Positions 1 through 64,000 of a stretch of DNA of 64,000 nucleotides are shown in pieces. A program made the translations under genes and the position numbers. The DNA lies in the NCBI GenBank assembly GCA_019751125.1, contig JAIENU010000037.1, forward strand, positions 17,586-81,585, in the 5' to 3' direction. The notes below the pieces were generated by a model. The model saw only the letters and a program-made list of their open reading frames with translations, did not search any database and was not told where the DNA came from. Source of the stretch: Burkholderiales bacterium. GTDB taxonomy: Bacteria > Pseudomonadota > Gammaproteobacteria > Burkholderiales > SG8-41. Position 1 is the first letter of the stretch. Each line of letters opens with the position of its first letter.

Positions 1-582
1 GTCTTTGTGCTGCGCGAGGCCTGCCTGCAGATGAGCGAATGGCGTCGGCACGGCCTGCTGGATGTGTCGGTGGCAGTCAATGTTTCGGCGGTGCAGTTCC
101 GGCAGGCCGATCTGGTGGAGCGGTTGCAGCGGATTATCGCGGAGACTGGTTTGCCCCCACGATTACTCGAGCTGGAGGTCACTGAAAGCGTGGTCATGGA
201 AAACGTTGATTCGGTGCTTGAAAAATTTTCCGGCATTCACGCATTGGGTATTAGCCTTGCGCTGGATGATTTCGGTACTGGCTATTCTAGTCTGTCCTAT
301 CTGCGGCGCATCCCGGCGCAAAAACTGAAGATTGATCAATCCTTTGTCCGCGACCTGCCGGCCAATGCGGACGCTGCTGCCATTGCGCGCACCATCGTCG
401 GCATGGCGCATGCGTTAGAGCTGCATGTGCTGGCCGAGGGGGTGGAGCGTCAGGATCAGGCCGATTTTCTGCGCGGCATTGGTTGTGGTCGGGGGCAGGG
501 CTATCTGTTTGCGCGGCCCATGGACGTCGTGGCATTCGAGCGCTGGCTGGTCGAACGCAATGCGAAGGAGGCTTCCATTTGA
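1..582 (+). CDS. EAL-domain c-di-GMP phosphodiesterase, C-terminal fragment (5' end lies outside the window)
   Basis: Reading frame is open from nt 1. EAL-domain motifs are present: ELEVTES, DDFGTGYSSLSYL, KIDQSFV, AEGVE..Q. Confidence 0.85.
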   Translation, partial: VFVLREACLQMSEWRRHGLLDVSVAVNVSAVQFRQADLVERLQRIIAETGLPPRLLELEVTESVVMENVDSVLEKFSGIHALGISLALDDFGTGYSSLSYLRRIPAQKLKIDQSFVRDLPANADAAAIARTIVGMAHALELHVLAEGVERQDQADFLRGIGCGRGQGYLFARPMDVVAFERWLVERNAKEASI

Positions 583-3167
583 ACGGTCGAATATCGCGGT
601 TTTTTTGCTGGTGTCTGTTGTCCGGCGTGCTGTCGGCTGACATCGCCGGAGCCGCCGATGCGGTTGAATTGCGCGTGGGTGTTTATGCCAATGAGCCCAA
701 AATCCTGCTCGACGATAGTGGCCGCCCATCAGGAATTTTTGGTGACCTGCTGCTGGAAATCGCACGCCGTGAAGGCTGGCTTATCAAGGCAGTACCTTGT
801 GAATGGCAAGTCTGCCTGGATGCCCTGCGCGAAGGTCGCATCGATCTGATGCCCGATGTCGCGCTCAGCGGTGAGCGGGAGGCGGTGTTTGATTTTCACC
901 AGGTGCCGGTGTTGCATAGCTGGTCGCAGATCTACAGCCATCCTGGCGAAAACATTTCGTCGATGCTGCAACTCCAAGGCAAGCGCATTGCGGTGCTGGA
1001 GGGCTCCGTGCAGGAGGATTTTTTGCGGCGCCTGCTTCGCGAGTTTGGTGTCCGTGCGGTGCTGGTGCCGGTGCGCAGCCTGCTCGAAGGTTTTGCGATG
1101 GCCGCCGATCATCGGGTTGCCGCCGTGGTGGCGAATCATCGCTTCGGCGACCTTCATTCGCCTGATTACCGCTTGGTGGAAACGCCGGTGATGTTCCAGC
1201 CATCACGGCTGTACTTCGCTACCGGAAATGGGCGCGGCGCCGAATGGCTTGCAGCGATTGACCGCCACATGCAGGTTTGGCAGGCTGTTCCGAATTCGAT
1301 TTATTTCGAGGTGCTCAAGCGCTGGGGGGCACCGCAGCCGGCAACGCGGGTGCCTGCGGCTCTGTGGTGGGCACTTGCTGGCATGGTGGGTTTGTTGTTG
1401 CTGGTGCTGGCAATCACCGTGTTGCTGCGACGACAGATCGGGGTGCGGACACGGGAATTGAAGTCCAGCGAAGAGCGACTGGAGACCATTCTCAACAGTG
1501 TTGATGCCTACATTTACATCAAGGATTTGCAGTTGCGTTATCAGTACGCCAATCGCAAGGTCTGCGACCTCTTCGGTGCGCCGCCCGAGTTTGTAGTGGG
1601 GCGGGGTGACGAGGATTTTTTCGACGCGAAAACCGTGGAGAAACTGCGCATCAACGATGAGCGGGTGATCGCGGGCGGAGAGCGGGTTGTGGAGGAGGAG
1701 GTTAATCGCAGTCGTGATGGCCGTGTTACGCACACCTATCTCTCGGTCAAACTACCTTTGCGCGATTCCAGCGGGAAAATCCATGCGCTGTGCGGCATCT
1801 CGACCGATATCACCGAGCAGCGCAGGTTGGCCGAGGAGATTCACCAGTTGTCTTTCTACGACCCGCTGACACATCTGCCCAACCGGCGGCAATTCCTTGA
1901 GCGTCTGGCCGAGATTCTGGGGCACGGCGATCCGGAATCCGAATCGGAGGGTGGAGGCAGGTACGGTCCAAGGCCTGGTGCGCTGCTGTTGGTAAATCTT
2001 GATCATTTCCGGATGGTCAATGAGACCCTGGGGCATGACAAGGGCGACCTGCTGCTCCAGGACATGGCGCGCAGGTTGCTGCAACACGTCGGGCCCGAGG
2101 ATTTTCTGGGTCGTCTCAACGCCGACGAGTTCGGCATGTTGCTGAATGTTGCTACGGTCGACCAGTCACGCTGCGCGCAGGAGGTGGAGCGGCGCGCCCG
2201 CCATATTCTTTCGGACATTGAGCAGCCATATTATTTTGGCGAGCAGCAACATCTCGGTACGGCGAGCATCGGTATTGCCCTGTTCCCGGCTTCCGAAGGG
2301 CTGACCGAGGACATCCTGAAGCATGCAGAGCTGGCGCGTGACCGTGCAAAAGTCGATGGCCGCAATACCATTCGATTTTATGATCCGCAGATGCAGTCGC
2401 GGATGCAGGCACGTGCTGAACTGGATGCTGACATGCGGTTGGCGTTGCGAGAGGGGCAATTCCTGCTGCATTACCAGCCGATGGCAGATCTCGACGGTCG
2501 CTTCGTTGGCAGCGAGGCACTGGTGCGCTGGCGGCATCCTTTGCGTGGTGTTGAATCGCCAGCGCATTTTATCCCGCTTGCCGAAGAGAGCGGACTGATC
2601 CTGCCGTTGGGTCGCTGGATTCTCGAGGAGTCCTGCCGGCAACTGGTGGCCTGGGAGCGCGATCCGGAAACTGCGGGGCGCTTTATTGCGATCAATGTCA
2701 GCGCCTTCCAGTTCCGTCACCCGGATTTTGTCGATCAGGTTCTGGCTGCGCTGGAGCAGACCGGCGCCAATCCTGCCTTGCTGGAGTTGGAGCTGACAGA
2801 GAGTCAGCTTATCGACAATCTTGATGAGGTTCGGGGAAAAATGACCCTGTTGAAGCAGCGCGGCGTTTGCTTCTCGCTTGATGATTTTGGAACCGGCTAC
2901 TCCTCCCTGCTGTCACTGATGCGTTTGCCGCTGGATAAGCTGAAGATCGATCAGTCCTTCATTCAGGGGCTGCCGGAAAACGCGGAGAGTGTGGCGATCG
3001 TCAGGGCCGTGGTTGGTCTTGGTGAGAGCCTGGGCATACGTGTAATAGCAGAGGGCGTGGAAACAGAAGCGCAACGCAAGGCGCTGATCGAGCTTGGCTG
3101 CAATTATTTTCAGGGTTATCTGATTGGCCGTCCGCAGCCGGCCACGTCACGCACCGGTACCTGTTGA
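579..3167 (+). CDS. Multidomain signalling protein: periplasmic solute-binding-like domain, TM, PAS, GGDEF (degenerate) and EAL
   Basis: Long ORF. TTG at 579 precedes a signal-like N-terminus (ISRFFCWCLLSGVLSADIAGA). A TM segment follows (WWALAGMVGLLLLVLAITVLL), then a PAS-like segment. The GGDEF domain reads RLNADEFGML in place of GGDEF. The EAL domain has SEALVRW, DDFGTGYSSL and KIDQSF. The start codon is uncertain. Confidence 0.85.
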   Translation: MNGRISRFFCWCLLSGVLSADIAGAADAVELRVGVYANEPKILLDDSGRPSGIFGDLLLEIARREGWLIKAVPCEWQVCLDALREGRIDLMPDVALSGEREAVFDFHQVPVLHSWSQIYSHPGENISSMLQLQGKRIAVLEGSVQEDFLRRLLREFGVRAVLVPVRSLLEGFAMAADHRVAAVVANHRFGDLHSPDYRLVETPVMFQPSRLYFATGNGRGAEWLAAIDRHMQVWQAVPNSIYFEVLKRWGAPQPATRVPAALWWALAGMVGLLLLVLAITVLLRRQIGVRTRELKSSEERLETILNSVDAYIYIKDLQLRYQYANRKVCDLFGAPPEFVVGRGDEDFFDAKTVEKLRINDERVIAGGERVVEEEVNRSRDGRVTHTYLSVKLPLRDSSGKIHALCGISTDITEQRRLAEEIHQLSFYDPLTHLPNRRQFLERLAEILGHGDPESESEGGGRYGPRPGALLLVNLDHFRMVNETLGHDKGDLLLQDMARRLLQHVGPEDFLGRLNADEFGMLLNVATVDQSRCAQEVERRARHILSDIEQPYYFGEQQHLGTASIGIALFPASEGLTEDILKHAELARDRAKVDGRNTIRFYDPQMQSRMQARAELDADMRLALREGQFLLHYQPMADLDGRFVGSEALVRWRHPLRGVESPAHFIPLAEESGLILPLGRWILEESCRQLVAWERDPETAGRFIAINVSAFQFRHPDFVDQVLAALEQTGANPALLELELTESQLIDNLDEVRGKMTLLKQRGVCFSLDDFGTGYSSLLSLMRLPLDKLKIDQSFIQGLPENAESVAIVRAVVGLGESLGIRVIAEGVETEAQRKALIELGCNYFQGYLIGRPQPATSRTGTC

Positions 3168-3847
3168 TGTACCCGATGGAGCGGCTTTCGGTCTTTCTGC
3201 TGGTGTTGGTCATGGCCGCCTGCACGCCGCAGCAGATGCTGCTCTCGGCGCTGGTGCCCGACGGCACGGCGTCGATGCTGCTCGGCAACCTGCAGGGCAT
3301 CGCCGATGCCAATCGCCAGCGCATCGCTGAACTGGAACAGCGCGGCGACTGGCCGGGGCTGGCCGCCTTCGCTGAACAGAACATCAGCCGTGATCCTTTC
3401 AGCGCCGAGTGGCGGCTGGTCGCCGGTTATGCCTGGTCGCAGGCGCGTGAATTCGGCCGCGCGGCTGCGCAGTTTGCCGAGATGGTGCGCATCGCGCCGG
3501 ACGAGGTGCTGGCTTATCACCTGCTGGCCGAGGCGCAGCGCGAATCAGGGCAGCCGGAGCGCGCAGTGGTGACGCTGGAGCGTGCATTGCAGATCGATCG
3601 CGAGCCGGCGCAGACACTGCGTCTGCTGGGTGATGCCGAAGCAGCGCGCGGCCGGCATGCCGCCGCGATGGAGGCCTATCGCCGGGGTTTGTCCACCCAG
3701 GCCAATATGGCGCCGGCGTGGTTCGGGCTGGGGCGCTCGGCGTTGCGGCTGGGGCGCGAGCGTGATGCCGCGGAGGCGCTGGCCAATCTGCAGCGGCTGC
3801 AGGCGCCGCAGGCGGCGGAACTGCAGAAACTGATGACCAGGCCCTGA
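3167..3847 (+). CDS. TPR-repeat lipoprotein
   Basis: Signal peptide with lipobox (LLVLVMAAC). Ala/Leu/Arg-rich repeats resemble TPR units (AYHLLAEAQRESGQPERAVVTLERALQIDRE, LRLLGDAEAARGRHAAAMEAYRRGL). The start overlaps the stop of the upstream gene. Confidence 0.6.
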   Translation: MYPMERLSVFLLVLVMAACTPQQMLLSALVPDGTASMLLGNLQGIADANRQRIAELEQRGDWPGLAAFAEQNISRDPFSAEWRLVAGYAWSQAREFGRAAAQFAEMVRIAPDEVLAYHLLAEAQRESGQPERAVVTLERALQIDREPAQTLRLLGDAEAARGRHAAAMEAYRRGLSTQANMAPAWFGLGRSALRLGRERDAAEALANLQRLQAPQAAELQKLMTRP

Positions 3848-3863
3848 AGTCGGGCCCTGCAGA

Positions 3864-4679
3864 TCAGGCTTTGAGCGCCGGTGTCAGGTGCGGCGCAATC
3901 AGCGGCAGCAGTTGCGCGAACACCTTCGGATTGCCGGCGACGATGTTGCCGGACTCGAGATAACCCTCGTTGCCCTGCAGGTCGCCGACCAGGCCACCGG
4001 CTTCGGTGATCAGCAGCGCGCCCGCGGCAATGTCCCATTTGCTCAGGCCGATTTCCCAGAAACCGTCGAGGCGTCCGGCGGCGACATAGGCGAGGTCGAG
4101 CGAGGCCGAACCGGGCCGGCGCAGGCCGGCGCTGTTCTTGATGATGTCGCGCATCATGCCGAGGTACTGCTCGAGGTGCGCAAGCTCGCGGTACGGGAAG
4201 CCGGTGCCGATCAGCGCCGACTGGATGTGCGGCCGCTTGCTGACGCGCAGCCGCGATTCATTGAGGAAGGCGCCGCGGCCCTTGGTCGCGGTGAAGAGGT
4301 CGTTGCGGCCCGGGTCATAGACCACGGCCTGGGTGATCACGCCTTTCTGTGCCAGCGCGATCGACACCGCGTACTGTGGAAAGCCGTGCAGGAAATTGGT
4401 GGTGCCGTCGAGCGGATCGATGATCCACTGGTATTCGGGGTGGCCGGAGCCCGTTGATCCGCCGGAAGCGCCGGACTCCTCTGCTAAAATCGCGTGCGCC
4501 GGATAGGCCTCGCGCAGCGTGCGGATGATGGCCTGCTCGGCCTCGCGGTCGACTTCGGACACAAAATCGTTGGCCGCTTTTTCCTTCACCGCGATGACAT
4601 CGACGTTGCGGCTGGCGCGGTTGATGATGCCGCCGGCGCGGCGCGCGGCTTTGACCGCGATGTTGAGCATGGGATGCAT
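3864..4679 (-). CDS. suhB: Inositol monophosphatase family protein SuhB
   Basis: 271 aa. IMPase motifs are present: [25 protein letters not shown], and [23 protein letters not shown]. It lies divergent from trmJ, as in the E. coli suhB/trmJ-iscR neighbourhood. Confidence 0.9.
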
Positions 4680-4755
4680 GATGGGCTGCGGCCTGATTCG
4701 AGAAGGTCTCTGTGGAAAAAGTCGGCGTGATCAATAAAGAGCGGGGCGGCACCGC

Positions 4756-5535
4756 ATGCTGCGAAGCCGCGAACGGGCGGTATTTTACGTGAACACGCCG
4801 GAAGCCCTCAAAAATATTCGCGTGGTGCTTTGCTCCACCGCGCATCCCGGCAACATCGGTTCGGCCGCGCGCGCGATGCGCACGATGGGCATCACCGACC
4901 TAGCGCTGGTCAATCCGCAGCGTTATCCCGATCCGCAGACGCAGTGGTTCGCCGCGGGCGCGGTGGATGTGCTGGAGTCGGCGCGGGTCTGCGCCTCACT
5001 GGATGAAGCGCTTGAAGGTGTGTCTTTTGCCGTGGCCTGCAGCGCCCGGCGGCGCGATATCGCGGTGCCGCTCACCGATGTCCGTTCGTCCGCACTGGAA
5101 GCAGTGGCCCAGGCGCAGCAGCAGCGCGTGGCTTTTGTGTTCGGCAACGAAACCTCGGGCCTGAGCAATGACGAGGTCAACCGTTGCCACCTGCTGGCGA
5201 CTATCCCGGTGGATCCGTCGTTTTCATCGCTCAATGTTGCCGCTGCGGTGCAGGTGTTCTGTTACGAGCTGCGCATGGCCTGTGGCGCGACGTTGCCGGA
5301 AGAACGCCCGCCACTGCTTGCGGCGATCAATGACGTTGAAGCGTTTTACCAGCATCTTGAAAGCACGCTGGTCGATACCGGCTTTCTCGATCCGAAGCAG
5401 CCGCGCAAGCTGATGCAGCGCCTGCGCCGGCTGTTCGGCCGGGTGCGGCTGCAGGTCGAGGAGGTCAACATCCTCCGCGGCATCCTCAGCAGCCTGACCC
5501 ATCCGCAGCCGCGGCGCGGTGGAGAAGATAAGTAA
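4756..5535 (+). CDS. trmJ: SpoU/TrmH-class tRNA 2'-O-methyltransferase (TrmJ-like)
   Basis: Motifs IRVVLCSTAHPGNIGSAARAMRTMG and FVFGNETSGLSNDE are present. Its position upstream of iscR fits trmJ. The exact start is uncertain. The stop TAA (5533-5535) lies inside an AT-rich repeat copy. Confidence 0.8.
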   Translation: MLRSRERAVFYVNTPEALKNIRVVLCSTAHPGNIGSAARAMRTMGITDLALVNPQRYPDPQTQWFAAGAVDVLESARVCASLDEALEGVSFAVACSARRRDIAVPLTDVRSSALEAVAQAQQQRVAFVFGNETSGLSNDEVNRCHLLATIPVDPSFSSLNVAAAVQVFCYELRMACGATLPEERPPLLAAINDVEAFYQHLESTLVDTGFLDPKQPRKLMQRLRRLFGRVRLQVEEVNILRGILSSLTHPQPRRGGEDK

Positions 5536-5566
5536 GCCATTGTTTTATAACAACTTTATTGTCAAT
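5528..5566 (+). repeat. AT-rich dispersed repeat, copy a
   Basis: ATAAGTAAGCCATTGTTTTATAACAACTTTATTGTCAAT shares the AAGCCATTGTTTT..A core with 8 other copies. It spans the trmJ stop codon. Confidence 0.7.
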
Positions 5567-5634
5567 CCCTAAAGTTGATTAAAATAGTGGGACTTGCCGC
5601 TGGTTCTGCGGCGGTTTTTGACAGCCCACAAGCC

Positions 5635-6357
5635 ATGTTCGACCGTATTCGCGAAGAAATTGCCGTTGTTTTTGAACGTGATCCCGCTGCGCGCAGCCGT
5701 TGGGAGGTGGTGACCTGTTATCCCGGCTTCCATGCGCTGATCGCGCACCGCCTGTCGCACGGGCTGTGGACTGCGGGTCTGAAGTGGCTGGCGCGCTGGG
5801 TGGCGCATGGCGCGCGCTGGCTGACCGGTATCGAGATCCATCCCGGCGCACGCATCGGCCGGCGCTTTTTCATCGACCATGGCATGGGCGTGGTGATCGG
5901 CGAGACCGCGGAGATCGGTGATGACTGCACGATCTATCACGGTGTCACGCTCGGCGGCACCACTTGGAACAAGGGCAAGCGCCACCCGACGCTGAAGGAT
6001 GGCGTGGTGATCGGCGCTGGCGCCAAGGTGCTGGGCCCGATCACCATCGGCGAGCAGGCCAAGATCGGTTCCAACGCGGTGGTGGTGAAGGATGTGCCGC
6101 CGCGTGCGACCGCGATCGGCATTCCGGCGCGGCTGGTCGAGACCCAGGAGACAGGGGGGCAGTTTGCCGCCTATGCGGTGTCGCGCGACGCCAATGATCC
6201 GGTGGCGCGGGCCATGCATGCGCTGATCGACCACAGTGCCGATACCGACAAACGCATCGACCAGATCATCGCCGAGTTGCAGCGCCTGGGCCTGAAGATC
6301 GAGGGAGCTGATACGCAGAAAATCGACGCTACCGGCCTCAACCGGATAGTTGATTGA
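5635..6357 (+). CDS. cysE: Serine O-acetyltransferase
   Basis: The N-terminus from ATG 5635 reads [21 protein letters not shown], typical of short CysE proteins. The left-handed beta-helix hexapeptide region is [38 protein letters not shown]. The track ORF begins at 5575, an upstream in-frame start that I consider less likely. Confidence 0.9.
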
Positions 6358-6378
6358 AATCGTCGGATTTACTACAAT
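6350..6378 (+). promoter_or_regulatory. Putative sigma70 promoter of the iscR-suf operon
   Basis: TTGATT (6350-6355), a 17-nt spacer, then TACAAT (6373-6378), about 100 nt upstream of the iscR ATG. This is a sequence match only. Confidence 0.45.
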
Positions 6379-6401
6379 ATCCGACCAAGTTGCTGGGGAT
6401 T
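6377..6401 (+). promoter_or_regulatory. Putative IscR type-1 operator
   Basis: ATATCCGACCAAGTTGCTGGGGATT (25 nt) overlaps the -10 box. From memory, it resembles the E. coli iscR-promoter site ATAGTTGACCAATTTACTCGGGAAT. It matches about two thirds of the ATASYYGACTRWWWYAGTCRRSTAT consensus. Confidence 0.3.
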
Positions 6402-6430
6402 AATCCTTCGAGGCAACATCCACGAGAGTC

Positions 6431-6465
6431 TTTATAAGCCATTGTTTTTAAAGACTATTTTATAG
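6431..6465 (+). repeat. AT-rich dispersed repeat, copy b
   Basis: TTTATAAGCCATTGTTTTTAAAGACTATTTTATAG lies in the predicted 5' UTR of iscR and ends 10 nt before the ATG. Confidence 0.7.
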
Positions 6466-6474
6466 GGGTATCCA

Positions 6475-6951
6475 ATGAGACTGACGACCAAAGGCCGCTT
6501 TGCAGTAACCGCGATGGTGGATCTGGGTATGCGCCACGGCAGTGGCCCGGTGACCCTGGCCGAGATCAGCGGCCGTCAGAAAATCTCGCTGTCCTACCTC
6601 GAGCAGCTGTTCGGCAAGCTGCGCCGGCGCAACATCGTCGATTCGGTGCGTGGCCCCGGTGGCGGCTACTGCCTGGCCCGCGACATGGCGACGCTGACCG
6701 TGTCCGAAATCATTCTCGCGGTCGATGAGCCGATCGATGCGACCCAGTGCGGCGGCAAGGAAAACTGCAAGGACGAGGAGAAGTGCCTGACCCATGACCT
6801 GTGGGCCAACCTCAACCAGCGCATTTTTGATTATCTCGGTTCGGTCACGCTGCGCCAGCTGGTGGAAAACCAGCGCGCCAAGGAAGCCGGCATTGCGCCG
6901 GTGCACGACATGCGCCAGGTGGCGCGCCGGCCGAGTGCAATTCCGGTCTGA
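6475..6951 (+). CDS. iscR: Rrf2-family Fe-S cluster regulator IscR
   Basis: N-terminal wHTH region: MRLTTKGRFAVTAMVDL. The cluster-ligand signature C-x5-C-x5-C-x2-H is present in QCGGKENCKDEEKCLTHD. Confidence 0.9.
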   Translation: MRLTTKGRFAVTAMVDLGMRHGSGPVTLAEISGRQKISLSYLEQLFGKLRRRNIVDSVRGPGGGYCLARDMATLTVSEIILAVDEPIDATQCGGKENCKDEEKCLTHDLWANLNQRIFDYLGSVTLRQLVENQRAKEAGIAPVHDMRQVARRPSAIPV

Positions 6952-6976
6952 TCACCGGGTCCTGCGCAGATAAGCG

Positions 6977-8137
6977 ATGAACGCGCATCACAAGCCGGTC
7001 TATTTCGACCACAACGCCACCACGCCGCTCGATCCGCGCGTGCTGGAAGCGATGTTGCCCTTCCTGCGCGAGCAGTGCGGAAATGCATCGAGCCGCCACG
7101 AGCTGGGCACGGTGGCGCGGCATGCCATCGACCGCGCGCGCGAGCAGGTGGCGGCGGCGGTCGGCGTGCAGCCGGTGCAGGTGGTGTTCACCAGCGGTGG
7201 TACCGAAGCCAACAACCTGTTCATCCGCGGCACGGCCGCCGGCATGAAGCCGGGACAGATTGCGCTGAGCGCGATCGAGCATCCCTGCGTGGTCGGCCCG
7301 GCCCAGGATCTGCAGCGCCAGGGCTGGACGCTGCGCCGTCTGAAAGTGAATCGTGACGGCGTGCTCGATGCCGCCGACATCGACGCCGCAATTGCCGGCA
7401 GGCCGCAGCTGTGGTCGGCGATGCTCGCCAACAATGAAACCGGCGTGGTGCAGGACATCCCCGCCATTGCCGAGCGCGCACGCAGTGCCGGTGCGGTGGT
7501 GCATAGCGATGCGGTGCAGGCGCTGGGCAAGATTGCAGTCGATTTCCGCGCGCTCAATGTGCAGGCGCTGACCGTGTCGGCGCACAAGATCTGCGGCCCC
7601 AAGGGCGCCGGTGCGCTGGTCATCGACAAACGTCTCGATCTGCGCGCGCTGCTCGCCGGCGGCGGCCAGGAGCGTGGTTTGCGCGGCGGCACCGAGAATG
7701 TGCCGGCGATCGTCGGTTTTGGCGCAGCCTGTGACATTGCGATGGCGCAGCTGGGTGAGCGTTCGAAACGCATTGGCGCGCTGCGAGAGCGTCTTGAACG
7801 CGGCTTGCACGGCCAGCGCGCGGTGATTTTTGGCGAGGCTGCCCCGCAGCGCCTGCCCAATACCACGTATTTCGCGCTGCACGGCATACACGGTGAGGCG
7901 CTGGTGATCGAGCTCGACAAGGCGGGTTATGCCACCGGTTCCGGCGCGGCCTGCTCCAGTTCCAGCGATGCGCCGTCATCGACGCTGCTGGCAATGGGCA
8001 TTGAGCCCGAACTGGCGCGTGGCGCAGTACGCATCTCGCTGGGCGAAGGCAACAACGCGGAGCAGGTTGACGGTTTTCTGCAGGCGCTCGCCGCGGTGGC
8101 GAAGCGCCTGCGCGGTTTGCAGGCAGTGGCGGTCTGA
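6977..8137 (+). CDS. Class V aminotransferase-fold cysteine desulfurase, NifS/IscS-like (group I)
   Basis: 386 aa. Motifs: FDHNATTP, TSGGTEANN, PLP-lysine motif SAHKICGPKG, and catalytic-loop Cys in GSGAACSS. Confidence 0.85.
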   Translation: MNAHHKPVYFDHNATTPLDPRVLEAMLPFLREQCGNASSRHELGTVARHAIDRAREQVAAAVGVQPVQVVFTSGGTEANNLFIRGTAAGMKPGQIALSAIEHPCVVGPAQDLQRQGWTLRRLKVNRDGVLDAADIDAAIAGRPQLWSAMLANNETGVVQDIPAIAERARSAGAVVHSDAVQALGKIAVDFRALNVQALTVSAHKICGPKGAGALVIDKRLDLRALLAGGGQERGLRGGTENVPAIVGFGAACDIAMAQLGERSKRIGALRERLERGLHGQRAVIFGEAAPQRLPNTTYFALHGIHGEALVIELDKAGYATGSGAACSSSSDAPSSTLLAMGIEPELARGAVRISLGEGNNAEQVDGFLQALAAVAKRLRGLQAVAV

Positions 8138-8159
8138 CTGCCAGGTATTGAAGGAGCGA

Positions 8160-8498
8160 ATGATGGCCATACAACTGACTGAAAGTGCAGCAAGGCAAAT
8201 CAAGGCGCAACTCGCCAAACGCGGCAAAGGTCTTGGCCTGCGCGTCGGCGTCAAGAAAACCGGCTGCTCGGGCTGGGCCTACACCTATGACTACGCCGAT
8301 GACGTGAAGGCGGTGGATCAGGTGTTTGAATCGCATGAGGCGAAGCTGGTGGTTGATGGTGAGAGCCTGGAATTCATGGACGGCTCGACCATCGATTACG
8401 TGCGCGAAGGCCTGAAGCAGGCGTTCAAGGTGGAGAACCCCAAGGTCGATGCCACCTGCGGCTGTGGCGAAAGTTTCACGGTCAAGGCCGGCAGCTGA
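8160..8498 (+). CDS. sufA: A-type Fe-S cluster carrier (IscA/SufA/ErpA family)
   Basis: AAGGAG RBS lies upstream. The HesB-like sequence has GCSG and a C-terminal CGCGESF motif. It sits immediately upstream of sufB. Confidence 0.8.
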
Positions 8499-8544
8499 GC
8501 AGCGCCAAACCCGGGCCCCCAACGGACACCCCCATGAGCACCTC

Positions 8545-10765
<2,221 letters not shown>

Positions 10766-10769
<4 letters not shown>

Positions 10770-12088
10770 GCGTGATCGCAGCACACCCCTACGTGGCCAC
10801 GCTGCTCGCAGGCAGCGCTGCCGTGCCGAAAAGCCCCGCAGCCTGGCTGGATGCCCTGCGTGCTGCGGCGCTGGAGCGTGCCAATGCACTGTCGGTGCCA
10901 ACGACCCGTGACGAGGAATGGCGTTTCACCGATCTGACGCCGCTCACCAAGCTGCAGCTCAAGCCGGTGACCACGGCGACGGCGCTGACGGCTGCAGATA
11001 TCGCCGGCCATGTGTTGCCCGAGGCTGCGGTGCGACTGGTGTTTGTGGATGGCATTCTGCTGCCGCAGCTGGGTGAGGCAGGCAAATTGCCGGCCGGCGT
11101 CACCGTGCTGTCCTTGTCCGAGGCGCTGAAAACCCATGCCGCGCTGGTCGAGCCGCATCTGGCGAAGCTCGCTGGCGATGACCTGTTCACTGCGTTGAAC
11201 ACCGCCTTCCTGAATCAGGGCGTGTTCGTCCATTTTGCAAAAGGCGCGGCGCTCAAGGCGCCGCTGCACCTGCTGTTTGTCGCCGCCGGACAGGATGTCG
11301 CGGCGCATCCGCGGGTGCTGATCGTTGCCGAGTCCGGTGCCGAAGGCTCGGTGATCGAGGATTACGTGGCCCACGGCGAGGTTGCGGGCCTGACCAATGC
11401 CGTGACCGAAATTGCCGTGGCGGCGAATGCCTTGCTGCGCCACATCAAGCTGCAGCGCGAAAGCGGCAAGGCCTTCCACATTGGCAGCAGTGCGGTTACG
11501 CTGGGCAAGGATGCCCGTTTTGTTTCGCAGGCGGTGACGCTGGGCGCGCGGTTGTCGCGCAACAATCTGACGATCCGCCAGCAGGGTGAGGGCATCGAGG
11601 TCGCCATCGACGGCCTCGCGCTGATCGCAGGCCGGCAACTGGCTGATACGCATACGCTGATCGACCACCTGAAACCCCACGGCCGCTGCGAGCAGGTGCA
11701 CAAGACCATCGTCGGTGGCGGTGCACATGCAGTGTTCAACGGCAAGGTCTTCGTGCGCGAGGGCGCGCAGCTCACCGATTCCTCGCAGCAGAGCCGCAAC
11801 CTGCTGCTGTCGGACAAGGCGCGGGTGGACACCAAGCCGCAGCTCGAGATTTTTGCCGATGACGTGAAATGCGCCCACGGCGCCGCGGTCGGCCAGCTCG
11901 ATCCCGAGCATCTGTTCTATCTGAAAAGCCGCGGCCTCTCGGAGCGCGCCGCACGCAATCTGCTGACCTATGCCTTTGGTGCAGAGATCATCGACCGCAT
12001 TCCGGTGCCGTCGCTGGTGGCGAAACTGGAGAAGCTGGTGATGCAACGTACTGGAGACAACAAGAATGGGCAGGGAGAGGGCGCATGA
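10766..12088 (+). CDS. sufD: Fe-S cluster assembly protein SufD
   Basis: 440 aa. SufB/D-family C-terminal region: [33 protein letters not shown]. The GTG start overlaps the sufC stop. Confidence 0.88.
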
Positions 12089-13329
12089 GTGGCCGCGATC
12101 CCCTGCTGAAACCGATCGACGTCGCCGCACTGCGCCGCGACTTCCCCATCCTCGACCTGAAGGTCAAGGATAAGCCATTGATTTTTATGGATAATGCGGC
12201 ATCGAGCCAGATGCCGCGCCAGGTCATCGAACGCTGGGTGAAATACCGTTCGGCGCAGCACGCCAACATCCACCGCGCGGTGCACTACCTGTCGGAGACG
12301 GCGACCGCCGAATACGAAGCGGCGCGGCGCAAGGTGCAGGCCTTCCTCAATGCCCGCGAAGAGCGCGAGTGCGTTTTCACCAGCGGCACCACCGACGGCA
12401 TTAACCTGGTGGCTCATGGTTATGGCCGCAAGTTCTTTGGTGCCGGCGACGAGATCATCCTGACCACGCTCGAGCACCACTCCAACATCGTGCCCTGGCA
12501 GATGGTGGCCGAAGAGAAGGGCGCGAAGATCCGCGTGGTGCCGGTCAACGACCGTGGCGAGCTGCTGGTCGATGAATACCGCAGGCTGTTCAACAAGAAC
12601 ACCAAATTCGTGGCGATGACCCACGTGTCGAATGCGCTGGGCACCATCAATCCGGTGAAGGAGATGGTGGCGATTGCGCATGAGCATGGTGTGCCGGTGC
12701 TGGTGGATGGCGCGCAGGCGGCGCCGCACCTGAAGGTTGATGTGCAGGATATCGGCTGCGATTTCTACGCCTTCTCCGGCCACAAGGTTTGCGGGCCCAC
12801 CGGCATCGGTGTGCTGTATGGCCGCGCCGAACTGCTCGAGAAAATGCAGCCCTTCAAGGGTGGCGGCGACATGATTTTATCGGTGACTTTCGAGAAAACG
12901 ACGTACGCACCGATTCCCGCCAAGTTCGAGGCGGGCACGCCGCCGATCGGTGAGGCGATTACGCTGGGCGCGGCGCTGGATTACCTGACCGGCATCGGCC
13001 TCGAACGCATCGCCGCGCACGAAACCGACCTGCTCGATTACGCCACCGACCGTTTCAACCGCCTGCCCGGCGTGCGCCTGATCGGCACCGCCGAGAAAAA
13101 GGCCGCGGTGCTGTCTTTCGCGGTGGAAGGCGTGCATCCCCACGACGTCGGCTCGCTGCTCAATGATGACGGCGTGGCGATCCGCACCGGACACCACTGC
13201 GCGCAGCCGGTGATGCAGCGCTTCAAGGTTCCGGCGACCTGCCGTGCGTCCTTTGCCTTCTACAACACCACCGACGAAGTCGATGCGCTGGTCGCGTCGA
13301 TCGGCCGTGTGCAGAAGTTGTTCGCATGA
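12085..13329 (+). CDS. sufS: Group II cysteine desulfurase SufS
   Basis: ATG 12085 overlaps the sufD stop. Motifs: IFMDNAASSQ, HHSNIVPWQ, PLP-lysine FSGHKVCGPTG, RTGHHCAQP. Confidence 0.92.
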   Translation: MSGRDPLLKPIDVAALRRDFPILDLKVKDKPLIFMDNAASSQMPRQVIERWVKYRSAQHANIHRAVHYLSETATAEYEAARRKVQAFLNAREERECVFTSGTTDGINLVAHGYGRKFFGAGDEIILTTLEHHSNIVPWQMVAEEKGAKIRVVPVNDRGELLVDEYRRLFNKNTKFVAMTHVSNALGTINPVKEMVAIAHEHGVPVLVDGAQAAPHLKVDVQDIGCDFYAFSGHKVCGPTGIGVLYGRAELLEKMQPFKGGGDMILSVTFEKTTYAPIPAKFEAGTPPIGEAITLGAALDYLTGIGLERIAAHETDLLDYATDRFNRLPGVRLIGTAEKKAAVLSFAVEGVHPHDVGSLLNDDGVAIRTGHHCAQPVMQRFKVPATCRASFAFYNTTDEVDALVASIGRVQKLFA

Positions 13330-13352
13330 ACAACAAAACCTTAAAACCTCTA

Positions 13353-13419
13353 GCCACAGAGGACACAGAGAAAACCCGCGAGGTTGCAGTTCTCTGTGTT
13401 CTCTGTGACCTCTGTGGCT
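13353..13419. repeat. Imperfect palindrome (stem-loop) between sufS and sufU
   Basis: Left arm is GCCACAGAGGACACAGAGAA. The right arm is TTCTCTGTGTTCTCTGTGACCTCTGTGGC. No T-run follows. Confidence 0.6.
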
Positions 13420-13438
13420 GCTTTTAGATTTTGATCCT

Positions 13439-13882
13439 ATGGACAGCCGCGCGCTTTATCAGGAGATGATCCTCGAGCACAACAAGAAGCCCCGCAACTG
13501 GGGGATGCTTGCCGATGCCACGCACAAGGCCGAGGGGCTCAATCCGCTGTGTGGCGACCACATCCACCTGTCGCTGAAGCTCAATGGCGACCAGGTCGAG
13601 GCCGTCGGCTTCGAGGGCGAAGCCTGCGCGATCTGCAAGGCTTCGGCGTCGATGATGACCGCCGCGGTCAAGGGCAAGAGCCGGGCCGATGCCGAACTGA
13701 TGGTCCAGGAATTCCGCGACATGACCACCGGCAAGCTCGACACCGCAGCGCCGCACCACCTCGGGCGCCTGACCGTGTTCGCCGGCGTGCGTGACCTGCC
13801 GACGCGGGTCAAATGCGCGATCCTGCCCTGGCACACGCTGCATTCCGCTTTTGCCGGCACCGACACTGCTTCCACTGAATAA
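13439..13882 (+). CDS. sufU: SufU-type sulfur-transfer / Fe-S assembly protein
   Basis: It resembles Bacillus SufU as I recall it: YQEMILEHNKKPRN, NPLCGD, GEACAICKASASMMT, RVKCAILPW. Lys precedes the third Cys, where IscU has His. No LPPVK motif is present. Confidence 0.8.
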   Translation: MDSRALYQEMILEHNKKPRNWGMLADATHKAEGLNPLCGDHIHLSLKLNGDQVEAVGFEGEACAICKASASMMTAAVKGKSRADAELMVQEFRDMTTGKLDTAAPHHLGRLTVFAGVRDLPTRVKCAILPWHTLHSAFAGTDTASTE

Positions 13883-13902
13883 GAAACCGCGCATTACCTG
13901 CC

Positions 13903-14466
13903 ATGCCGAAAATTGCTGAAATCGAACCGACCCCGAATCCCAATGCGATGAAGTTCATCCTGCGGGAGCCGCTGACCTGGGGCATCACCCGTTCGTATGA
14001 CAAGCCGGAGCAGGCGGTCGGCGATCCGCTGGCGATGGCGCTGTTCGACATCGAACATGTCACCAACGTGTTTTATGTCGATCACTGGATCACCGTGACC
14101 CAGGACGGCGGCGCGGACTGGGATGAACTCAAGCGCGAGCTCGCGGTGCCGATCCGCGAGGCGGCCTCGGCCGATGCGCAGTCGGCGCAGTTCGCCGAGC
14201 AGGCGGGCGAGATCGACCGCGAAAAACTCAGTGCCGAGGACCGCGACCGCCTCGACCGCATCAATGCCGCGCTGGACGAAAACGTGCGCCCGTACCTGCA
14301 GAACGACGGCGGTGACCTGTACGTGGTGGGTCTTGAGGGCAACAAGCTGTCGGTGCATTACCAGGGTGCCTGCGGCAGCTGCCCGAGCTCGCTGTCGGGC
14401 ACATTGGCAGGCATCGAGAATCTGGTGCGCCAGATCGAGCCCGATCTCGAAGTCGTCGCGGTTTAG
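13903..14466 (+). CDS. Nfu/NifU-family Fe-S carrier (Nfu N-terminal domain plus NifU C-terminal CxxC domain)
   Basis: N-terminus IEPTPNPNAMKF. C-terminal region VRPYLQNDGGDLYVVGLEGNKLSVHYQGACGSCPSS. Confidence 0.8.
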   Translation: MPKIAEIEPTPNPNAMKFILREPLTWGITRSYDKPEQAVGDPLAMALFDIEHVTNVFYVDHWITVTQDGGADWDELKRELAVPIREAASADAQSAQFAEQAGEIDREKLSAEDRDRLDRINAALDENVRPYLQNDGGDLYVVGLEGNKLSVHYQGACGSCPSSLSGTLAGIENLVRQIEPDLEVVAV

Positions 14467-14474
14467 GTTTTCCG

Positions 14475-14795
14475 ATGTCCGACTGGATCAAGGTCGCCGC
14501 ACCCGGCGACATCGCCCCCGGCAGCTGCAAGGTCGTCGATGCCGACGGCACACGCATCGCCGTCTACAACCTCGATGGTGAGTTCCATGCGATCGAGGAC
14601 GTCTGCACTCACGACGGCGGCGAGCTGGCCAGCGGCGTGGTCGAAGGCGGCGAGGTGATCTGCCCGCGCCACGGCGCGCGCTTCTGCATCCGCAGCGGCG
14701 ATGCGCTGTCTGCACCGGCCTACGAGCCCACGGCCAAGCTGCCGGTCAGGGTTGAGAACGGTATCGTGGAAGTTCGCGACGATCGTTGGGACTAG
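14475..14795 (+). CDS. Rieske [2Fe-2S] ferredoxin
   Basis: 106 aa with the Rieske ligand boxes CTHDGG and CPRHGARF. Confidence 0.85.
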   Translation: MSDWIKVAAPGDIAPGSCKVVDADGTRIAVYNLDGEFHAIEDVCTHDGGELASGVVEGGEVICPRHGARFCIRSGDALSAPAYEPTAKLPVRVENGIVEVRDDRWD

Positions 14796-14825
14796 CGCGC
14801 TTTTCTTGATGCCTGGTACCCGGTT

Positions 14826-14907
14826 CCGTTCGCCCTGAGCCCTTCAATAAACTCAGGACAGGCTTTGTCGAAGGGCGGCCGGGCTTCGACAGGCTCGGCC
14901 CGAACGG
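14826..14907. repeat. GC-rich REP/MITE-like element with terminal inverted repeats
   Basis: Left end is CCGTTCGCCCTGAGC and right end is GCTCGGCCCGAACGG. The interior contains GTCGAAGGGCGGCCGGGCTTCGACAGGCTC. This is the widespread repeat type that gives pseudo-peptides such as FDK..RANG when translated. Confidence 0.6.
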
Positions 14908-15020
14908 TGGTTTTTCCCGCGTTGCTTTTCCGGTAGCCGCCCCGCACAATGGTCCCATGGTCGGGCCCATAAAAATAAAAGCAGTCTGGTCCTGACCCCA
15001 CCCACCGGGAGGAGATCCAG

Positions 15021-16010
15021 ATGAAGCTCGGCATCATCCGTTCCGTCGCCGCGTGTTGCGGTGCAGTCCTTGGTTTTTCAGCCACGATTGCCGCCGCGCA
15101 ATCCTTTCCCAGCCGCCCCCTGTTGGTGGTCGCGCCGTTCTCGGCGGGCGGTGATTCCGACCTTGCCGCGCGCAACCTGACCGCGGTGCTGCCGAAATAC
15201 CTGAAGCAGAACGCGATCGTGATGAACAAGGTCGGCGCCAGCGGCGCGATCGGTTCCGAGTATGTGAAGAACGCCACGCCCGACGGCCACACCGTGCTGC
15301 TGGCCCGCGTCGGTTCCCAGGCGACGCTGCCGGCACTGAAGCCTGATCTTTCCTACAAATGGAATGACTTCAGCTTCCTCGGTATTCTCGAACTCAATCC
15401 CTACGTCTGTGCGGTGCACAGCGACAGCGCCTACCGCACCTTCGGCGACCTGGTCGAGGCGATCCGCAAGGCGCCGGGCAAGCTGCGTTACAGCACCGCG
15501 GGTGTCGGCACCATCCATGAAATGGGGCCGCAGCTGCTGTTCGACGTGCAGAAGCTGGGCAAGGATGCGGCGATCCAGATTCCGTACAAGGGCGGCGGCG
15601 AAGCGGCGACCGCGGTGCTCGGCAAACATGTCGAGTTCGGCTGCTCCAACATCGGCACCGCGCTGCCCTTCATCCGCAGCAAGCAGATGCGCGCGTTGCT
15701 GACCACCACGCCGGAACGTTACAAGGAAATTCCGGACGTGCCGACGGCGAAGGAGGCCGGTTATCCGGCGCTGGAGCGCATCATCGGCTGGAGCGCGCTC
15801 TACGGCCCGCCGAAAATGGATCGCAAGGTGGTGGCGATCTGGGGTGAGGCGCTGCAGAAGGTCGCTGCCGATCCGCAGTGGACCACCGCCACCGAAAAAA
15901 TCGGCTCGGTGCCGCACATCCGCTCGCCGGAAGAGACGGCGAAATTCGCGCGCGAGCAGTACGAGACCTACTTCCAGCTGGGCAAGTCGCTGGGGATCGT
16001 GCTGAAGTAA
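15021..16010 (+). CDS. Bug/TctC-family tripartite tricarboxylate transporter substrate-binding protein
   Basis: Signal peptide, then the family N-terminal motif FPSRPLLVVAPFSAGGDSDLAAR. Length is about 330 aa. Confidence 0.85.
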   Translation: MKLGIIRSVAACCGAVLGFSATIAAAQSFPSRPLLVVAPFSAGGDSDLAARNLTAVLPKYLKQNAIVMNKVGASGAIGSEYVKNATPDGHTVLLARVGSQATLPALKPDLSYKWNDFSFLGILELNPYVCAVHSDSAYRTFGDLVEAIRKAPGKLRYSTAGVGTIHEMGPQLLFDVQKLGKDAAIQIPYKGGGEAATAVLGKHVEFGCSNIGTALPFIRSKQMRALLTTTPERYKEIPDVPTAKEAGYPALERIIGWSALYGPPKMDRKVVAIWGEALQKVAADPQWTTATEKIGSVPHIRSPEETAKFAREQYETYFQLGKSLGIVLK

Positions 16011-16037
16011 GACGTCAGGCGTCGGGAGAGAGGCGTC

Positions 16038-16092
16038 AGGGGTAAGGTGTGAGGAGTAAGTTCAGGTAACATCCGTCTCACACCTGACCCCT
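16038..16092. repeat. GC-rich stem-loop downstream of the tctC-like gene
   Basis: AGGGGTAAGGTGTGAG pairs with CTCACACCTGACCCCT (16 bp, 1 mismatch). The surrounding sequence has reiterated GTCAGG/GTAAGG modules. There is no T-run. Confidence 0.5.
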
Positions 16093-16109
16093 TACTCCTG
16101 ACACAAGCA

Positions 16110-17159
16110 GTGGATACTCTGACTCACGCGCTTTCCGGCGCGTTGCTGGCCCGCGCCACCGCGGGCCTTGAAAAACCGGCGCTACCCATCGGGCGGCGCG
16201 TCGCCATCGGCGCCGCTGTTGCGGCTTTCCCCGACCTCGATGTGGTGGCATCGTGGATTTCGCCGCTGTCCTATCTCTACAACCACCGCGGGGTCACGCA
16301 CTCGCTGCTGATGCTGCCGCTGTGGACAGTGCTGCTGGCGCTTCTGCTCGCTTTTGTGTTCCGCGGCGGTCCGGGCTGGAAAACCTATGCGCCGGTGGTG
16401 GCGCTTTCGCTCGCGGTGCATATCGCCGGCGACTGGATCACCACCTTCGGCACGATGATCTTCGCGCCGCTGTCGGATTACCGCTTCGAACTCGGCACCA
16501 CCTTCATCATTGACCTCTGGTTCAGCGGCATCATTCTTTCCGGGCTGCTGGGTTCGCTGCTGTGGCGGCGTTCGCGGCTGCCGGCGGTGACCGGGCTGGT
16601 GCTGCTGGTGGCTTATGTCGGGCTGCAGTACGCCAACATGCGCGAGGCTGTTGATTTCGGTGAACGTGCGGTACGTGAATTCGGCCTCGGGCCGGCGAAA
16701 AAGGTCAGCGCGCTGCCGCGCCCGGTGTCGCCATTTAACTGGATGGTGATCATTGAATACGGGGATGAATACCGCTACGCCCACATCAATCTGCGTCGCC
16801 AGGCCGTGCTCGAAGCCGGACCGGATGCGGGCTTCATCAGAAAGCTTGATGTGGCGTACCGGCCGCTGGCCCAGGCACAGTGGGAAACCGCGTTGCGTTA
16901 CGGCCGTGGCGGCGAGGCAGCCGCAGTGCGTGCGGCCTTCGACAATCCGCAGTTCGAATTCTTCCGCTGGTTCTCGGCCTATCCCGCGCTGCACTCAGTG
17001 GCGGCGGGCGAACGCGAGTTGTGCATCTGGTTCCATGACCTGCGTTTCATCACACCGGGCCGCGGCACGCTGCCCTTTGTTTACGGCCTGTGTGGTGATG
17101 ACGGCGGTGCGATGAAACCCTTCCAGCTCGAGGACGGGCAGCGCAAGCCGGTGTACTAG
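16110..17159 (+). CDS. Membrane-bound metal-dependent hydrolase (YdjM/YbcI, DUF457-like)
   Basis: The family's N-terminal motif DTLTHALSGALLA is present. Multiple TM segments include HSLLMLPLW and an HIAGDW motif. A soluble C-terminal region follows. Confidence 0.7.
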   Translation: MDTLTHALSGALLARATAGLEKPALPIGRRVAIGAAVAAFPDLDVVASWISPLSYLYNHRGVTHSLLMLPLWTVLLALLLAFVFRGGPGWKTYAPVVALSLAVHIAGDWITTFGTMIFAPLSDYRFELGTTFIIDLWFSGIILSGLLGSLLWRRSRLPAVTGLVLLVAYVGLQYANMREAVDFGERAVREFGLGPAKKVSALPRPVSPFNWMVIIEYGDEYRYAHINLRRQAVLEAGPDAGFIRKLDVAYRPLAQAQWETALRYGRGGEAAAVRAAFDNPQFEFFRWFSAYPALHSVAAGERELCIWFHDLRFITPGRGTLPFVYGLCGDDGGAMKPFQLEDGQRKPVY

Positions 17160-17242
17160 CTGAGCGATGCGGCGGCGTCCGCTTGCGGTGCGCTTGTCCT
17201 GCCACTTGCATCATGCCGGTGCAGTTCCACGCTGGTGGATGG

Positions 17243-17276
17243 TATATAAGTCATTGTTTTAATTGATATTTTTATC
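17243..17276 (+). repeat. AT-rich dispersed repeat, copy c
   Basis: TATATAAGTCATTGTTTTAATTGATATTTTTATC, intergenic. Confidence 0.75.
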
Positions 17277-17365
17277 TGGCATCGTCCTTGCTGAACTGTC
17301 AGCGCCTGGCGGCACCTTCATTGGAGGGGGTGAAGGTCTGAACCACTCTTGCGGGAGAGCAGACC

Positions 17366-17599
17366 ATGATCAACGCCGGATTTGTCGATTTCGCCTTCAC
17401 TGGTGTGGCGCTGGTGCCATCGCTGCTGATGATGGCCGGACATTTCGCCGAAGCCCTGCTGCTGCTGGTGCCGATGCTGATCGCGGCCTGCCTGCTCAGT
17501 CTCTACTGCCAGCAGATCGGTGCCGATGAAGCCGATCCGGCCGCAGAGGACGAAGCTGAAGATGCCGCGGCTTCAGCCGTGACGGCGCGGCACCTCTAG
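17366..17599 (+). CDS. Hypothetical small membrane protein with acidic C-terminal tail
   Basis: 77-aa ORF with two hydrophobic segments. No recognisable family. Coding status is uncertain. Confidence 0.3.
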   Translation: MINAGFVDFAFTGVALVPSLLMMAGHFAEALLLLVPMLIAACLLSLYCQQIGADEADPAAEDEAEDAAASAVTARHL

Positions 17600-17627
17600 G
17601 ACAGTTTCCGCAACATTGCAGCGCGCG

Positions 17628-18593
17628 TTACTCCACCCGCGCGTTGGCGTCCTTCGCCACCTTCGCCCATTTGCCGATCTCGCGTTGCAGGTAGGTGCTG
17701 AATTCGGCAGGCGTGCTGGGCTGGGCTTCAAGGCCCTGGCCGAGCAGGCGTTCGCGGACTTCCGGTCTGGCGAGCGAGGCGTGGAGTTCACTGTTCAGGC
17801 GCTTGATGATGTGAGGCGGCGTTTTTGCCGGCGCGACCATGCCGTACCAGTTGTTGGCTTCGTAGCCGCGGTACGGAGTCGCCTCCGCGATGGTCGGCAC
17901 ATCCGGCAGCGCCGCGGCGCGACGGCCCGAAGTCACCGCCAGCCCGCGCAGCTTGCCCGATTTGACATGCGGCACCGCGGTCGAAACCGTGGCGAACATG
18001 GTGTTGACCTGGCCGCCGAGCAGATCGCTCATCGCCGGTCCGCCGCCCTTGTACGGCACATGCAGCATGTTGATGCCGGCCAGAGTTTTCAGCAGTTCGC
18101 CGGCGAGGTGGCCGGGGCTGCCGGTGCCGGAGGTGGCAAAGGTGAGCGCGCCGGGTTTGGCCTTGGCCAGTGCGATCAGTTCGTTCATGGTGTTCACACC
18201 CAGCGAGGGGTGGGCGACCACGATATTGGAAACACCCACCAGGATGCTGATCGGCGCGAAGTCGCGCATCGAATCAAAGGGCAGGTTTTTGTACAGCGCC
18301 GGATTGATGGCGAGGATGCTGATCGTGCCCAGCAGCAGGGTGTGGCCGTCGGGTGTTGCACGCGCCACTGTTTCAGCGGCGATGTTGCCGTGTGCACCGC
18401 CGCGGTTGTCGACCACGACCTGCTGTTTCAGGCGTTCGCCCAGCGGCGCGGCCAGCGTGCGTGCGGTGACGTCGACCGCGCCGCCCGGCGGAAAACCCAC
18501 CAGCAGGCGCACCGGTTTGGTCGGGTAGGGATCGACCGTGGCGGCCTGGGCTAGGCTGGCAGTGATCATCATCAGCAGGACGGTACATCGCAT
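17628..18593 (-). CDS. Bug/TctC-family substrate-binding protein
   Basis: It starts at MRCTVLLMMITASLAQA (signal peptide). The family motif is YPTKPVRLLVGFPPGGAVDVTAR. The track ORF carries a 27-aa upstream extension. Confidence 0.85.
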   Translation of the reverse strand: MRCTVLLMMITASLAQAATVDPYPTKPVRLLVGFPPGGAVDVTARTLAAPLGERLKQQVVVDNRGGAHGNIAAETVARATPDGHTLLLGTISILAINPALYKNLPFDSMRDFAPISILVGVSNIVVAHPSLGVNTMNELIALAKAKPGALTFATSGTGSPGHLAGELLKTLAGINMLHVPYKGGGPAMSDLLGGQVNTMFATVSTAVPHVKSGKLRGLAVTSGRRAAALPDVPTIAEATPYRGYEANNWYGMVAPAKTPPHIIKRLNSELHASLARPEVRERLLGQGLEAQPSTPAEFSTYLQREIGKWAKVAKDANARVE

Positions 18594-18612
18594 TTCAGGC
18601 TCCGGTAATTGT

Positions 18613-19455
18613 TCAGTTGGGTTCGGCCGACAGCCACCATAGCAGCGCATCGAGTCCGGCGTGGTTGATGGCATGGGTGGTCTGCTCGCGTACCACCGGC
18701 TTGGCGCGGTAGGCGACGCTGACGCCGCACTCCGCCATGAATTTCAGGTCATTGGCGCCGTCGCCGACGCCGGCGATCTGTGCCTTGCCGATGCCGAGTT
18801 CGCCGGCCACCCGCAACAGCGCCGCGCGTTTGGCGTCGGCATTGACGATTTCTCCGGTGACGCGTCCGGTGAGTTTGCCGTTGACGATCTCCAGCACATT
18901 GGAGTGGGTGTAATCGAGTTGCACGCGGTCCTTCAGGCGGTCGGTCATGAAGGTGAAGCCGCCGGAGACGAGCAGGGTTTTGATGCCGGCGGCGCGGGCT
19001 TTGGTCAGCATCAGCTCCGCGCCGGGTGAAAACTGCAGCCGCTCGTCATAAACCCGCTGCAGTGCCGATACATCGAGGCCTTCCAGCAGCGCCAGGCGCT
19101 CGCGCAGGCTCTGGTCATAGTCGATCTCGCCGCGCATCGCGCGTTCGGTGATTGCAGCCACCTGCGGCTTGATGCCGACCATGTCCGCCAGCTCGTCGAT
19201 GGTTTCCATGGTGATCAGCGTTGAATCCATGTCCATCACCAGCAGGCGGAAGTCGGTCAGCTTGCGGCCTTCCGGCACAAAGCCGTGGTCAAGCCGCGCC
19301 TCCGCGCAGCGCGCGGCGAGTTCCGGCGCAGGGCTGGCGTTGAGCAGGCGGAAGGCCTGGTCCGACAGGCGTTCAATGGCGCTGGCGCCGCTGAGTTTGG
19401 CAAGGTCCTTGAGATCGCGGGTTTCGATCTCGCTGCCCTGGATGACGAGGTGCAT
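18613..19455 (-). CDS. serB: Phosphoserine phosphatase SerB (HAD superfamily)
   Basis: HAD motif I LLVMDMDSTLI, motif SGGF, and GDGANDL near the C-terminus. It has the ACT-like N-terminal extension typical of SerB. Confidence 0.8.
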   Translation of the reverse strand: MHLVIQGSEIETRDLKDLAKLSGASAIERLSDQAFRLLNASPAPELAARCAEARLDHGFVPEGRKLTDFRLLVMDMDSTLITMETIDELADMVGIKPQVAAITERAMRGEIDYDQSLRERLALLEGLDVSALQRVYDERLQFSPGAELMLTKARAAGIKTLLVSGGFTFMTDRLKDRVQLDYTHSNVLEIVNGKLTGRVTGEIVNADAKRAALLRVAGELGIGKAQIAGVGDGANDLKFMAECGVSVAYRAKPVVREQTTHAINHAGLDALLWWLSAEPN

Positions 19456-19509
19456 GGTGTGGCCGCTTTTTGAAGAGCGGCGATTATAACGGCGGCGCCT
19501 GCGCCGCGA

Positions 19510-20295
19510 TCAGGGTTGGGTGATCCAGCGCGCGATCTGCGCGACGACATCCTGCTCGATGCCGTTGAAGCCGTGCCAGGCGCGTGCCTCGCAGGGGTCG
19601 CCGACATTGATGCCGCCGTCGAACACCAGCAGTTCCTTGCGCGGCAGGTGGCCGAGTTTGTTCATCAGCAGCGGTACGTCGGCAAACAGGCAGACGCGGC
19701 ACTCGTCGCTGCGGTGATGGGCGACCAGCACCGGAATGCGCAGCCGGTCCAGGGGCATCTCAGGCACCGCGCGGCTGCGCGGGTCACGCAGGATCGAGGC
19801 GGTGAGCACAATGCCGTCGGGGCCGCCTTCGGCAAGCGGTCGTTGTGTGGCAACCCAGGCCGCCGATTGTGTGCCGCGGCTGGTGCCGACCAGCCACACC
19901 GGCACTTTCGCCTCGCTGCGCAGCCAGGCGATCACTGCCTTCAGGTCGGCGACATGGTCGGGGCGCTGGCGTTCACCGGAAAGATGGGGATAACGCTGCT
20001 TGTCGGAGGGCGCATCGACCACCACGGTGTACAGGCCCTGGTCGGCGAAGAGCTGCCGCGAGCGCACCAGGAAATTGCCGCCACGCTGCAGCCCGCCGCC
20101 AGCATCGATGCCGAGAAAGCCGTCGCCGCCGGCGAGCAGGATCACGGCGGCGCGCGGCTTTTCCGGCGCGAGCGCGATGAAGCGCTGGGTCACGCCGTCA
20201 CGGGTCGGCAGATCGACCACGCGCGGCGTTTGAGCGGCTGCCGGTGCGACGGCGAGCAGGGTGCCCAGAATCAGGATCAGCGCAGGCGTTTGCAT
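19510..20295 (-). CDS. Secreted alpha/beta hydrolase
   Basis: Signal peptide MQTPALILILGTLLAVAPAAAQ. Nucleophile elbow GTSRG. Confidence 0.65.
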   Translation of the reverse strand: MQTPALILILGTLLAVAPAAAQTPRVVDLPTRDGVTQRFIALAPEKPRAAVILLAGGDGFLGIDAGGGLQRGGNFLVRSRQLFADQGLYTVVVDAPSDKQRYPHLSGERQRPDHVADLKAVIAWLRSEAKVPVWLVGTSRGTQSAAWVATQRPLAEGGPDGIVLTASILRDPRSRAVPEMPLDRLRIPVLVAHHRSDECRVCLFADVPLLMNKLGHLPRKELLVFDGGINVGDPCEARAWHGFNGIEQDVVAQIARWITQP

Positions 20296-20546
20296 TGGTA
20301 GATTGCCTCGTAGGCCCGTTCGGCGATGGCGTCGTCCATCAGGCAGGCGATGGCTTCGGTGAAGGGTTTCGGCGCGCCTTCGATCAGCAGGTCGGTGAGC
20401 CAGGCATGCACCACCCCTTGGCGTTTGCCGTCGGGCATTTCGAGCAGCCGGCGCAGCGTGCTGTTGATGCGTTCGTCATTGCAGGCGGCGCGCAGCAGAT
20501 CGACAAAGCCATCGACCTCGGCGACCGAGCGCGCGGTCCCGTTCAT
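20277..20546 (-). CDS. Hypothetical protein
   Basis: 89-aa ORF upstream of, and overlapping by 19 nt, the hydrolase gene. It lies divergent from the LysR regulator. No family recognised. Confidence 0.4.
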   Translation of the reverse strand: MNGTARSVAEVDGFVDLLRAACNDERINSTLRRLLEMPDGKRQGVVHAWLTDLLIEGAPKPFTEAIACLMDDAIAERAYEAIYQCKRLR

Positions 20547-20615
20547 GCCGGTGATTTTCCGGCGGCTGTTGCTAGAATGAATGCCGTCATCTCCAGCCTG
20601 CCACGGTCATTTGCA

Positions 20616-21548
20616 ATGAACATCCAGCACCACCTCCTGCGCACTTTTATTGCTGTTGCCGCCGCGCGCACGGTGACCAAGGCTGCCGCGGTACTGCATC
20701 TTACACAGCCGGCGGTGAGTGGACACCTGCGCGTGCTTGAGGATGAGCTGCAGCTGAAGCTTTTCGAGCGCGGCACCGCCGGCATGCGCCTGACCCGTGC
20801 CGGCGAGCTGCTGCTGCCGCACGCGCAGAGCGTGATCGCCGCGATGGACCAGTTCAAGCTGCTGTCGACCCAGCTGCTGAACCGCCGCGCCGAAAAAGTC
20901 CGGCTTGGCACCATCCTTGATCCTGAATTCCTGCGTGTCGGCGCCTTGCTCGCCTCGGTGGTGGAGAAACATCCGCTGCTCGATGTCGAGCTGCAGCACG
21001 GCATCACCATGCAGTGGGTGGACCAGTTGCTCAAGGGTGAACTGGATGCCGGCTTCGGCCTGGGTGCCATTGACGATGCGCGTATCGAGTGCCGCTGGCT
21101 GACCGAGGTCAACCATGTGGTGGTGTATCCGGCGGGTTGGGCCGCGCGGCTGAAAAAAATCGACTGGCCCGAACTTGCGCGCATGCCGTGGATACATCCG
21201 CCCGAGCATTCGCCGCAGCGCCGCCTCTTGGTCGGCATCTTCGAACGTTATCGCCTGACGCCGACGCAATCGGTGCAGGCCGACCAGGAATCAACGATGT
21301 CCTCGCTGGTCGCCGCCGGCGTGGGGCTCTCCATCATGCGTGAGGACCTCGCGCGTGCGGCGCAGCAGCGGGGGCAGGTGAGGATCTGGCCGCCGGGGCG
21401 TGCATCGACCCCCTTGCATTTTATTTATGCGGCATCGCGATCAGACGATCCGATTGTGGTTTCAATCCGTGATGCTGCCCTGGCGATCTGGGATCCGCTA
21501 CGCGAGGCCCGTTCTGCACCAAAAAAGAAAATAAATAAAAACAAGTAG
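20616..21548 (+). CDS. LysR-family transcriptional regulator
   Basis: It starts MNIQHHLLRTFIAVAAARTVTKAAAVLHLTQPAVSGHLRVLEDEL (LysR HTH). The last codons (PKKKINKNK plus stop) are encoded by an inverted AT-rich repeat copy. Confidence 0.88.
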   Translation: MNIQHHLLRTFIAVAAARTVTKAAAVLHLTQPAVSGHLRVLEDELQLKLFERGTAGMRLTRAGELLLPHAQSVIAAMDQFKLLSTQLLNRRAEKVRLGTILDPEFLRVGALLASVVEKHPLLDVELQHGITMQWVDQLLKGELDAGFGLGAIDDARIECRWLTEVNHVVVYPAGWAARLKKIDWPELARMPWIHPPEHSPQRRLLVGIFERYRLTPTQSVQADQESTMSSLVAAGVGLSIMREDLARAAQQRGQVRIWPPGRASTPLHFIYAASRSDDPIVVSIRDAALAIWDPLREARSAPKKKINKNK

Positions 21549-21560
21549 TTGTATTAATTT
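21521..21560 (-). repeat. AT-rich dispersed repeat, copy i (the only clear inverted copy)
   Basis: The reverse complement reads AAATTAATACAACTACTTGTTTTTATTTATTTTCTTTTTT and shares the TTGTTTTTATT core. It overlaps the 3' end and stop codon of the LysR gene. Confidence 0.6.
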
Positions 21561-21701
21561 TGCCCTCTGATGGTGCCTGTCGGCGGTGGTCATTTGCACT
21601 GCTTTGGACAGGCATTGCTGCCCCTTATCCCGTGCATCACGATTCTCGATTGGTGCACTGCAACCTGCGCCGATTAGCCTGCTTCACGACATCATTTTTT
21701 C

Positions 21702-22673
21702 GTGAAAGGGGTGGTCGTGAAGAGTTTGCGGATGGCGCTTGCCTTGTTGTTCCCGGTGCTGGTTTCCTGGTCGGCATCTGCCGGTGCACAGACCTATCCC
21801 GATCGTCCGGTGCGGATGATCATTCCCTACGCCACCGGCGGCGGCACCGACATCCTGATGCGTTACCTGATGATGAAGGTCGAGGCCAACGAAGGCTGGC
21901 GCGTGCTGATCGAAAATCGCGCCGGTGCCACCGGCGTGATCGGTGCGCGCGAAGTGGCGAAGGCCAAACCCGACGGTTTCACCATGCTCGCCGGCCACAT
22001 TGCGCCCAATGCGATCAATCCCGGCGATTTTGTGCAGCCGAAATTTGCGCCGGACTGGCCGCTGGCCGAAGTCGCGCTGGCTGCCGAGGCGCCGTCGCTG
22101 CTGCTGGTGCAGAACGAACTGCCGGTGACCAATGTTGCGGGACTGAAGAAATGGCTGCGCAGCGAGAAAGCCCCGGTGTATGGCTCCGATGGCGCGGGTT
22201 CCCTCGCGCATCTGCAGATGGAACTACTGATGAACCTGCCGGGCATGACCCACATCGCCTACAAGGGCGGCGGCCCGGCGATCCAGGGCTTCATGTCGAA
22301 GGAAGTGCCGGTGCTGTTCTCGCCGGCACCGGTGGCGATTCCGCATATCGCCGGCGGCAAGTTCCGCGTCATCGCGCAGACCGGTTCGTCGCGGCTGTCG
22401 ACGCTGCCCAACATCCCGACCATGGTCGAGTCCGGCGAAAAGGAATTCTCGGCGCCGCTGTGGTGGGGCGTGTTCGCGCCGGTGGGCGCCTCCGAAGACA
22501 TCGCGAAGCGCTGGAACACCGCCGTCAACAAGGCACTGGCCGATGCCACTGTCATCAAGTGGCTGGGCGAGCAGGGCTACTCGGCCCGGCCGATGGGCAT
22601 CAAGGAGTTCAGCACCTACGTCACCCGTGAAGTGGATCGCTGGACCAAGGTCTCCGCCAACATCAAGCAGTAG
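21702..22673 (+). CDS. Bug/TctC-family substrate-binding protein
   Basis: Signal peptide, then the motif TYPDRPVRMIIPYATGGGTDILMR. Confidence 0.85.
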   Translation: MKGVVVKSLRMALALLFPVLVSWSASAGAQTYPDRPVRMIIPYATGGGTDILMRYLMMKVEANEGWRVLIENRAGATGVIGAREVAKAKPDGFTMLAGHIAPNAINPGDFVQPKFAPDWPLAEVALAAEAPSLLLVQNELPVTNVAGLKKWLRSEKAPVYGSDGAGSLAHLQMELLMNLPGMTHIAYKGGGPAIQGFMSKEVPVLFSPAPVAIPHIAGGKFRVIAQTGSSRLSTLPNIPTMVESGEKEFSAPLWWGVFAPVGASEDIAKRWNTAVNKALADATVIKWLGEQGYSARPMGIKEFSTYVTREVDRWTKVSANIKQ

Positions 22674-22789
22674 CTGCGCGATCAGGCATGAGGTCGCGGC
22701 CCATGCCGTGGCCTTATCGCCGGTATCGCAAAACACGATTGGCGCACGGCATGGTGGTTGCTTAAGCTGAATGCCGTGATCAACACCCG

Positions 22790-23797
22790 ATGCCAAGGAT
22801 TGCCATGACCACTGCACAGACCCTCGACCGCAAGATCACCGGGCGCCTCGCCTGGACCCGCGCCGACCTGCGGCAAGAAGAATGGTTTCTCAAGTTTCCC
22901 GAAGAATGTGTGGCCGAGCTGCGCGCCGCGATTGCGCTGGCGCGCCCGCACCGCCTGCCGGTGATGCTGTGGACCCCGGAGCAATTCCGCCTCGATGCCT
23001 GCCGCCGCTTCATGGCGCAGGTCAAAAACATTCTCGACGGCGGCGTGCGCTTCGCGCTGGTGGACCGCCTGCCGGTCGAGGAGATGACGGTGGACGAGGC
23101 GAAGTTTGCCTATTGGCTGCTGTCCTCGCTGATCGCGCGGCCGGTGGCGCAGAAGCACGACGGTTTTGACGCCAATGCCTTCCTGTCCGATGTGCTCGAC
23201 ACCGGCCTGAAGCCCACCCCCGGTTCCGGCGTGCGTCCGGACCGCACCAATGTCGACCTGATCTATCACAACGACAACGCCTTCAACCACACCATGCCGG
23301 AGTATGTCGGGCTGTTGTGCCTGCAGCCGGCCAAATCGGGCGGTGTCAGCCGGGTGATGAGTTTTTACACCGTGCACAACGAACTGCTCGACAGCCATCC
23401 CGGGGCGCTACCGAGGCTTTACCAGCCGTTCTGGATCGACCGCCAGCGCGAACATGATCCCGAAGACGAACGCCTGATCGCGGCGCCGATGTTCGGCTAC
23501 GACGGCGCCAAACTCAACGCGCGGCTGTGCCTGCACCAGGTCAAGAACGGCTACGCGATGAAGGGCGAGGCCATGGATGACCGCACGCAGGAGGCGGTGA
23601 TGGCGCTCGAGGATGTTTTCGAGCGCGAGCAGTTGACGCTGCACTTCACCATGCAGCGCGGCCAACTGCAGTTCTGCAACAACCTCGAAACCGGCCACAG
23701 CCGCACCGAGTTCGAAGACTTCGAGGACCGCGCGCAGCGCCGCCATCTGGTGCGCATCTGGCTGCGTGACCATGGTCTGCGTGCCTATCGCGGTTAA
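22790..23797 (+). CDS. TauD/TfdA-family Fe(II)/2-oxoglutarate-dependent dioxygenase
   Basis: HxD in LIYHNDNAF. Distal His/Arg in ETGHSRTEF. Length is about 330 aa. Confidence 0.7.
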   Translation: MPRIAMTTAQTLDRKITGRLAWTRADLRQEEWFLKFPEECVAELRAAIALARPHRLPVMLWTPEQFRLDACRRFMAQVKNILDGGVRFALVDRLPVEEMTVDEAKFAYWLLSSLIARPVAQKHDGFDANAFLSDVLDTGLKPTPGSGVRPDRTNVDLIYHNDNAFNHTMPEYVGLLCLQPAKSGGVSRVMSFYTVHNELLDSHPGALPRLYQPFWIDRQREHDPEDERLIAAPMFGYDGAKLNARLCLHQVKNGYAMKGEAMDDRTQEAVMALEDVFEREQLTLHFTMQRGQLQFCNNLETGHSRTEFEDFEDRAQRRHLVRIWLRDHGLRAYRG

Positions 23798-23851
23798 GGT
23801 TGTGTGTGATTCAAGCGACGGGAACTTTTGCCGTTATCGCCATACCAAAGC

Positions 23852-23879
23852 TTGAGTCTTTGATTTTTTTGCGTATACT
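23852..23879 (+). promoter_or_regulatory. Putative sigma70 promoter of the czc-like operon
   Basis: TTGAGT (23852-23857), a 16-nt spacer, then TATACT (23874-23879). It lies just upstream of the czcI-like start. Confidence 0.3.
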
Positions 23880-23886
23880 GCGCCGC

Positions 23887-24246
23887 GTGCGAAAACTCCT
23901 GCTCATTCTTTTGCTGGCCATCATGCCCTCCCAGGCGACCTGGGCGGGTGTTGCTGCCTATTGCCAGCATGAGCAGGGCGCTGCGGTGTCGCACTTCGGT
24001 CACCATGACCACGGCTGCCGCGATGCGAAAGCATCGGTGACCGATGCCGAAGGCCAGCCTGCCGGTTCGTCGTTTGCCGACGGTGACTGCCAGGTTTGTC
24101 ACGGCGGCATCGTCGCGGTTTCTCCGGTTTCTCCAGCATTGACTGTCGCTCCGCCTTCAAGCGAAGTACTCAGGGGCACACCGGTACTGTCATTGCCGGA
24201 CTTCGCGTCCCACCCCGAACGCCCCAACTGGTCCGCGCTCGCCTGA
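23887..24246 (+). CDS. Small secreted His/Cys-rich protein, CzcI-like
   Basis: A GTG start gives the signal peptide RKLLLILLLAIMPSQATWA. The motif AAYCQHEQGAAVSHFGHHDHGC follows, with a second CQVCHGG. It is the first gene of the RND metal-efflux cluster. Confidence 0.6.
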   Translation: MRKLLLILLLAIMPSQATWAGVAAYCQHEQGAAVSHFGHHDHGCRDAKASVTDAEGQPAGSSFADGDCQVCHGGIVAVSPVSPALTVAPPSSEVLRGTPVLSLPDFASHPERPNWSALA

Positions 24247-24365
24247 TCGGCGGGCAGGGACTGCATATCCCCTGTTGTTGCACCCGGGCATGACCATGCC
24301 TTGGCAGCACGCGTTTTGCGCGTGTGTCCGCCGATTCCTCCTGTCAACTTGTTGTGGAGAATCGG

Positions 24366-25619
24366 ATGTCATTCCAATGGTTTGGATCAGTATTTTTGTG
24401 GCTGGCTGCACTGCTGTTGCCGGCTACTGCGCTGGCGGCGCAGGCCTCAGGTGCAGCTTCAACACTGGGCGAGGCTTACGCTGCCGCATGGGTGCGGCTG
24501 CCTGAGGCGCGTTCACTCGAGTTGCGACGAGATGCCGCATCGGCACGGCGGGAAATAGCCAATGCCTGGACGGTCGAGGCGCCGGCACTGGAGCTGTCGG
24601 GCAAGACGGATCAACTCAGCCGCAATGACGGCAGCCGCGAGTATGCTGCCGGGGTATCGCTGCCGCTGTGGCTGCCGGGGGAGCGCGCGCGTTTTGGCGC
24701 ACTGGCCGATGCCGAGTCGCAGGCCATTGACAGCCGCCTGCTGGCCGCGCAACTGCGCACCGCCGCCGCGATTCGTGAAACCTGGTGGTCGTGGCAGCGT
24801 GCGCGCGGCCTGAGTGCGGTGGCCGCAGAGCGTCTGGACAATGCACGGCGCATTGCTGTTGATGTCGCGCGCCGGCTGAAGGCCGGCGATCTTGCCCGCG
24901 CCGACCAGCATCAAGCGGATGGCGCAGTGGCGACGGCCGAAGCTGCACTGGCCGAAGCCGATGGTGCGGTGGTAGTTGCGGCGGAGCAGTTGCGCGGTCT
25001 GATCGGCGCATCGCCCTCTGCCCAAGCTGTTGAAACCAGCGAGCGTCTGCCCGCGGTGCCTGCCGATTTCAATACGCTGGACCGCAGGCATCCGGCGATT
25101 GCTGAACTGCTTGACCGTGCCGAAATCGCGCGGCGCACCGCCGAGCTGGCCGCAGTGCAAAAACGCGGAAACCCCGAACTGGTGCTGGCCACCACGCGTG
25201 ATCGCGGCACATTCGCCGATCCGTACTCGCAGACTATCACCGCTGGTGTGCGCATTCCGCTGTCTTCCGAGGTGCGTCATCGCGCGAAGGTCAGTGCTGC
25301 GCGTGCCGAGGCTGCTGAGCTTGATGCGCAACTGCTGATCGAGCGCGAACGCGTGCTGGCTGGTTTGTCCGCATCACGCGCCCGCGTACTTGCGGCACAA
25401 AAACAGCTGGATGCTGCCGGGAACAGGGCGCGACTCGCACGCGAAACGCGCGGGTTTTTTGAAAAATCCTTCCGTCTTGGCGAGAGCGATCTGCCGACCC
25501 GTCTGCGCATCGAACTCGAAGCGGTGGAGGCCGAGCGCCAGATGGCGCTGACCCGCACTGAACTGGCGGTGGCGATTTCCGAATTGCGGCAGGCGCTGGG
25601 CCTGTTGCCTGAGCAGTAA
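24366..25619 (+). CDS. czcC: Outer-membrane efflux protein (TolC/CzcC family)
   Basis: Signal peptide MSFQWFGSVFLWLAALLLPATALAAQA. Long coiled-coil Ala/Arg/Leu-rich repeats are typical of OEP proteins. It lies upstream of the MFP and RND genes. Confidence 0.8.
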   Translation: MSFQWFGSVFLWLAALLLPATALAAQASGAASTLGEAYAAAWVRLPEARSLELRRDAASARREIANAWTVEAPALELSGKTDQLSRNDGSREYAAGVSLPLWLPGERARFGALADAESQAIDSRLLAAQLRTAAAIRETWWSWQRARGLSAVAAERLDNARRIAVDVARRLKAGDLARADQHQADGAVATAEAALAEADGAVVVAAEQLRGLIGASPSAQAVETSERLPAVPADFNTLDRRHPAIAELLDRAEIARRTAELAAVQKRGNPELVLATTRDRGTFADPYSQTITAGVRIPLSSEVRHRAKVSAARAEAAELDAQLLIERERVLAGLSASRARVLAAQKQLDAAGNRARLARETRGFFEKSFRLGESDLPTRLRIELEAVEAERQMALTRTELAVAISELRQALGLLPEQ

Positions 25620-25622
25620 GCA

Positions 25623-26198
25623 ATGACCATGGATAAGACGATGACAATCTTCAGAAAAAAAATGATGGCGATTCTGCTGTGGCTGTCCGCAGCGCTGTTC
25701 AGTGCGGGCGCGATAGCCGGTCCCGGACACGATCACGGTGATGCGCCTGCGGAAGCTGCCGGCACGGCAACGCCGCGGTTTTACGCGGTGTCGGATCTGT
25801 TTGAACTGGTCGGACTGGTCGATGGCCAACGGGTCACGGTGTATCTCGACCGTTTCGCCGACAACAGTCCGGTCAGTGATGCCAGGGTCGATCTCGAGAT
25901 CGGCGGCATCAAGGTCGCATTGCAGGCCGGTGCCGCCGGTGTGCTGGAAGGCGCGCTTGAGCGCGCTTTCAGCGACGGCGTGTTTCCGGTGATGGCGAAT
26001 GTGACCACGGGTCGTGACGTCGATTTGCTCGCAGGTGAGCTCGATCTGCATGCCAAGGCACCTGATGCCGCGGCTCATGCGCATGGCTGGCAGGAATATG
26101 CGGGCATTGCTGCGGCTGCCGTGCTGCTGCTCGTCGTGGCGCTGCTGCTGGTGCGGCGGATGTGGGCTCGTTCAAAACCGACTGCAGGGAACAGGTGA
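25623..26198 (+). CDS. Periplasmic accessory protein with GPGHDHGD motif and C-terminal TM anchor
   Basis: 191 aa. Signal peptide, then AGPGHDHGDAP. This motif is near-identical to the mature N-terminus of the next gene product. C-terminal TM segment: IAAAAVLLLVVALLLV. Tightly packed between czcC and czcB. Confidence 0.65.
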   Translation: MTMDKTMTIFRKKMMAILLWLSAALFSAGAIAGPGHDHGDAPAEAAGTATPRFYAVSDLFELVGLVDGQRVTVYLDRFADNSPVSDARVDLEIGGIKVALQAGAAGVLEGALERAFSDGVFPVMANVTTGRDVDLLAGELDLHAKAPDAAAHAHGWQEYAGIAAAAVLLLVVALLLVRRMWARSKPTAGNR

Positions 26199-26203
26199 TT
26201 CCA

Positions 26204-27226
26204 ATGAATATTCTTAAGCCATTGTTTTTATTGATATTTATTTCCTCCTTCATGGCGCTGCCTGCAATGGCAGGGCCCGGTCACGACCATGGCGATGCCG
26301 CTCCTGCGGCCACCGGCAACAGTCCCAAGCGCCAGGCTGACGGCAGCGTATTTCTGCCCAAGCCGGCGCAACGCCAGATCGGGGTGCGCACTGCAGTGTT
26401 GAAGGACGGCGAGTTGCCCAAAGCCATTGAACTGAATGGCCGCGTGGTGATGGACCCGAATGCCGGCGGCAAGGTGCAGGCGATTGTTGCGGGCCGTGTC
26501 ACGCCGGGTCCGCGCGGCCTTCCGTTGCCGGGACAGAAGGTGAACAAGGGAGAAGTGCTGGCCTATGTCACGCCGGAAGTCGGCGGGCGCACACGTTCGC
26601 TTGCCGAGAGCCGGCTGCAACGCTTGCGCGAACTGGCTGATACCGTGCCCCGCAAGGTGATTGAGGAGGCCGAGGCCGCAGTCGCCAACGAGCAGTTGCG
26701 CGCGCCGGTGAGTGGCGTGATTGCATCCGCTTTTGTGGTGTCGGGGCAGGTCGTGGATGCGCGCGAGACCTTGTTCGAGATCGTCAATCCCGAACGCATG
26801 ATTGTTGAGGCACTTGCGTTTGACATGGCGATTGCGTCGAACATTGCTTCGGCGAGCATCGTCGCCGGCGGCAAACGCGTGCCGCTGAAACTGGTGGGCG
26901 TGGCGCGCAGCCTGCGCGAACAGGCCTTGCCGCTGACTTTCCGCGGTGAAGGTCCGGCGATGGCGCAGCTTGCGCTGGGACAGCCGGTGAAGCTGGTGGT
27001 GCAGACACGCGACACGGTGCGCGGCGTTGCGGTGCCCACCGCGGCGCTGATGAAAAATCCCGCTAATCAGACCATCGTCTGGGTTAAGACCGCGCCCGAG
27101 CGGTTCGAGCCGCGGCCGGTGACGGTGGAGCCGCTGGACGGATCGACGGTGGCACTGCTTTCCGGGGTGGAGCCCGGTCAGCGCGTCGCGGTCGAGGCTG
27201 CAAACCTGATCAACCAGATTCGCTGA
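26204..27226 (+). CDS. czcB: RND membrane-fusion (periplasmic adaptor) protein, CzcB/CusB-like
   Basis: HlyD-type adaptor features: QRQIGVRT, and a lipoyl/beta-barrel region with LRAPVSGVI. The N-terminal signal sequence MNILKPLFLLIFISSFMALPAMA is largely encoded by AT-rich repeat copy d. Confidence 0.85.
   Translation: MNILKPLFLLIFISSFMALPAMAGPGHDHGDAAPAATGNSPKRQADGSVFLPKPAQRQIGVRTAVLKDGELPKAIELNGRVVMDPNAGGKVQAIVAGRVTPGPRGLPLPGQKVNKGEVLAYVTPEVGGRTRSLAESRLQRLRELADTVPRKVIEEAEAAVANEQLRAPVSGVIASAFVVSGQVVDARETLFEIVNPERMIVEALAFDMAIASNIASASIVAGGKRVPLKLVGVARSLREQALPLTFRGEGPAMAQLALGQPVKLVVQTRDTVRGVAVPTAALMKNPANQTIVWVKTAPERFEPRPVTVEPLDGSTVALLSGVEPGQRVAVEAANLINQIR
26211..26245 (+). repeat. AT-rich dispersed repeat, copy d (inside the czcB 5' end)
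   Basis: TTCTTAAGCCATTGTTTTTATTGATATTTATTTCC. Confidence 0.75.
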
Positions 27227-27236
27227 CGAGGCCCCC

Positions 27237-30200
27237 GTGTTCAAGTGGCTGCTGGACAACAGCCTGGCCAACAGGCTGCTGGTGATCATCGCCAGCCTGG
27301 TGCTGATGGCCTATGGCGCATACACACTGTCGAAGACACCGGTCGACGTGTTTCCTGATCTGAACAAACCCACGGTCACGGTGATGACCGAGGCCGGCGG
27401 CATGGCCGCCGAGGAGGTTGAGCAGTTGCTGACCTTCCCGCTGGAAACCGCGATGAACGGACTGCCCGGTGTGGAGTCGGTGCGTTCGGTATCCAGCGCC
27501 GGCCTGTCGTTCATTTACGTGACCTTCAACTGGAACACCGAGATTTTCCGCGCGCGGCAGATGGTGTCGGAGCGGTTGTCGGCGATGGAGGGCGGGATTC
27601 CTCCGGGCATCGTGCCGCGCATGGGCCCGATCAGCTCGATCATGGGCGAGATCATGCAGGTGGCGTTGCCGATTGATCTGTCGAAGGCCACGCCGATGCA
27701 GGTCCGGGAGTATGCCGACTGGGTGTTGCGGCCGCGCCTGATGTCGATTCCCGGCGTAGCGCAGGTGATACCGATCGGTGGCGAGGTGCGCCAGTTCCAG
27801 GTCCAGCCTGACACCGTGATGATGGCCAATCTGGGCATCAGCCACGACCAGCTCGAGTCCGCGCTGCGTGGCTACTCGAGCAATACCTCGGGTGGTTTTC
27901 TCGAGTTGAATGGCCGCGAATACCTGATCCGCAATCTAGGCCGCACGTCGAACCTTGATGACCTCAAAAACATCGCACTGACCAGCCGCAACGGCCAGCC
28001 CATCGTGCTGCGGCAGATTGCTGAGGTGGCGTTTGCTCCGGCGGTGCGCCGCGGCGATGCCGGATTCGAGGGCAGGCCGGCGGTGATCCTCGGCATCCAG
28101 AAGCAGCCCACCGCCGACACCATCAGCCTGACCCGTGCCATCGAGTCGGCGATTGCCGATCTGGCGAAGGCGATGCCCGCAGGCATGGAGGCGCCGCGGG
28201 TCACCTTCCGCCAGGCCACGTTCATCGAATCGTCGATTTCGACGCTGCAGGGCAAGCTGATCGGTGCTTCGCTGTTCGTGGCGGTGATCCTGTTTTTCTT
28301 CCTCGGCACGCTGCGTCCGACCATCATCGCGTTGACCGCGATTCCGGTGTCGATTTTCATCACCGCGCTGGTGTTTCGTTACTTCAACCTGTCAATCAAT
28401 ACCATGACCCTGGGCGGGCTCGCCATCGCCATCGGCGGGCTGGTTGACGATGCCGTGGTCGGCGTTGAAAACGTGATGCGTCGTCTGCGCGAGAACCGCG
28501 TCGCTCATCCTGAGCACCGTCTGCATTCGCTGGAGCTGGTGGCCAAGGCGACGATGGAGGTGCGTTCGGCGATTCTCTACGCGACGATCATCATCGTGCT
28601 GGTATTCCTGCCGCTGTTCGCGCTGCCCGGCATGGAAGGGCGGTTGTTTGTGCCGCTGGGTGTGGCCTTTATCGTGTCGACGCTGGCCTCGCTGGTGGTT
28701 TCGGTGACGGTGACGCCGGTGCTGTCGGTCTATCTGCTGCCGCGCATGAAATCGCTGGATCATGGCGACACGCGGCTGCTGGCCTGGCTCAAGACGCGTT
28801 ACCGCGACGCATTGGATGCCGTGCTGGACCGGCCGAAGGCGGCGATCGCATCGGGCCTGATCACAGTGGTTGTGGCAGCTGCCGCAGTGCCGCTGTTCCC
28901 GACCACCTTCCTGCCGCCCTTCAATGAGGGCACCCTGCTGATCGGCCTGCGCCTGAATCCCGGTGTGACATTGTCGGAATCGGCTGCGCTGGCGCGGCAG
29001 GCCGAGGTGCTGATCAAGCAGGTGCCGGAGGTCACGCATGTCGGCCGGCGCAGCGGTCGTGCCGAGCTGGATGAGCACGCCGAGGGTGTGCATGTCAGTG
29101 AACTCGATGTGGGGCTCAAGCCGGCAACGGAACTCACCCGCAGCATGGGCGAGATTTCGGCGGACATCCGCAGCCGTCTCGTCAATCTGCCGGCGGCGAT
29201 TGCCGTCGGCCAGCCGATTTCCCATCGCATCGACCACATGCTCTCGGGTGTGCGTTCACAGATCGCGGTCAAGATATTCGGTGATGACCTCGACACTCTA
29301 CGCGGCGAGGCTGATGCCTTGCGAGCACGATTGGCGCCGATCACCGGGCTTGCTGACCTCGAAATCGAGAAGCAGGTCCTCGCACCCGAAATCAAGGTGC
29401 GTGTCGATTACGCGGCGGCTGCACGTTACGGCGTGCCGGCTTCGCAGGTGCTGACAGTCCTGCAAAGCATGGTTGAGGGTGAGCGCGTGACCCAGATCGT
29501 CGAGGGTTCGCGCCGCTTTGCGCTGGTGGTGCGTCTGCCGGAGCAGGCGCGGTCCATCGAGGGTCTGAACCAGATCATGATCGAAACACCTTCGGGCCGT
29601 ATTCCGTTGTCTCGGATTGCCAGCATCGAGGATGGTGATGGTCCCAACCAGATCAGCCGCGATGACGGCAAACGCCGCATCGTGATTTCGGCCAATGCGC
29701 AGGGGCGGGCATTGTCCGAGGTGGTCGCTGATATCCGCAAGGTGGTGGCCGACAGCAAACTGCCCGAGGGTTACTTCATCACGCTGGGCGGACAGTTCCA
29801 GGCGCAGGAAGAGGCTTCGCGCTTGGTCGGGCTGCTGTCGATTGTGTCGCTGACGCTGATGTTTGTCGTGCTCTACAGCCGTTACCAGTCGATGATCCTG
29901 TCGGCGCTGATCATGGCCAACATTCCGCTGGCGCTGGTCGGCGCGGTGCTGGGGCTGTGGTTGTCAGGGCAGCCGCTGTCGGTGGCTGCGCTGGTCGGTT
30001 TCATCACGCTCGCCGGCATTTCGGTGCGTAACGGCATTCTCAAGGTCAGCCATTACATCAACTTGATGCGTTTCGAAGGCGAAAACTTTGATCGCAAGAT
30101 GATCCTGCGCGGCTCCATGGAGCGCCTGTCGCCTGTGCTGATGACGGCGCTGGTGACGGCTTTTGCGCTGGCACCGCTGCTGTTCGAAGCAGAGCGGCCG

Positions 30201-30356
30201 GGCACGGAAATCCTGCATCCGGTCGCGGTGGTGATTTTTTCGGGGCTGATCAGCTCCACGCTGCTTGATACCTTCCTGACCCCGGCGATGTTCTGGCTGT
30301 TCGGCCGCAAGGAGGCCGGGCGCCTGGTGGAAAACGGAAGTTCCGAAGCCCTTTGA
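27237..30356 (+). CDS. czcA: Heavy-metal-efflux RND transporter (CzcA/CusA family)
   Basis: 1039 aa with 12-TM RND architecture. N-terminus LANRLLVIIASLVLMAYGAY. Other motifs: GGLAIAIGGLVDDAVV and SVRNGIL. Confidence 0.92.
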   Translation: MFKWLLDNSLANRLLVIIASLVLMAYGAYTLSKTPVDVFPDLNKPTVTVMTEAGGMAAEEVEQLLTFPLETAMNGLPGVESVRSVSSAGLSFIYVTFNWNTEIFRARQMVSERLSAMEGGIPPGIVPRMGPISSIMGEIMQVALPIDLSKATPMQVREYADWVLRPRLMSIPGVAQVIPIGGEVRQFQVQPDTVMMANLGISHDQLESALRGYSSNTSGGFLELNGREYLIRNLGRTSNLDDLKNIALTSRNGQPIVLRQIAEVAFAPAVRRGDAGFEGRPAVILGIQKQPTADTISLTRAIESAIADLAKAMPAGMEAPRVTFRQATFIESSISTLQGKLIGASLFVAVILFFFLGTLRPTIIALTAIPVSIFITALVFRYFNLSINTMTLGGLAIAIGGLVDDAVVGVENVMRRLRENRVAHPEHRLHSLELVAKATMEVRSAILYATIIIVLVFLPLFALPGMEGRLFVPLGVAFIVSTLASLVVSVTVTPVLSVYLLPRMKSLDHGDTRLLAWLKTRYRDALDAVLDRPKAAIASGLITVVVAAAAVPLFPTTFLPPFNEGTLLIGLRLNPGVTLSESAALARQAEVLIKQVPEVTHVGRRSGRAELDEHAEGVHVSELDVGLKPATELTRSMGEISADIRSRLVNLPAAIAVGQPISHRIDHMLSGVRSQIAVKIFGDDLDTLRGEADALRARLAPITGLADLEIEKQVLAPEIKVRVDYAAAARYGVPASQVLTVLQSMVEGERVTQIVEGSRRFALVVRLPEQARSIEGLNQIMIETPSGRIPLSRIASIEDGDGPNQISRDDGKRRIVISANAQGRALSEVVADIRKVVADSKLPEGYFITLGGQFQAQEEASRLVGLLSIVSLTLMFVVLYSRYQSMILSALIMANIPLALVGAVLGLWLSGQPLSVAALVGFITLAGISVRNGILKVSHYINLMRFEGENFDRKMILRGSMERLSPVLMTALVTAFALAPLLFEAERPGTEILHPVAVVIFSGLISSTLLDTFLTPAMFWLFGRKEAGRLVENGSSEAL

Positions 30357-30380
30357 TTTTTTCTGGATGACAACAAGGAG

Positions 30381-30788
30381 ATGGGGATGAAATCAGTAAA
30401 AAGTTTGCGTGCGGCATTGTTGCTGATGGCGGGATTGACTCTGGCCACCGGCGCTGTGGCCAGTGGTGACCACAAAAAAGGGCATGACCACAAGCCGCTT
30501 CATGGCGGTGTTGTGACCGAGGCGAAGGATGTCGATTACGAACTGGTGATCAAGCCTGATGCCATCGACATCCATGTTCGTGATCATGGCAAGCCGGCCG
30601 ATTTGACCGGTGCCTCGGCGGTGCTGACGTTATTGGTGGGTACGGACAAGCAGGAGATCAAGCTCGTGCCCGCCGGCAGCAAATTTACGGTGCACGGCAA
30701 GTTTTCAGCGCCTGCCGGCACCAAGGCGGTGGCCATGATCGCCTTGCGCGGCAAGCCGGCGAAGTCGGTGCGCTTCGCACTTAAATAA
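30381..30788 (+). CDS. Small periplasmic protein with His-rich N-terminus (putative metal-binding accessory)
   Basis: Signal peptide, then SGDHKKGHDHKPLHGG. The remainder is beta-rich. It lies immediately downstream of czcA. Confidence 0.6.
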   Translation: MGMKSVKSLRAALLLMAGLTLATGAVASGDHKKGHDHKPLHGGVVTEAKDVDYELVIKPDAIDIHVRDHGKPADLTGASAVLTLLVGTDKQEIKLVPAGSKFTVHGKFSAPAGTKAVAMIALRGKPAKSVRFALK

Positions 30789-30841
30789 GCGTGCAGGGGC
30801 GGCGCGCGGCTGCAGTTTTCACGCTTGCGCGCCGCAATCGT

Positions 30842-30885
30842 GATATAAGCTGTTGTTTTTATTGATATTATTTATCGCTTATAAT
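30842..30885 (+). repeat. AT-rich dispersed repeat, copy e
   Basis: GATATAAGCTGTTGTTTTTATTGATATTATTTATCGCTTATAAT, about 55 nt upstream of prfC. It ends in a TATAAT hexamer. Confidence 0.75.
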
Positions 30886-30939
30886 GCGCGCCGCACCGCA
30901 CCCGCCATTCTCCCGGCGGGTGCCTGAACAGGCCAGCGC

Positions 30940-32553
30940 ATGAATATCGACCAGGAAGTTGCCCGCCGGCGAACCTTCGCCATCATTTCGCACCCGGACG
31001 CGGGCAAGACCACGCTCACCGAAAAGCTGCTGCTGTTTGCCGGCGCGATCCACATCGCCGGCAGCGTGAAGTCGCGCAAGGCCTCGCGCTACGCGACCTC
31101 GGACTGGATGGAGATTGAAAAGCAGCGCGGCATCTCGGTCGCCAGTTCGGTGATGCAGATGGAATACCGCGACTGCGTGATCAACCTGCTCGACACGCCG
31201 GGCCACCGTGATTTTTCGGAAGACACCTACCGCGTGCTGACCGCGGTGGATGCCGCGCTGATGGTGATCGACGCTGCCAACGGCATCGAGCCGCAAACGC
31301 TGCGGCTGCTGCAGGTGTGCCGCGCGCAGAACACGCCGGTGATCACCTTCATCAACAAGATGGACCGCGAGGTACGCGAACCGACTGACCTCGTTGATGA
31401 AATCGAACGCACGCTGGGCATGCCGGTCGTGCCCTGCACCTGGCCCATCGGCATGGGCAAGCAGTTCAAGGGCGTGTTCGACCTGCGCGCCGACCGCATG
31501 CGCGTGTTCACCGCCGGTGAGGACCGTGTCGGCGATGACGATGAAATCATCAAGGGCATCGACAACCCGGAAATTGCCAGCCGCTATGGCGACACCTTCA
31601 GCAATGCCCGCGCCGAGATGGAGCTGGTGCAGGGCGTGTCGCCGGAATACAGCGCGGAAGAGTTTCTGGCCGGCAAACAGACGCCGCTGTTCTTCGGCTC
31701 GGCGATCAACAACTTCGGCGTGCGTGAAGTTCTTGACGCGGTGGTCGATTTTGCCTCGCCGCCGCGGCCGCACAAGGCGCTGCAGCGTGAAGTGCTGCCA
31801 GTCGAAGAGAAGTTTTCCGGCGTGGTGTTCAAGATCCAGGCCAACATGGATCCCGGCCACCGCGACCGCGTCGCCTTCATCCGCATCTGTGCCGGCCGCT
31901 TCGAGCGCAACATGCGGCTGAAGAACTGCCGCACCGAAAAATTCTTCCGGCCCAGCTCCGTGGTGGCCTTCATGTCGCAGCGCCGCGAGCAGGTTGAAGA
32001 CGCCTATGCCGGCGACATCATCGGCATTCCCAACCACGGCGTGCTGCAGCTTGGTGACACGCTGACCGAGGGCGAGGAACTGCAGTTCACCGGCCTGCCG
32101 TTTTTCGCGCCGGAACTGTTCCAGACTGTCGAGGTGGCGGATCCGCTGCGCAGCAAGCAGTTGCGCACCGGACTCGCCCAGCTGGGCGAGGAGGGCGCGA
32201 TCCAGGTATTCAAGCCGGTGGCGGGCAGCCTGCTGCTGCTCGGCGCCGTCGGCCAGCTGCAGTTCGAGGTGGTCGCGCACCGTCTGAAACACGAATATGG
32301 CTGCGAGGCACGGCTGTCGCCGGCGCGTTACGTCGCCGCGCGCTGGGTGACCTGTGACGATGACCGCGAACTGCAGCGTTTCATCGATGCCAATTCACAC
32401 CGCGTTGCGCATGACGCTGTTGGTGCGCCGGCCTTTCTGGCGGGCAACGCGATCGAGATTGATGTTGCGCAGGAGCAGTGGCCGAAGATCAAATTCCATG
32501 CCCTGCGTGAACACGCCGGGCTGATCTTTCACAACAATTCAGTGCTGGCCTGA
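30940..32553 (+). CDS. prfC: Peptide chain release factor 3
   Basis: G1 motif RRTFAIISHPDAGKTTLTEKLL, G3 LLDTPGHRDFSEDTYR, G4 FINKMDR. Length 537 aa. Confidence 0.93.
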   Translation: MNIDQEVARRRTFAIISHPDAGKTTLTEKLLLFAGAIHIAGSVKSRKASRYATSDWMEIEKQRGISVASSVMQMEYRDCVINLLDTPGHRDFSEDTYRVLTAVDAALMVIDAANGIEPQTLRLLQVCRAQNTPVITFINKMDREVREPTDLVDEIERTLGMPVVPCTWPIGMGKQFKGVFDLRADRMRVFTAGEDRVGDDDEIIKGIDNPEIASRYGDTFSNARAEMELVQGVSPEYSAEEFLAGKQTPLFFGSAINNFGVREVLDAVVDFASPPRPHKALQREVLPVEEKFSGVVFKIQANMDPGHRDRVAFIRICAGRFERNMRLKNCRTEKFFRPSSVVAFMSQRREQVEDAYAGDIIGIPNHGVLQLGDTLTEGEELQFTGLPFFAPELFQTVEVADPLRSKQLRTGLAQLGEEGAIQVFKPVAGSLLLLGAVGQLQFEVVAHRLKHEYGCEARLSPARYVAARWVTCDDDRELQRFIDANSHRVAHDAVGAPAFLAGNAIEIDVAQEQWPKIKFHALREHAGLIFHNNSVLA

Positions 32554-32597
32554 TCCGGCGCGGCACGCAAAAAGTGCTCCCGGCTTTTTGTTGGTAA

Positions 32598-32667
32598 CCC
32601 ACGGGATTCCGGCTTGCCCCCCCAAAGGGGACTTCCTCCGGGGCGCGCCGGAATGACGTCCGTGGGG
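32598..32667. repeat. GC-rich REP-like palindromic element
   Basis: CCCACGGGATTCCGGC ... GCCGGAATGACGTCCGTGGGG form an imperfect inverted repeat. It lies in the convergent intergenic region after prfC. Confidence 0.5.
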
Positions 32668-32690
32668 CATGGAAGCTCCGCCTCAGGCTC

Positions 32691-33296
32691 CTACTGCGGC
32701 GTGTAAATCACGATCAATGCCCGCGCTTCGCCGCCGAGGCCGCGTCCGCGGTGCGGCAGGCGTGACTCGAAATACAGGCTGTCACCGGCCTCGAGTGTCC
32801 ACTTGCGCGTGCTGCCGTCGATTTCCATTTCCCATTCCACGCGGCCGCTGAGGATGAACAGGAATTCCTCGCCTTCGTGCTCGAAGCGCACCTCGCTGCT
32901 GATGTCGGTGGGGAAGGTGAACAGGAAGGGTTCCATGTGTTTGTGCCGCTTCTTGTGCGCGAGGCTGACGTAGTCATATCCGAAAGCACTTGCCCCCCTG
33001 ACCTCGGGGCGCCGTTCATTGATGCGCACAATGCTGAAGGCATCGTCATAGCCGTCACCCGAGGCCTTCAGAAATTCGGTGACTTCCACCTGCAGCGCCT
33101 GCGCGATGCGCACCAGCGTGCCGATCGGCGGCACGATATGCCCGTTCTCGATTTTCGACACATAACCCTTGGTTACGCCGATGGCGTCGGCGAGCTGTTC
33201 CTGGGTCAGGTTGCGGCCGGTGCGCAACGCGGCGACGTGGGTGCCGATGTAGCGTTCGATGTCGCTGGAGGTGCTGGCGGGGTGGGGTGTGCTCAT
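32691..33296 (-). CDS. XRE-family HTH regulator with C-terminal cupin domain
   Basis: HTH: LRTGRNLTQEQLADAIGVTKGYVSKIENG. Cupin: HEGEEFLFILSGRVEWE...GDSLYFESRLPH. The track ORF has a long Arg-rich upstream extension that I consider non-coding. Confidence 0.8.
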   Translation of the reverse strand: MSTPHPASTSSDIERYIGTHVAALRTGRNLTQEQLADAIGVTKGYVSKIENGHIVPPIGTLVRIAQALQVEVTEFLKASGDGYDDAFSIVRINERRPEVRGASAFGYDYVSLAHKKRHKHMEPFLFTFPTDISSEVRFEHEGEEFLFILSGRVEWEMEIDGSTRKWTLEAGDSLYFESRLPHRGRGLGGEARALIVIYTPQ

Positions 33297-33922
33297 GCGG
33301 TGGTCAGTGTCGGCAGGCGGGTCCGGTTGGCGGCGCGCGCGGCGCCGTATTCCATGATACGTGCAGTTTCCGACGCCACTTCGGCGCCGAGCATGCGTTC
33401 CAGCAGATACAGCGTGACGTCGATGCACAGTGTGACGCCGCCGCCGGTGACCACCATGCCGCTGTCTGCGAGCAGCGCGGGGCGGGCATCGACTCCGGGA
33501 TATTCGCCGCGCAGGCGTTCGAGCGGGGGCACTTCGCGGCCGGCGATCACCTCCTGTTTGGTGGTGGCGATGCGGCCGTCGAGTATGCCGCTGGCGGCGA
33601 GGATCATGCCGCCGGTGCACACCGCTGCAACCAGCATTTCACCGGCGACGCAGCGCCGCAGGTAGTCGAGTGTCGGCGCATGGCTGCACTGCGCCTCCCA
33701 GCCCGGGCCGCCGGTGACGATCAGCGCATCAAAGGCCGGTGCGTCAGCGATGCCGTAACGCGCGATGACTTCAAGCTCGTTGGCAAAGCGCACGGTGCCA
33801 GCCTGCGCGGCCACGGTGGAGATGCGGATCTGCGGCGCGACGCGGCGCGCCATCGACAACACGCCATAGGTGCCGAGGTCGATCGGCTCCACGCCGTCAT
33901 AAATGAAAATGCCGAAATGCAT
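33293..33922 (-). CDS. DJ-1/PfpI-family (class I glutamine amidotransferase-like) protein
   Basis: MHFGIFIYDGVEPIDL. The nucleophile-elbow Cys sits in VAAVCTGGMILAASG. There is a 4-nt overlap with the downstream regulator gene. Confidence 0.75.
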   Translation of the reverse strand: MHFGIFIYDGVEPIDLGTYGVLSMARRVAPQIRISTVAAQAGTVRFANELEVIARYGIADAPAFDALIVTGGPGWEAQCSHAPTLDYLRRCVAGEMLVAAVCTGGMILAASGILDGRIATTKQEVIAGREVPPLERLRGEYPGVDARPALLADSGMVVTGGGVTLCIDVTLYLLERMLGAEVASETARIMEYGAARAANRTRLPTLTTA

Positions 33923-34213
33923 GCCGGGGCTCCGTGTCTGCGGCTCGCACTGATTCAGTGCAATGGTTTCCCAAAAAGAAACTTTTTGGTGCATACTGTG
34001 CTTGCGTTTGCACCGTCATGAGTCAGCTTCAGGGCGAAATTGAGCATGGCTTGAAGATACACCAAAGAAGTGTTGACGAGAAAGTTTCCTGTGAGGATAC
34101 TTTGCCCGGCACGTTGATTTAAGCAATTTGGTTTATTCAATGCGACCGGGACAGGTTGTTCCCGACTTCAACAATACAACCGCAGGTGTGCAACGGAGGA
34201 GTCGCCAACCCCT

Positions 34214-35380
34214 ATGGAGAGCAGACTCATGAAACAGCAAGAACCGAAGCAGAAGTCCCCGGCGGTTGCAGAGACGCGTCCTGCGCGCCGCCGTTTCCTT
34301 GGCGCGGCTGCGGCTGGCGGCACAGCCATCGCCGGTTTCCCGTTCATTGCCCGCGCCCAACCGGCGGTGACCAACTGGCGGTTCCAGAGCACCTGGCCGG
34401 CGAAGTTCCTGTACCAGGAATTTGCGGTGGACTGGACCAAGAAGGTGTTCGAGCTTTCCGGTGGCCGCCTGAAGATCGACATGCTGCCCGCGGGCGCTGT
34501 GGTTCCGGCGCTGCAGATTGTTGATGCCACCAGCAAGGGCGTCATCGACGGCGGCCACGGCCTGCCCGGTTTCTGGTTCGGCAAGAACACCGCCTTCGGC
34601 CTGTTTGGTGCCGGTCCCGATTTCGGCATGGACGGCAACCAGCTGCTGGGCTGGATCGAATACGGTGGCGGCAAGGAGCTGTATGCCGAAGTGCAGGCGG
34701 CGGCGCAGATCGACGCTGTCAGCTTCCTGTTTGCGCCGGTGCCCTGCGAGCCGATGGGCTGGTTCAAGAAGGAGATCAAGGCGCCAACCGATCTCAAGGG
34801 CCTCAAGTTCCGAACCGCCGGCCTCGCGGTGGACATGTTCAAGGAGCTGGGCGTATCGGCGGTGCAGATGGCGCCGCCCGACATCGTGCCGGCACTCGAC
34901 CGCGGCCTGCTCGACGGTGCCGAGTTCGCCAGCGCCTCGGATGACCGCATCATGGGTTTCCCCGATGTCGCGCGCTTCTACCTGCAGCAGAGTTATCACA
35001 TGGCCAACAACTTCTGCGAAGTGATGGTCAACCGCAAGCGTTACGAAGCGCTGCCTGACGACCTGAAGACCGTGTTGAAGCTCGCCTCGCAGGCCGCCAG
35101 CGCCGACATGGAGTGGAAGGCCATGCACCGCATGTCGCAGGATTACCTTGAGCTGAAAAAGAACGCGAAGCTGCGCATCTACAAGACGCCGAAGCCGATC
35201 CTTGATGCCCAGCTCAAGGCCTGGAACGCGGTGATCAAGCGCCGTTCGGCGGAAAATCCGCTGTTCGCCAAGGTTGTCCAGTCGCAGATGAACTGGGCCA
35301 AGCGGGTGATGTTCTGGCACAACGAAGTGCAGGTCGGCCAGGCCGCAGCCTATGCCCATTATTTCGGGAAGGGCGCCTGA
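34214..35380 (+). CDS. TRAP transporter substrate-binding protein (DctP family) with Tat-type signal
   Basis: Twin-arginine leader RRRFLGAAAAGGTAIAGFPFIARA. DctP-like body: KIDMLPAGAVVP, LKGLKFRTAG. No dctQ/M genes are adjacent. Confidence 0.75.
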   Translation: MESRLMKQQEPKQKSPAVAETRPARRRFLGAAAAGGTAIAGFPFIARAQPAVTNWRFQSTWPAKFLYQEFAVDWTKKVFELSGGRLKIDMLPAGAVVPALQIVDATSKGVIDGGHGLPGFWFGKNTAFGLFGAGPDFGMDGNQLLGWIEYGGGKELYAEVQAAAQIDAVSFLFAPVPCEPMGWFKKEIKAPTDLKGLKFRTAGLAVDMFKELGVSAVQMAPPDIVPALDRGLLDGAEFASASDDRIMGFPDVARFYLQQSYHMANNFCEVMVNRKRYEALPDDLKTVLKLASQAASADMEWKAMHRMSQDYLELKKNAKLRIYKTPKPILDAQLKAWNAVIKRRSAENPLFAKVVQSQMNWAKRVMFWHNEVQVGQAAAYAHYFGKGA

Positions 35381-35491
35381 GTTTGACACGGGGCTTTGGC
35401 ATGAAGGCGGCCGTTGCGCCAGTGGCGGCCGCCGTTATCATCAAAAGACGAACAACCGATTCACGCAACAAACAGGGAAGAGGAATGAAGC

Positions 35492-35959
35492 ATGGCTGAT
35501 TACGACAAGCGCTTGCAGGAAATGGGCATCATCCTGCCGCCGGCCGCCGCGCCGGTGGCGAACTACGTTGGTTACACCGTGTCGGGTAACCTGGTCTTTG
35601 TGTCCGGGCAGTTGCCGTTCGCGGACGGCAAGGTCGCGGTGCAGGGCCGTGTCGGCGCCGGACTCACGGTGGATGACGGCTATCGCGCAGGCCGGCTGTG
35701 CGCGCTGAACCTGCTGGCGCACCTGCGTGCCGCCTGCGGCGGCAGTCTGAACAAGGTCACCCGCGTGCTGCGGCTGGGCGGTTTTGTCTGCGTCGCGCCG
35801 GATTTTGTCGATGCGCCGAAATGCGTCAACGGCGCTTCCGACCTGATGGTCGAGGTGTTTGGTGATGCCGGGCGCCATGCGCGCTTTGCGGTGGGTGTGG
35901 CGACACTGCCGGCGAATGCCGCGGTCGAAGTCGACGCCACTTTTGAAATCAAGCCCTGA
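35492..35959 (+). CDS. RidA/YjgF-family protein
   Basis: 155 aa. Motifs: LVFVSGQLP, and C-terminal ARFAVGVATLPANAAVEVDATFE. Confidence 0.75.
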   Translation: MADYDKRLQEMGIILPPAAAPVANYVGYTVSGNLVFVSGQLPFADGKVAVQGRVGAGLTVDDGYRAGRLCALNLLAHLRAACGGSLNKVTRVLRLGGFVCVAPDFVDAPKCVNGASDLMVEVFGDAGRHARFAVGVATLPANAAVEVDATFEIKP

Positions 35960-36001
35960 GCCGCGCAGCATGCGGCCCGGGTTCAACGCGAGGACGACAC
36001 C

Positions 36002-36850
36002 ATGAACGATCCGATCATCCGCTACTTCGGCTGGTCCAGCCTGTCGATCGAGACGGCGGACGGCGCGCTGTTCTTCGATCCCTTTTTCCGCCACTACTGC
36101 GGCGCGCAGTGGTTCGACATCGATGATTACCTGCACGCCAAATACATCTGCGTCACCCACGGCCACGAGGAGCATTTCCTCGACGTGCCGGTGGTCGCCA
36201 AACGCACCGGCGCCACGGTGATCGGGCCGCGGTCGGTGACCGACTTCCTCGCCTGGCGCAGCGGCATGCCGCGCGACAAGCTGGTCACCATCGACACCGA
36301 ATCGGTGAGCACGCTGCCCGGCTTCAAGGTGAGTTCCTTCCGCTGGAAACACCGCGACATCAACCTGGTCAAGGCACTGTCGAAGGCGGTGTTCCACGGC
36401 AACGCCACACAGCTGTCCTGGGCCTGGAGCAGCGCCACCAACGCGCCGTTCTATTCGCCGTATACCGGCTACCACGTCGAACTGCCCGGCGGCCTGACGG
36501 TGCTGAATTACAACGAGGGTTTCAACACCAAGATGACCGACGCCGAGATCACGGCGCTGGGCAAACGTTTTCGCACCGACGTGCTGCTCGCCGGCATGCA
36601 GCTCGATTTCACTGCCGACATTGCGCGTGGGGTGAAGGCGCTCAACCCTAAAATCATCGTGCTCTATCCGCCGCACGACAAGTTCCACGAAATGATGGGC
36701 GTCAGCTCGAAACCCTGGGCTGATTTTGCGGCCGCGGCCAGCGCGGCGCTGCCTTCGGCCAGGGTGCTGATCGCCGATCCGGGCTTTGTGATGAATGCGG
36801 CCACCGGTGAAGTGCTGCCGTCGCGGCCCAGCGTGAAGATCGCGGCCTGA
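36002..36850 (+). CDS. MBL-fold metallo-hydrolase
   Basis: The metal-binding motif is CVTHGHEEHF (HxHxxH variant). N-terminus: YFGWSSLSIE. Confidence 0.65.
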   Translation: MNDPIIRYFGWSSLSIETADGALFFDPFFRHYCGAQWFDIDDYLHAKYICVTHGHEEHFLDVPVVAKRTGATVIGPRSVTDFLAWRSGMPRDKLVTIDTESVSTLPGFKVSSFRWKHRDINLVKALSKAVFHGNATQLSWAWSSATNAPFYSPYTGYHVELPGGLTVLNYNEGFNTKMTDAEITALGKRFRTDVLLAGMQLDFTADIARGVKALNPKIIVLYPPHDKFHEMMGVSSKPWADFAAAASAALPSARVLIADPGFVMNAATGEVLPSRPSVKIAA

Positions 36851-36907
36851 TCGCCGCGGTGTGAAGTCAGGCGCGCGGTCAATCCATCGGCCGCGCCGCC
36901 AAAAACG

Positions 36908-37540
36908 CTATTTCGTGAATTCCATCGGCGGCAGCTTGAGCAGGCCGAACTGCGTGCGCTGCGGCATCACCACAAAGCGCAGCTGGTCGAGATGGCAGTT
37001 GACGAAGGCGTCGATGGCGATTTTCGGGTTCTTCAGCGGCTGGTTCTGATAAACCGGCCAGATGTAATCGTCAAAAATCATCAGGCCGCCCGGTTTCAGC
37101 AGCTTCCAGCCGAGGATGGCATCAGCCAGCACGTCCGCGGCCTGGTGTGAGCCATCCACATAAACAAAATCCGCGCGGATCCCGCGCGACAGCAGCTGCA
37201 CCAGCCCGTCATCGGAGCGGCCGGCGAGCACTTCGACCTGCGCGGCCTTGCCGCTGGTGTTGATGTTGTAATCAAAGCGCTGCCGCAACTCGGCTTTTTC
37301 CGCGGCGTTGTGTTCGATGCTGCCTTCAAAGCTGTCAAGGCAATACAGGCGCGTGTCGGGGTGGCGTGCCAGGTGCTCCAGCATCCACACTGCCGAAGAA
37401 CCTTCGTAGGAGCCGATTTCGACCAGGGTCCGGGGTTGTTCGAAATCCCACTGCAGATTCCTGAACAGCTGGCCCCAGTGCGCGGCAGTCTGGCTGAACC
37501 AGTCGCGGGTGAAGCGGTAGGGCCTGTTGTTGGTGTCCAT
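36908..37540 (-). CDS. Class I SAM-dependent methyltransferase
   Basis: Motif I LVEIGSYEGSS. Acidic post-I LDSFEG. Also VDGSHQ and GGLMIFDDY. Confidence 0.7.
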   Translation of the reverse strand: MDTNNRPYRFTRDWFSQTAAHWGQLFRNLQWDFEQPRTLVEIGSYEGSSAVWMLEHLARHPDTRLYCLDSFEGSIEHNAAEKAELRQRFDYNINTSGKAAQVEVLAGRSDDGLVQLLSRGIRADFVYVDGSHQAADVLADAILGWKLLKPGGLMIFDDYIWPVYQNQPLKNPKIAIDAFVNCHLDQLRFVVMPQRTQFGLLKLPPMEFTK

Positions 37541-37552
37541 CGCGTCAGTGGT

Positions 37553-38347
37553 TCAGCGGCTGATTTCACCGGCCCAGCGCAGGATTTCCTCGACCGATGC
37601 ACGCGGCGCGCCGGCATGGTCTGCCGCCGGTTCGGCCAGCCGGGTGCGCGGGTTGGCGGGCAGGGCGCGGAACACATCGTGTTTGATGCGCACCAGCGCC
37701 GGATAGTCGTGCTGCGGCACGATCAGCAGCACCGGCGTTGCGGGCTGCACCGCGCGCAGCGAGCGGAACTGGTTCATCGCACCTTCAGGGTCAAACCACG
37801 ACAGATAGGTCGCCGCCGTGGTGCGCACGGTCCAGCTGCCCTTGGCGCCTTCGTAGTCGAGGAATTCGCCACGCTCCTGGCCGCGGCCCTCGCCAACCAT
37901 GTTGCGCGCATTACGCACCGCGCCGCCGAGCTGCTGCAGGAACAGGCTGTTCGAGACATCACCACCGGGTGCGATGGCGATCAGGCCGTCCAGCGGGCGC
38001 AGCGTGGCGTAATGCAGCGCAAACACGCCGCCCTGGCTGTGGCCGGCGACAAACACCCGCTTTGCGCCCTTGTCGCGCAGGGTGGCAATCGCGGCATCGA
38101 CGTCCTTCACCGCGGTGGCGACATCGACGTCGTACTGCCGGTCGCGAGACCACGGCATCTGCAGGTTGGCAACCTGCCAGCCTCTGGCCTGCAGGCCTTC
38201 GGCCAGCGGCCGCACCAGGCCCTGCGGCATGCCGCCTTTGCCGTGCATGATGACGATGCCGTCCTGGGCCGATGCCGGGAGTATCGGGGCCGCCAGCAAC
38301 AGCACGGCCAGAAGGGTTTGCAGTTTGGGCATGCGACGTGTGTTCAT
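37553..38347 (-). CDS. Secreted alpha/beta hydrolase
   Basis: Signal peptide MPKLQTLLAVLLLAAPILPASAQ. Nucleophile elbow GHSQGG. Confidence 0.7.
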   Translation of the reverse strand: MNTRRMPKLQTLLAVLLLAAPILPASAQDGIVIMHGKGGMPQGLVRPLAEGLQARGWQVANLQMPWSRDRQYDVDVATAVKDVDAAIATLRDKGAKRVFVAGHSQGGVFALHYATLRPLDGLIAIAPGGDVSNSLFLQQLGGAVRNARNMVGEGRGQERGEFLDYEGAKGSWTVRTTAATYLSWFDPEGAMNQFRSLRAVQPATPVLLIVPQHDYPALVRIKHDVFRALPANPRTRLAEPAADHAGAPRASVEEILRWAGEISR

Positions 38348-38365
38348 CGGCGCATTGTCGGCTGA

Positions 38366-41860
<3,495 letters not shown>

Positions 41861-41943
41861 CAAAGGCGTTTCAACAAAGGGCGCTATTATAAACGCGGCC
41901 CTTTTCTCCACTGCCCATCCCTACAGACTGCACGGGAATTGTC

Positions 41944-43068
41944 ATGCGCAAACTGCTGCAACTCATTGGTATGGTTCTGCTGGTCCAGGGCGCATCGGCG
42001 CTGGCGCAGGCTACCGTCAAATCCGAAAAACACGAATTCCGCGTCGTTACGCTGGTCCGCGGCCTGCAGAATCCCTGGTCGCTCGCCTTCCTGCCCGATG
42101 GCCGTGCGCTGGTGACCGAACGCGAAGGCCGGCTGCGCATCATCGGCAAGGACTGGCGCCTTGATCCGCGGCCGGTTGAAGGCCTGCCCGAAATCGTCGC
42201 CAGCGGCCAGGGCGGCCTGCTCGACGTGGTTCTGCACCCGCAGTACGAGAAAAACGGCTGGATCTACTGGTCATACAACGCGCCGGGGGCGGGCGGTTGG
42301 GGCACCGCGATGGCGCGCGGCAAGCTGCAGGGTGGCCGCATGACTGATGTGCAGGTGCTGTTCAGCATGGAGCCCAAGACCCGAGCCGGCCACCACTTCG
42401 GCGGGCGCATCGTGTTCGACCACAAGGGCTTCGTTTATCTGACCCTCGGCGACCGCGGCGACATGCCGCGCGCACAGCGCATGGATGACCACGCCGGCTC
42501 GGTGATCCGCCTGCACGACGACGGCCGCGTGCCCGCCGACAATCCCTTTGTGATGCAGGCCGGCGCGAAGCCGGAGAAATTCACCCTCGGCAACCGCAAT
42601 ATGCAGGGCGCAGCACTGAATCCGCGCACTGGCGAGCTGTGGACCCACGAACACGGCCCGCAGGGCGGCGACGAAATCAACGTGATGCGCGCCGGCCGCA
42701 ACTACGGCTGGCCGGTGATCAGCTACGGCGTCAACTACGGCATCGGCACGAAGATTGGTGAGGGCACCGCCAAGCCCGGCATGGAGCAGCCGCTGCTGGT
42801 GTGGACACCGTCCATCGCGCCTTCGGGCATGGCCTTCTATAACAGTGATGCCTTTCCCAACTGGAAGGGCAATCTTTTTGTTGGTGCGCTACGTGACGAG
42901 ATGCTGGTGCGGCTGGAACTGGAGGGTGACAAGGTGGTGCGGCAGGAGCGACTGATCAAGGGTGTCATCGGGCGTATCCGCGATGCGCGCGTGGGGCGGG
43001 ATGGCTTGATCTATCTGCTCACGGATGAGCGGGAGGGGGTGGTGGTGAGGTTGGAGGCGGTCAAGTAA
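41944..43068 (+). CDS. PQQ-dependent soluble sugar (aldose) dehydrogenase, YliI/Asd-like
   Basis: Signal peptide. Beta-propeller motifs: PWSLAFLPDGRALVTEREGRLRI, GQGGLLDVVLHP, HFGGRIVFD, GNRNMQG, THEHGPQGGDEIN, NYGWP. Confidence 0.8.
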   Translation: MRKLLQLIGMVLLVQGASALAQATVKSEKHEFRVVTLVRGLQNPWSLAFLPDGRALVTEREGRLRIIGKDWRLDPRPVEGLPEIVASGQGGLLDVVLHPQYEKNGWIYWSYNAPGAGGWGTAMARGKLQGGRMTDVQVLFSMEPKTRAGHHFGGRIVFDHKGFVYLTLGDRGDMPRAQRMDDHAGSVIRLHDDGRVPADNPFVMQAGAKPEKFTLGNRNMQGAALNPRTGELWTHEHGPQGGDEINVMRAGRNYGWPVISYGVNYGIGTKIGEGTAKPGMEQPLLVWTPSIAPSGMAFYNSDAFPNWKGNLFVGALRDEMLVRLELEGDKVVRQERLIKGVIGRIRDARVGRDGLIYLLTDEREGVVVRLEAVK

Positions 43069-43116
43069 ATTTTGATTTGGCGCGTTACTTCTAAAATGAG
43101 TTGTTAGGGGGGGCTT

Positions 43117-43599
43117 ATGGCTAGGAAACCTACGTTTTTTAGTTTCCATTATGCAAATGACGTCATGCGCGTTCAGCAAATTCGAAATATAGGTGCGCTT
43201 GATGGGAATGAACCGGTTTCCCCAAATGATTGGGAGCAAGTTAAACGTGGTGGGGATGCATCAGTTAAGAGGTGGATCGATGAAAATATGAAGTACAAGC
43301 AATGCGTAATTGTTCTCGTTGGTGCTGAAACCGCTGACAGGCCGTGGGTTCGTTATGAAATTGAAAAGGCGTGGAATGATGGTAAACCCATCTTTGGAAT
43401 TCATATTCATAACTTAAAATGCCCTCGGACAGGGACTTGCATTAAGGGTGCTAATCCCTTTGATAGATTTAATTTTCAAAATGGGAAAAAGCTGTCTTCC
43501 TTTGTTAAATGTTATGACCCAAACCCACTCTATGCTTATCATGACATTGCCGACAACATCGAGTTTTGGGTTGAGCAGGCGATTGCTCAAAGGAGATGA
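43117..43599 (+). CDS. Stand-alone TIR-like domain protein, ThsB family (DUF1863/MTH538-like)
   Basis: 160 aa. N-terminal beta-strand motif TFFSFHYANDV. Central region CVIVLVGAETADRPWVRYEIEKA (Glu81). Then KPIFGIHIHNL. This pattern matches my recollection of Pfam PF08937. The gene is low-GC, and a G-rich RBS precedes the ATG. Confidence 0.75.
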   Translation: MARKPTFFSFHYANDVMRVQQIRNIGALDGNEPVSPNDWEQVKRGGDASVKRWIDENMKYKQCVIVLVGAETADRPWVRYEIEKAWNDGKPIFGIHIHNLKCPRTGTCIKGANPFDRFNFQNGKKLSSFVKCYDPNPLYAYHDIADNIEFWVEQAIAQRR

Positions 43600-43600
43600 G

Positions 43601-44047
43601 ATGAATTCTGAGGAAATATTAAATTTAAATCCTGAATCTGCTTCTATTCAAACGCATTTGTCGATTATTCAGAATGTAATTCAGCGTATGGCTGATAACA
43701 GTTCCTCCTGTAAGGCTTGGTGTGTAACTTTGGTATCTGCGGTTTTAGTTATAGTTGCGGATAAGGGGCGGCCGGAATACGCATGGATTGCATTGTTGCC
43801 GACTTTTGTATTTTCGGCGCTCGATGCTTATTATCTTGCGCTTGAAAAAGGGTTTAGAAATTCTTATAACGATTTTATATACAGGTTGCACAGTAAGACG
43901 CTGAGAGCGATGGATCTTTATTCGATTACCCCCAAAGGTTGTCTCGCAAAACTTCAATTTGATTCATTGAAGTCATTTTCAATTTGGGGGTTTTACGTTT
44001 CTCTAATTGTTCTGATCGCGATAACAAAAACAATTGCTATTAAATAG
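43601..44047 (+). CDS. Small three-TM membrane protein, operon partner of the TIR-like gene (candidate effector, possibly SLATT-like)
   Basis: The ATG lies 2 nt after the upstream TGA, with AAGGAG at 43590-43595. The protein is 148 aa. It has a cytoplasmic N-terminal helix (IQTHLSIIQNVIQRMADN). Predicted TMs are at about residues 38-53, 60-80 and 125-145. Same low-GC composition. No catalytic or nucleotide-binding motif recognised. Confidence 0.7.
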   Translation: MNSEEILNLNPESASIQTHLSIIQNVIQRMADNSSSCKAWCVTLVSAVLVIVADKGRPEYAWIALLPTFVFSALDAYYLALEKGFRNSYNDFIYRLHSKTLRAMDLYSITPKGCLAKLQFDSLKSFSIWGFYVSLIVLIAITKTIAIK

Positions 44048-44091
44048 AGGTGGATAAGCGAGTTGGACATACGGTTGCGATGTAAGATTTT

Positions 44092-44364
44092 TTGATGTCG
44101 AATAATTTTCCTGACTCCTGCTATCTGATCACCGCTGTCGATCTGGTGTCCCGACTCACCGACTTCACTCTGATCGACCTCCGCCCCGCCGAAGACTTTG
44201 CCGTCGGCCACATTCCCGGCAGCATCCACGTCGATATCTACGGCGTGAGCCTCAACGATTCATCCGAAGCACCGTTCAATTCCTTTCTGGCAATCTTCCG
44301 TGTGCTCTCCGGCTCACGCCGCTTAAGCCCACCGGTAACCCTTTTGCCGCTGGCCGTAAGGTAG
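44092..44364 (+). pseudogene. Probable truncated rhodanese-domain gene remnant
   Basis: The first ~60 aa look like a rhodanese N-terminal half (ITAVDLVSRLTDFTLIDLRPAEDFAVGHIPGSIHVD). The ORF ends after 90 aa with no active-site Cys loop. Confidence 0.35.
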
Positions 44365-44377
44365 GGGCTGCGGCTCA

Positions 44378-44785
44378 ATGAGCGACTTGCTACTGCACAT
44401 CGCCGCGTTATGCGTGCTGCTCGCCGCCGCAGAAACCCTGCACGGCATTTTCCGGGCGGTGGTGCTGGTGCCGCGCATCGGCAAAAAGGCGGCGCTGAAA
44501 GTGGCCATCGTTACCGGTTCGCTGCTCGCCTTCGCGCTGTGCTGGTGGCAGGTTCCGGCGATGGGTGTTGTTGCCACGCTGCCTTTGCTGGGCATCGGCG
44601 CCGTGCTCGCGCTGTTCATGGCGACCTTCGATCTCCTGCTCGGCCGCTGGTTGCTGAAGCGACCGTGGTCGCGGGCCTTCGAGGACTTCAACCCTGCGGG
44701 CGGCAATTACCTGCTGTTCGGGTTATTGTTGCTGATCACGTTTCCCTGGCTGGTGATGCGTCTGCAACTGGCCTGGGCATTCTAG
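44378..44785 (+). CDS. Hypothetical integral membrane protein (4 predicted TM)
   Basis: 135-aa ORF with strongly hydrophobic segments and genome-typical GC. No family recognised. Confidence 0.5.
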   Translation: MSDLLLHIAALCVLLAAAETLHGIFRAVVLVPRIGKKAALKVAIVTGSLLAFALCWWQVPAMGVVATLPLLGIGAVLALFMATFDLLLGRWLLKRPWSRAFEDFNPAGGNYLLFGLLLLITFPWLVMRLQLAWAF

Positions 44786-44815
44786 ATCCGGAGATTCAAC
44801 ACAGAGGAGGCTGGC

Positions 44816-44995
44816 ATGGAAGCGGAGCAGAGGGTGGTTGTTGTTGATGTGAACATGAAGTTCTGGACGATGGTGGTCTTTCTGGTGAAACTGGCCATTG
44901 CGTCCATTCCGGCGGCGATGATCCTGTTTGGCATCGGTCTTGTGATGACCCTGCTGTTTGGCGGGATGGTGGCCGGATTCTCGGCCCGTGTCTGA
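44816..44995 (+). CDS. Hypothetical 59-aa membrane protein (below the ORF-track length cut-off)
   Basis: GAGGAGG RBS at 44804-44810. ATG at 44816 and TGA at 44993-44995. Hand translation: MEAEQRVVVVDVNMKFWTMVVFLVKLAIASIPAAMILFGIGLVMTLLFGGMVAGFSARV (two TM helices). Confidence 0.45.
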   Translation: MEAEQRVVVVDVNMKFWTMVVFLVKLAIASIPAAMILFGIGLVMTLLFGGMVAGFSARV

Positions 44996-45056
44996 GCGTG
45001 CTTAGCACGTAACCCGCGCTGCGCCTTGCGGGCTGTTTTCCGATTGATGCTCACAC

Positions 45057-45422
45057 TTGACTGGTTGCTGCCTGATGCCCACTACGCTTGATCCTTCATC
45101 GCCGCGCATGCCCAAATATCCGCGCCTGCCCGTGGCCCGGTTTCTGACGGTAGCCGGTGCCGCGGTGCTGTTGTTATCGTTGTTCATGCAGTTCCAGATG
45201 TGGCAGGCCGTGTTTGGCCTGCGCCCGGTCGCACCCGGCGGTGGTGAATACATGACGGCTCTGTTCTTTGGCATGCCGTCCCTGTTGCTGTCGGTCGTGT
45301 TGCTCGGCATTGCCACTGCGCGGGCAGCCTGGCGCTCCAAGGCTTCGGCAATCCTGCTGGTGCTGGCGCTGGCGATGCTGTCGGGCTGGCTGGCCTTGTT
45401 TGTGCGCAGCCTGTTTGTCTGA
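45057..45422 (+). CDS. Hypothetical integral membrane protein
   Basis: 121-aa ORF with 3 hydrophobic segments. Start uncertain (internal Met candidates exist). Confidence 0.45.
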   Translation: MTGCCLMPTTLDPSSPRMPKYPRLPVARFLTVAGAAVLLLSLFMQFQMWQAVFGLRPVAPGGGEYMTALFFGMPSLLLSVVLLGIATARAAWRSKASAILLVLALAMLSGWLALFVRSLFV

Positions 45423-45426
45423 GCAC

Positions 45427-45933
45427 ATGATCGAGCGCCGGCCTGTTCCAGCTGCATCCCTGCTGGCGCGCCACGCCGGTGCTGATGGTTACGCCGATTG
45501 TTACTGCACCGAAATCGACGGCAGTGTCAGCCACGCTGAATTTGTCGAGGCCTTCTACACCACGCCGTTGTTCAAGGTGGAGCGTTTGATCCTGCGGCTG
45601 GCGGTTTCGCGGCCATCGACCGACGCGGAAGCGCGGCAGCTCGCGCGTGGCGAACGTGATCAATTCGCCGCATGGTCGGTCAAGGCGCGTGATGTGAACC
45701 AGTTGCTGCTCGCGGACTTCTCCGGGCGCACCTGTTCCTGGCTGATGACCGAGGCGGTGGATTCCGGTGGTGTTGCGCGTACCCGGCTGTATTTCGGATC
45801 CGCAGTGCTGCCGCGTCGTGACCGGGTTACCGGGCGCAGCTCATTGGGGTTTGCCTTCAGTGCGCTGCTGGGTTTTCACAAGCTGTATTCGCGGGCTTTG
45901 CTGGCGGCTGCATGCAGGCGCCTGGTGAATTGA
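45427..45933 (+). CDS. Hypothetical protein (possibly DUF2867-like; unverified)
   Basis: ATG at 45427, 4 nt after the previous stop. 168 aa, soluble-looking with a hydrophobic C-terminal segment. The motif FVEAFYTTPLFKVERLIL recalls DUF2867 proteins. Confidence 0.5.
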   Translation: MIERRPVPAASLLARHAGADGYADCYCTEIDGSVSHAEFVEAFYTTPLFKVERLILRLAVSRPSTDAEARQLARGERDQFAAWSVKARDVNQLLLADFSGRTCSWLMTEAVDSGGVARTRLYFGSAVLPRRDRVTGRSSLGFAFSALLGFHKLYSRALLAAACRRLVN

Positions 45934-45970
45934 TATAACCAATTGTTTTTATTGATAAATATTTAATTTC
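45932..45970 (+). repeat. AT-rich dispersed repeat, copy g
   Basis: GATATAACCAATTGTTTTTATTGATAAATATTTAATTTC begins at the stop codon of the preceding gene. It opens a ~150-nt AT-rich intergenic region. Confidence 0.75.
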
Positions 45971-46091
45971 TCGTTCTGTTCATTTATTCTGTCGGATCGG
46001 GAGCGGATTGGGTTGTGCGGCGGCAGAACTTTAAAATTGTTGTTCTATACCCACCTAATCAATATGAATCGATTACCCCCGAGGAGAACCC

Positions 46092-46517
46092 ATGCTCCGC
46101 TTTGACGTCCCCCAGGTGTGGTCCAACGTTGCGCGCTTTGAAGCTTTCCTGACTTTCCTGTTCTGTGCAATCGCCCTCGCCGGGGTGCCGTGGATCATGG
46201 TGTTGCTCGCGGTGCAGGGTTTCATCCGCGGTTTTTTTGGCCACTATCGCGAGCCGGCGCACCGGTTGTGGCAGCGCATTGCCGAGGCGCGGGGCTGGGG
46301 CGGCAAGAAGGAGAACGCCGGCGCCAAGATGTTCGCCAACAAGATTCTGTTCATTGCCAGTACGGCAGCGGTGTTGCTGTATGTGGCTGGCAGCGCGATG
46401 TGGGTGGTGCCGTGTTACGTGTTGATTGTGTTTTCAAGTCTGGAGTGGGCATTGTCGTTCTGCGCCGCCTGCTGGGCCTATGGTTTCTGGTATCAGCGCT
46501 TTCCGCCGTCGGCTTGA
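46092..46517 (+). CDS. DUF4395-like membrane protein
   Basis: 141 aa, 4 TM. Motifs ARFEAFLTFLF and a C-terminal CAACWAYGFWY. These recall DUF4395 proteins, which often sit near rhodanese or thioredoxin genes. Confidence 0.6.
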   Translation: MLRFDVPQVWSNVARFEAFLTFLFCAIALAGVPWIMVLLAVQGFIRGFFGHYREPAHRLWQRIAEARGWGGKKENAGAKMFANKILFIASTAAVLLYVAGSAMWVVPCYVLIVFSSLEWALSFCAACWAYGFWYQRFPPSA

Positions 46518-46629
46518 TTGCCCCGGGGGCCCGTGATGCGTTGTCCATATATTGACAGGCCCGGGCACGGCTGACCGGGCGGCGCCTATAATCACGCTTT
46601 CGCAATAGATTCCCGCTCGGGAGCAAACC

Positions 46630-47559
46630 ATGCCGCAAATCACTGCATACGAAGACGCCAAGGTCAACCGCAAGGAACGTCAGGTCCCGACCGGGACCGC
46701 ATGGCGGACCCCGTTGATCGATCCGGACCCCAACAATCTGGCCACCCCGCAAGCTTTCCTGGTCGAAGGCACGCCAGGCCGGGTGATCAAGCCGCATTTC
46801 CATGATTACGACCAGTATCAGGTGGTGGTCAGTGGCGACGGGCTGATGGGCAAACATCCGCTGACCGTCAACGCCGTGCACTACTCGCGCGCACACACGC
46901 CCTACGGCCCGATCGTGTTCGGGCAGGGCATGGGCTTTCTGACGCTGCGTGCGCACAAGGATCCCGGCGCGCAATATCTCGATCAGCCGGAAACCCGGGT
47001 CAAGCTCGAGCAGGTCAACAATCGCAATCCCTTCCAGGTCACCGAAGCACCGAAGTTTGATGCGGCAACCGCCGGCGCCGCGGTGCACACCTTTGAAGAG
47101 ATCAAGGACGAGCAGGGCCTCGGCAGTTTCTCGATCAGCGTCGCACCGAACAGCAAGGCGATGGCACCGGACCCGAGCAACAGCAACGGGCAGTATCTGA
47201 TCATCGTGCGCGGCAGCCTGGTTTACCAGGGCAAGGAATACAAGGCGCTGTCGGTGGCCTTCGTCAAACCCGAGGAAGGCAGTCTCGAACTGGTGGCCGG
47301 CAGCGAAGGCCTTGATGCGCTGGTCTTGCATTTCCCGCGCAGCGTCGCGCAGCAGGCTGCAGCGCCGAAAGCGGCGCGCAGCGAGCCCGGCACCCGCGTC
47401 TGGCAATGCCTGCTCTGTGCCTTTGTATACGACGAAGCCAAGGGCATCCCGGAAGAAGGCATCGCCCCCGGCACACCGTGGGAAGACGTGCCCGAAGACT
47501 GGTACTGCCCGGACTGCTCCGCAGGCAAGGCGGACTTCCAGATGTCGCTGGTGGGCTGA
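46630..47559 (+). CDS. Cupin-like protein fused to a C-terminal rubredoxin domain
   Basis: The C-terminal ~55 aa is a canonical rubredoxin: [15 protein letters not shown]...[21 protein letters not shown], with two CxxC pairs. The N-terminal part has a cupin-like segment, [18 protein letters not shown]. Confidence 0.75.
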
Positions 47560-47577
47560 ACCCCGCAGCGGCCAGAA

Positions 47578-47615
47578 ACAGGCGCCACGCGAAATCGCGT
47601 CGCGCCTGTTTTTTT
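47578..47615 (+). terminator. Rho-independent terminator
   Basis: The stem pairs ACAGGCGCCACGCGA with TCGCGTCGCGCCTGT (one mismatch). A run of 7 T follows (47609-47615). Confidence 0.75.
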
Positions 47616-47651
47616 GTCCGGATTTCCTGTCACTCCTGAAACACAATCGTG

Positions 47652-48737
47652 ATGTTTCCGCAGATTGATCCCACACCGGCCGCCTGGACTGCGGACCGGC
47701 TTGAAGCCGACCGCAGGCACTGGACCTTTACCCTCGATGATCGCGCGCGCTGTGACCTGGTTGCCGCGCTGACCCGCGCCATCGACCGCGACAAGACGCT
47801 GTTCGATTACCGCCGCGACGATTTTGACCTCGGCTCGGCACAGCCGGTGTTGCAGGCGGCGTTTGCCGAGATGCAGCGCGGCCGCGGCGTGGCGCTGGTG
47901 AAAGGCCTGCCGCGTGAAGGCCTGGATGAAAAAGACTTTGAGCTGCTGACCTGGGGCATCGGCCTGCATTTCGGCGTGGGCCGGCCGCAGGGCATGCAAA
48001 GCCATTACGTGTCGGCGGTACGTGACGCCGGCAACACCTACCGCAGCGGCCGTGGCCGCGGTTACAACACCAATGCCGAACTGGATTTCCATACCGACTC
48101 GGCCGACATTGTTGCGCTGAGCTGCTACAACAAGGCGGCGGCCGGCGGCATGAGCATCACCACCAGCTCGGTCGCGGCCTTTGAGGCGATGCGCCGTGAG
48201 CATCCCGCACTGGCCGAACTGCTGCTGGAGCCCATCCATTTCAGCCGCCAGGGGGAACAGGCGGATGACGAGGCCGCCTCGTATCCGCATCCGGTGTTCG
48301 ACAGCATCGACGGCAAACTCTTCAGCAAATGGAACCGCAACCGCGTCACCTCGGCACAGAAGATCGAAGGGGTGCCGCAGCTGACGGCGAAGCAGTGGGA
48401 GGCGCTGGAAACCTTTGATGCGCTGGTGCGCCGCGCCGATCTGGCGCACAACATGTGGCTGGAACCGGGCGACCTGCAGATCATCAACAGCCACGTCACG
48501 CTGCATTCACGCACCGACTTCACCGACTACGACGATCCGGCGCAAAAACGCCTGCTGTTCCGCCTGTGGCTGGCGCCGCCGGATGGCGACCGCCTGCCGC
48601 AGAGCTGGAAGGTGCTGTACAAGGCGGTCGCGCAGGGCACCGTGCGCGGTGGCATCATCGGGCAGAATCACGATGCAGCAAGGCGCGATTTCGAGGCACG
48701 CCAGGCTGCGGCACTGGGGATGAAACTCTCGGACTGA
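47652..48737 (+). CDS. TauD/TfdA-family Fe(II)/2-oxoglutarate-dependent dioxygenase
   Basis: HxD in ELDFHTDSAD. Distal His/Arg in VTLHSRTDF. GTG 47649 is an alternative start. Confidence 0.72.
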   Translation: MFPQIDPTPAAWTADRLEADRRHWTFTLDDRARCDLVAALTRAIDRDKTLFDYRRDDFDLGSAQPVLQAAFAEMQRGRGVALVKGLPREGLDEKDFELLTWGIGLHFGVGRPQGMQSHYVSAVRDAGNTYRSGRGRGYNTNAELDFHTDSADIVALSCYNKAAAGGMSITTSSVAAFEAMRREHPALAELLLEPIHFSRQGEQADDEAASYPHPVFDSIDGKLFSKWNRNRVTSAQKIEGVPQLTAKQWEALETFDALVRRADLAHNMWLEPGDLQIINSHVTLHSRTDFTDYDDPAQKRLLFRLWLAPPDGDRLPQSWKVLYKAVAQGTVRGGIIGQNHDAARRDFEARQAAALGMKLSD

Positions 48738-48752
48738 TCCGCGGAGGCGGTG

Positions 48753-49646
48753 ATGTATCTGCGCAGGCAATGGCGGTGGTGGCTGCAGGGCTTGGTGCTG
48801 GCGCTGGGCATCGCCGGCAGTGCCTCGGCGCAGTATGCCGCGCCGGTGCCGGTGGAAGAGGTGGTGGCGATCCCGCTGCCGCCGGCCGCGCGCTGGCCCC
48901 ATCTGGTGGCGACGATACTGCGGCCCGAAGGCCAGGGGCCGTTCCCGGTGATCGTGATGAACCACGGTAGTCCCGGCACTGCCGCCGATCGCGCGCGCAT
49001 GGGGCGTTACCGTGCAACAAACGGCAGCCCGGAATTTCTGAGGCGCGGTTTCATGGTGGTGCTGCCGATGCGTCGCGGTTATGGCGCCACCGGCGGGCCC
49101 TGGGCCGAACATTTTTCGAGCTGCGCCGCACCGGACTACAGCGCCGCCGGTGAGCAGGCTGCGATCGACCTGCTGGCGACCATCGATTACCTGCGCGCGC
49201 TGCCCGATGCCGATACCTCACGGGTGATGCTGGTCGGACAGTCTGCAGGCGGTTTCGCCGCGATGGCTGCTGCCAGCCACAATCCGCCCGGCGTGCTGGC
49301 GGTGGTCAATTTCGCCGGCGGCCGTGGCGGCAATCCACGCACACGACCGGGTGAGCCCTGCGGGGTGGAGCAGATGGCGCAGGCCCTTGCGCGTTTTGCA
49401 CAGACCATCCGGGTGCCGGTGTTGTGGCACTACGCCGAGAACGACCAGTTCTTCGGGCCGGCCGTGGTGAGGCGCTGGTTCGAAGCCTTTGAGGCCGCCG
49501 GTGCGCCGGGGCGGCTGGTGATGCAGCCGCCATTCGGCCGTGATGGCCATGCGATGTTCAGTGCGTCATCCGGCGTGGCGATCTGGACACCGGTGTTCGA
49601 GGGTTTCATGCGCGAGGCCGGTTTCGCGCCGCGCGAAAAACCCTGA
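48753..49646 (+). CDS. Secreted dienelactone-hydrolase-like alpha/beta hydrolase
   Basis: Signal peptide WWLQGLVLALGIAGSASAQ. Nucleophile elbow GQSAGG. A C-terminal His lies in GRDGHAMF. Confidence 0.7.
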   Translation: MYLRRQWRWWLQGLVLALGIAGSASAQYAAPVPVEEVVAIPLPPAARWPHLVATILRPEGQGPFPVIVMNHGSPGTAADRARMGRYRATNGSPEFLRRGFMVVLPMRRGYGATGGPWAEHFSSCAAPDYSAAGEQAAIDLLATIDYLRALPDADTSRVMLVGQSAGGFAAMAAASHNPPGVLAVVNFAGGRGGNPRTRPGEPCGVEQMAQALARFAQTIRVPVLWHYAENDQFFGPAVVRRWFEAFEAAGAPGRLVMQPPFGRDGHAMFSASSGVAIWTPVFEGFMREAGFAPREKP

Positions 49647-49651
49647 CCGTC

Positions 49652-50083
49652 TCAGGGCGTGACCGGGATCTGCCCGAGCACCTGCCGCGCGTTGCCGAGT
49701 TCCACGGCCGCGGCCTTCAGCTGTTGCTGGTCCACCAGCTTCGTTGCCGCATACAGATGTTCTTCGGTCTTGATCAGTCCGGCGGCAAAGGCGGGATCCT
49801 TGGGCCGGCTGTCGATGTTGCGCTGGCGGAAGATGCGCCACAGGCGGAAGGTGTTTTCCATGCCGACGCGGGCTTCCTCGGCGTCGCCGTTGCTGGCCGC
49901 GGCATGGGTGCGTGAGATTTCGGCGTTGATGATGCGTACGTCAGCGGCGTAGTTGGCGGTGATTTCCTGCGCCGTTGCGCGCAGAGGATGCAATGCTGCG
50001 ACACCCAGCAGCAGTGCCATCAGCGCGATGAGCATCCGGCGCTGCGTGACAAAAGTCATGGCTTTGATTGTTGTTCTGCTCAT
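49652..50083 (-). CDS. Hypothetical periplasmic helical protein
   Basis: 143 aa. Signal peptide LIALMALLLGVAALHPLRATAQ. The mature part is predicted all-helical. No family recognised. Confidence 0.5.
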   Translation of the reverse strand: MSRTTIKAMTFVTQRRMLIALMALLLGVAALHPLRATAQEITANYAADVRIINAEISRTHAAASNGDAEEARVGMENTFRLWRIFRQRNIDSRPKDPAFAAGLIKTEEHLYAATKLVDQQQLKAAAVELGNARQVLGQIPVTP

Positions 50084-50147
50084 GCGGGCACTCCGTTATG
50101 GGCTGATAATCATTCTGACAAAGTCTGCGTGTTCCGGTTCCCGGCGT

Positions 50148-50990
50148 TCATGCCAGCTTGATCGCCACCGCGCCGGCCAGCACCAGCAGGATCGCCAGCC
50201 CGCGCATCGCACTGACTTTTTCGCCCAGCCACAGTGCGGCAATCAGCACGCCGAACACCACCGAGGTTTCGCGCAGTGCGGCCACCAGTGCAATCGGTGC
50301 CTGCGTCATGGCCCACAAGGTCAGGCCGTAGGCGCCCAGTGTACAGAATCCGCCGAACAGGCCGCGCCGCCAGTGCCGGCGCAGGTGAGTGGTGGTGGCG
50401 GGGCCTTCACGCCACAGAAACCAGCCCAGCAGAGGCAGTGCGGTGAGTACAAACAGCCAGCCGTTGTAGGCTGCGGCATGGCCGGAGAGCCGCGCTCCGG
50501 TGCCGTCGATCACGGTGTAGATCACAATGGTGGCGGCAGTAAGCAGCGGAAACAGCAGCGCGCGGCCGTGCAGCACGCCATTGCGCCAGTTATCACCGGC
50601 CATCAGCACCACGCCACTGCAGATCAGCGCCACACCCAGCCAGCCGGCGGGTGCCGGTGATTCACCCAGAAGGGCCACCGCCACCAGCGCCGAGCCGGCG
50701 GGTGCCAGACCGCGCATCACCGGATAGGCGAAGCTCAGTTCGGCATGACGGTAGGCATGGGCGACGAGCAGGAAGTAGGCGACATGGATGGCGCCCGAGG
50801 CGCCAAGCCAGGGCCAGCTGGCCCTAGCCGGTGACGGAACAAAGGGCAGGGCGAGTGCTGCCAGCAATGCCGCGGCAGCGACCACCAGCACCACGTCGCG
50901 GGTGCGATCCTGGCTGTTGCGGATCAGCGCATTCCACGCCGCGTGCAGCAGCGCCCCGGCAAGCACCACGGCCATGACTTCGATCGGCAT
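50148..50990 (-). CDS. EamA/DMT-superfamily transporter
   Basis: 280 aa, about 10 TM. The two halves are similar, as is typical of EamA-domain duplication. Confidence 0.75.
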   Translation of the reverse strand: MPIEVMAVVLAGALLHAAWNALIRNSQDRTRDVVLVVAAAALLAALALPFVPSPARASWPWLGASGAIHVAYFLLVAHAYRHAELSFAYPVMRGLAPAGSALVAVALLGESPAPAGWLGVALICSGVVLMAGDNWRNGVLHGRALLFPLLTAATIVIYTVIDGTGARLSGHAAAYNGWLFVLTALPLLGWFLWREGPATTTHLRRHWRRGLFGGFCTLGAYGLTLWAMTQAPIALVAALRETSVVFGVLIAALWLGEKVSAMRGLAILLVLAGAVAIKLA

Positions 50991-51014
50991 CGCTTGGGTT
51001 CGCTGTCCTGAACT

Positions 51015-51980
51015 TCAGGGATGGACGTGTGGCGCGCCCGGCCCGTCACAATGGCTGGCACAGGCTTCGTGTTCGATCTGCAGCGTGACGTGGTCAATGG
51101 CGTAATGTTTCAGCAGTTGTTCCCGCGCCTCGCGCAACACGCTGCCGATCACCGTGTCCTCACGGCACACCAGATGCGCGGTCAGCGCCGGTTCGGCGGT
51201 GCTCATCGCCCAGACATGTAAGTCATGCACGGCGATCACGCCGGGCAGCGCGTTGAGTGTTGCGCGTACCGCCTGCAGGTCGATGTGTTCGGGGACACCG
51301 TCGAACAGCAGGTGCAGCGACTGGCGGAACAGCGACCAGGTGCCGACGATTACGATCAGCGCGATCAGGATGCTGGCCAGCGGGTCGATCCACGCCCAGC
51401 CCTGCCACAGGTACAGCGCGCCGGCGATGATCACGCCCAGCGACACCAGCGCGTCGGCGGCCATGTGCAGGAAGGCGCCGCGCATGTTGAGGTCGCGGTC
51501 ACTGCCGCGCATGAACAGCATTGCGGTTGCGGCATTGATGAACACACCGACGGCAGCCACCACCATCACTGTTCCTGCGGCCACCGGTGACGGGTCCTGC
51601 AGGCGGCCCACGGCTTCCCAGCCCAGTGAGCCCATCGCCACCAGCAGCACTACGGCGTTGATGAAACTGGCGAGTATCGAGCCGCGCTGCCAGCCATAGG
51701 TCTTGTGTTCGTTGGCGGGCAGCCGTGCCGCGGCCCATGCCGCCCAGGCCAGTACCAGGCCGCCGACGTCGCCGAGGTTGTGTGCGGCGTCGGCGAGCAG
51801 TGCGAGTGATCCGGTTTTCCAGCCGAACCAGGCTTCGATGATGACAAAGCCGAGGTTGAGAACGATGCCGATCGCGAACAGGCGGCCGTAGCCGCCGCCA
51901 CTGTCGTGCAGTGCCTTGCCATGATCGTGGCCATGAGCATGGCCGTGACCGTGGCTGTGTCCGTGATGGCCGTGGGCCAT
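51015..51980 (-). CDS. czcD: Cation diffusion facilitator (CzcD/ZitB-like) metal exporter
   Basis: His-rich N-terminus MAHGHHGHSHGHGHAHGHDHG. CDF motifs: LLADAAHNLGDV, HMAADALVSLGV. The C-terminal cytoplasmic domain contains HDLHVW. Confidence 0.85.
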   Translation of the reverse strand: MAHGHHGHSHGHGHAHGHDHGKALHDSGGGYGRLFAIGIVLNLGFVIIEAWFGWKTGSLALLADAAHNLGDVGGLVLAWAAWAAARLPANEHKTYGWQRGSILASFINAVVLLVAMGSLGWEAVGRLQDPSPVAAGTVMVVAAVGVFINAATAMLFMRGSDRDLNMRGAFLHMAADALVSLGVIIAGALYLWQGWAWIDPLASILIALIVIVGTWSLFRQSLHLLFDGVPEHIDLQAVRATLNALPGVIAVHDLHVWAMSTAEPALTAHLVCREDTVIGSVLREAREQLLKHYAIDHVTLQIEHEACASHCDGPGAPHVHP

Positions 51981-51996
51981 ATGTTCCTGTGGTTCC

Positions 51997-52902
51997 TTAC
52001 TTCTTCCTGCCGGCGTCGCGCGCCGCGATCAGCGCGTCGATGACCGGGTGGATGCTGTCGGGTTCCTTGGTGAATTGTTGCGGCATGCCCATGGCGACCA
52101 TCTCCTTCAGCATCGCGATCGTGGCCTTGGTCGAGCGGTCGGTGGAGCCCATGTCGTGCAGCAGTTCCAGGCATTCCTTCATTTCATGCACACGCCGCTC
52201 GCAGTGCACCGCGGTGCCACCGACATAACGCTTGATGATTTTCTGGAAGGGAATGTCGTTGAAGGTCACCGAGGAATCCTCGATCACGGCATCGAGGATG
52301 TTGCGGCGCTGAGCGGCTTCCATGGTGTCGAGCAGCAGCATGGCGAGGCCCTTCATCAGCACGCTGCGGATCAGTTTCATCGCGCTGGCATCGCCGGGGC
52401 CTTTGCCGACGACGTTGATCACCATGCCCAGCGGGGTCATGCGGTCGCGGAATTCAATGGCGTGCGGGCCGCTGGCAACAAACGGCACCTTGATGCCCTG
52501 GATGTCCACCGGCCCCATCACCGAGGCGTCGACAAAACGTACCGCATCGCCGGCGAGTGCCGCGGCCTGCTCCATCGCCTTCGCCGAGTTGCTGCTGGCG
52601 TCGATGTAGAGATGATCCTTGCGCAGGTGCTTGAGGATCTTGCGCAGCGCGGGCACCGCGGCCTTGCCCGGTGTCAGCGCGATGATGATGTCGGTTTTTT
52701 TGGCCAGCGCGGCGGAGGTCTTGACCAGGGTGACGCCGATGGATTTGGCTTTTTCGTACAGCGCGTCACCGGGTTGTGCCTTGGCGCCGCTGCGGCTGTA
52801 GGCGACGATGCCGGTGATGCCGGCCTTGTGGAAATCACCGGCGAGGCGGGCGGCGGCTTCACCAAAACCGAGGAAGCCTAGGCGGATGCTGGGGGAGTTC
52901 AT
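51997..52902 (-). CDS. NAD(P)-binding dehydrogenase (6-phosphogluconate-dehydrogenase-like N-domain, DUF1932-type C-domain)
   Basis: Rossmann motif LGFLGFGEAAARLA follows the Met at 52902. Confidence 0.6.
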   Translation of the reverse strand: MNSPSIRLGFLGFGEAAARLAGDFHKAGITGIVAYSRSGAKAQPGDALYEKAKSIGVTLVKTSAALAKKTDIIIALTPGKAAVPALRKILKHLRKDHLYIDASSNSAKAMEQAAALAGDAVRFVDASVMGPVDIQGIKVPFVASGPHAIEFRDRMTPLGMVINVVGKGPGDASAMKLIRSVLMKGLAMLLLDTMEAAQRRNILDAVIEDSSVTFNDIPFQKIIKRYVGGTAVHCERRVHEMKECLELLHDMGSTDRSTKATIAMLKEMVAMGMPQQFTKEPDSIHPVIDALIAARDAGRKK

Positions 52903-52968
52903 TGCGTGGAAATTCCTGTGATGAGATGTCGATGCGTGCTGCAAGTATAGCCGCGCCGGCGTTCCGCT

Positions 52969-54867
<1,899 letters not shown>

Positions 54868-55026
54868 CGGGGCGGGGTCACAACAAGAGCTTCCGGCGGT
54901 GCTGCCGGACGGAAGCGGGGCCGCGATTGTACCTCTGGCATGGAGCCGGGCGCATCGCGGTGCGCAGGGGCGCGGCCTGGGTTATCCTTCGCCGCTGACC
55001 GCAAAATAATGACGGAGGAGAGCAGT

Positions 55027-56031
55027 ATGAAATCCAGCAAGATGAACCGCAGTACCCATCGCATGTCCGGTGTTGCACTGCTGTTGCCTGCCCTGGCCAT
55101 GCTCGGCCTGAGCATCCCGGCGGCCGCGCAGAGTGTCGACAAATTCCCGAACCGGCCGGTGCGTATCATCACCCCGGCTGCACCCGGTGGCACCACCGAC
55201 TTCCTGGCGCGCCTGCTCGCCAACCATCTGACCAAGGCCTGGAACCAGCAGGTGGTGGTGGATAACCGCGGCAGTGCCTCGGGTGTGAACGGCGCCGAGA
55301 TCACCAAGGATTCGCTGCCCGACGGCTACACCTTGTTCATCCCCTATCACCAGCACACGGTGAATGCGGCGATCATCCCCAAGCTGCCCTACCACCCGGT
55401 CAATGATTTCACGCCGATAACCCAGATGACCGCTGGCGGCCTGCTGCTGGTGGTGAACCCCTCGCATCCGGCGAAGACCGCGAAGGACTTTGTGCAGTGG
55501 AGCAAGACCACCAAGGATCCGATCAACTTCGGTTCCGCCGGTATCGGCAGCGGCGGCCACCTTGCCGGTGAGCTGTTCAAGCTGATGACCAACAGTCCGG
55601 GCCAGCATATCCCTTACAAGGGTACCGGCCCGGCGGCCGTGGCGCTGATCCAGGGCGAATACCACTACAACTTCATGGGCCTGACCGGTGCGTTTGCGCA
55701 GGTGCGTGCCGGCAAGCTGCGCGCGATCGCAGTGACCGATGCCAAGCGCATCAAGGCCGCGCCCGATGTGCCGGCGATGTCAGAAGTGCTGCCCGGCTTT
55801 GAAGTGGTGGGCTGGTACGGCGTGGCGGGTCCGGCGAAAATGCCGAAGCCGCTGCTGACGAAAATCCATGCCGATATCGCGGCCTATGTGAAGTCGCCGG
55901 AATTCGGCAAGGTGGCGGAGAACAATGGTTCCGAGGCGGTGACCAACTCGCCCGAGGAATTCCGCAAGTTCATGCTCGACGACATGAAGAAGTGGTCGGA
56001 CGTGGTCAAGCGCAGCGGCGCGAAGTTCTGA
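55027..56031 (+). CDS. Bug/TctC-family substrate-binding protein
   Basis: It starts MKSSKMNRSTHRMSGVALLLPALAMLGLSIPAAAQ. The family motif is KFPNRPVRIITPAAPGGTTDFLAR. The track ORF carries a long upstream extension that is antisense to the ABC-F gene. Confidence 0.85.
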   Translation: MKSSKMNRSTHRMSGVALLLPALAMLGLSIPAAAQSVDKFPNRPVRIITPAAPGGTTDFLARLLANHLTKAWNQQVVVDNRGSASGVNGAEITKDSLPDGYTLFIPYHQHTVNAAIIPKLPYHPVNDFTPITQMTAGGLLLVVNPSHPAKTAKDFVQWSKTTKDPINFGSAGIGSGGHLAGELFKLMTNSPGQHIPYKGTGPAAVALIQGEYHYNFMGLTGAFAQVRAGKLRAIAVTDAKRIKAAPDVPAMSEVLPGFEVVGWYGVAGPAKMPKPLLTKIHADIAAYVKSPEFGKVAENNGSEAVTNSPEEFRKFMLDDMKKWSDVVKRSGAKF

Positions 56032-56050
56032 ACGCGGCGTCAGGTCAGAC

Positions 56051-56084
56051 AAAAAGGGGCGGAAGATTCCGCCCCTTTTTTATT
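56051..56084. terminator. Bidirectional Rho-independent terminator
   Basis: AAAAA-GGGGCGG-AAGATT-CCGCCCC-TTTTTT lies between convergent genes. Confidence 0.8.
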
Positions 56085-56100
56085 GCTGTGTCGACCGGAC

Positions 56101-57180
56101 TCAGCTGAACTTGACGACCTTGGGATCGAACTCGAGGCCCAGGCCCGGTTTCTGCGGCACTGTCAGCTTGCCGTCCTTCGGCAGCACCACTTCCTTGAAC
56201 AGCCGAGATGACCAGGGCATGTATTCGACGGTGAGGCCGTTGGGCACCGCGGACACCAGGTGCACGTGGATTTCCGGCGCGAGGTGGCTGACCACCGGCA
56301 GGTTGAAGGCCTCGGCCATGCCGGCGATCTTCAGCCACTGCGTGATGCCGCCGGCGCGCAGCACGTCGATCATCACGATGTCCACCGAACGTGCCTCCAG
56401 CATCTGGCGGAACGGCGAGATGCCGTAGAGGTATTCGCCGCAGGCCACCGGCGTGTCGAGAGCCTGCGTGATTGCGGCGAGTCCGGCGTAGTCATCGCAG
56501 GTGGTGACGTCTTCGAGCCAGAACAGCCGGTAGGGATCGACCTGTTTGCCGATGGAGATGGCCTGGCGCACGTCCCAGCGCTGGTTGATGTCGCACATCA
56601 GGTCGGTTTCGTAGCCGATGGCCTCGCGGATCAGGCGGATGCGCTCGATCTCCTTCACCTGGTTGGTGTCGCCGGGGAGTGCCAGCTGGGTTTTCATCTG
56701 GCGGAAACCGCGCGACTTGAGCAGTGCCGCGGCCTTCACCACATGGTCCAGCGGGAAATGGCGCATCAGCGCGCCGCTGGCATAGGTGTTGACCGTGTTG
56801 CGGTGGCCGCCGGCCAGCGTCGCCACCGGCTGGTTGTAAACCTTGCCCTTGATGTCCCACAGCGCGATGTCGATCGCGGACAGTGCCAGCGTCAGGATGC
56901 CGCCGGGGCCGCCGGGTGATGAGGCGCGCAGCTTGTCGGCGATATGTTCGTTGCGCAGCGGGTCCTCGCCCTTGCACAGTTCGGCGAGGTCGGTCACCGC
57001 GGTGAGCAGAGCGCGGTCGAGCGAGCCCCCGAAAAAGGTGAAGCCGATGCCTTCAACGCCGGCGTCGGTGCCGAACTTCAGCACGATGAAGTTTTTCGAT
57101 CCCGGCGTGGTCGGGCCGTCGGCCAGCGGTTCGTCGTGCGGCAGCGAGGCGAGGGCGGTACTGGCGTGGGTGATTTTCAT
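56101..57180 (-). CDS. Enolase-superfamily enzyme (mandelate racemase/muconate lactonizing enzyme family)
   Basis: 359 aa. Metal-ligand regions are present: LMCDINQRW, LFWLEDV, ACGEY. The capping domain has the N-terminal motif FIVLKFGTDAGVEGIG. Confidence 0.78.
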   Translation of the reverse strand: MKITHASTALASLPHDEPLADGPTTPGSKNFIVLKFGTDAGVEGIGFTFFGGSLDRALLTAVTDLAELCKGEDPLRNEHIADKLRASSPGGPGGILTLALSAIDIALWDIKGKVYNQPVATLAGGHRNTVNTYASGALMRHFPLDHVVKAAALLKSRGFRQMKTQLALPGDTNQVKEIERIRLIREAIGYETDLMCDINQRWDVRQAISIGKQVDPYRLFWLEDVTTCDDYAGLAAITQALDTPVACGEYLYGISPFRQMLEARSVDIVMIDVLRAGGITQWLKIAGMAEAFNLPVVSHLAPEIHVHLVSAVPNGLTVEYMPWSSRLFKEVVLPKDGKLTVPQKPGLGLEFDPKVVKFS

Positions 57181-57277
57181 GGCGTCATTCCTGTGGTCGG
57201 ATCGACGCGATTTTAACGGCTGTGATCCGGCGCAGTGCGGTCAACCCACGATACGGACGCTCGGTTATGCGCTGCGG

Positions 57278-57835
57278 TTACGGCTTTAATGCATAGACCT
57301 CGTCGAAGCGCCGTTCCAGTTCGGCATGGGTGCCGCGCAGGCGGTCGACTACTTCCTTGGCCCATTCAAAGTATTGACGTTTACGTTCAATTGACCAGTT
57401 GGCGGGCGCGCGGGTGCCGAGGTCGCGCACATTGCAGATCTTGTCGGCGAGCTTGACCAGGCGCGCGCGTTCGCTGGAATGCCGGGCCTTGGCCACCTGC
57501 AGGCGCTTGCGCAATTCCTTCTTGATCCACTGGGTGTCGGTGACCTCGAGCACGATGTCGGCGATTTCCTCGCCGAATTCGCCGCGTAATTCCTGCCAGC
57601 TGGTTTCGGTGTCTTCCAGCGTGTCGTGCAGCAGCGCGGCGGCGAGCACCAGCGGATCGCGCACGCCGCCTTCGTCCCACAGCACATGGGCGAGCTCGAT
57701 CGGGTGGTTGATGTACGGCGAGGCTTCCTTGTCCTTGCGCCGCTGGTCACGGTGCTTGTGCGCGGCAAAGGCCACGGCACGCAGGATCAGGTCGGTGGTG
57801 CCTGGTTCGGTGCTGGGAAGCTGGTCGAGGTCCAT
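57278..57835 (-). CDS. Stand-alone HD-domain (p)ppGpp hydrolase-like protein (Mesh1/small alarmone hydrolase type)
   Basis: It starts MDLDQLPS. Motifs: AFAAHKHRDQRRKDKEASPYINHPIELA and AALLHDTLEDT. The 387-aa track ORF extends upstream through Arg-rich sequence antisense to the neighbouring transporter, which I consider non-coding. Confidence 0.75.
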   Translation of the reverse strand: MDLDQLPSTEPGTTDLILRAVAFAAHKHRDQRRKDKEASPYINHPIELAHVLWDEGGVRDPLVLAAALLHDTLEDTETSWQELRGEFGEEIADIVLEVTDTQWIKKELRKRLQVAKARHSSERARLVKLADKICNVRDLGTRAPANWSIERKRQYFEWAKEVVDRLRGTHAELERRFDEVYALKP

Positions 57836-57852
57836 GATGCTTGTTCGTCCGC

Positions 57853-59475
57853 TCAGGCGCTGCGCAGCCCGCGCCAGCGGGTGATCAGGATCGCGGCAAA
57901 AGGCAGTGCCACCGCTATGACCAGTTGCACGATCAGCAGTTCCGGCAGCTGGCTGTAGTCGGCCGGGGTGGTGACTGCGCCGGACTTGTCTTTCACCTCG
58001 CGCGACACCACATAGATCTGGTTGAAGTACTTGGTGCCCAGTGCCGAGGCCGACAGCGCGAGGTTGGTGAACGAAGCCATCACCGCGAAGTAGGTGGCCT
58101 TCAGGTGCGCCGGCGCGGAATTGGCGATCCACGCCAGCATCGGGATCATCGCGATCTGGCCCAGCGGCGATTCGAGCGCGGTGTTGACCAGCGCGATGAA
58201 GCGCGCATCGACCACGCCACCAGTGGCGGCCGCTGTCCAGTGGTGCAGGCCGAAGATCATGCCGAGGTAGGGCAGCGACAGCACGGCGCCGACCACGGTG
58301 AGAAAGCCGACGACATAGGCGATGGAATGCTCGGCGATGAAGCGGCGGAAGATGAACATGCCGAACAAGGTCAGCACCGAGCCGATCAGCGACAGCAGCG
58401 CGATGAACTGCTGGTCGAATTTGAGCTCGTCGATGAACCACCAGGTGATGCCTTCGCCCGGCCCCGGTATCGCGCGAAACACGAAGATCACGATCACCGT
58501 GCCGAGCAGTGTGGCGCGGGCTTCGGGTTCAAGCTCGCGGGTCAGCCGCAGCAGCAGGAAGCTGATGATGGCGAAGGAACCGATGAAAATGATTTCCTGG
58601 TTCCATTTGAGGCCGCTGAAGCCCATGCCCAGAGTGAAGGCGACGAACACCGCGCTGCCGCCGAGGATCCACCAGTTCGGGGCGGTTTTTTCTGTGCGTG
58701 GATCGAGCAGGGCGCGCGCCTCGTCAGGGCTGCGGCCCTGGGCGACCAGCTGGCGGAAGTTGCGCCGGCGCAGCACCATCGCCACCACCACGCCGAGCAC
58801 CGAAATCGCCGGAATGCACAGCGCGGCGGTGTAGACCTGGCGGTAGATCGCGACCTTGTCGGCTTCGGACAGCGCGTGTACGCCGCTGAACACATACAGA
58901 TTGATCACCGATACCAGCACGCCGCCGCCAATGATCGCGACCCGGCCGAGAACCTGCATCGTGGTGTTCATCAGCTTGCGTTGTGCGTGGTCGATGGGCC
59001 GGCCTTCGGCATCGACATGCGGCACGGCTTCGACGGTCATCGCGTCGGCCACCACGTCCTGCACCACGTAACCGACGGCGGCGAGCAGCACGCTGGCGAC
59101 AAACCAGTGGCCGGGTTTCATTACTGCAGCCATTGCATCGCGGTCGCCGAGCAGGCCGACCATGATCAGCAGGCTCGCAGCGATCATTGCCGCGCCGATG
59201 AACACCATGATGCTTTTCCAGCGCCAGATCAGGTCGACGAGGTGGCCCAGCGGCATTTTTAATGCCCAGGGCACACCGGCCCAGAAGCCGAGCGCGGCGA
59301 GGAAGGCGGCGGAGAGGTCGAGGTAATCCTTGACGAAGAAGGTGCCGACGATGCCGGTGAGCCCGGAAATGCCGGCGGCCATATAGACCATCAGCGGCGG
59401 CAGGTAGGAGAGGCGCATTTCGCGGCCCAGCGAAATGAGGTTGCGATCCAGCCACTGCCACAATGCGTTGATCAT
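57853..59475 (-). CDS. Folate/biopterin-transporter (BT1) family MFS-type permease
   Basis: 540 aa with 12 or more TM segments. An N-terminal region (LSYLPPLMVYMAAGISGLTGI...KMPLGHLVD) recalls the BT1 family. Confidence 0.65.
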   Translation of the reverse strand: MINALWQWLDRNLISLGREMRLSYLPPLMVYMAAGISGLTGIVGTFFVKDYLDLSAAFLAALGFWAGVPWALKMPLGHLVDLIWRWKSIMVFIGAAMIAASLLIMVGLLGDRDAMAAVMKPGHWFVASVLLAAVGYVVQDVVADAMTVEAVPHVDAEGRPIDHAQRKLMNTTMQVLGRVAIIGGGVLVSVINLYVFSGVHALSEADKVAIYRQVYTAALCIPAISVLGVVVAMVLRRRNFRQLVAQGRSPDEARALLDPRTEKTAPNWWILGGSAVFVAFTLGMGFSGLKWNQEIIFIGSFAIISFLLLRLTRELEPEARATLLGTVIVIFVFRAIPGPGEGITWWFIDELKFDQQFIALLSLIGSVLTLFGMFIFRRFIAEHSIAYVVGFLTVVGAVLSLPYLGMIFGLHHWTAAATGGVVDARFIALVNTALESPLGQIAMIPMLAWIANSAPAHLKATYFAVMASFTNLALSASALGTKYFNQIYVVSREVKDKSGAVTTPADYSQLPELLIVQLVIAVALPFAAILITRWRGLRSA

Positions 59476-59482
59476 AGGGCGT

Positions 59483-59525
59483 TAATATTAACTAATTGTT
59501 TTTAAATGATTATTTTTATTCATTC
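59483..59525 (+). repeat. AT-rich dispersed repeat, copy h
   Basis: TAATATTAACTAATTGTTTTTAAATGATTATTTTTATTCATTC fills the 44-nt gap between two minus-strand genes. Confidence 0.7.
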
Positions 59526-60074
59526 ATGCCAGACATGCACCCGGCTGCGCGCCAGTTCGATGCCGGCGTCCCAGAAGTCCGGAGGCAGGCCGGCGCGGTA
59601 CTTGAGGTGGGCGATGAATTCGTCGGGCTGCGCATACTGCGACCACTGCTCTGGCAGGAACATGCTGCGGTGGCGGCCGTAACGGAAAAACACCGCGTCT
59701 TCACCAGGGCACAGCTGCGCGAGCATCGCAGCTTCGCTGCCCTCGGCGATTCGTGTCCATTGCGCAAACAGCGCGACTTCCAGCGCCACCGAAGACAGTT
59801 CGGCCAGCGACAGCGGGGCATGGCGCGGATCGCGCAGCGCCGCGGCCACTGCGTTGGCGGCGACGTCTTCGCCGAGCGGGCGTGATGGCGCGTGCGACAG
59901 CGCGGTGCCGCGGTTGTTGCCGGCGAGGGTCAGGCTGACACGGCAGGCGCCGGGCAGGCGCAGCCAGGGCAGTTCATCGGGGATGGCGCCGTCCCCGCCG
60001 CGCAACGCGAGATCGATCGACTGCCGAGCCAGCGGCAGCAGGGTCAGTCCTGCGTTCTGTGGTGCGGTGTCCAT
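59520..60074 (-). CDS. AMMECR1-like domain protein (canonical LRGCIG motif not conserved)
   Basis: Likely start MDTAPQNAG. AMMECR1-like segments are present: ALRDPRHAPLSLAELSSVALEVALF, FLPEQW, FIAHLKYRAGLP. The usual Cys motif is replaced by NNRGTALS. Confidence 0.5.
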   Translation of the reverse strand: MDTAPQNAGLTLLPLARQSIDLALRGGDGAIPDELPWLRLPGACRVSLTLAGNNRGTALSHAPSRPLGEDVAANAVAAALRDPRHAPLSLAELSSVALEVALFAQWTRIAEGSEAAMLAQLCPGEDAVFFRYGRHRSMFLPEQWSQYAQPDEFIAHLKYRAGLPPDFWDAGIELARSRVHVWHE

Positions 60075-60163
60075 CGAGGTGTCCAGGGGCGATGCAATGA
60101 ACTGCGCTGATACAATCGCGCGCAGTTCATTGATTCTACGCCAGCCTGCCACGTCATCGCGCC

Positions 60164-60874
60164 ATGCCGCATCCCCAGCCCCGTTGCATTGCACTGATTC
60201 CCGCCGCCGGCAGCGGCTCGCGCATGGGCTCCGGGTTGCCCAAGCAGTACGCCATGCTCGCCGGCCGGCCGCTGATCACTCACGCGGTGGCCACGTTGTG
60301 CGCGCATCCGCGCATCGCCGAGGTGCTGGTGGTGCTGGCGCCCGGCGACCGCCATTTCGCGGCCTGCGACTGGAGTGCCTGCGGCGACAAGCTGGTGCCG
60401 TTGTACTGCGGCGGCGAAACCCGCGCCGCCAGCGTGTTCAACGGTCTGCTCGCCGCCAACGACGCCATCGACAGCAACGACTGGGTGCTGGTGCATGATG
60501 CGGCGCGGCCGGGGCTGGCCGCGGCCGACATCGACCGCCTGATCGACGCGGTGCAGGACGGCGACAGCGGCGGGCTGCTGGCGTTGCCGGCAGCGGACAC
60601 GCTGAAGCGCGCCAATGCCGCCGGCGAGGTGCTGCAGACCGAGGCGCGTGAAGGTCTGTGGCATGCGCAGACGCCGCAGATGTTCCGCTACCGCGTGCTG
60701 CTCGAGGCGCTGCGCCGTGCCGACATCCACGCGGTCACCGACGAGGCCAGCGCGGTGGAGCAGACCGGCGTACGGCCGCTGCTGGTGCGCGGCAGCACCG
60801 CCAATTTCAAGGTGACTTATCCCGAAGACCTGGTGCTCGCCGCGCGCCTGCTCGGCGGTGATAACAATGGATAA
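60164..60874 (+). CDS. ispD: 2-C-methyl-D-erythritol 4-phosphate cytidylyltransferase
   Basis: Motifs: IALIPAAGSGSRMG...PKQY, VLVHDAARP, HAQTPQMF. Adjacent to ispF. Confidence 0.9.
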   Translation: MPHPQPRCIALIPAAGSGSRMGSGLPKQYAMLAGRPLITHAVATLCAHPRIAEVLVVLAPGDRHFAACDWSACGDKLVPLYCGGETRAASVFNGLLAANDAIDSNDWVLVHDAARPGLAAADIDRLIDAVQDGDSGGLLALPAADTLKRANAAGEVLQTEAREGLWHAQTPQMFRYRVLLEALRRADIHAVTDEASAVEQTGVRPLLVRGSTANFKVTYPEDLVLAARLLGGDNNG

Positions 60875-60898
60875 CAGCGGATTGATAAGGGCGGATTG

Positions 60899-61402
60899 AT
60901 GCGTATCGGGCAGGGTTTTGATGTGCATGCACTGGTGGAGGGGCGGCCGCTGATCATCGGCGGCGTGACGATTCCCTTCGAGCGCGGGCTTGCCGGCCAT
61001 TCCGATGCCGATGTGCTGCTGCATGCGCTGTGTGATGCGCTGATCGGCGCCGCTGCGCTGGGCGACATCGGCCGCCATTTTCCCGATACCGATCCGCGCT
61101 ACAAGGGCATCGACAGCCGCAAGCTGCTGCGCGCGGTGGTCGAACTGCTGCACCGGCAGGGTTATGGCGTGGTCAATGTCGATGCCACGATCATCGCTCA
61201 GGCGCCAAAAATGGCGCCGCACATTCCGGCGATGTGCGCCAACATCGCCGCCGACCTCGGGGTTGCGCCTGGCGCGGTCAACGTCAAGGCAAAAACCGCG
61301 GAAAAACTCGGCTTTCTCGGCCGTGGCGAAGGCATTGTTGCCGAGGTGGTGGCGTTGATTGAATCCCGGGTCGAAACTCCACAGGGGCGCAGCGACGATT
61401 AA
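60899..61402 (+). CDS. ispF: 2-C-methyl-D-erythritol 2,4-cyclodiphosphate synthase
   Basis: Motifs: [46 protein letters not shown]. Confidence 0.92.
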
Positions 61403-61434
61403 CCTATAATCGCCCTTTGGGTGCCGGAGGCGTT

Positions 61435-61914
61435 ATGGGCGAGACCGACTGGACCAGGCTGTTCATTGCCGCTGCGGCAAGCCGGCAGACACCCGATGCG
61501 CTGGTGCTGCCGGAGTGGCGCGAAGAGCAGTGGCAAAGCCTGCTTGCCCACACCACGCCGCGGCCATTCCGCGCCAGCGAGGTGGTGATCCAGCGCGATG
61601 CCACCGATCGCACGCTGCATCTGGTCGCAGCCGGTTCACTCGAAGTCGGCGTGGTGCATGTTGACGGCGTCAGCATGACTTCGCTGGCGCGCATCACCGC
61701 CGGCAGCATTCTCGGCGAACAATCCTTTTTTGACGGCCAGCCGCGTTCGGCCAATGTCTGGGCGGTCAGCGACGGTTCGGTGTTGCTGCTGCCCTTTGAT
61801 GCCTTCAGCCGCTTCGGCGATGAGCAGCCGGCGCTGGCGCGTGATTTCCTGTTTGCGATGTCGCGGGTGCTGTCTATCCGCCTTCGCAATACCTCTTTCC
61901 GTCTGCGCCGCTAG
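61435..61914 (+). CDS. Cyclic-nucleotide-binding domain protein
   Basis: cNMP-binding fold motifs are present: FRASEVVIQRDATDRTLHLVAAGSLEV, GSILGEQSFFDGQPRSANVWAV. There is no DNA-binding domain. Start uncertain (TTG 61417 or ATG 61435). Confidence 0.65.
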   Translation: MGETDWTRLFIAAAASRQTPDALVLPEWREEQWQSLLAHTTPRPFRASEVVIQRDATDRTLHLVAAGSLEVGVVHVDGVSMTSLARITAGSILGEQSFFDGQPRSANVWAVSDGSVLLLPFDAFSRFGDEQPALARDFLFAMSRVLSIRLRNTSFRLRR

Positions 61915-61923
61915 TCACGCCTT

Positions 61924-63228
61924 TCAGGGCAGTTCGACACGCACCCGCAGCCCGCCGCCCTCACGCGCGAGCAGCTTCACGCTGCCGCCGTGCATGCGTG
62001 CGATGCGGTCGACGATGGCGAGCCCCAGGCCGGTGCCGCTGGTCGAGCGTGCACTGTTCATTCTTGTGAATGGCTGCAGCATTCGTTCGGCATCCGCGGC
62101 CGGGATGCCCGGTCCGCGATCAGCCACCTCGATCACGTTGATGTTTGCTTCGCGGCTGGTGCTGACTTCCACCGGCGGGCTGCCGTGGCGCAGCGCGTTC
62201 TCGACCAGGTTCACCACCAGCCTTTGTATCGCCTGCGCACGCAATCGTGCCGGCGCCGTCGCTCCGGGGGTGAAATGCACCGGCCGGCCTTCGCGGATGT
62301 GGCGTTCGAGTGCGGCTGCGATCACGACATTGAGGTCGGCTTCGGCCGCCATCTGTTCGGCTTCGAGCGGGCGCGCGAAGTCGAGGAACTGGCCGATCGC
62401 GGTGTCGATGTCGGCGATGTCCTCGGCGATGCCCGATTTGAGGTCGCCATCACCGCTGCCGCCGAGCATTTCGGTGGCGATGCGGATGCGTGACAGCGGT
62501 GTGCGCAGGTCGTGCGACACGCCGGCGAGCAGCAGCGCGCGTTCCTCGTCCTGGCGCTGGATGTCGGCGGCCATCTGGTTGAAGGCGCGGGCCAGCGTGC
62601 GGATTTCCTCGGGTCCTTCCTCGGCGACACGGGTCTGCACCGCGCCGCGGCCGAGCAGCGCGGATGCCCGTGTCAGTTCGCGCAGCGGCCGGTTGATGCG
62701 GGCGACGATCGCCACCGCGCCGAGCACCGCCAGCACCAGCACCAGCGCACCCCAGCCGATCCAGCGCAGCGGCGCGTTGCGCTCGATGCGCGCGCGCGGC
62801 AGCGTCACCCAGTATTCGTCGCCGTCGATGCGGAAGCTGACCCACACGCCGGTGACACCTTCGCGCTCCAGCGTGAGGCGGGTCTGCGGCCCGAGCCGCT
62901 CGCGCAGTTCGCGTTCGATGATGCGCAGGAAGGGGCGCTGCGGCAGTGCCGGAACACCTTCGGCGGGGTCGCCGATGTAGATCTGGATGCCTTCGCGCTG
63001 CGCCAGTTCGTCGAGCAGGTCATAGCGCCGCACCGGGTCGGCGGTGACCAGCGCGGCACGGGTCAGGTTGACCACGCTGGACAGTTGCTGCGCGGCCTGG
63101 ATCGCGCGCGGCTCGACCTCGGAGGCGCGGAAAATCTGCAGCCAGGCGAGGTGGGCCACCACCAGCAGCGCGGCGATCAGCAGCACGCTGCGCCACAGCA
63201 GCGTGCGCGGCCAGAGTCGCAGCGTCAC
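61924..63228 (-). CDS. EnvZ-like sensor histidine kinase (2 TM, HAMP, HisKA, HATPase_c)
   Basis: H-box LLLAGVSHDLRTPLSRI, N-box LVVNLVENALRHG, G-boxes DRGPGIP and GTGLGLAIV. The GTG start overlaps the ompR-like stop (GTGA). Confidence 0.85.
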   Translation of the reverse strand: MTLRLWPRTLLWRSVLLIAALLVVAHLAWLQIFRASEVEPRAIQAAQQLSSVVNLTRAALVTADPVRRYDLLDELAQREGIQIYIGDPAEGVPALPQRPFLRIIERELRERLGPQTRLTLEREGVTGVWVSFRIDGDEYWVTLPRARIERNAPLRWIGWGALVLVLAVLGAVAIVARINRPLRELTRASALLGRGAVQTRVAEEGPEEIRTLARAFNQMAADIQRQDEERALLLAGVSHDLRTPLSRIRIATEMLGGSGDGDLKSGIAEDIADIDTAIGQFLDFARPLEAEQMAAEADLNVVIAAALERHIREGRPVHFTPGATAPARLRAQAIQRLVVNLVENALRHGSPPVEVSTSREANINVIEVADRGPGIPAADAERMLQPFTRMNSARSTSGTGLGLAIVDRIARMHGGSVKLLAREGGGLRVRVELP

Positions 63229-63959
63229 TGCGCCTTGCCGTCTGGAATAAACACGTAGCCGAACCCCCACACCGTCTGGATGAAGGCGGGTTTCGCCGGA
63301 TCGGGCTCGACCAGCTTGCGCAGGCGTGAGACCTGGACGTCGATCGAGCGGTCGAAGGCGCCGAATTCTCGGCCGCGCGCGAGTTCCATCAGCTTGTCGC
63401 GCGACATCGGCGTGCGCGGATGTTCAACCAGCACCTTGAGCAGCGCGAACTCGCCGGTGGTCAGCGGCACTTCGTCACCGTTGCGGGTCAGAGTACGGGT
63501 GCCGAGGTTGAGGCGGAATTCGCCGAACTCGACGGCCTGTCCTGCCGTGGCCGGTGCCCCCGGTGGCGGCAGCGGCGGCTGGCGGCGCAGCACGGCCTGG
63601 ATGCGTGCCACCAGTTCGCGCGGGTTGAAGGGTTTGGGCAGGTAGTCGTCGGCGCCGAGTTCGAGGCCGACGATGCGGTCGACGTCATCGCCCTTGGCGG
63701 TGAGCATGATGATCGGCAGCGTTTCGCCGCCGCCGCGCAGCCTGCGGCAGATCGACAGGCCGTCTTCGCCGGGCAGCATCAGGTCGAGGATCATCAGGTC
63801 GTAACGCTCGCGGCTGAGCTGGCGGTTCATTTCGACGGCGTCGGCGACCACGCGCACGGCGTAGCCCTGCTCGCCGAGGTAGCGGTTGAGCAGCTCGCGC
63901 AGGCGGGCGTCGTCGTCGACAACGAGGATGCGGGTTTTGGTGGTGTTGGCAGTGTTCAT
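63225..63959 (-). CDS. ompR: OmpR-family response regulator
   Basis: Receiver domain: ILVVDDDARLRELL, DLMILDLMLPGEDG, MLTAKG. Winged-helix output domain: LTTGEFALLKVLVEHP, IQTVWGFGYVF. Confidence 0.88.
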   Translation of the reverse strand: MNTANTTKTRILVVDDDARLRELLNRYLGEQGYAVRVVADAVEMNRQLSRERYDLMILDLMLPGEDGLSICRRLRGGGETLPIIMLTAKGDDVDRIVGLELGADDYLPKPFNPRELVARIQAVLRRQPPLPPPGAPATAGQAVEFGEFRLNLGTRTLTRNGDEVPLTTGEFALLKVLVEHPRTPMSRDKLMELARGREFGAFDRSIDVQVSRLRKLVEPDPAKPAFIQTVWGFGYVFIPDGKAQ

Positions 63960-64000
63960 GGCGGCAATCCTAGCCAGTTCGGGGGCGGCGGGCCATCGTC

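Follow-up and report, generated by a model that had tools for sequence, protein, structure and literature searches.

The question raised by this locus is what the nine short AT-rich sequences are that recur through the window, that is, the whole 64,000-nt stretch of DNA analysed here, which has a GC content of about 63%. The first-pass annotation did not recognise the element and listed several roles for it, a nucleoid-protein or IHF site being the first and replichore, uptake and mobile-element roles coming after. Our analysis retains the first of these and abandons the others. Judged from the sequence, the nine repeats are probably bound by IHF, the heterodimeric protein that bends DNA, or by a very close relative of it among the DNABII proteins, and they are best read as an ordinary, well-known kind of site, not as a new mobile, uptake or replication-polarised element.

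All nine sequences are confirmed at their earlier coordinates and stand far above chance. A profile made from them recovers all nine copies and nothing else below E=0.7 in the 64,000 nt, and a repeat search of the window ranks them as the top direct-repeat family by size. The 13-bp core AAACAANNNNTTR has exactly nine matches in the window, which are the nine copies, against 0.31 expected and a maximum of two in dinucleotide shuffles. A shared core had been described before, but its 28-nt form proves to be loose, matching with at most three mismatches in three copies only; the two-part core defined here, AAACAA-N4-TTR, sits on the strand opposite to that in which the repeat was then written. 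When the profile is derived from hits in other genomes alone, sites d, c, e and b of the window are recovered at E<=3.5e-5, with a, g and f marginal (E 0.19-3.8) and copies h and i not found. With a weight matrix from 12 independent sites of other genomes, 11 window sites score 21-42 and the next best falls below 18, the two members beyond the original nine being sites with the canonical T at 12171-12183 (minus strand) and 53929-53941 (plus strand). Canonical WATCAA-N4-TTR occurs twice in the window against 0.49 expected, and is not enriched on its own. When the low-GC island is set aside, every discrete AT island of the window bears a motif of the AAACAA/AATCAA type. The sites, with the promoter that adjoins one of them, are the following.

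5528..5566, minus strand: site a, core AAACAATGGCTTA at 5533-5545, PWM score 31.8
6431..6465, minus strand: site b, core AAACAATGGCTTA at 6435-6447
12163..12207, minus strand: extra canonical member in a SufS-like gene, core AATCAATGGCTTA at 12171-12183, PWM score 21.4
17239..17283, minus strand: site c (earlier coordinates 17243-17276), core AAACAATGACTTA at 17247-17259, PWM score 40.4
17277..17292, plus strand: sigma-54-type -24/-12 promoter TGGCATcgtccTTGCT, directly downstream of site c
21521..21560, plus strand: site i, core AAACAAGTAGTTG at 21539-21551, PWM score 38.1
26211..26245, minus strand: site d, core AAACAATGGCTTA at 26215-26227, PWM score 35.5
30842..30885, minus strand: site e, core AAACAACAGCTTA at 30846-30858, PWM score 27.2
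40803..40838, minus strand: site f, core AAACAATGAGTTA at 40808-40820
45932..45970, minus strand: site g, core AAACAATTGGTTA at 45936-45948, PWM score 40.1
53905..53949, plus strand: extra canonical member in a YheS-like ABC-F gene, core AATCAATGTATTG at 53929-53941, PWM score 21.6
59483..59525, minus strand: site h, core AAACAATTAGTTA at 59489-59501, PWM score 35.7

Along the window the sites are spaced fairly evenly, at about 5 kb. Their placement is as previously described, with a, b, c, e, g and h intergenic (b in a 5' leader), d and f in coding sequence, and i at a stop codon. Site a lies between a trmJ-like SpoU methylase gene and a serine-acetyltransferase-like gene, and the TTA of its core, read on the plus strand, is the trmJ stop codon TAA. 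Site b, with an 8-bp inverted repeat on its flanks, is in the leader of an Rrf2/IscR-like gene (ATG 6475), downstream of a conserved IscR-box promoter. The sigma-54-type promoter next to site c is followed by a 78-residue membrane-protein ORF (ATG 17366), and transcription is inferred to start about 50 bp downstream of the site's centre. Site e is located 55 bp upstream of prfC (RF3) with a TATAAT hexamer at its plus-strand 3' edge, site g between the low-GC island and a DUF4395 gene (46092), while site h fills the 44-bp gap from the stop of an AMMECR1 gene to the start of a BT1-family transporter. Site i, the sole plus-strand core among the original nine, overlaps the stop of a LysR gene, whose C-terminal tail is coded by the A-rich arm and whose TAG falls in the spacer. 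Within genes, site d lies in codons 4-8 of a CzcB-like efflux adaptor gene (ATG 26204; gene call and Pfam), where KPLFLLIF, encoded on its plus strand, makes up the hydrophobic portion of the signal peptide. Site f is in frame within mfd and codes EIDKNSNKNNELY in the variable linker ahead of domain D3; a GC-rich REP-like palindrome adjoins it, likewise in frame, and no second copy of that palindrome sequence is present within the window. The member in the SufS-like gene encodes the conserved DKPLIFMDNAA segment through A/T-ending codons, and no insertion is seen there in the alignment to solved SufS structures. The other lies in the conserved NTLILLEKVSC strand of the YheS-like gene (52969-54867, minus strand), with A or T ending 11 of the 16 codons shown, and alignment to E. 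coli YheS likewise reveals no insertion.

The architecture of the sites supports the identification. In the alignment of the nine copies the invariant columns are the TT of TTR and AAAACAA, and the four bases between these blocks take seven different values. The AT-rich zone, about 43 bp in total, is asymmetric: its arm next to WATCAA measures 22 bp and that next to TTR 8-9 bp, and the longer one often contains 4-6 A's in a row. Seven of the 11 sites have a further AA step 9 bp upstream of the one in the core, and three more have TT there. Among 43 hits from other genomes, 42 have a pyrimidine beside the core, corresponding to the R of TTR when the opposite strand is read, at a position that the search pattern did not cover. 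Published canonical IHF sites, about 34-35 bp long, combine WATCAA, a TTR at a distance of 4 bp, a pair of AA steps with 9-bp spacing and, in the 5' half, a tract of 4-6 A (PMC1874591; bioRxiv 10.1101/382655). The window core follows this consensus, WATCAA-N4-TTR, except that position 3 of the hexamer has A instead of T (9 of 11 sites). In addition, direct repeats of ATTG(T/A)T occur at 9-bp spacing, and the antisense strand of the copies reads as AAN triplets. The absence of long terminal inverted repeats, noted before, is borne out for terminal inverted repeats in general by the alignment and a fold check; no hairpin or fold is shared among the copies, nor does the element match any Rfam family.

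The same kind of site is found well beyond the window. In a genome scan all 43 GC-rich hits are from Proteobacteria, including alpha-, beta- and gammaproteobacteria, though the scan pattern fixed much of the sequence and the likeness among its hits is partly ascertainment. In 317 kb of unbiased GC-rich proteobacterial DNA, counted with ascertained hits masked, there are 7 AAACAA-N4-TTR, 10 WATCAA-N4-TTR and 3 with G or C at position 3, and upstream A tracts accompany both of the first two types. Moreover, 3 of 52 sites, site c among them, have a sigma-54 -24/-12 motif no more than 50 bp away, where about 0.12 would be expected.

Orthologous positions show the two forms of the core changing into each other. 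At the position of site b, which is conserved over many relatives just upstream of the Shine-Dalgarno sequence, AAACAA is found in L113 and L119, and canonical AATCAA-N4-TTR in L125, L126 and L127. In mfd, AAACAA is present in the window, in L193 (AAACAATGATTTA) and in L195 (AAACAATGACTTA), L194 has canonical AATCAATGAGTTA, and the spacer varies. This switching to the canonical consensus, together with the architecture, supports the IHF role proposed at first. Site a is kept in L197/L198 and in L113, where the blocks are unchanged while all four spacer bases differ; site h in L196 keeps its core with the spacer TGAG and a diverged arm. The site in the SufS-like gene is also present in the related strain L197, and that in the YheS-like gene is identical in the related strain L196. 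All five checkable sites are present in strains 93-97% identical, and no presence/absence differences were found for these five, nor in L113.

Several other explanations have to be weighed. It is unlikely that the sites belong to some other sequence-specific protein of the lineage, a nucleoid protein or global regulator whose two-part AT-rich site merely resembles the IHF consensus. The systematic A at position 3, the ATTG(T/A)T direct repeat at 9 bp, such as some tandem-binding regulators require, and a site density that seems particular to the source genome would suit such a protein; however, AAACAA and AATCAA interchange at orthologous positions, the architecture is the same across the three proteobacterial classes, sigma-54 promoters are enriched near the sites, and the arm's asymmetry, the AA steps at 9-bp spacing and TTR all agree with published IHF determinants (PMC1874591; 10.1101/382655). 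Quite unlikely is a very small non-autonomous mobile element ('nano-MITE') that carries or mimics an IHF site and spreads by transposition or templated insertion, its genic copies surviving only in open reading frames. There is precedent for MITEs that contain IHF sites and insert into genes in frame, as in Coxiella (PMC5896051). The copies are indeed more alike than the IHF consensus demands (e.g. CAATAAAAACAAT), the window has one AT island per 6 kb, about three times the frequency at relatives' iscR loci (one per 18 kb), and the element sits in linkers of mfd, nuoG and an oxoprolinase-like gene in frame, always in a stop-free frame, those in mfd and nuoG looking like insertions of 30-45 bp against distant homologues. 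The footprint of a mobile element is nevertheless not what we see, since terminal inverted repeats and a shared hairpin are missing, inspection of the flanks found no target-site duplication, the edges are fuzzy instead of sharp, no transposase gene adjoins a copy, variation gathers in the 4-bp spacer instead of spreading evenly, the sites are stable in the close strains and L113, and two members arise by codon choice in conserved protein segments without insertion.

An RNA-level element, for instance a site for ribosomal protein S1, Hfq or RNase E that is U-rich in sense or A-rich (AAN)n in antisense, is very unlikely: the transcribed leader position of site b and the AAN triplets would agree with it, but the copies differ in orientation relative to transcription, site c is upstream of its promoter, Rfam match and common fold are both lacking, and a free 4-bp spacer amid invariant blocks is a trait of DNA-protein sites. 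Orientation bears on the last possibility, a DNA uptake signal or a KOPS/Chi-type replication-polarised motif, which we regard as extremely improbable. Eight of the nine copies do share one orientation, as was reported, and orientation does not follow the strand of the flanking genes; it is that of the G-rich strand, with GC skew uniformly positive across the window, and the phased T tracts of the copies recall the flanks of Pasteurellaceae uptake sequences. With the two canonical-T members, however, the ratio is only 9:2 (two-sided p ~0.065), and in GC-rich loci of other genomes orientation follows the local GC skew in just 23 of 40 (p=0.43), which speaks against replichore polarity. As for uptake, the motif spans three proteobacterial classes and not one lineage, and a density of about 1 per 6 kb is below that of typical uptake sequences.

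Several known systems can be compared with the predicted IHF sites. Uptake sequences (Neisseria DUS, Pasteurellaceae USS, the latter with AT-rich, phased flanks) are likewise short, abundant and dispersed, but belong to one lineage each. Rickettsia palindromic elements (RPE), 100-150 bp, resemble the genic copies in being in-frame repeats inside conserved protein genes, yet they are palindromic and clear insertions, while the window element has no palindrome and two of its in-gene sites no insertion at all. The E. coli RIB/RIP elements (BIME-1 mosaics), repeated and dispersed extragenic modules of about 35 bp with an IHF site between two REP palindromes, are similar in module size and in lying outside genes, and site f has its REP-like palindrome; as far as is known, RIB/RIP sites are invariably flanked by a convergent REP on either side, whereas 10 of the 11 window sites have no REP and several are in genes. 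Neisseria Correia elements are MITEs of 100-160 bp carrying IHF sites. The Coxiella QMITE1, a MITE of about 400 bp, has an IHF consensus and some copies that overlap or extend genes in frame (PMC5896051). These two share with our sites a repeated sequence containing the IHF consensus and sometimes overlapping genes, but are much longer, end in terminal inverted repeats and are flanked by direct repeats; the window sites show none of these features. The closest likeness is to canonical IHF sites such as the H' site of phage lambda attP (WATCAA-N4-TTR with a 5' A tract), with which the window sites have in common the two-part core, the free 4-bp spacer, the invariant TT(A/G), AA steps 9 bp apart, the A/T-rich arm on the WATCAA side, a length of about 35-43 bp and use beside sigma-54 promoters (PMC1874591; 10.1101/382655); the predicted sites differ from them by the A at position 3, by being unusually alike and by lying several times inside coding sequence.

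On this reading the repeat is a motif for protein binding and not a repeat family of one lineage. The sites look like a family because they are almost the sole AT islands in a 63% GC genome, and their likeness would come from shared binding requirements, not from their being copies of a moving element. The prevalence of A at position 3 may reflect a shifted preference of the lineage's protein, or the copies may share ancestry. If the known IHF-DNA structure is a guide, some 35 bp would be wrapped around the protein and kinked at both AA steps; clamped at the narrow minor groove of the A-rich arm and, on the opposite side, at TTR, the DNA would make a U-turn. Site c would probably do local regulatory work as an architectural element of its sigma-54 promoter, as probably would site b in the iscR-suf leader and site e in the prfC promoter region, and others may be general nucleoid-organising sites.

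The AT-rich family dispersed through this window, which has a G+C content of about 63%, probably consists of predicted binding sites of the IHF type, mostly of an AAACAA variant, that is, of an ordinary and known kind; such sites resemble a repeat family because the background is GC-rich. The nine copies listed in the first-pass annotation, here sites a to i (starting at 5528, 6431, 17243, 26211, 30842, 40803, 45932, 59483 and 21521, respectively), are all present at the coordinates claimed. A profile built from the nine finds all of them in the window and no other sequence below E = 0.7, and in a repeat search no direct-repeat family of the window is larger. The 28-nt core that they were said to share is loose, with three or fewer mismatches in only three copies. 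The alignment of the nine shows two invariant blocks, AA and TTGTTTT, with four variable bases between, which on the other strand read AAACAA-N4-TTR. In the window this 13-bp pattern matches at the nine copies and nowhere else, against 0.31 matches from dinucleotide shuffles, and the spacer between hexamer and TTR has seven different sequences among them. Around it lies an AT-rich zone of about 43 bp, which is asymmetric, reaching about 22 bp towards the hexamer side but 8-9 bp towards the TTR side. With a discrete AT island defined as at least 24 A or T in 30 bases, the motif is found in every discrete island of the window, six islands of a low-GC region at 43-44 kb aside; the motif-bearing islands are eight of the original copies and one more at 53.9 kb.

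A canonical IHF site has four elements (PMC1874591): WATCAA near the site centre; TTR, four bp 3' of WATCAA; two base steps, usually AA, that lie 9 bp apart and at which prolines intercalate; and, in some sites only, a run of 4-6 A's within the 5' half. Together these cover 15-17 of the roughly 34 bp (PMC1874591). The consensus is also given as WATCAR-N4-TTR, within a 35-bp site whose other half has the A tract (10.1101/382655). The window family has counterparts of all four published elements, the hexamer with one systematic departure, A for T at position 3, so that the nine original copies match the canonical core at 12 of 13 positions. The canonical WATCAA-N4-TTR has two exact matches in the window, at 12171 and 53929 (0.49 expected), and with them there are eleven sites. 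The step 9 bp upstream of the hexamer AA is AA in seven of these, TT in three and AT in one; the arm is AT-rich in all eleven, with a run of at least four A's in five. The family thus has the unconserved 4-bp spacer, the AA steps 9 bp apart and the A/T-rich 5' arm of IHF sites. An IHF register on the arm TATCAA was dropped, as no TTR follows it, and the fit was found on AAACAA-N4-TTA. A Fur box, an FNR/CRP box, a sigma-70 -35/-10 promoter, Tus-Ter, dif, a loxP-like site and Tn7 TnsB sites were dropped on by-eye comparison for a mismatch in spacing or in key bases. No paper was found with the exact sequence TTGTTTTTATTGAT, and a keyword search of the literature on IHF or AT-rich repeats in Betaproteobacteria found no description of this family; BLAST of the consensus against plasmids gives chance matches only, in AT-rich replicons.

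The departure at position 3 can be followed in orthologous sites. Copy b, in the leader of an iscR-like gene, has counterparts in 80 metagenomic relatives, with AAACAA in L113 and L119 and the canonical AATCAA-N4-TTR at the same position in L125, L126 and L127. Copy f forms an in-frame part of the variable mfd linker, and the three closest Mfd relatives have a site at the same place, with the DNA AAACAATGATTTA in L193, AAACAATGACTTA in L195 and the canonical AATCAATGAGTTA in L194. Judged from these sequences, A and T at hexamer position 3 appear to be equivalent. Among the roles suggested in the first-pass annotation, the IHF-type site is the one upheld, by the four-element architecture and by this A/T swap in orthologues. 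That the family is recognized by a different sequence-specific protein is unlikely, and this reading is kept in view because the A at position 3 is so uniform in the window.

A small mobile element (MITE) behind the copies, which the first-pass annotation also considered, is improbable as well. The alignment of the nine copies shows no common terminal inverted repeats, inspection of the flanks finds no flanking direct repeats of the kind left by target-site duplication, and the element edges are fuzzy. In L113, about 85% identical to the window in coding DNA, sites a and b are both present; at site a TAAG and TGTTT are kept, all four spacer bases are changed and the adjoining non-coding DNA is scrambled. 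Five sites (a, b, h, 12171 and 53929) could be compared with a few strains of 93-97% identity; each is present there, with differences confined to the spacer or the arm. The sites are thus stable across the strains compared, with no empty orthologous locus at these five, and their variation is concentrated in the spacer, all of which argues against a mobile-element footprint. Site 12171 lies in the conserved SufS segment DKPLIFMDNAA and site 53929 in the conserved segment NTLILLEKVSC of a YheS-like ABC-F protein, and alignment to solved structures shows no insertion at either segment. Both sites are written mostly in A/T-ending codons, in host genes with about 75% G/C-ending codons. Insertion-free conserved segments and A/T-ending codons together favour selection on the DNA over insertion of a moving element. 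A sliding GC3 scan for in-gene sites as outliers is too noisy, with rough gene calls, and carries no weight here.

The residues KPLFLLIF encoded by copy d make up the hydrophobic core of a signal peptide; a small hydrophobic-peptide ORF as the common element was rejected, as a start codon and an open frame are found in copy d only. In other genomes the in-gene motifs lie in a stop-free reading frame in every case, at the following places:

NuoG, inter-domain linker: L072, L075 and L112
FAD-binding domain, interior: L005
TctC-family protein, first codons: L082
Oxoprolinase-like gene (the identification being a reading of the sequence): L067 and L106

At gene ends, site a supplies the TAA stop of trmJ through its TTR (5533-5535), and a LysR-type regulator takes its C-terminus PKKKINKNK* from the A-rich arm of site i, with the TAG stop in the spacer (21512-21548). 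A GC-rich REP-like palindrome (GCGGGGGAGGGTTGGGGTGGGGGC and its partner arm, 40752-40797) adjoins site f, in frame in the mfd linker; it is missing from the mfd orthologues in L193 and L195 and has no second copy in the window, and a tie of the sites to REP palindromes was dropped for its being single. The family itself is AT-rich and has no stable common fold, and so lacks the GC-rich stem-loop palindrome of REP/BIME elements.

Overall, a pattern scan with one genome per species detects at least 111 loci. Among the matches listed, the 43 GC-rich ones (at least 55% GC) all belong to Proteobacteria, none to other GC-rich phyla; they are mostly from Betaproteobacteria, and also from Pseudomonas, Cellvibrionales, Thermomonas, Paracoccus, Parvibaculum and others. 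Proteobacteria are the group known to have IHF. The likeness among scanned matches is partly imposed by the search pattern; the base just outside it is free, and is a pyrimidine in 42 of the 43 GC-rich matches listed, corresponding on the other strand to the R of TTR. As an unbiased set, the 317 kb left after masking the scanned matches contain 7 AAACAA-N4-TTR and 10 WATCAA-N4-TTR sites, most of them preceded at about 8 bp by an A5-6 tract, and only 3 sites with G or C at hexamer position 3. With a weight matrix from 12 of the independent sites, the scores of the eleven in the window range from 21 to 42, and no other sequence there reaches 18; an earlier matrix, with ascertained matches included in its training, had maxima of about 3 on shuffled sequence. 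Four Pseudomonas species (L024, L029, L057 and L088) share one orthologous motif site in the ftsX-rpoH spacer, directly upstream of a GGAACTT that resembles the -35 of an AlgU/RpoE-type rpoH promoter.

This distribution bears on the proposals of a DNA uptake signal or a replication-polarised motif of the KOPS/Chi type, which are extremely improbable. The motif spans alpha-, beta- and gammaproteobacteria, not one lineage, which speaks against an uptake-signal-like sequence. Orientation in the window is 9:2 for the eleven sites, and it agrees with local GC skew in just 23 of 40 GC-rich loci (p = 0.43), so by this measure no tie to the leading strand is seen and the replichore-polarised reading of the family is not supported. 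Orientation is also unrelated to the strand of flanking genes. An element acting at the RNA level is very unlikely, as orientation relative to transcription is variable, an Rfam scan of the window gives no match, and no DNA fold is common to the copies; copy b alone folds better than shuffled sequence, owing to a local 8-bp inverted repeat of its own. A tRNA scan of the window also gives no match.

Some of the sites lie at candidate promoters. The 763 kb scanned contain nine occurrences of the strict sigma-54 -24/-12 pattern, with both strands counted, and three of the nine have a site no more than 50 bp away, where about 0.12 is expected. One of the three is in the window:

17277-17292: sigma-54-type promoter TGGCATcgtccTTGCT

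A small membrane-protein gene follows this promoter, and its predicted transcription start puts the centre of site c about 50 bp upstream, the usual place of IHF at sigma-54 promoters. Site b belongs to the Rrf2/IscR-like gene that heads an iscS-like/sufA-like/sufBCDS cluster. Upstream of this gene the relatives L113-L192 have a conserved box pair ATAGTTGACTAAAT...TCGGGTATTGTATAGTTGACAAAAT... (about 6340-6420 in the window), which resembles type-1 operators of IscR that overlap a -35/-10 promoter; the boxes are diverged in the window. Site b is also flanked by an 8-bp inverted repeat AGTCTTTA...TAAAGACT (6428-6458), which as single-stranded DNA gives -5.2 kcal/mol (z = -3.4) and has one arm one base different in the related strain L197; it could be a hairpin in the iscR leader or a second protein site.

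The gaps between the eleven sites, from 5533 to 59501, are 0.9, 5.7, 5.1, 4.3, 4.7, 4.6, 10.0, 5.1, 8.0 and 5.6 kb, seven of the ten falling within 4-6 kb. This spacing is more even than random placement (coefficient of variation 0.44, P = 0.005), a regularity that is fragile in that the two weaker in-gene sites need to be counted. A related strain has its next sites 5.8 and 8.5 kb further along, and a stretch of 11.7 kb free of any site is also found in a related strain; other genomes have 2-4 sites inside 8 kb. AT islands are about three times denser in the window than in the iscR loci of relatives. It is conceivable, if doubtful, that predicted high-affinity IHF-type sites are held at even intervals of about 5 kb, whatever the DNA encodes, as a matter of chromosome architecture. 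Where there is no intergenic room, the sites would then be placed in signal peptides, inter-domain linkers and conserved segments, where they would be made through A/T-ending synonymous codons with selection overriding codon usage, and they would serve, for example, as regularly spaced bend or loop anchors. Operon lengths alone could be the source of some of the regularity.

Two further regions of the window are recorded here. The low-GC island at about 43.1-45.9 kb (GC 0.54-0.59) contains a two-gene candidate anti-phage system (43117-44047). Its first gene encodes a ThsB-like TIR protein (PADLOC ThsB 5.8e-73 and PDC-M50B 4.6e-62; Pfam ThsB_TIR), and the second ORF, which overlaps the end of the first, matches PDC-M50A (1.6e-30); for the ORFs downstream of the pair, as far as 45.9 kb, neither Pfam nor PADLOC gives a match. 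At 1-3863 there is a strain-level rearrangement relative to L197, L198 and L199, which are 93-95% identical further in. In these contigs about 7 kb of signalling genes (PAS histidine kinase, response regulators, dCache kinase, EAL) separate the inositol-phosphatase gene from a TPR gene; in the window a GGDEF-EAL gene at 483-3167 stands there instead. The 425 bp at 3213-3637 are 99.5% identical, far above their flanks, and the 302-kb contig ena:ERZ27290721:k141_21636 has about 9.9 kb of extra DNA between the two anchor genes.

The main value of the analysis is a correction: an AT-rich "repeat family" that stands out against a GC-rich background may be neither a mobile element nor an uptake sequence, this one probably being the footprint of a common architectural protein, and one 13-bp pattern suffices to check like findings in other GC-rich Proteobacteria. 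For uncultured Burkholderiales it gives a site model, AA(A/T)CAA-N4-TTR plus an A/T arm and, 9 bp upstream, another AA step, together with predicted regulatory links: a sigma-54 promoter with a bending site at 17.2 kb, the iscR-suf leader site conserved in many Betaproteobacteria, and a site at the prfC promoter region. Only the maintenance of in-gene sites and their spacing could be unusual; if both hold genome-wide, they would speak for nucleoid architecture as a constraint on coding sequence.

Follow-up and report, generated by a model that had tools for sequence, protein, structure and literature searches.

The window, that is, the whole stretch of 64,000 nucleotides analysed, shows two adjacent genes on the forward strand, thsB (gene 1) and thsF (gene 2), inside a variable low-GC cassette of 1313 bp (43057-44369) which also holds a truncated rhodanese-like ORF of 90 amino acids (44092-44364, forward strand). 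The thsB gene (43117-43599) encodes a stand-alone ThsB-type TIR protein of 160 amino acids with a predicted catalytic Glu81, and thsF (43601-44047) encodes a 148-aa effector with three transmembrane (TM) helices, a member of the effector family of type V Thoeris (PDC-M50A in PADLOC). The stop codon of thsB (TGA, 43597-43599) and the ATG of thsF (43601-43603) are separated by a single nucleotide, which suggests translational coupling of both genes. A ribosome-binding site read in the sequence, AAGGAG (43590-43595, forward strand), falls within the last codons of thsB and precedes the thsF start codon by 5 nt. The Pfam match of thsB and the many relatives of thsF mark both as real genes rather than chance ORFs. 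A scan for an operon promoter and terminator found no consensus: its sole hit was an internal promoter-like site, no terminator was seen, and this outcome is no better than that of shuffled sequence.

The thsB product matches the Pfam family PF08937 (ThsB_TIR, E 4e-27) and the PADLOC models of ThsB (PDLC00433, 5.8e-73) and PDC-M50B (4.6e-62). It contains the FFSFHY motif at residues 7-12 and LVGAETADRPWVRYEIEKA with Glu81, which sits within WVRYEIEKA and leaves the Glu of the catalytic position intact. The Pfam match, the FFSFHY strand and E81 bear out the initial annotation, which had described this 160-aa protein as a ThsB-type TIR. Its solved relatives are 8wcf_A (E 5.6e-58, 54% identity) and the B. 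cereus ThsB 6lhy (8e-18). Identity is 49.6% to a type XI ThsB and 36.7% to the B. cereus type I ThsB, and BLASTP against the 252-aa B. thuringiensis type V ThsB gives no significant match.

The thsF product shows three hydrophobic segments by the Kyte-Doolittle scale (about residues 39-54, 60-77 and 125-146), and these, together with the AAGGAG site, agree with the 148-aa three-TM protein and the ribosome-binding site described at first. Its AlphaFold2 monomer model is all-helical (pLDDT 95.5), with helices at residues 14-55, 58-97, 115-123 and 126-147; compared with the PDB by Foldseek, the model gives nothing below E 1, just generic helical bundles, and no solved relative. No match was found in Pfam and NCBIfam, and routine annotation will therefore keep the label "hypothetical" for ThsF, since the current models of both databases miss it. 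The four PDC-M50A models of PADLOC match it at 6.9e-31, 1.4e-18, 3.2e-16 and 4.4e-16, and one of them, PDLC04686, is also matched by the validated ThsF of B. thuringiensis DAR 81934 (1.8e-48; reference taken from locus L087, 4773-5195). BLASTP aligns 73 aa of the two proteins at 40% identity (E 1e-14), and this identity of about 40% is confined to the N-terminal half; the family profile of gene 2 aligns with the validated ThsF over 122 columns by hhalign (probability 99.4%, E 1.1e-21).

The GC content is 0.42 in thsB, 0.376 in thsF and 0.438 in the cassette, against 0.631 in the whole window, so the low-GC composition first reported as foreign to the surrounding genome holds for both genes. 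The cassette is bordered by a GSDH gene on one side and by a gene encoding a 135-aa membrane protein on the other. In blastn against the close relative L089, identity is 96.9% up to position 43056 and 95.4% from 44370 onward, and the fragment between them (43057-44369) shows no similarity, a different cassette of 1073 bp being located there. No flanking direct repeats, tRNA gene or Rfam element were found as signatures of insertion. The foreign GC content and a site holding different cargo in a close relative point to thsB-thsF as a small, horizontally acquired cassette within the genome of an uncultured member of the Burkholderiales. The rhodanese-like ORF matches PF00581 (E 2e-7) only in profile positions 6-48 of 102 and is missing from L089. 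It lies beside thsB-thsF in five of the six metagenome-contig copies (L001-L004 and L006), and the sixth, L005, ends before it; this ORF is probably a gene remnant outside the defence system. No PADLOC model matches the rhodanese fragment of the window or the alternative cargo of L089.

In Pfam scans of the larger ORFs, reaching about 10 kb to either side, the families are RF3, HTH-cupin, DJ-1, DctP, methyltransferase, hydrolase and GSDH on one side, and rhodanese, DUF4395, rubredoxin, TauD, hydrolase and a CDF transporter on the other; Mfd, identified from its 1181-aa translation, is just upstream of GSDH. None of the ORFs scanned with Pfam shows a SIR2, SLOG or Macro domain. They contain housekeeping families only, which agrees with the initial annotation that a ThsA-type partner is missing, and no defence island surrounds the locus over this distance.

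Conservation and linkage of the pair

Relatives of gene 2 at E<=1e-3 number 1539 as 90% clusters and 3272 as 50%-identity representatives. The linkage between thsB and thsF was counted over 74 informative loci, those with enough upstream sequence. A TIR gene like gene 1 is immediately upstream of thsF, on the same strand, in 58 of them, so the homologues of both genes are linked, as the initial annotation had proposed to check. Six further loci show a partner ThsB 66-69% identical to the B. cereus type I ThsB, a known 3'cADPR synthase, and the ThsFs of these loci are 57-60% identical to gene 2. Another TIR clade adjoins thsF in seven of the other 12 loci; in one of these seven, L064, the neighbour of thsF is a TIR 46% identical to the B. 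thuringiensis type V ThsB. Among the loci, thsF is found on either side of its TIR gene. The thsB-thsF linkage is conserved across bacteria and archaea, in many phyla, and related pairs are carried by a prophage in Vibrio and by a conjugative plasmid in Klebsiella. In a synteny comparison, the genes flanking the pair in the window were shared by none of the 80 related loci, from which independent insertions of thsB-thsF are deduced.

An alignment of 84 ThsF sequences, among them the validated, 3'cADPR-responsive ThsF of B. thuringiensis, shows seven invariant residues: Q24, R29, M30, K38, E82, R86 and Y89. The six polar ones (Q24, R29, K38, E82, R86 and Y89), placed on the cytoplasmic side, are unchanged in ThsFs whose partners belong to at least five ThsB clades. 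R29, K38 and R86, all invariant, would fit a basic pocket in a putative ThsF ring.

Assignment to type V Thoeris and comparison with named systems

According to Yirmiya et al. (bioRxiv 10.64898/2025.12.03.692087, December 2025), type V Thoeris combines ThsB with ThsF, a three-TM "DUF2270" effector activated by 3'cADPR, and occurs in 1.2% of the genomes surveyed. This preprint alone was recovered by a literature search for type V Thoeris, ThsF or DUF2270 with TIR. Two of the TIRs listed as "DUF2270 - Type V" in its Table S1, 2518998441 and 2520586276, are 63.5% and 60.8% identical to gene 1. The first is the TIR of locus L031 (Salinimonas chungwhensis) and the second that of L011 (Algicola sagamiensis), each at 149/149 residues, and both have a homologue of gene 2 directly downstream (65% and 72% identity, respectively). 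The "3TM" category of the same paper was considered as a match and rejected; its TIRs, of the ISHSW type, fall into other clusters. The label "DUF2270" is looser than Pfam membership: PF10028 (DUF2270) gives no match at E<=1 for gene 2, for the validated B. thuringiensis ThsF or for the ThsFs of L031, L011 and L064, and 8 of 100 relatives of gene 2 show weak matches (best E 0.0012) that fall short of membership in the family, so any relationship to PF10028 is remote.

The adjacent, same-strand genes of the window also match both components of the PADLOC-DB v2.0.0 candidate PDC-M50, PDC-M50A by gene 2 and PDC-M50B by gene 1, an assignment made from model matches and adjacency, apart from PADLOC's own system-calling rules. 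PDC stands for "phage defence candidates", predicted from their embedding within known defence systems (Payne et al., bioRxiv 10.1101/2024.01.29.577857); PDC-M50 does not appear by name in the text of that preprint. The initial annotation had regarded the pair as uncharacterised, unable to place it among the named Thoeris types, and would have withdrawn this proposal for a pair already catalogued under a name. The pair is so catalogued, as type V Thoeris in the December 2025 preprint, where its relatives in Table S1 are listed as type V, and as the PADLOC candidate PDC-M50. The locus is thus one more copy of a known system rather than a new kind, and it is with high confidence assigned to the type V Thoeris anti-phage systems.

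The window pair shares with the Bacillus type V systems a two-gene operon of a TIR and a three-TM effector of roughly 140-150 aa, the effector being homologous to the validated ThsF and matched by a common PADLOC model. It differs from the B. thuringiensis system in its ThsB, which is a 160-aa FFSFHY-type protein unrelated in sequence to the 252-aa one. With PDC-M50 it shares strong model matches for both proteins, and PDC-M50 is a candidate without an assigned mechanism. The ThsB-type TIR of type I Thoeris (B. cereus MSX-D12) shares its Pfam family with gene 1, and the type I signal, 3'cADPR, is the one predicted for the window pair; unlike in type I, the larger ORFs to about 10 kb around the pair include no SIR2-SLOG ThsA, and the effector is a membrane protein instead of the ThsA NADase. 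Types II (TIR and TM-Macro; His-ADPR) and VII (TIR and the SLATT protein ThsH; canonical cADPR) have, as predicted for the window pair, a membrane-disrupting effector activated by a TIR signal, but gene 2 belongs to a different effector family, with neither a Macro nor a SLATT domain, and the signal is probably different.

Proposed mechanism and alternative readings

In B. subtilis, the type V systems of B. thuringiensis DAR 81934 and Bacillus sp. 1NLA3E confer phage defence, and both TIRs produce 3'cADPR upon infection (10.64898/2025.12.03.692087). In the same study, 3'cADPR is toxic to cells with the B. thuringiensis system, whose defence is weakened by Tad1, a sponge for 3'cADPR. By analogy with these two systems, we infer that the window locus is active in defence and that its signal is 3'cADPR. 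A point against this reading is that the one gammaproteobacterial type V system assayed, that of Vibrio cholerae ZWU0020, did not protect E. coli (10.64898/2025.12.03.692087). ThsB would stay inactive until phage infection is sensed, and would then make an isomer of cyclic ADP-ribose from NAD+, 3'cADPR being the most likely one. ThsF would be a small inner-membrane protein of three helices. An AlphaFold3 prediction represents it as a ring homo-oligomer with a ligand pocket (10.64898/2025.12.03.692087), and in this predicted ring positively charged pockets would face the cytoplasm at the protomer interfaces. The signal, once bound in these pockets, may open or distort the assembly and breach the membrane, and the breach would stop phage replication by abortive infection. 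The mechanism first suggested for the pair, in which the TIR product gates a membrane effector, stands and corresponds to what experiments have shown for a homologous pair; the alternative offered beside it, a membrane protein that anchors or regulates the TIR, is disfavoured.

Unlikely, although the most probable of the alternatives, is a reading that keeps the ThsB and ThsF architecture with another signal: this ThsB clade would make a molecule other than 3'cADPR, for instance a different cADPR isomer or a novel product derived from NAD, and the ThsF subfamily would be tuned accordingly. The greater similarity of gene 1 to the type XI ThsB than to the B. cereus type I ThsB speaks for it, the product of type XI ThsB being none of the known TIR signals (10.64898/2025.12.03.692087). 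In the TIR clusters 2612507145 and 2661146773 of the same paper, partners of types V and XI occur together with patatins, and the type V system of Bacillus sp. 1NLA3E was not activated by 3'cADPR added externally (10.64898/2025.12.03.692087). Against a separate signal, the ThsFs 57-60% identical to gene 2 are paired with ThsBs close (66-69%) to a 3'cADPR synthase, and the polar residues of ThsF are invariant whatever the TIR clade and are kept in the 3'cADPR-responsive B. thuringiensis protein. We consider it doubtful, in the same measure, that the FFSFHY-type ThsB clade, common to type XI, has a signal other than 3'cADPR and that the highly conserved proteobacterial ThsF subfamily is its dedicated receptor.

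It is very improbable that the TIR itself is the effector, an NADase that depletes NAD+, with the membrane protein as its anchor, sensor or regulator. Some bacterial TIRs do act as NADase effectors, in CBASS, Pycsar and TIR-pAgo systems (10.64898/2025.12.03.692087), but in the validated homologue the TIR alone makes the signal on infection, and the toxicity lies downstream of this signal, since 3'cADPR is toxic without phage to cells carrying the homologous system. Moreover, the partners of ThsF come from at least five unrelated ThsB clades, which it accompanies interchangeably and on either flank, as expected of a diffusible signal; this argues against a specific protein-protein anchor. The last alternative, that gene 2 is a SLATT effector and the pair a type VII Thoeris acting via canonical cADPR, is hardly credible: it has in its favour a small helical membrane protein beside a TIR and a weak SLATT_6 match in one of 100 relatives (E 0.0077), but gene 2 itself, for which the initial annotation had proposed a comparison with the SLATT families, matches no SLATT model at E<=1, its family matches PDC-M50A and the validated ThsF instead, and the TIRs of near-identical neighbours are type V, not VII, in Table S1.

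Significance of the locus

As a type V Thoeris system, the locus has little discovery value, the type being already named, catalogued and validated in Bacillus. It represents an intact example of a widespread proteobacterial ThsB/ThsF subfamily with a predicted role in defence. If the signal were a molecule other than 3'cADPR, the subfamily would constitute a signalling sub-type within type V Thoeris. It also illustrates how type V Thoeris can move as a minimal cassette, here about 1.3 kb long, into a region of housekeeping genes away from any defence island; in a close relative, the same site is occupied by other cargo.

Genes of the pair and assignment to type V Thoeris

Gene 1 (thsB, 43117-43599, + strand) encodes a 160-aa protein in which the FFSFHY strand occupies residues 7-12; it also has the block LVGAETADRPWVRYEIEKA, with Glu81 placed in WVRYE. 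The TGA stop of gene 1 is at 43597-43599. Gene 2 (thsF, 43601-44047, + strand) starts with the ATG at 43601 and encodes 148 aa with three hydrophobic segments (about 39-54, 60-77 and 125-146). An AAGGAG motif on the same strand (43590-43595), within the 3' end of gene 1, is located 5 nt upstream of this ATG. The GC content is 0.42 in gene 1 and 0.376 in gene 2, versus 0.631 in the window. The initial annotation had described the same motifs, three-helix ORF, ribosome-binding site and low GC, and its view of gene 1 as a ThsB-type TIR agrees with the match to PF08937 (ThsB_TIR, E 4e-27). Gene 2 shows no match in Pfam or NCBIfam; its relatives number 1539 in 90%-identity clusters at E<=1e-3, and 3272 were found among 50%-identity representatives. 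Both are real genes. A 160-aa PDB entry deposited as 'Molecular chaperone Tir' (8wcf_A) aligns over its full length with gene 1 (43117-43596) at 54% identity, and B. cereus ThsB (6lhy) is a far more remote solved relative; a literature search found no paper citing it.

Thoeris types V to XI were defined by Yirmiya et al. (bioRxiv 10.64898/2025.12.03.692087), type V containing a TIR protein (ThsB) and the effector ThsF, which spans the membrane with three helices and is labelled DUF2270 (PF10028). The same work found B. subtilis to be protected by the type V systems of Bacillus thuringiensis DAR 81934 and Bacillus sp. 1NLA3E. By sequence comparison, three independent links tie the window pair to this type: catalogue identity, effector homology and a shared PADLOC model. 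Table S1 of 10.64898/2025.12.03.692087 gives TIR domain sequences together with the effector assigned to each, and gene 1 shares 63.5% and 60.8% identity, respectively, with its 'DUF2270 - Type V' rows 2518998441 and 2520586276. These rows are also identical (149/149) to the TIR genes of Salinimonas chungwhensis DSM 16280 (L031) and Algicola sagamiensis DSM 14643 (L011), two loci fetched via gene 2, and a gene 2 homologue is directly downstream of the TIR gene in both (65% identity in L031, 72% in L011). The validated B. thuringiensis ThsB was recovered as P0271 (100% identity) in locus L087, where the validated ThsF is the 141-aa gene immediately 3' of it (4773-5195). Gene 2 is 40% identical to this ThsF over 73 residues (E 1e-14), and a profile of 100 diverse gene 2 relatives matches it over 122 columns with 99.4% probability (E 1.1e-21). 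In PADLOC-DB, gene 1 matches the ThsB model PDLC00433 at 5.8e-73 and PDC-M50B at 4.6e-62, four PDC-M50A models match gene 2 (best 6.9e-31), and the validated ThsF matches PDC-M50A, the same model as gene 2, at 1.8e-48. Therefore, PDC-M50 and type V Thoeris are one system, and the PADLOC matches mean that the catalogue already had the pair as a two-gene candidate. The PDC systems, 'phage defence candidates' that are untested, entered PADLOC because of their location within known defence systems (Payne et al., bioRxiv 10.1101/2024.01.29.577857). The window system is already named, as type V Thoeris and before that as the PADLOC candidate PDC-M50, an outcome that the initial annotation itself had set as refuting its proposal of an uncharacterised pairing, which does not stand.

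The variable cassette and its surroundings

A close relative (L089/L090) has flanks that are 96.9% identical to the window up to 43056 and 95.4% from 44370, and between those points it holds a different 1073-bp cassette (2968-4040 in L089) with a GC of 0.43. This differing interval delimits the variable cassette of the window, without assigned strand, at 43057-44369; it contains thsB, thsF and a rhodanese fragment, and also substitutes the last four codons of the GSDH gene. The short interval between the GSDH gene and the gene encoding a 135-aa membrane protein is a swap site. The product of the relative's cassette, 275 aa long, carries the nuclease-like N-terminal domain of restriction enzymes HSDR_N_2 (E 8.8e-6). 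PADLOC gave no match to this protein of L089, which could be an uncatalogued single-gene defence candidate. Neither flanking repeats, a tRNA gene, an Rfam element nor an integrase was found at the cassette site. The rhodanese-like ORF (44092-44364, + strand, 90 aa) covers positions 6-48 of the 102-position Pfam model and so looks truncated; it is missing from L089 and, with a GC (0.56) exceeding the values of thsB and thsF, may be left over from earlier cargo.

The names of release-factor-3 cluster members point to an uncultured Burkholderiales bacterium as the source of the contig. Upstream of the cassette lie housekeeping genes: prfC, an HTH-cupin regulator, DJ-1, DctP, a methyltransferase, a hydrolase, mfd (identified from its 1181-aa translation by a route other than the Pfam scan) and GSDH. 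Downstream are the truncated rhodanese ORF, small membrane proteins, DUF4395, rubredoxin, TauD, a hydrolase and a CDF transporter. The larger ORFs within about 10 kb on either side of the pair include no SIR2, SLOG or Macro gene, as the initial annotation had it when reporting no ThsA-type partner, and form no defence island. In L087, genes encoding a UvrD-helicase and an OLD-like TOPRIM/AAA ATPase (5454-8759), on the opposite strand, adjoin the validated operon. These form the Gabija (GajA/GajB) domain pair, which places the B. thuringiensis copy in a defence island, unlike the window copy.

Linkage of thsF to TIR genes

A scan of one genome per species gave 222 gene 2 relatives, from which 80 loci (49-78% identity) were kept, belonging to Pseudomonadota, Cyanobacteriota, Desulfobacterota, Bacteroidota, Chloroflexota, Nitrospirota and two archaeal MAGs. 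Linkage was counted over the 74 loci whose upstream sequence reached at least 500 nt. In 58 of them the gene directly preceding the gene 2 homologue, in the same orientation, encodes a gene-1-like TIR, and six further loci have a longer upstream ThsB, 66-69% identical to the type I ThsB of B. cereus MSX-D12. A TIR resembling that of Bacillus sp. 1NLA3E adjoins thsF in L078 and L082, the former also carrying a gene-1-like TIR about 1 kb downstream, and is just downstream of thsF in L028 and L029. The TIR of L064 shares 46% identity with the type V ThsB of B. thuringiensis, and in L010 and L056 thsF adjoins larger TIR proteins. No TIR was found among the ORFs within about 1.5 kb of the ThsF homologues of L033 (2683-3129) and L050 (5986-6441), which may be orphaned effectors or lie on rearranged contigs; one adjoins a transposase-like gene and the other an unrelated small gene. 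L069, L070 and L073, for which the analysis covered gene-1-like TIRs, have none. The genes flanking the pair in the window were found in none of the 80 related loci, and the pair has thus been gained independently on many occasions.

Mobile elements also carry distant ThsF-like genes, which share 32-35% identity with gene 2. In Vibrio phage 10N.286.55.A5_PE002 (L091, PQ189363.1, 1347-2635) one adjoins a TIR gene, beside the integrase of a 14-kb Vinavirales prophage, and in a conjugative Klebsiella pneumoniae IncF plasmid (L092, NZ_CP024543.1, 2471-3776) the order is opposite, the ThsF-like gene preceding the TIR gene, and the pair is beside an IS110 transposase. A ThsF relative is present in 132 plasmid records, mostly of Klebsiella and Escherichia.

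ThsF architecture and the signal molecule

The AlphaFold2 model of the gene 2 product is of very high confidence (pLDDT 95.5, pTM 0.86). In it, helices 14-55 and 58-97 form a long hairpin, followed by a short helix (115-123) and TM3 (126-147). TM1 and TM2 would form the hydrophobic turn region of the hairpin, with both cytoplasmic ends predicted to pack together. A Foldseek search of the PDB with this model found no resembling structure (best E-value 1.3). Residues Q24, R29, M30, K38, E82, R86 and Y89 are invariant across 84 aligned ThsFs, among them the validated ThsF of B. thuringiensis and the copies in the prophage and the plasmid. Judged by hydropathy and the model, these residues probably lie on cytoplasmic parts of the hairpin, where Yirmiya et al. 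put the basic ligand pocket; their AlphaFold3 prediction of ThsF is a ring-shaped homo-heptamer with positively charged pockets between protomers (10.64898/2025.12.03.692087). PF10028 shows no match at E<=1 to gene 2, the validated ThsF or the Table S1 neighbours, and matches 8 of 100 gene 2 relatives (best E 0.0012). PF24838 ('8xMP, octameric membrane protein family') is equally weak, matching five of 100 relatives and the B. thuringiensis ThsF at E 0.012. The SLATT models, considered initially for gene 2, are essentially absent (one of 100 relatives, E 0.0077). Gene 2 is therefore a ThsF through homology to the validated protein, outside Pfam DUF2270 by Pfam's own threshold; the published 'DUF2270' label should be used with care, the superfamily placement of ThsF appearing unsettled.

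The TIRs of both validated type V systems produce 3'cADPR only after infection, cells carrying the B. thuringiensis system are poisoned by added 3'cADPR but by neither 2'cADPR nor cADPR, and the Tad1 sponge lowers the defence of that system (10.64898/2025.12.03.692087). By analogy with these homologous systems, the mechanism supported is the one preferred by the initial annotation, in which the product of the TIR gates a membrane effector. The signal of the window pair is probably 3'cADPR, which is that of the sole type V system with an effector response shown (10.64898/2025.12.03.692087). In addition, ThsFs 57-60% identical to gene 2 partner ThsBs 66-69% identical to the known 3'cADPR synthase, and the conserved polar residues of ThsF are constant whatever the partner TIR clade. 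Another signal is less probable, although gene 1 is nearer to a type XI ThsB (49.6% identity), whose product matched none of the known molecules (10.64898/2025.12.03.692087), than to B. cereus ThsB (36.7%). Moreover, the second validated type V system was not activated by 3'cADPR, and the sole gammaproteobacterial one assayed gave no defence in E. coli (10.64898/2025.12.03.692087).

Follow-up and report, generated by a model that had tools for sequence, protein, structure and literature searches.

The window (the whole stretch of DNA that was analysed, 64,000 nucleotides) contains a pair of abutting genes, of which the first encodes a TIR-domain protein and the second a predicted membrane protein of 148 aa. 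The questions raised by this locus are to which family the smaller protein belongs and how a protein of this size, lacking a recognisable sensor, could read a nucleotide signal. In a first-pass annotation of the same DNA, the 148-aa protein had been proposed to be a SLATT effector or, failing that, a member of an orphan family. Thoeris types V-XI have been defined, among which type V consists of ThsB and of ThsF, a three-transmembrane (TM) protein annotated as DUF2270 (bioRxiv 10.64898/2025.12.03.692087). Because of homology, architecture and genomic context, the pair in the window is read here as a ThsB-ThsF type V Thoeris system in which ThsF would be the membrane effector, with a probability of about 0.8. 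The locus is a proteobacterial addition to a system type reported in December 2025, and PADLOC had already listed the pair as a candidate; what is new is a proteobacterial clade of ThsF, a map of its conserved residues, and the finding that standard annotation models miss the family.

The islet and its two genes

The two genes occupy an islet of about 1 kb and low GC content (0.38-0.46 inside vs 0.62-0.68 in the flanks), described as tiny and horizontally acquired, which lies between a glucose/sorbosone dehydrogenase (GSDH) gene and a truncated rhodanese ORF. Neither an integrase and convincing flanking direct repeats nor a consensus promoter or terminator were found for the islet, and no empty site was found either, since all metagenomic contigs that share the flanking genes carry an identical islet. 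The features of the locus are as follows.

43069..44091, no strand assigned: two-gene islet, between the GSDH gene (41944-43068) and the truncated rhodanese ORF (44092-44364)
43117..43599, + strand: thsB, 160-aa TIR-domain signal synthase, as assigned from Pfam ThsB_TIR, PADLOC ThsB1 and PDC-M50B
43590..43595, + strand: Shine-Dalgarno sequence AAGGAG for thsF, within the 3' end of thsB, read from the sequence
43601..44047, + strand: thsF-family gene, 148-aa predicted three-TM effector, stop codon included; assigned from ThsF homology and PDC-M50A

On the downstream side, the 90-aa rhodanese ORF (44092-44364, + strand) matches the 102-position Pfam model over positions 6-48 alone (2e-07) and looks like a truncated remnant without the active-site half; an 89-aa rhodanese product is called identically in all sister contigs.

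The product of thsB matches Pfam PF08937 (ThsB_TIR) at 4e-27, PADLOC ThsB1 at 5.8e-73 and PDC-M50B at 4.6e-62. It carries a W77-V78-x-x-E81-I82 motif in common with the type I ThsB of B. cereus MSX-D12, to whose TIR domain it is 39% identical, and W77, V78, E81 and I82 are invariant in an alignment with type I, III and V ThsB TIRs. From published work on ThsB, we take E81 to be the catalytic glutamate. The TIR domain is thus assigned to the ThsB class, with the catalytic-glutamate motif kept. Among published systems, the window TIR is 60-63% identical to TIRs labelled 'DUF2270 - Type V' (Table S1, Yirmiya et al.).

The second ORF runs from an ATG at 43601 to a TAG at 44045-44047 and encodes 148 aa, and its translation contains the peptides quoted in the first-pass annotation. 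The AAGGAG sequence ends 5 nt upstream of this ATG, and a gap of 1 nt separates the latter from the TGA stop codon of thsB (43597-43599). Homologues of the protein form 3931 clusters at 50% identity (profile search, E <= 0.001) and 1539 clusters at 90% identity. In comparison with 70 distinct homologous ORFs, nonsynonymous differences amount to 0.15-0.25 per site while the synonymous ones are saturated at about 0.8. In view of the many homologue clusters, the low nonsynonymous change, the Shine-Dalgarno sequence and the abutting TIR stop, the ORF at 43601-44047 is a real gene under strong purifying selection. In one public contig (L101, 1997-2493) thsF is uncalled though the DNA equals that of the window, which reflects a gap in gene calling or indexing and no disruption.

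Topology, conservation and family of the 148-aa protein

By Kyte-Doolittle hydropathy (19-residue window, cut-off 1.6), three stretches of the protein and no others lie above the cut-off, namely residues 34-54, 63-81 and 122-148, in agreement with the earlier placement by hand of a soluble N-terminal part followed by TM1 (38-53), TM2 (60-80) and TM3 (125-145). The AlphaFold2 monomer, built on 29 homologues (mean pLDDT 86.8, pTM 0.77), contains helices at residues 14-55, 58-97, 103-107, 115-123 and 126-147. The first consists of an amphipathic cytoplasmic part that runs on into TM1, and the second, after a short turn, of TM2 prolonged into a cytoplasmic helix. The N-terminal amphipathic helix that had been suggested is borne out by this model together with a hydrophobic moment of 1.66 for residues 16-33, and so is the basic character of the loop after TM2, where 8 K/R vs 4 D/E are found in residues 81-124. 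From this excess and the positive-inside rule, a topology with the N-terminus in, the loop in and the C-terminus out is likely. The protein is therefore predicted to have the three TM helices, within about 140-150 aa, that characterize ThsF in length and topology. Its segments are as follows.

43640..43708, + strand: residues 14-36, predicted cytoplasmic amphipathic helix, with motif Q24-x-x-I27-x-R29-M30-A-x-N33-S34
43709..43765, + strand: predicted TM1, residues 37-55, Kyte-Doolittle peak 1.87
43778..43840, + strand: predicted TM2, residues 60-80, Kyte-Doolittle value 1.65, with P67 and the intramembrane motif L74-D75-x-x-Y78-L79
43841..43891, + strand: residues 81-97, predicted cytoplasmic continuation of the TM2 helix (58-97 in the AlphaFold2 model), with motif E82-K83-x-F85-R86-x-x-Y89
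43892..43972, + strand: residues 98-124, variable cytoplasmic loop with two short predicted helices (103-107 and 115-123 in the AlphaFold2 model)
43973..44041, + strand: predicted TM3, residues 125-147, Kyte-Doolittle values up to 1.91, starting with S125-F-S-x-W-G-F131-Y132

Conservation was measured in 107 diverse relatives (alignment A2). R29 never varies in the N-terminal helix, where Q24, I27, M30 and S34 each reach at least 93%; K38, placed with W40 at the start of TM1, is invariant too. In TM2 the values are 0.95 for P67, 0.96 for D75 and 0.99 for Y78. In the continuation of TM2 E82 is invariant, and K or R is found at position 83 in 0.87 and at position 86 in 0.88 of the relatives. TM3 reaches 0.95 at S125, 0.90 at F131 and 0.98 at Y132, and the mean top-residue frequency of the loop 98-124 is 0.30. 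The top-conserved residues of the family are Q24, I27, R29, M30, S34, K38, W40, P67, L74, D75, Y78, L79, E82, F85, R86, S125 and Y132. Conservation peaks in the cytoplasmic N-terminal helix, TM1 and the post-TM2 helix and is lowest in the periplasmic turn and the loop. The conserved charges comprise the basic R29, K38, K83 and R86, the acidic E82, and D75 inside TM2, and this pattern fits a functional, cytoplasmic, membrane-proximal ligand site.

With respect to family, the best reference is the validated ThsF of B. thuringiensis DAR 81934 (BtThsF), a 141-aa gene product (L016:3773-4198) encoded directly downstream of the DAR 81934 ThsB (BtThsB, P0271); the BtThsB sequence was taken from Table S1 and the identity of BtThsF from the gene order in Table S2 (Yirmiya et al.). 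The window protein is 40% identical to BtThsF over 73 aa by BLASTP (E = 1e-14), and the 107-sequence family profile aligns with it in hhalign at 99.45% (E = 5e-22, 124 columns). Within the BLASTP alignment, which spans window residues 19-90, most of the family-conserved residues are kept in BtThsF, the pairs (window/BtThsF) being R29/R21, K38/K30, P67/P60, D75/D68, E82/E75, K83/K76 and R86/R79; Y78 is replaced by F in BtThsF, and the alignment does not reach S125 and Y132. The 148-aa protein also matches PADLOC PDC-M50A (6.9e-31) and the uncharacterised family PHROG 19896 (3.6e-26). It is thus very probably a ThsF-family effector, and the fallback of an orphan family is superseded by these matches and by the homology to a validated ThsF. 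A "hypothetical protein" becomes in this way assignable as an immune effector, and a plausible but wrong SLATT call is corrected.

General-purpose resources are silent on this protein. Pfam and NCBIfam give no domain, so that, as far as known domains go, the earlier statement on the lack of a recognisable ligand-binding domain is correct. Foldseek of the AlphaFold2 monomer against PDB and BFVD returns nothing below E = 1, a profile search of PDB sequences no match at E <= 10, and a scan of viral contigs with the close-relative alignment no confirmed match. PF10028 (DUF2270) matches neither the window protein nor BtThsF at E <= 1, and 13 of the 107 relatives give weak, sub-threshold matches to it (best E = 9e-4). 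Since validated BtThsF also fails PF10028, the DUF2270 label gives no operational definition of membership, and current Pfam and NCBIfam models miss ThsF, the validated protein included. PF24838 ('8xMP, octameric membrane protein family') shows a weak, nearly full-length match to BtThsF (E = 0.012) and weakly matches 6 of the 107 relatives (best 0.0013), and a literature search on 8xMP found no paper; the similarity may point to a remote relationship with an oligomeric membrane family.

Association of ThsF with TIR genes

Relatives 56-77% identical to the window protein are encoded at 80 metagenomic loci, and at 70 of these a window-like TIR gene is adjacent, usually directly upstream and in four cases downstream; in most related loci the two genes abut, with gaps of few nt. 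Of the other ten, four end too soon upstream for a judgement and one lacks a readable upstream ORF; a TIR_2-class gene precedes ThsF at two, a TIR-fusion gene lies on the opposite strand at one, and at two no TIR was seen. In related loci ThsF is therefore almost always adjacent to a TIR gene, and it pairs with at least three TIR classes; this would be expected if ThsF receives a small, diffusible molecule made by TIR enzymes. ThsB also abuts ThsF in Pseudoalteromonas tunicata and Shewanella algae, where a second TIR gene lies upstream. In the former (L008, 4433-7609), an extra 335-aa TIR_2 protein precedes ThsB-ThsF, a phage integrase follows, and HP1_ORF34-like genes lie upstream, so that the locus looks like prophage-borne cargo with multiple TIRs. 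At two further loci (L053, 670-2287; L062, 1860-3347) a TIR_2-type and a ThsB-type TIR flank or precede one ThsF. Two-TIR loci of this kind echo the multi-ThsB organisation of other Thoeris types.

The ThsF family is very large and mobile, being carried by conjugative Klebsiella and Escherichia plasmids and Vibrio phage-like elements, and the pairing is found in a cyanobacterial MAG, in Klebsiella plasmids and in Vibrio phage-like elements as well. Matches were found in 132 plasmid records and 3 phage records. In those that were inspected, a conjugative Klebsiella plasmid, a plasmid of Vibrio chagasii and a 14-kb Vinavirales element of Vibrio, distant ThsF relatives have a TIR gene as neighbour. 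The records with plasmid relatives (about 35% identity) include 40 from Klebsiella and 36 from Escherichia, and 82 plasmids are predicted to be conjugative. In an IncF example (L103, NZ_CP024543.1 4066-5371) the ThsF-like gene precedes the TIR gene, beside an IS110 transposase. In three 14-kb Vinavirales (tectivirus-like) elements of Vibrio cyclitrophicus (L104, PQ189363.1 178-2635), an integrase, ThsB and a ThsF-like gene stand at the left end, and the Thoeris-like pair thus appears as cargo of a small phage-like element. In B. thuringiensis DAR 81934, an OLD-TOPRIM/AAA ATPase and a UvrD-type helicase adjoin the type V Thoeris genes (L016, 4454-6759); with this Gabija-like pair, the locus sits in a defence island.

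Proposed signal and gating, and comparison with known systems

The type V system of B. thuringiensis defends against phage; BtThsB by itself produces 3'cADPR, and does so only upon infection; 3'cADPR supplied from outside, unlike 2'cADPR or cADPR, impairs the growth of cells carrying the system; and Tad1, a 3'cADPR sponge, lowers type V defence (bioRxiv 10.64898/2025.12.03.692087). The signal is proposed to be perceived in positively charged pockets between ThsF protomers, as AlphaFold3 predicts a ThsF homo-heptamer (ipTM 0.78) in the form of a channel-like ring with positive inter-protomer pockets (bioRxiv 10.64898/2025.12.03.692087). In Bacillus sp. 1NLA3E, a second validated type V system, added 3'cADPR is non-toxic, and the only type V system assayed from the Gammaproteobacteria, that of Vibrio cholerae ZWU0020, did not confer defence on E. 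coli (bioRxiv 10.64898/2025.12.03.692087).

For the locus in the window the following sequence of events is proposed. ThsB would be idle until phage infection and, once activated by the phage, would convert NAD+ into a cyclic ADP-ribose isomer, most likely 3'cADPR by analogy. ThsF would reside in the inner membrane, with its N-terminus and the 81-124 loop in the cytoplasm, probably as a homo-oligomeric ring. Basic pockets between protomers, formed by the N-terminal helix (R29), K38 at the membrane interface and the post-TM2 helix (E82, K83, R86), would take up the signal, whose binding would switch the ring to a membrane-disrupting state, by which the infected cell and the phage are stopped. 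The conserved R29, K38, K83 and R86 are consistent with the basic inter-protomer pockets of the predicted ring, and the conserved membrane-proximal charges offer an answer in principle to how a protein without a sensor reads a signal. How a 148-aa membrane protein of this kind reads a nucleotide signal has been answered so far by structure prediction alone, and for the window locus signal identity, oligomeric state, binding site and a pore or depolarisation outcome are all what we infer. Signal-gated oligomeric membrane disruption by ThsF appears probable, and for 3'cADPR as the signal at this locus the odds are judged a little better than even. The conserved residue set gives direct targets for mutagenesis.

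Since the 1NLA3E system is not triggered by 3'cADPR, the signal may differ within type V, and the alternative that survives best is a type V-like system with another signal (another isomer or an ADPR conjugate) to which ThsF is tuned, which we regard as unlikely though worth keeping in mind. TIRs from a single Thoeris cluster are combined with several types of effector (bioRxiv 10.64898/2025.12.03.692087), and the window TIR (160 aa, ThsB1-like) falls in a different TIR cluster from BtThsB (252 aa), which tblastn with the window TIR does not find. The clade to which the window pair belongs is mainly gammaproteobacterial, with a cyanobacterial MAG and a Desulfobacterium MAG in addition, and comprises >1500 clusters at 90% identity; there is perhaps one chance in several that its combination of a 160-aa ThsB1-type TIR and a ThsF of about 148 aa uses a signal or a gating unlike that of the Bacillus type system. 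In that case ThsF would be the smallest receptor of the cADPR family known, a pore with a ligand site made up solely of membrane-proximal helices (R29, K38, E82, K83, R86) and with the conserved intramembrane D75 in its conduction or gating path. Against a different signal, the window TIR resembles type I ThsB (by its identity to the MSX-D12 TIR and its PADLOC ThsB1 match), whose product is 3'cADPR (bioRxiv 10.64898/2025.12.03.692087), and the window ThsF and BtThsF have the basic residues of the proposed binding site in common.

An improbable alternative is that the TIR protein is itself the killing module, by depletion of NAD+, and the small membrane protein a sensor, an anchor or a regulator. 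Many bacterial TIRs are indeed NADase effectors (bioRxiv 10.64898/2025.12.03.692087), the toxicity test with 3'cADPR in that preprint used cells with the whole system and not ThsF alone, and ThsF shows no recognisable ligand-binding domain. On the other hand, the window TIR belongs to ThsB1, a class with a signalling role in type I Thoeris; in validated type V the production of 3'cADPR on infection by the TIR protein alone, the toxicity of external 3'cADPR only where the system is present and the effect of Tad1 point to a flow from signal to effector; and pairing of ThsF with at least three TIR classes is what a common small-molecule receiver would show.

Least probable is a SLATT-domain effector that, as in type VII Thoeris or CBASS, would oligomerise once a nucleotide signal is bound, because the points in its favour, i.e., a similar general architecture (cytoplasmic helix, TM hairpin, further helix), the existence of TIR-SLATT operons (type VII Thoeris), a sub-threshold SLATT_6 match in only 1 of the 107 relatives (E = 0.0077) and a viral SLATT protein at noise level in Foldseek (E = 3.1, TM 0.41), are outweighed by the lack of any match of the 148-aa protein to Pfam SLATT_1 to SLATT_6 (or fungal) at E <= 1, by an hhalign probability of 0.3% between the family profile and a genuine type VII SLATT effector, to which BLASTP finds nothing either, and by the positive, full-length homology to ThsF instead. 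The comparator was a 294-aa ThsH (L018:2094-2978; SLATT_3 1.5e-42, SLATT_1 1.4e-32), found as the neighbour of a TIR 90% identical to the ThsB of the Pseudohongiella type VII system. The 148-aa protein thus resembles a SLATT effector in outline, yet by sequence comparison it is placed outside that family. Of the earlier interpretation, the kind of system was right, in that a TIR enzyme that signals in a conflict system is paired with a membrane-acting effector, and the family was wrong.

The ThsB-ThsF reading can finally be set beside the known systems. Type II Thoeris (2TM + Macro) and the TM effectors of CBASS and Pycsar resemble ThsF in small-molecule-activated membrane disruption that leads to abortive infection, but they have a sensor domain (Macro, SAVED or cyclic-nucleotide-binding) or belong to unrelated TM families, whereas ThsF has no sensor domain. 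Type VII Thoeris (ThsB + ThsH) also combines a TIR synthase with a membrane effector without a separate sensor domain, and activation of ThsH is likewise predicted to proceed via basic inter-protomer pockets; by contrast, ThsH has no detectable homology to the window ThsF, is about 290 aa long with two SLATT domains, and responds to canonical cADPR, unlike the signal proposed here. Both window genes match the PDC-M50 entry of PADLOC-DB v2 (A, the membrane protein; B, the TIR), an unpublished candidate with no function or mechanism attached, of which a literature search found no mention. The closest system is type V Thoeris itself. The window differs from that of B. thuringiensis in its 160-aa ThsB1-type ThsB instead of a 252-aa TIR and in its host, a GC-rich Gram-negative bacterium; it shares with type V the two-gene thsB-thsF operon, a three-TM effector of about 140-150 aa, the full-length hhalign homology, relatives of its TIR listed in Table S1, and the common motifs QxVIxRMAxNS, KxW, a proline in TM2, LDxx(Y/F)(Y/F)L and EKxFRxxY.
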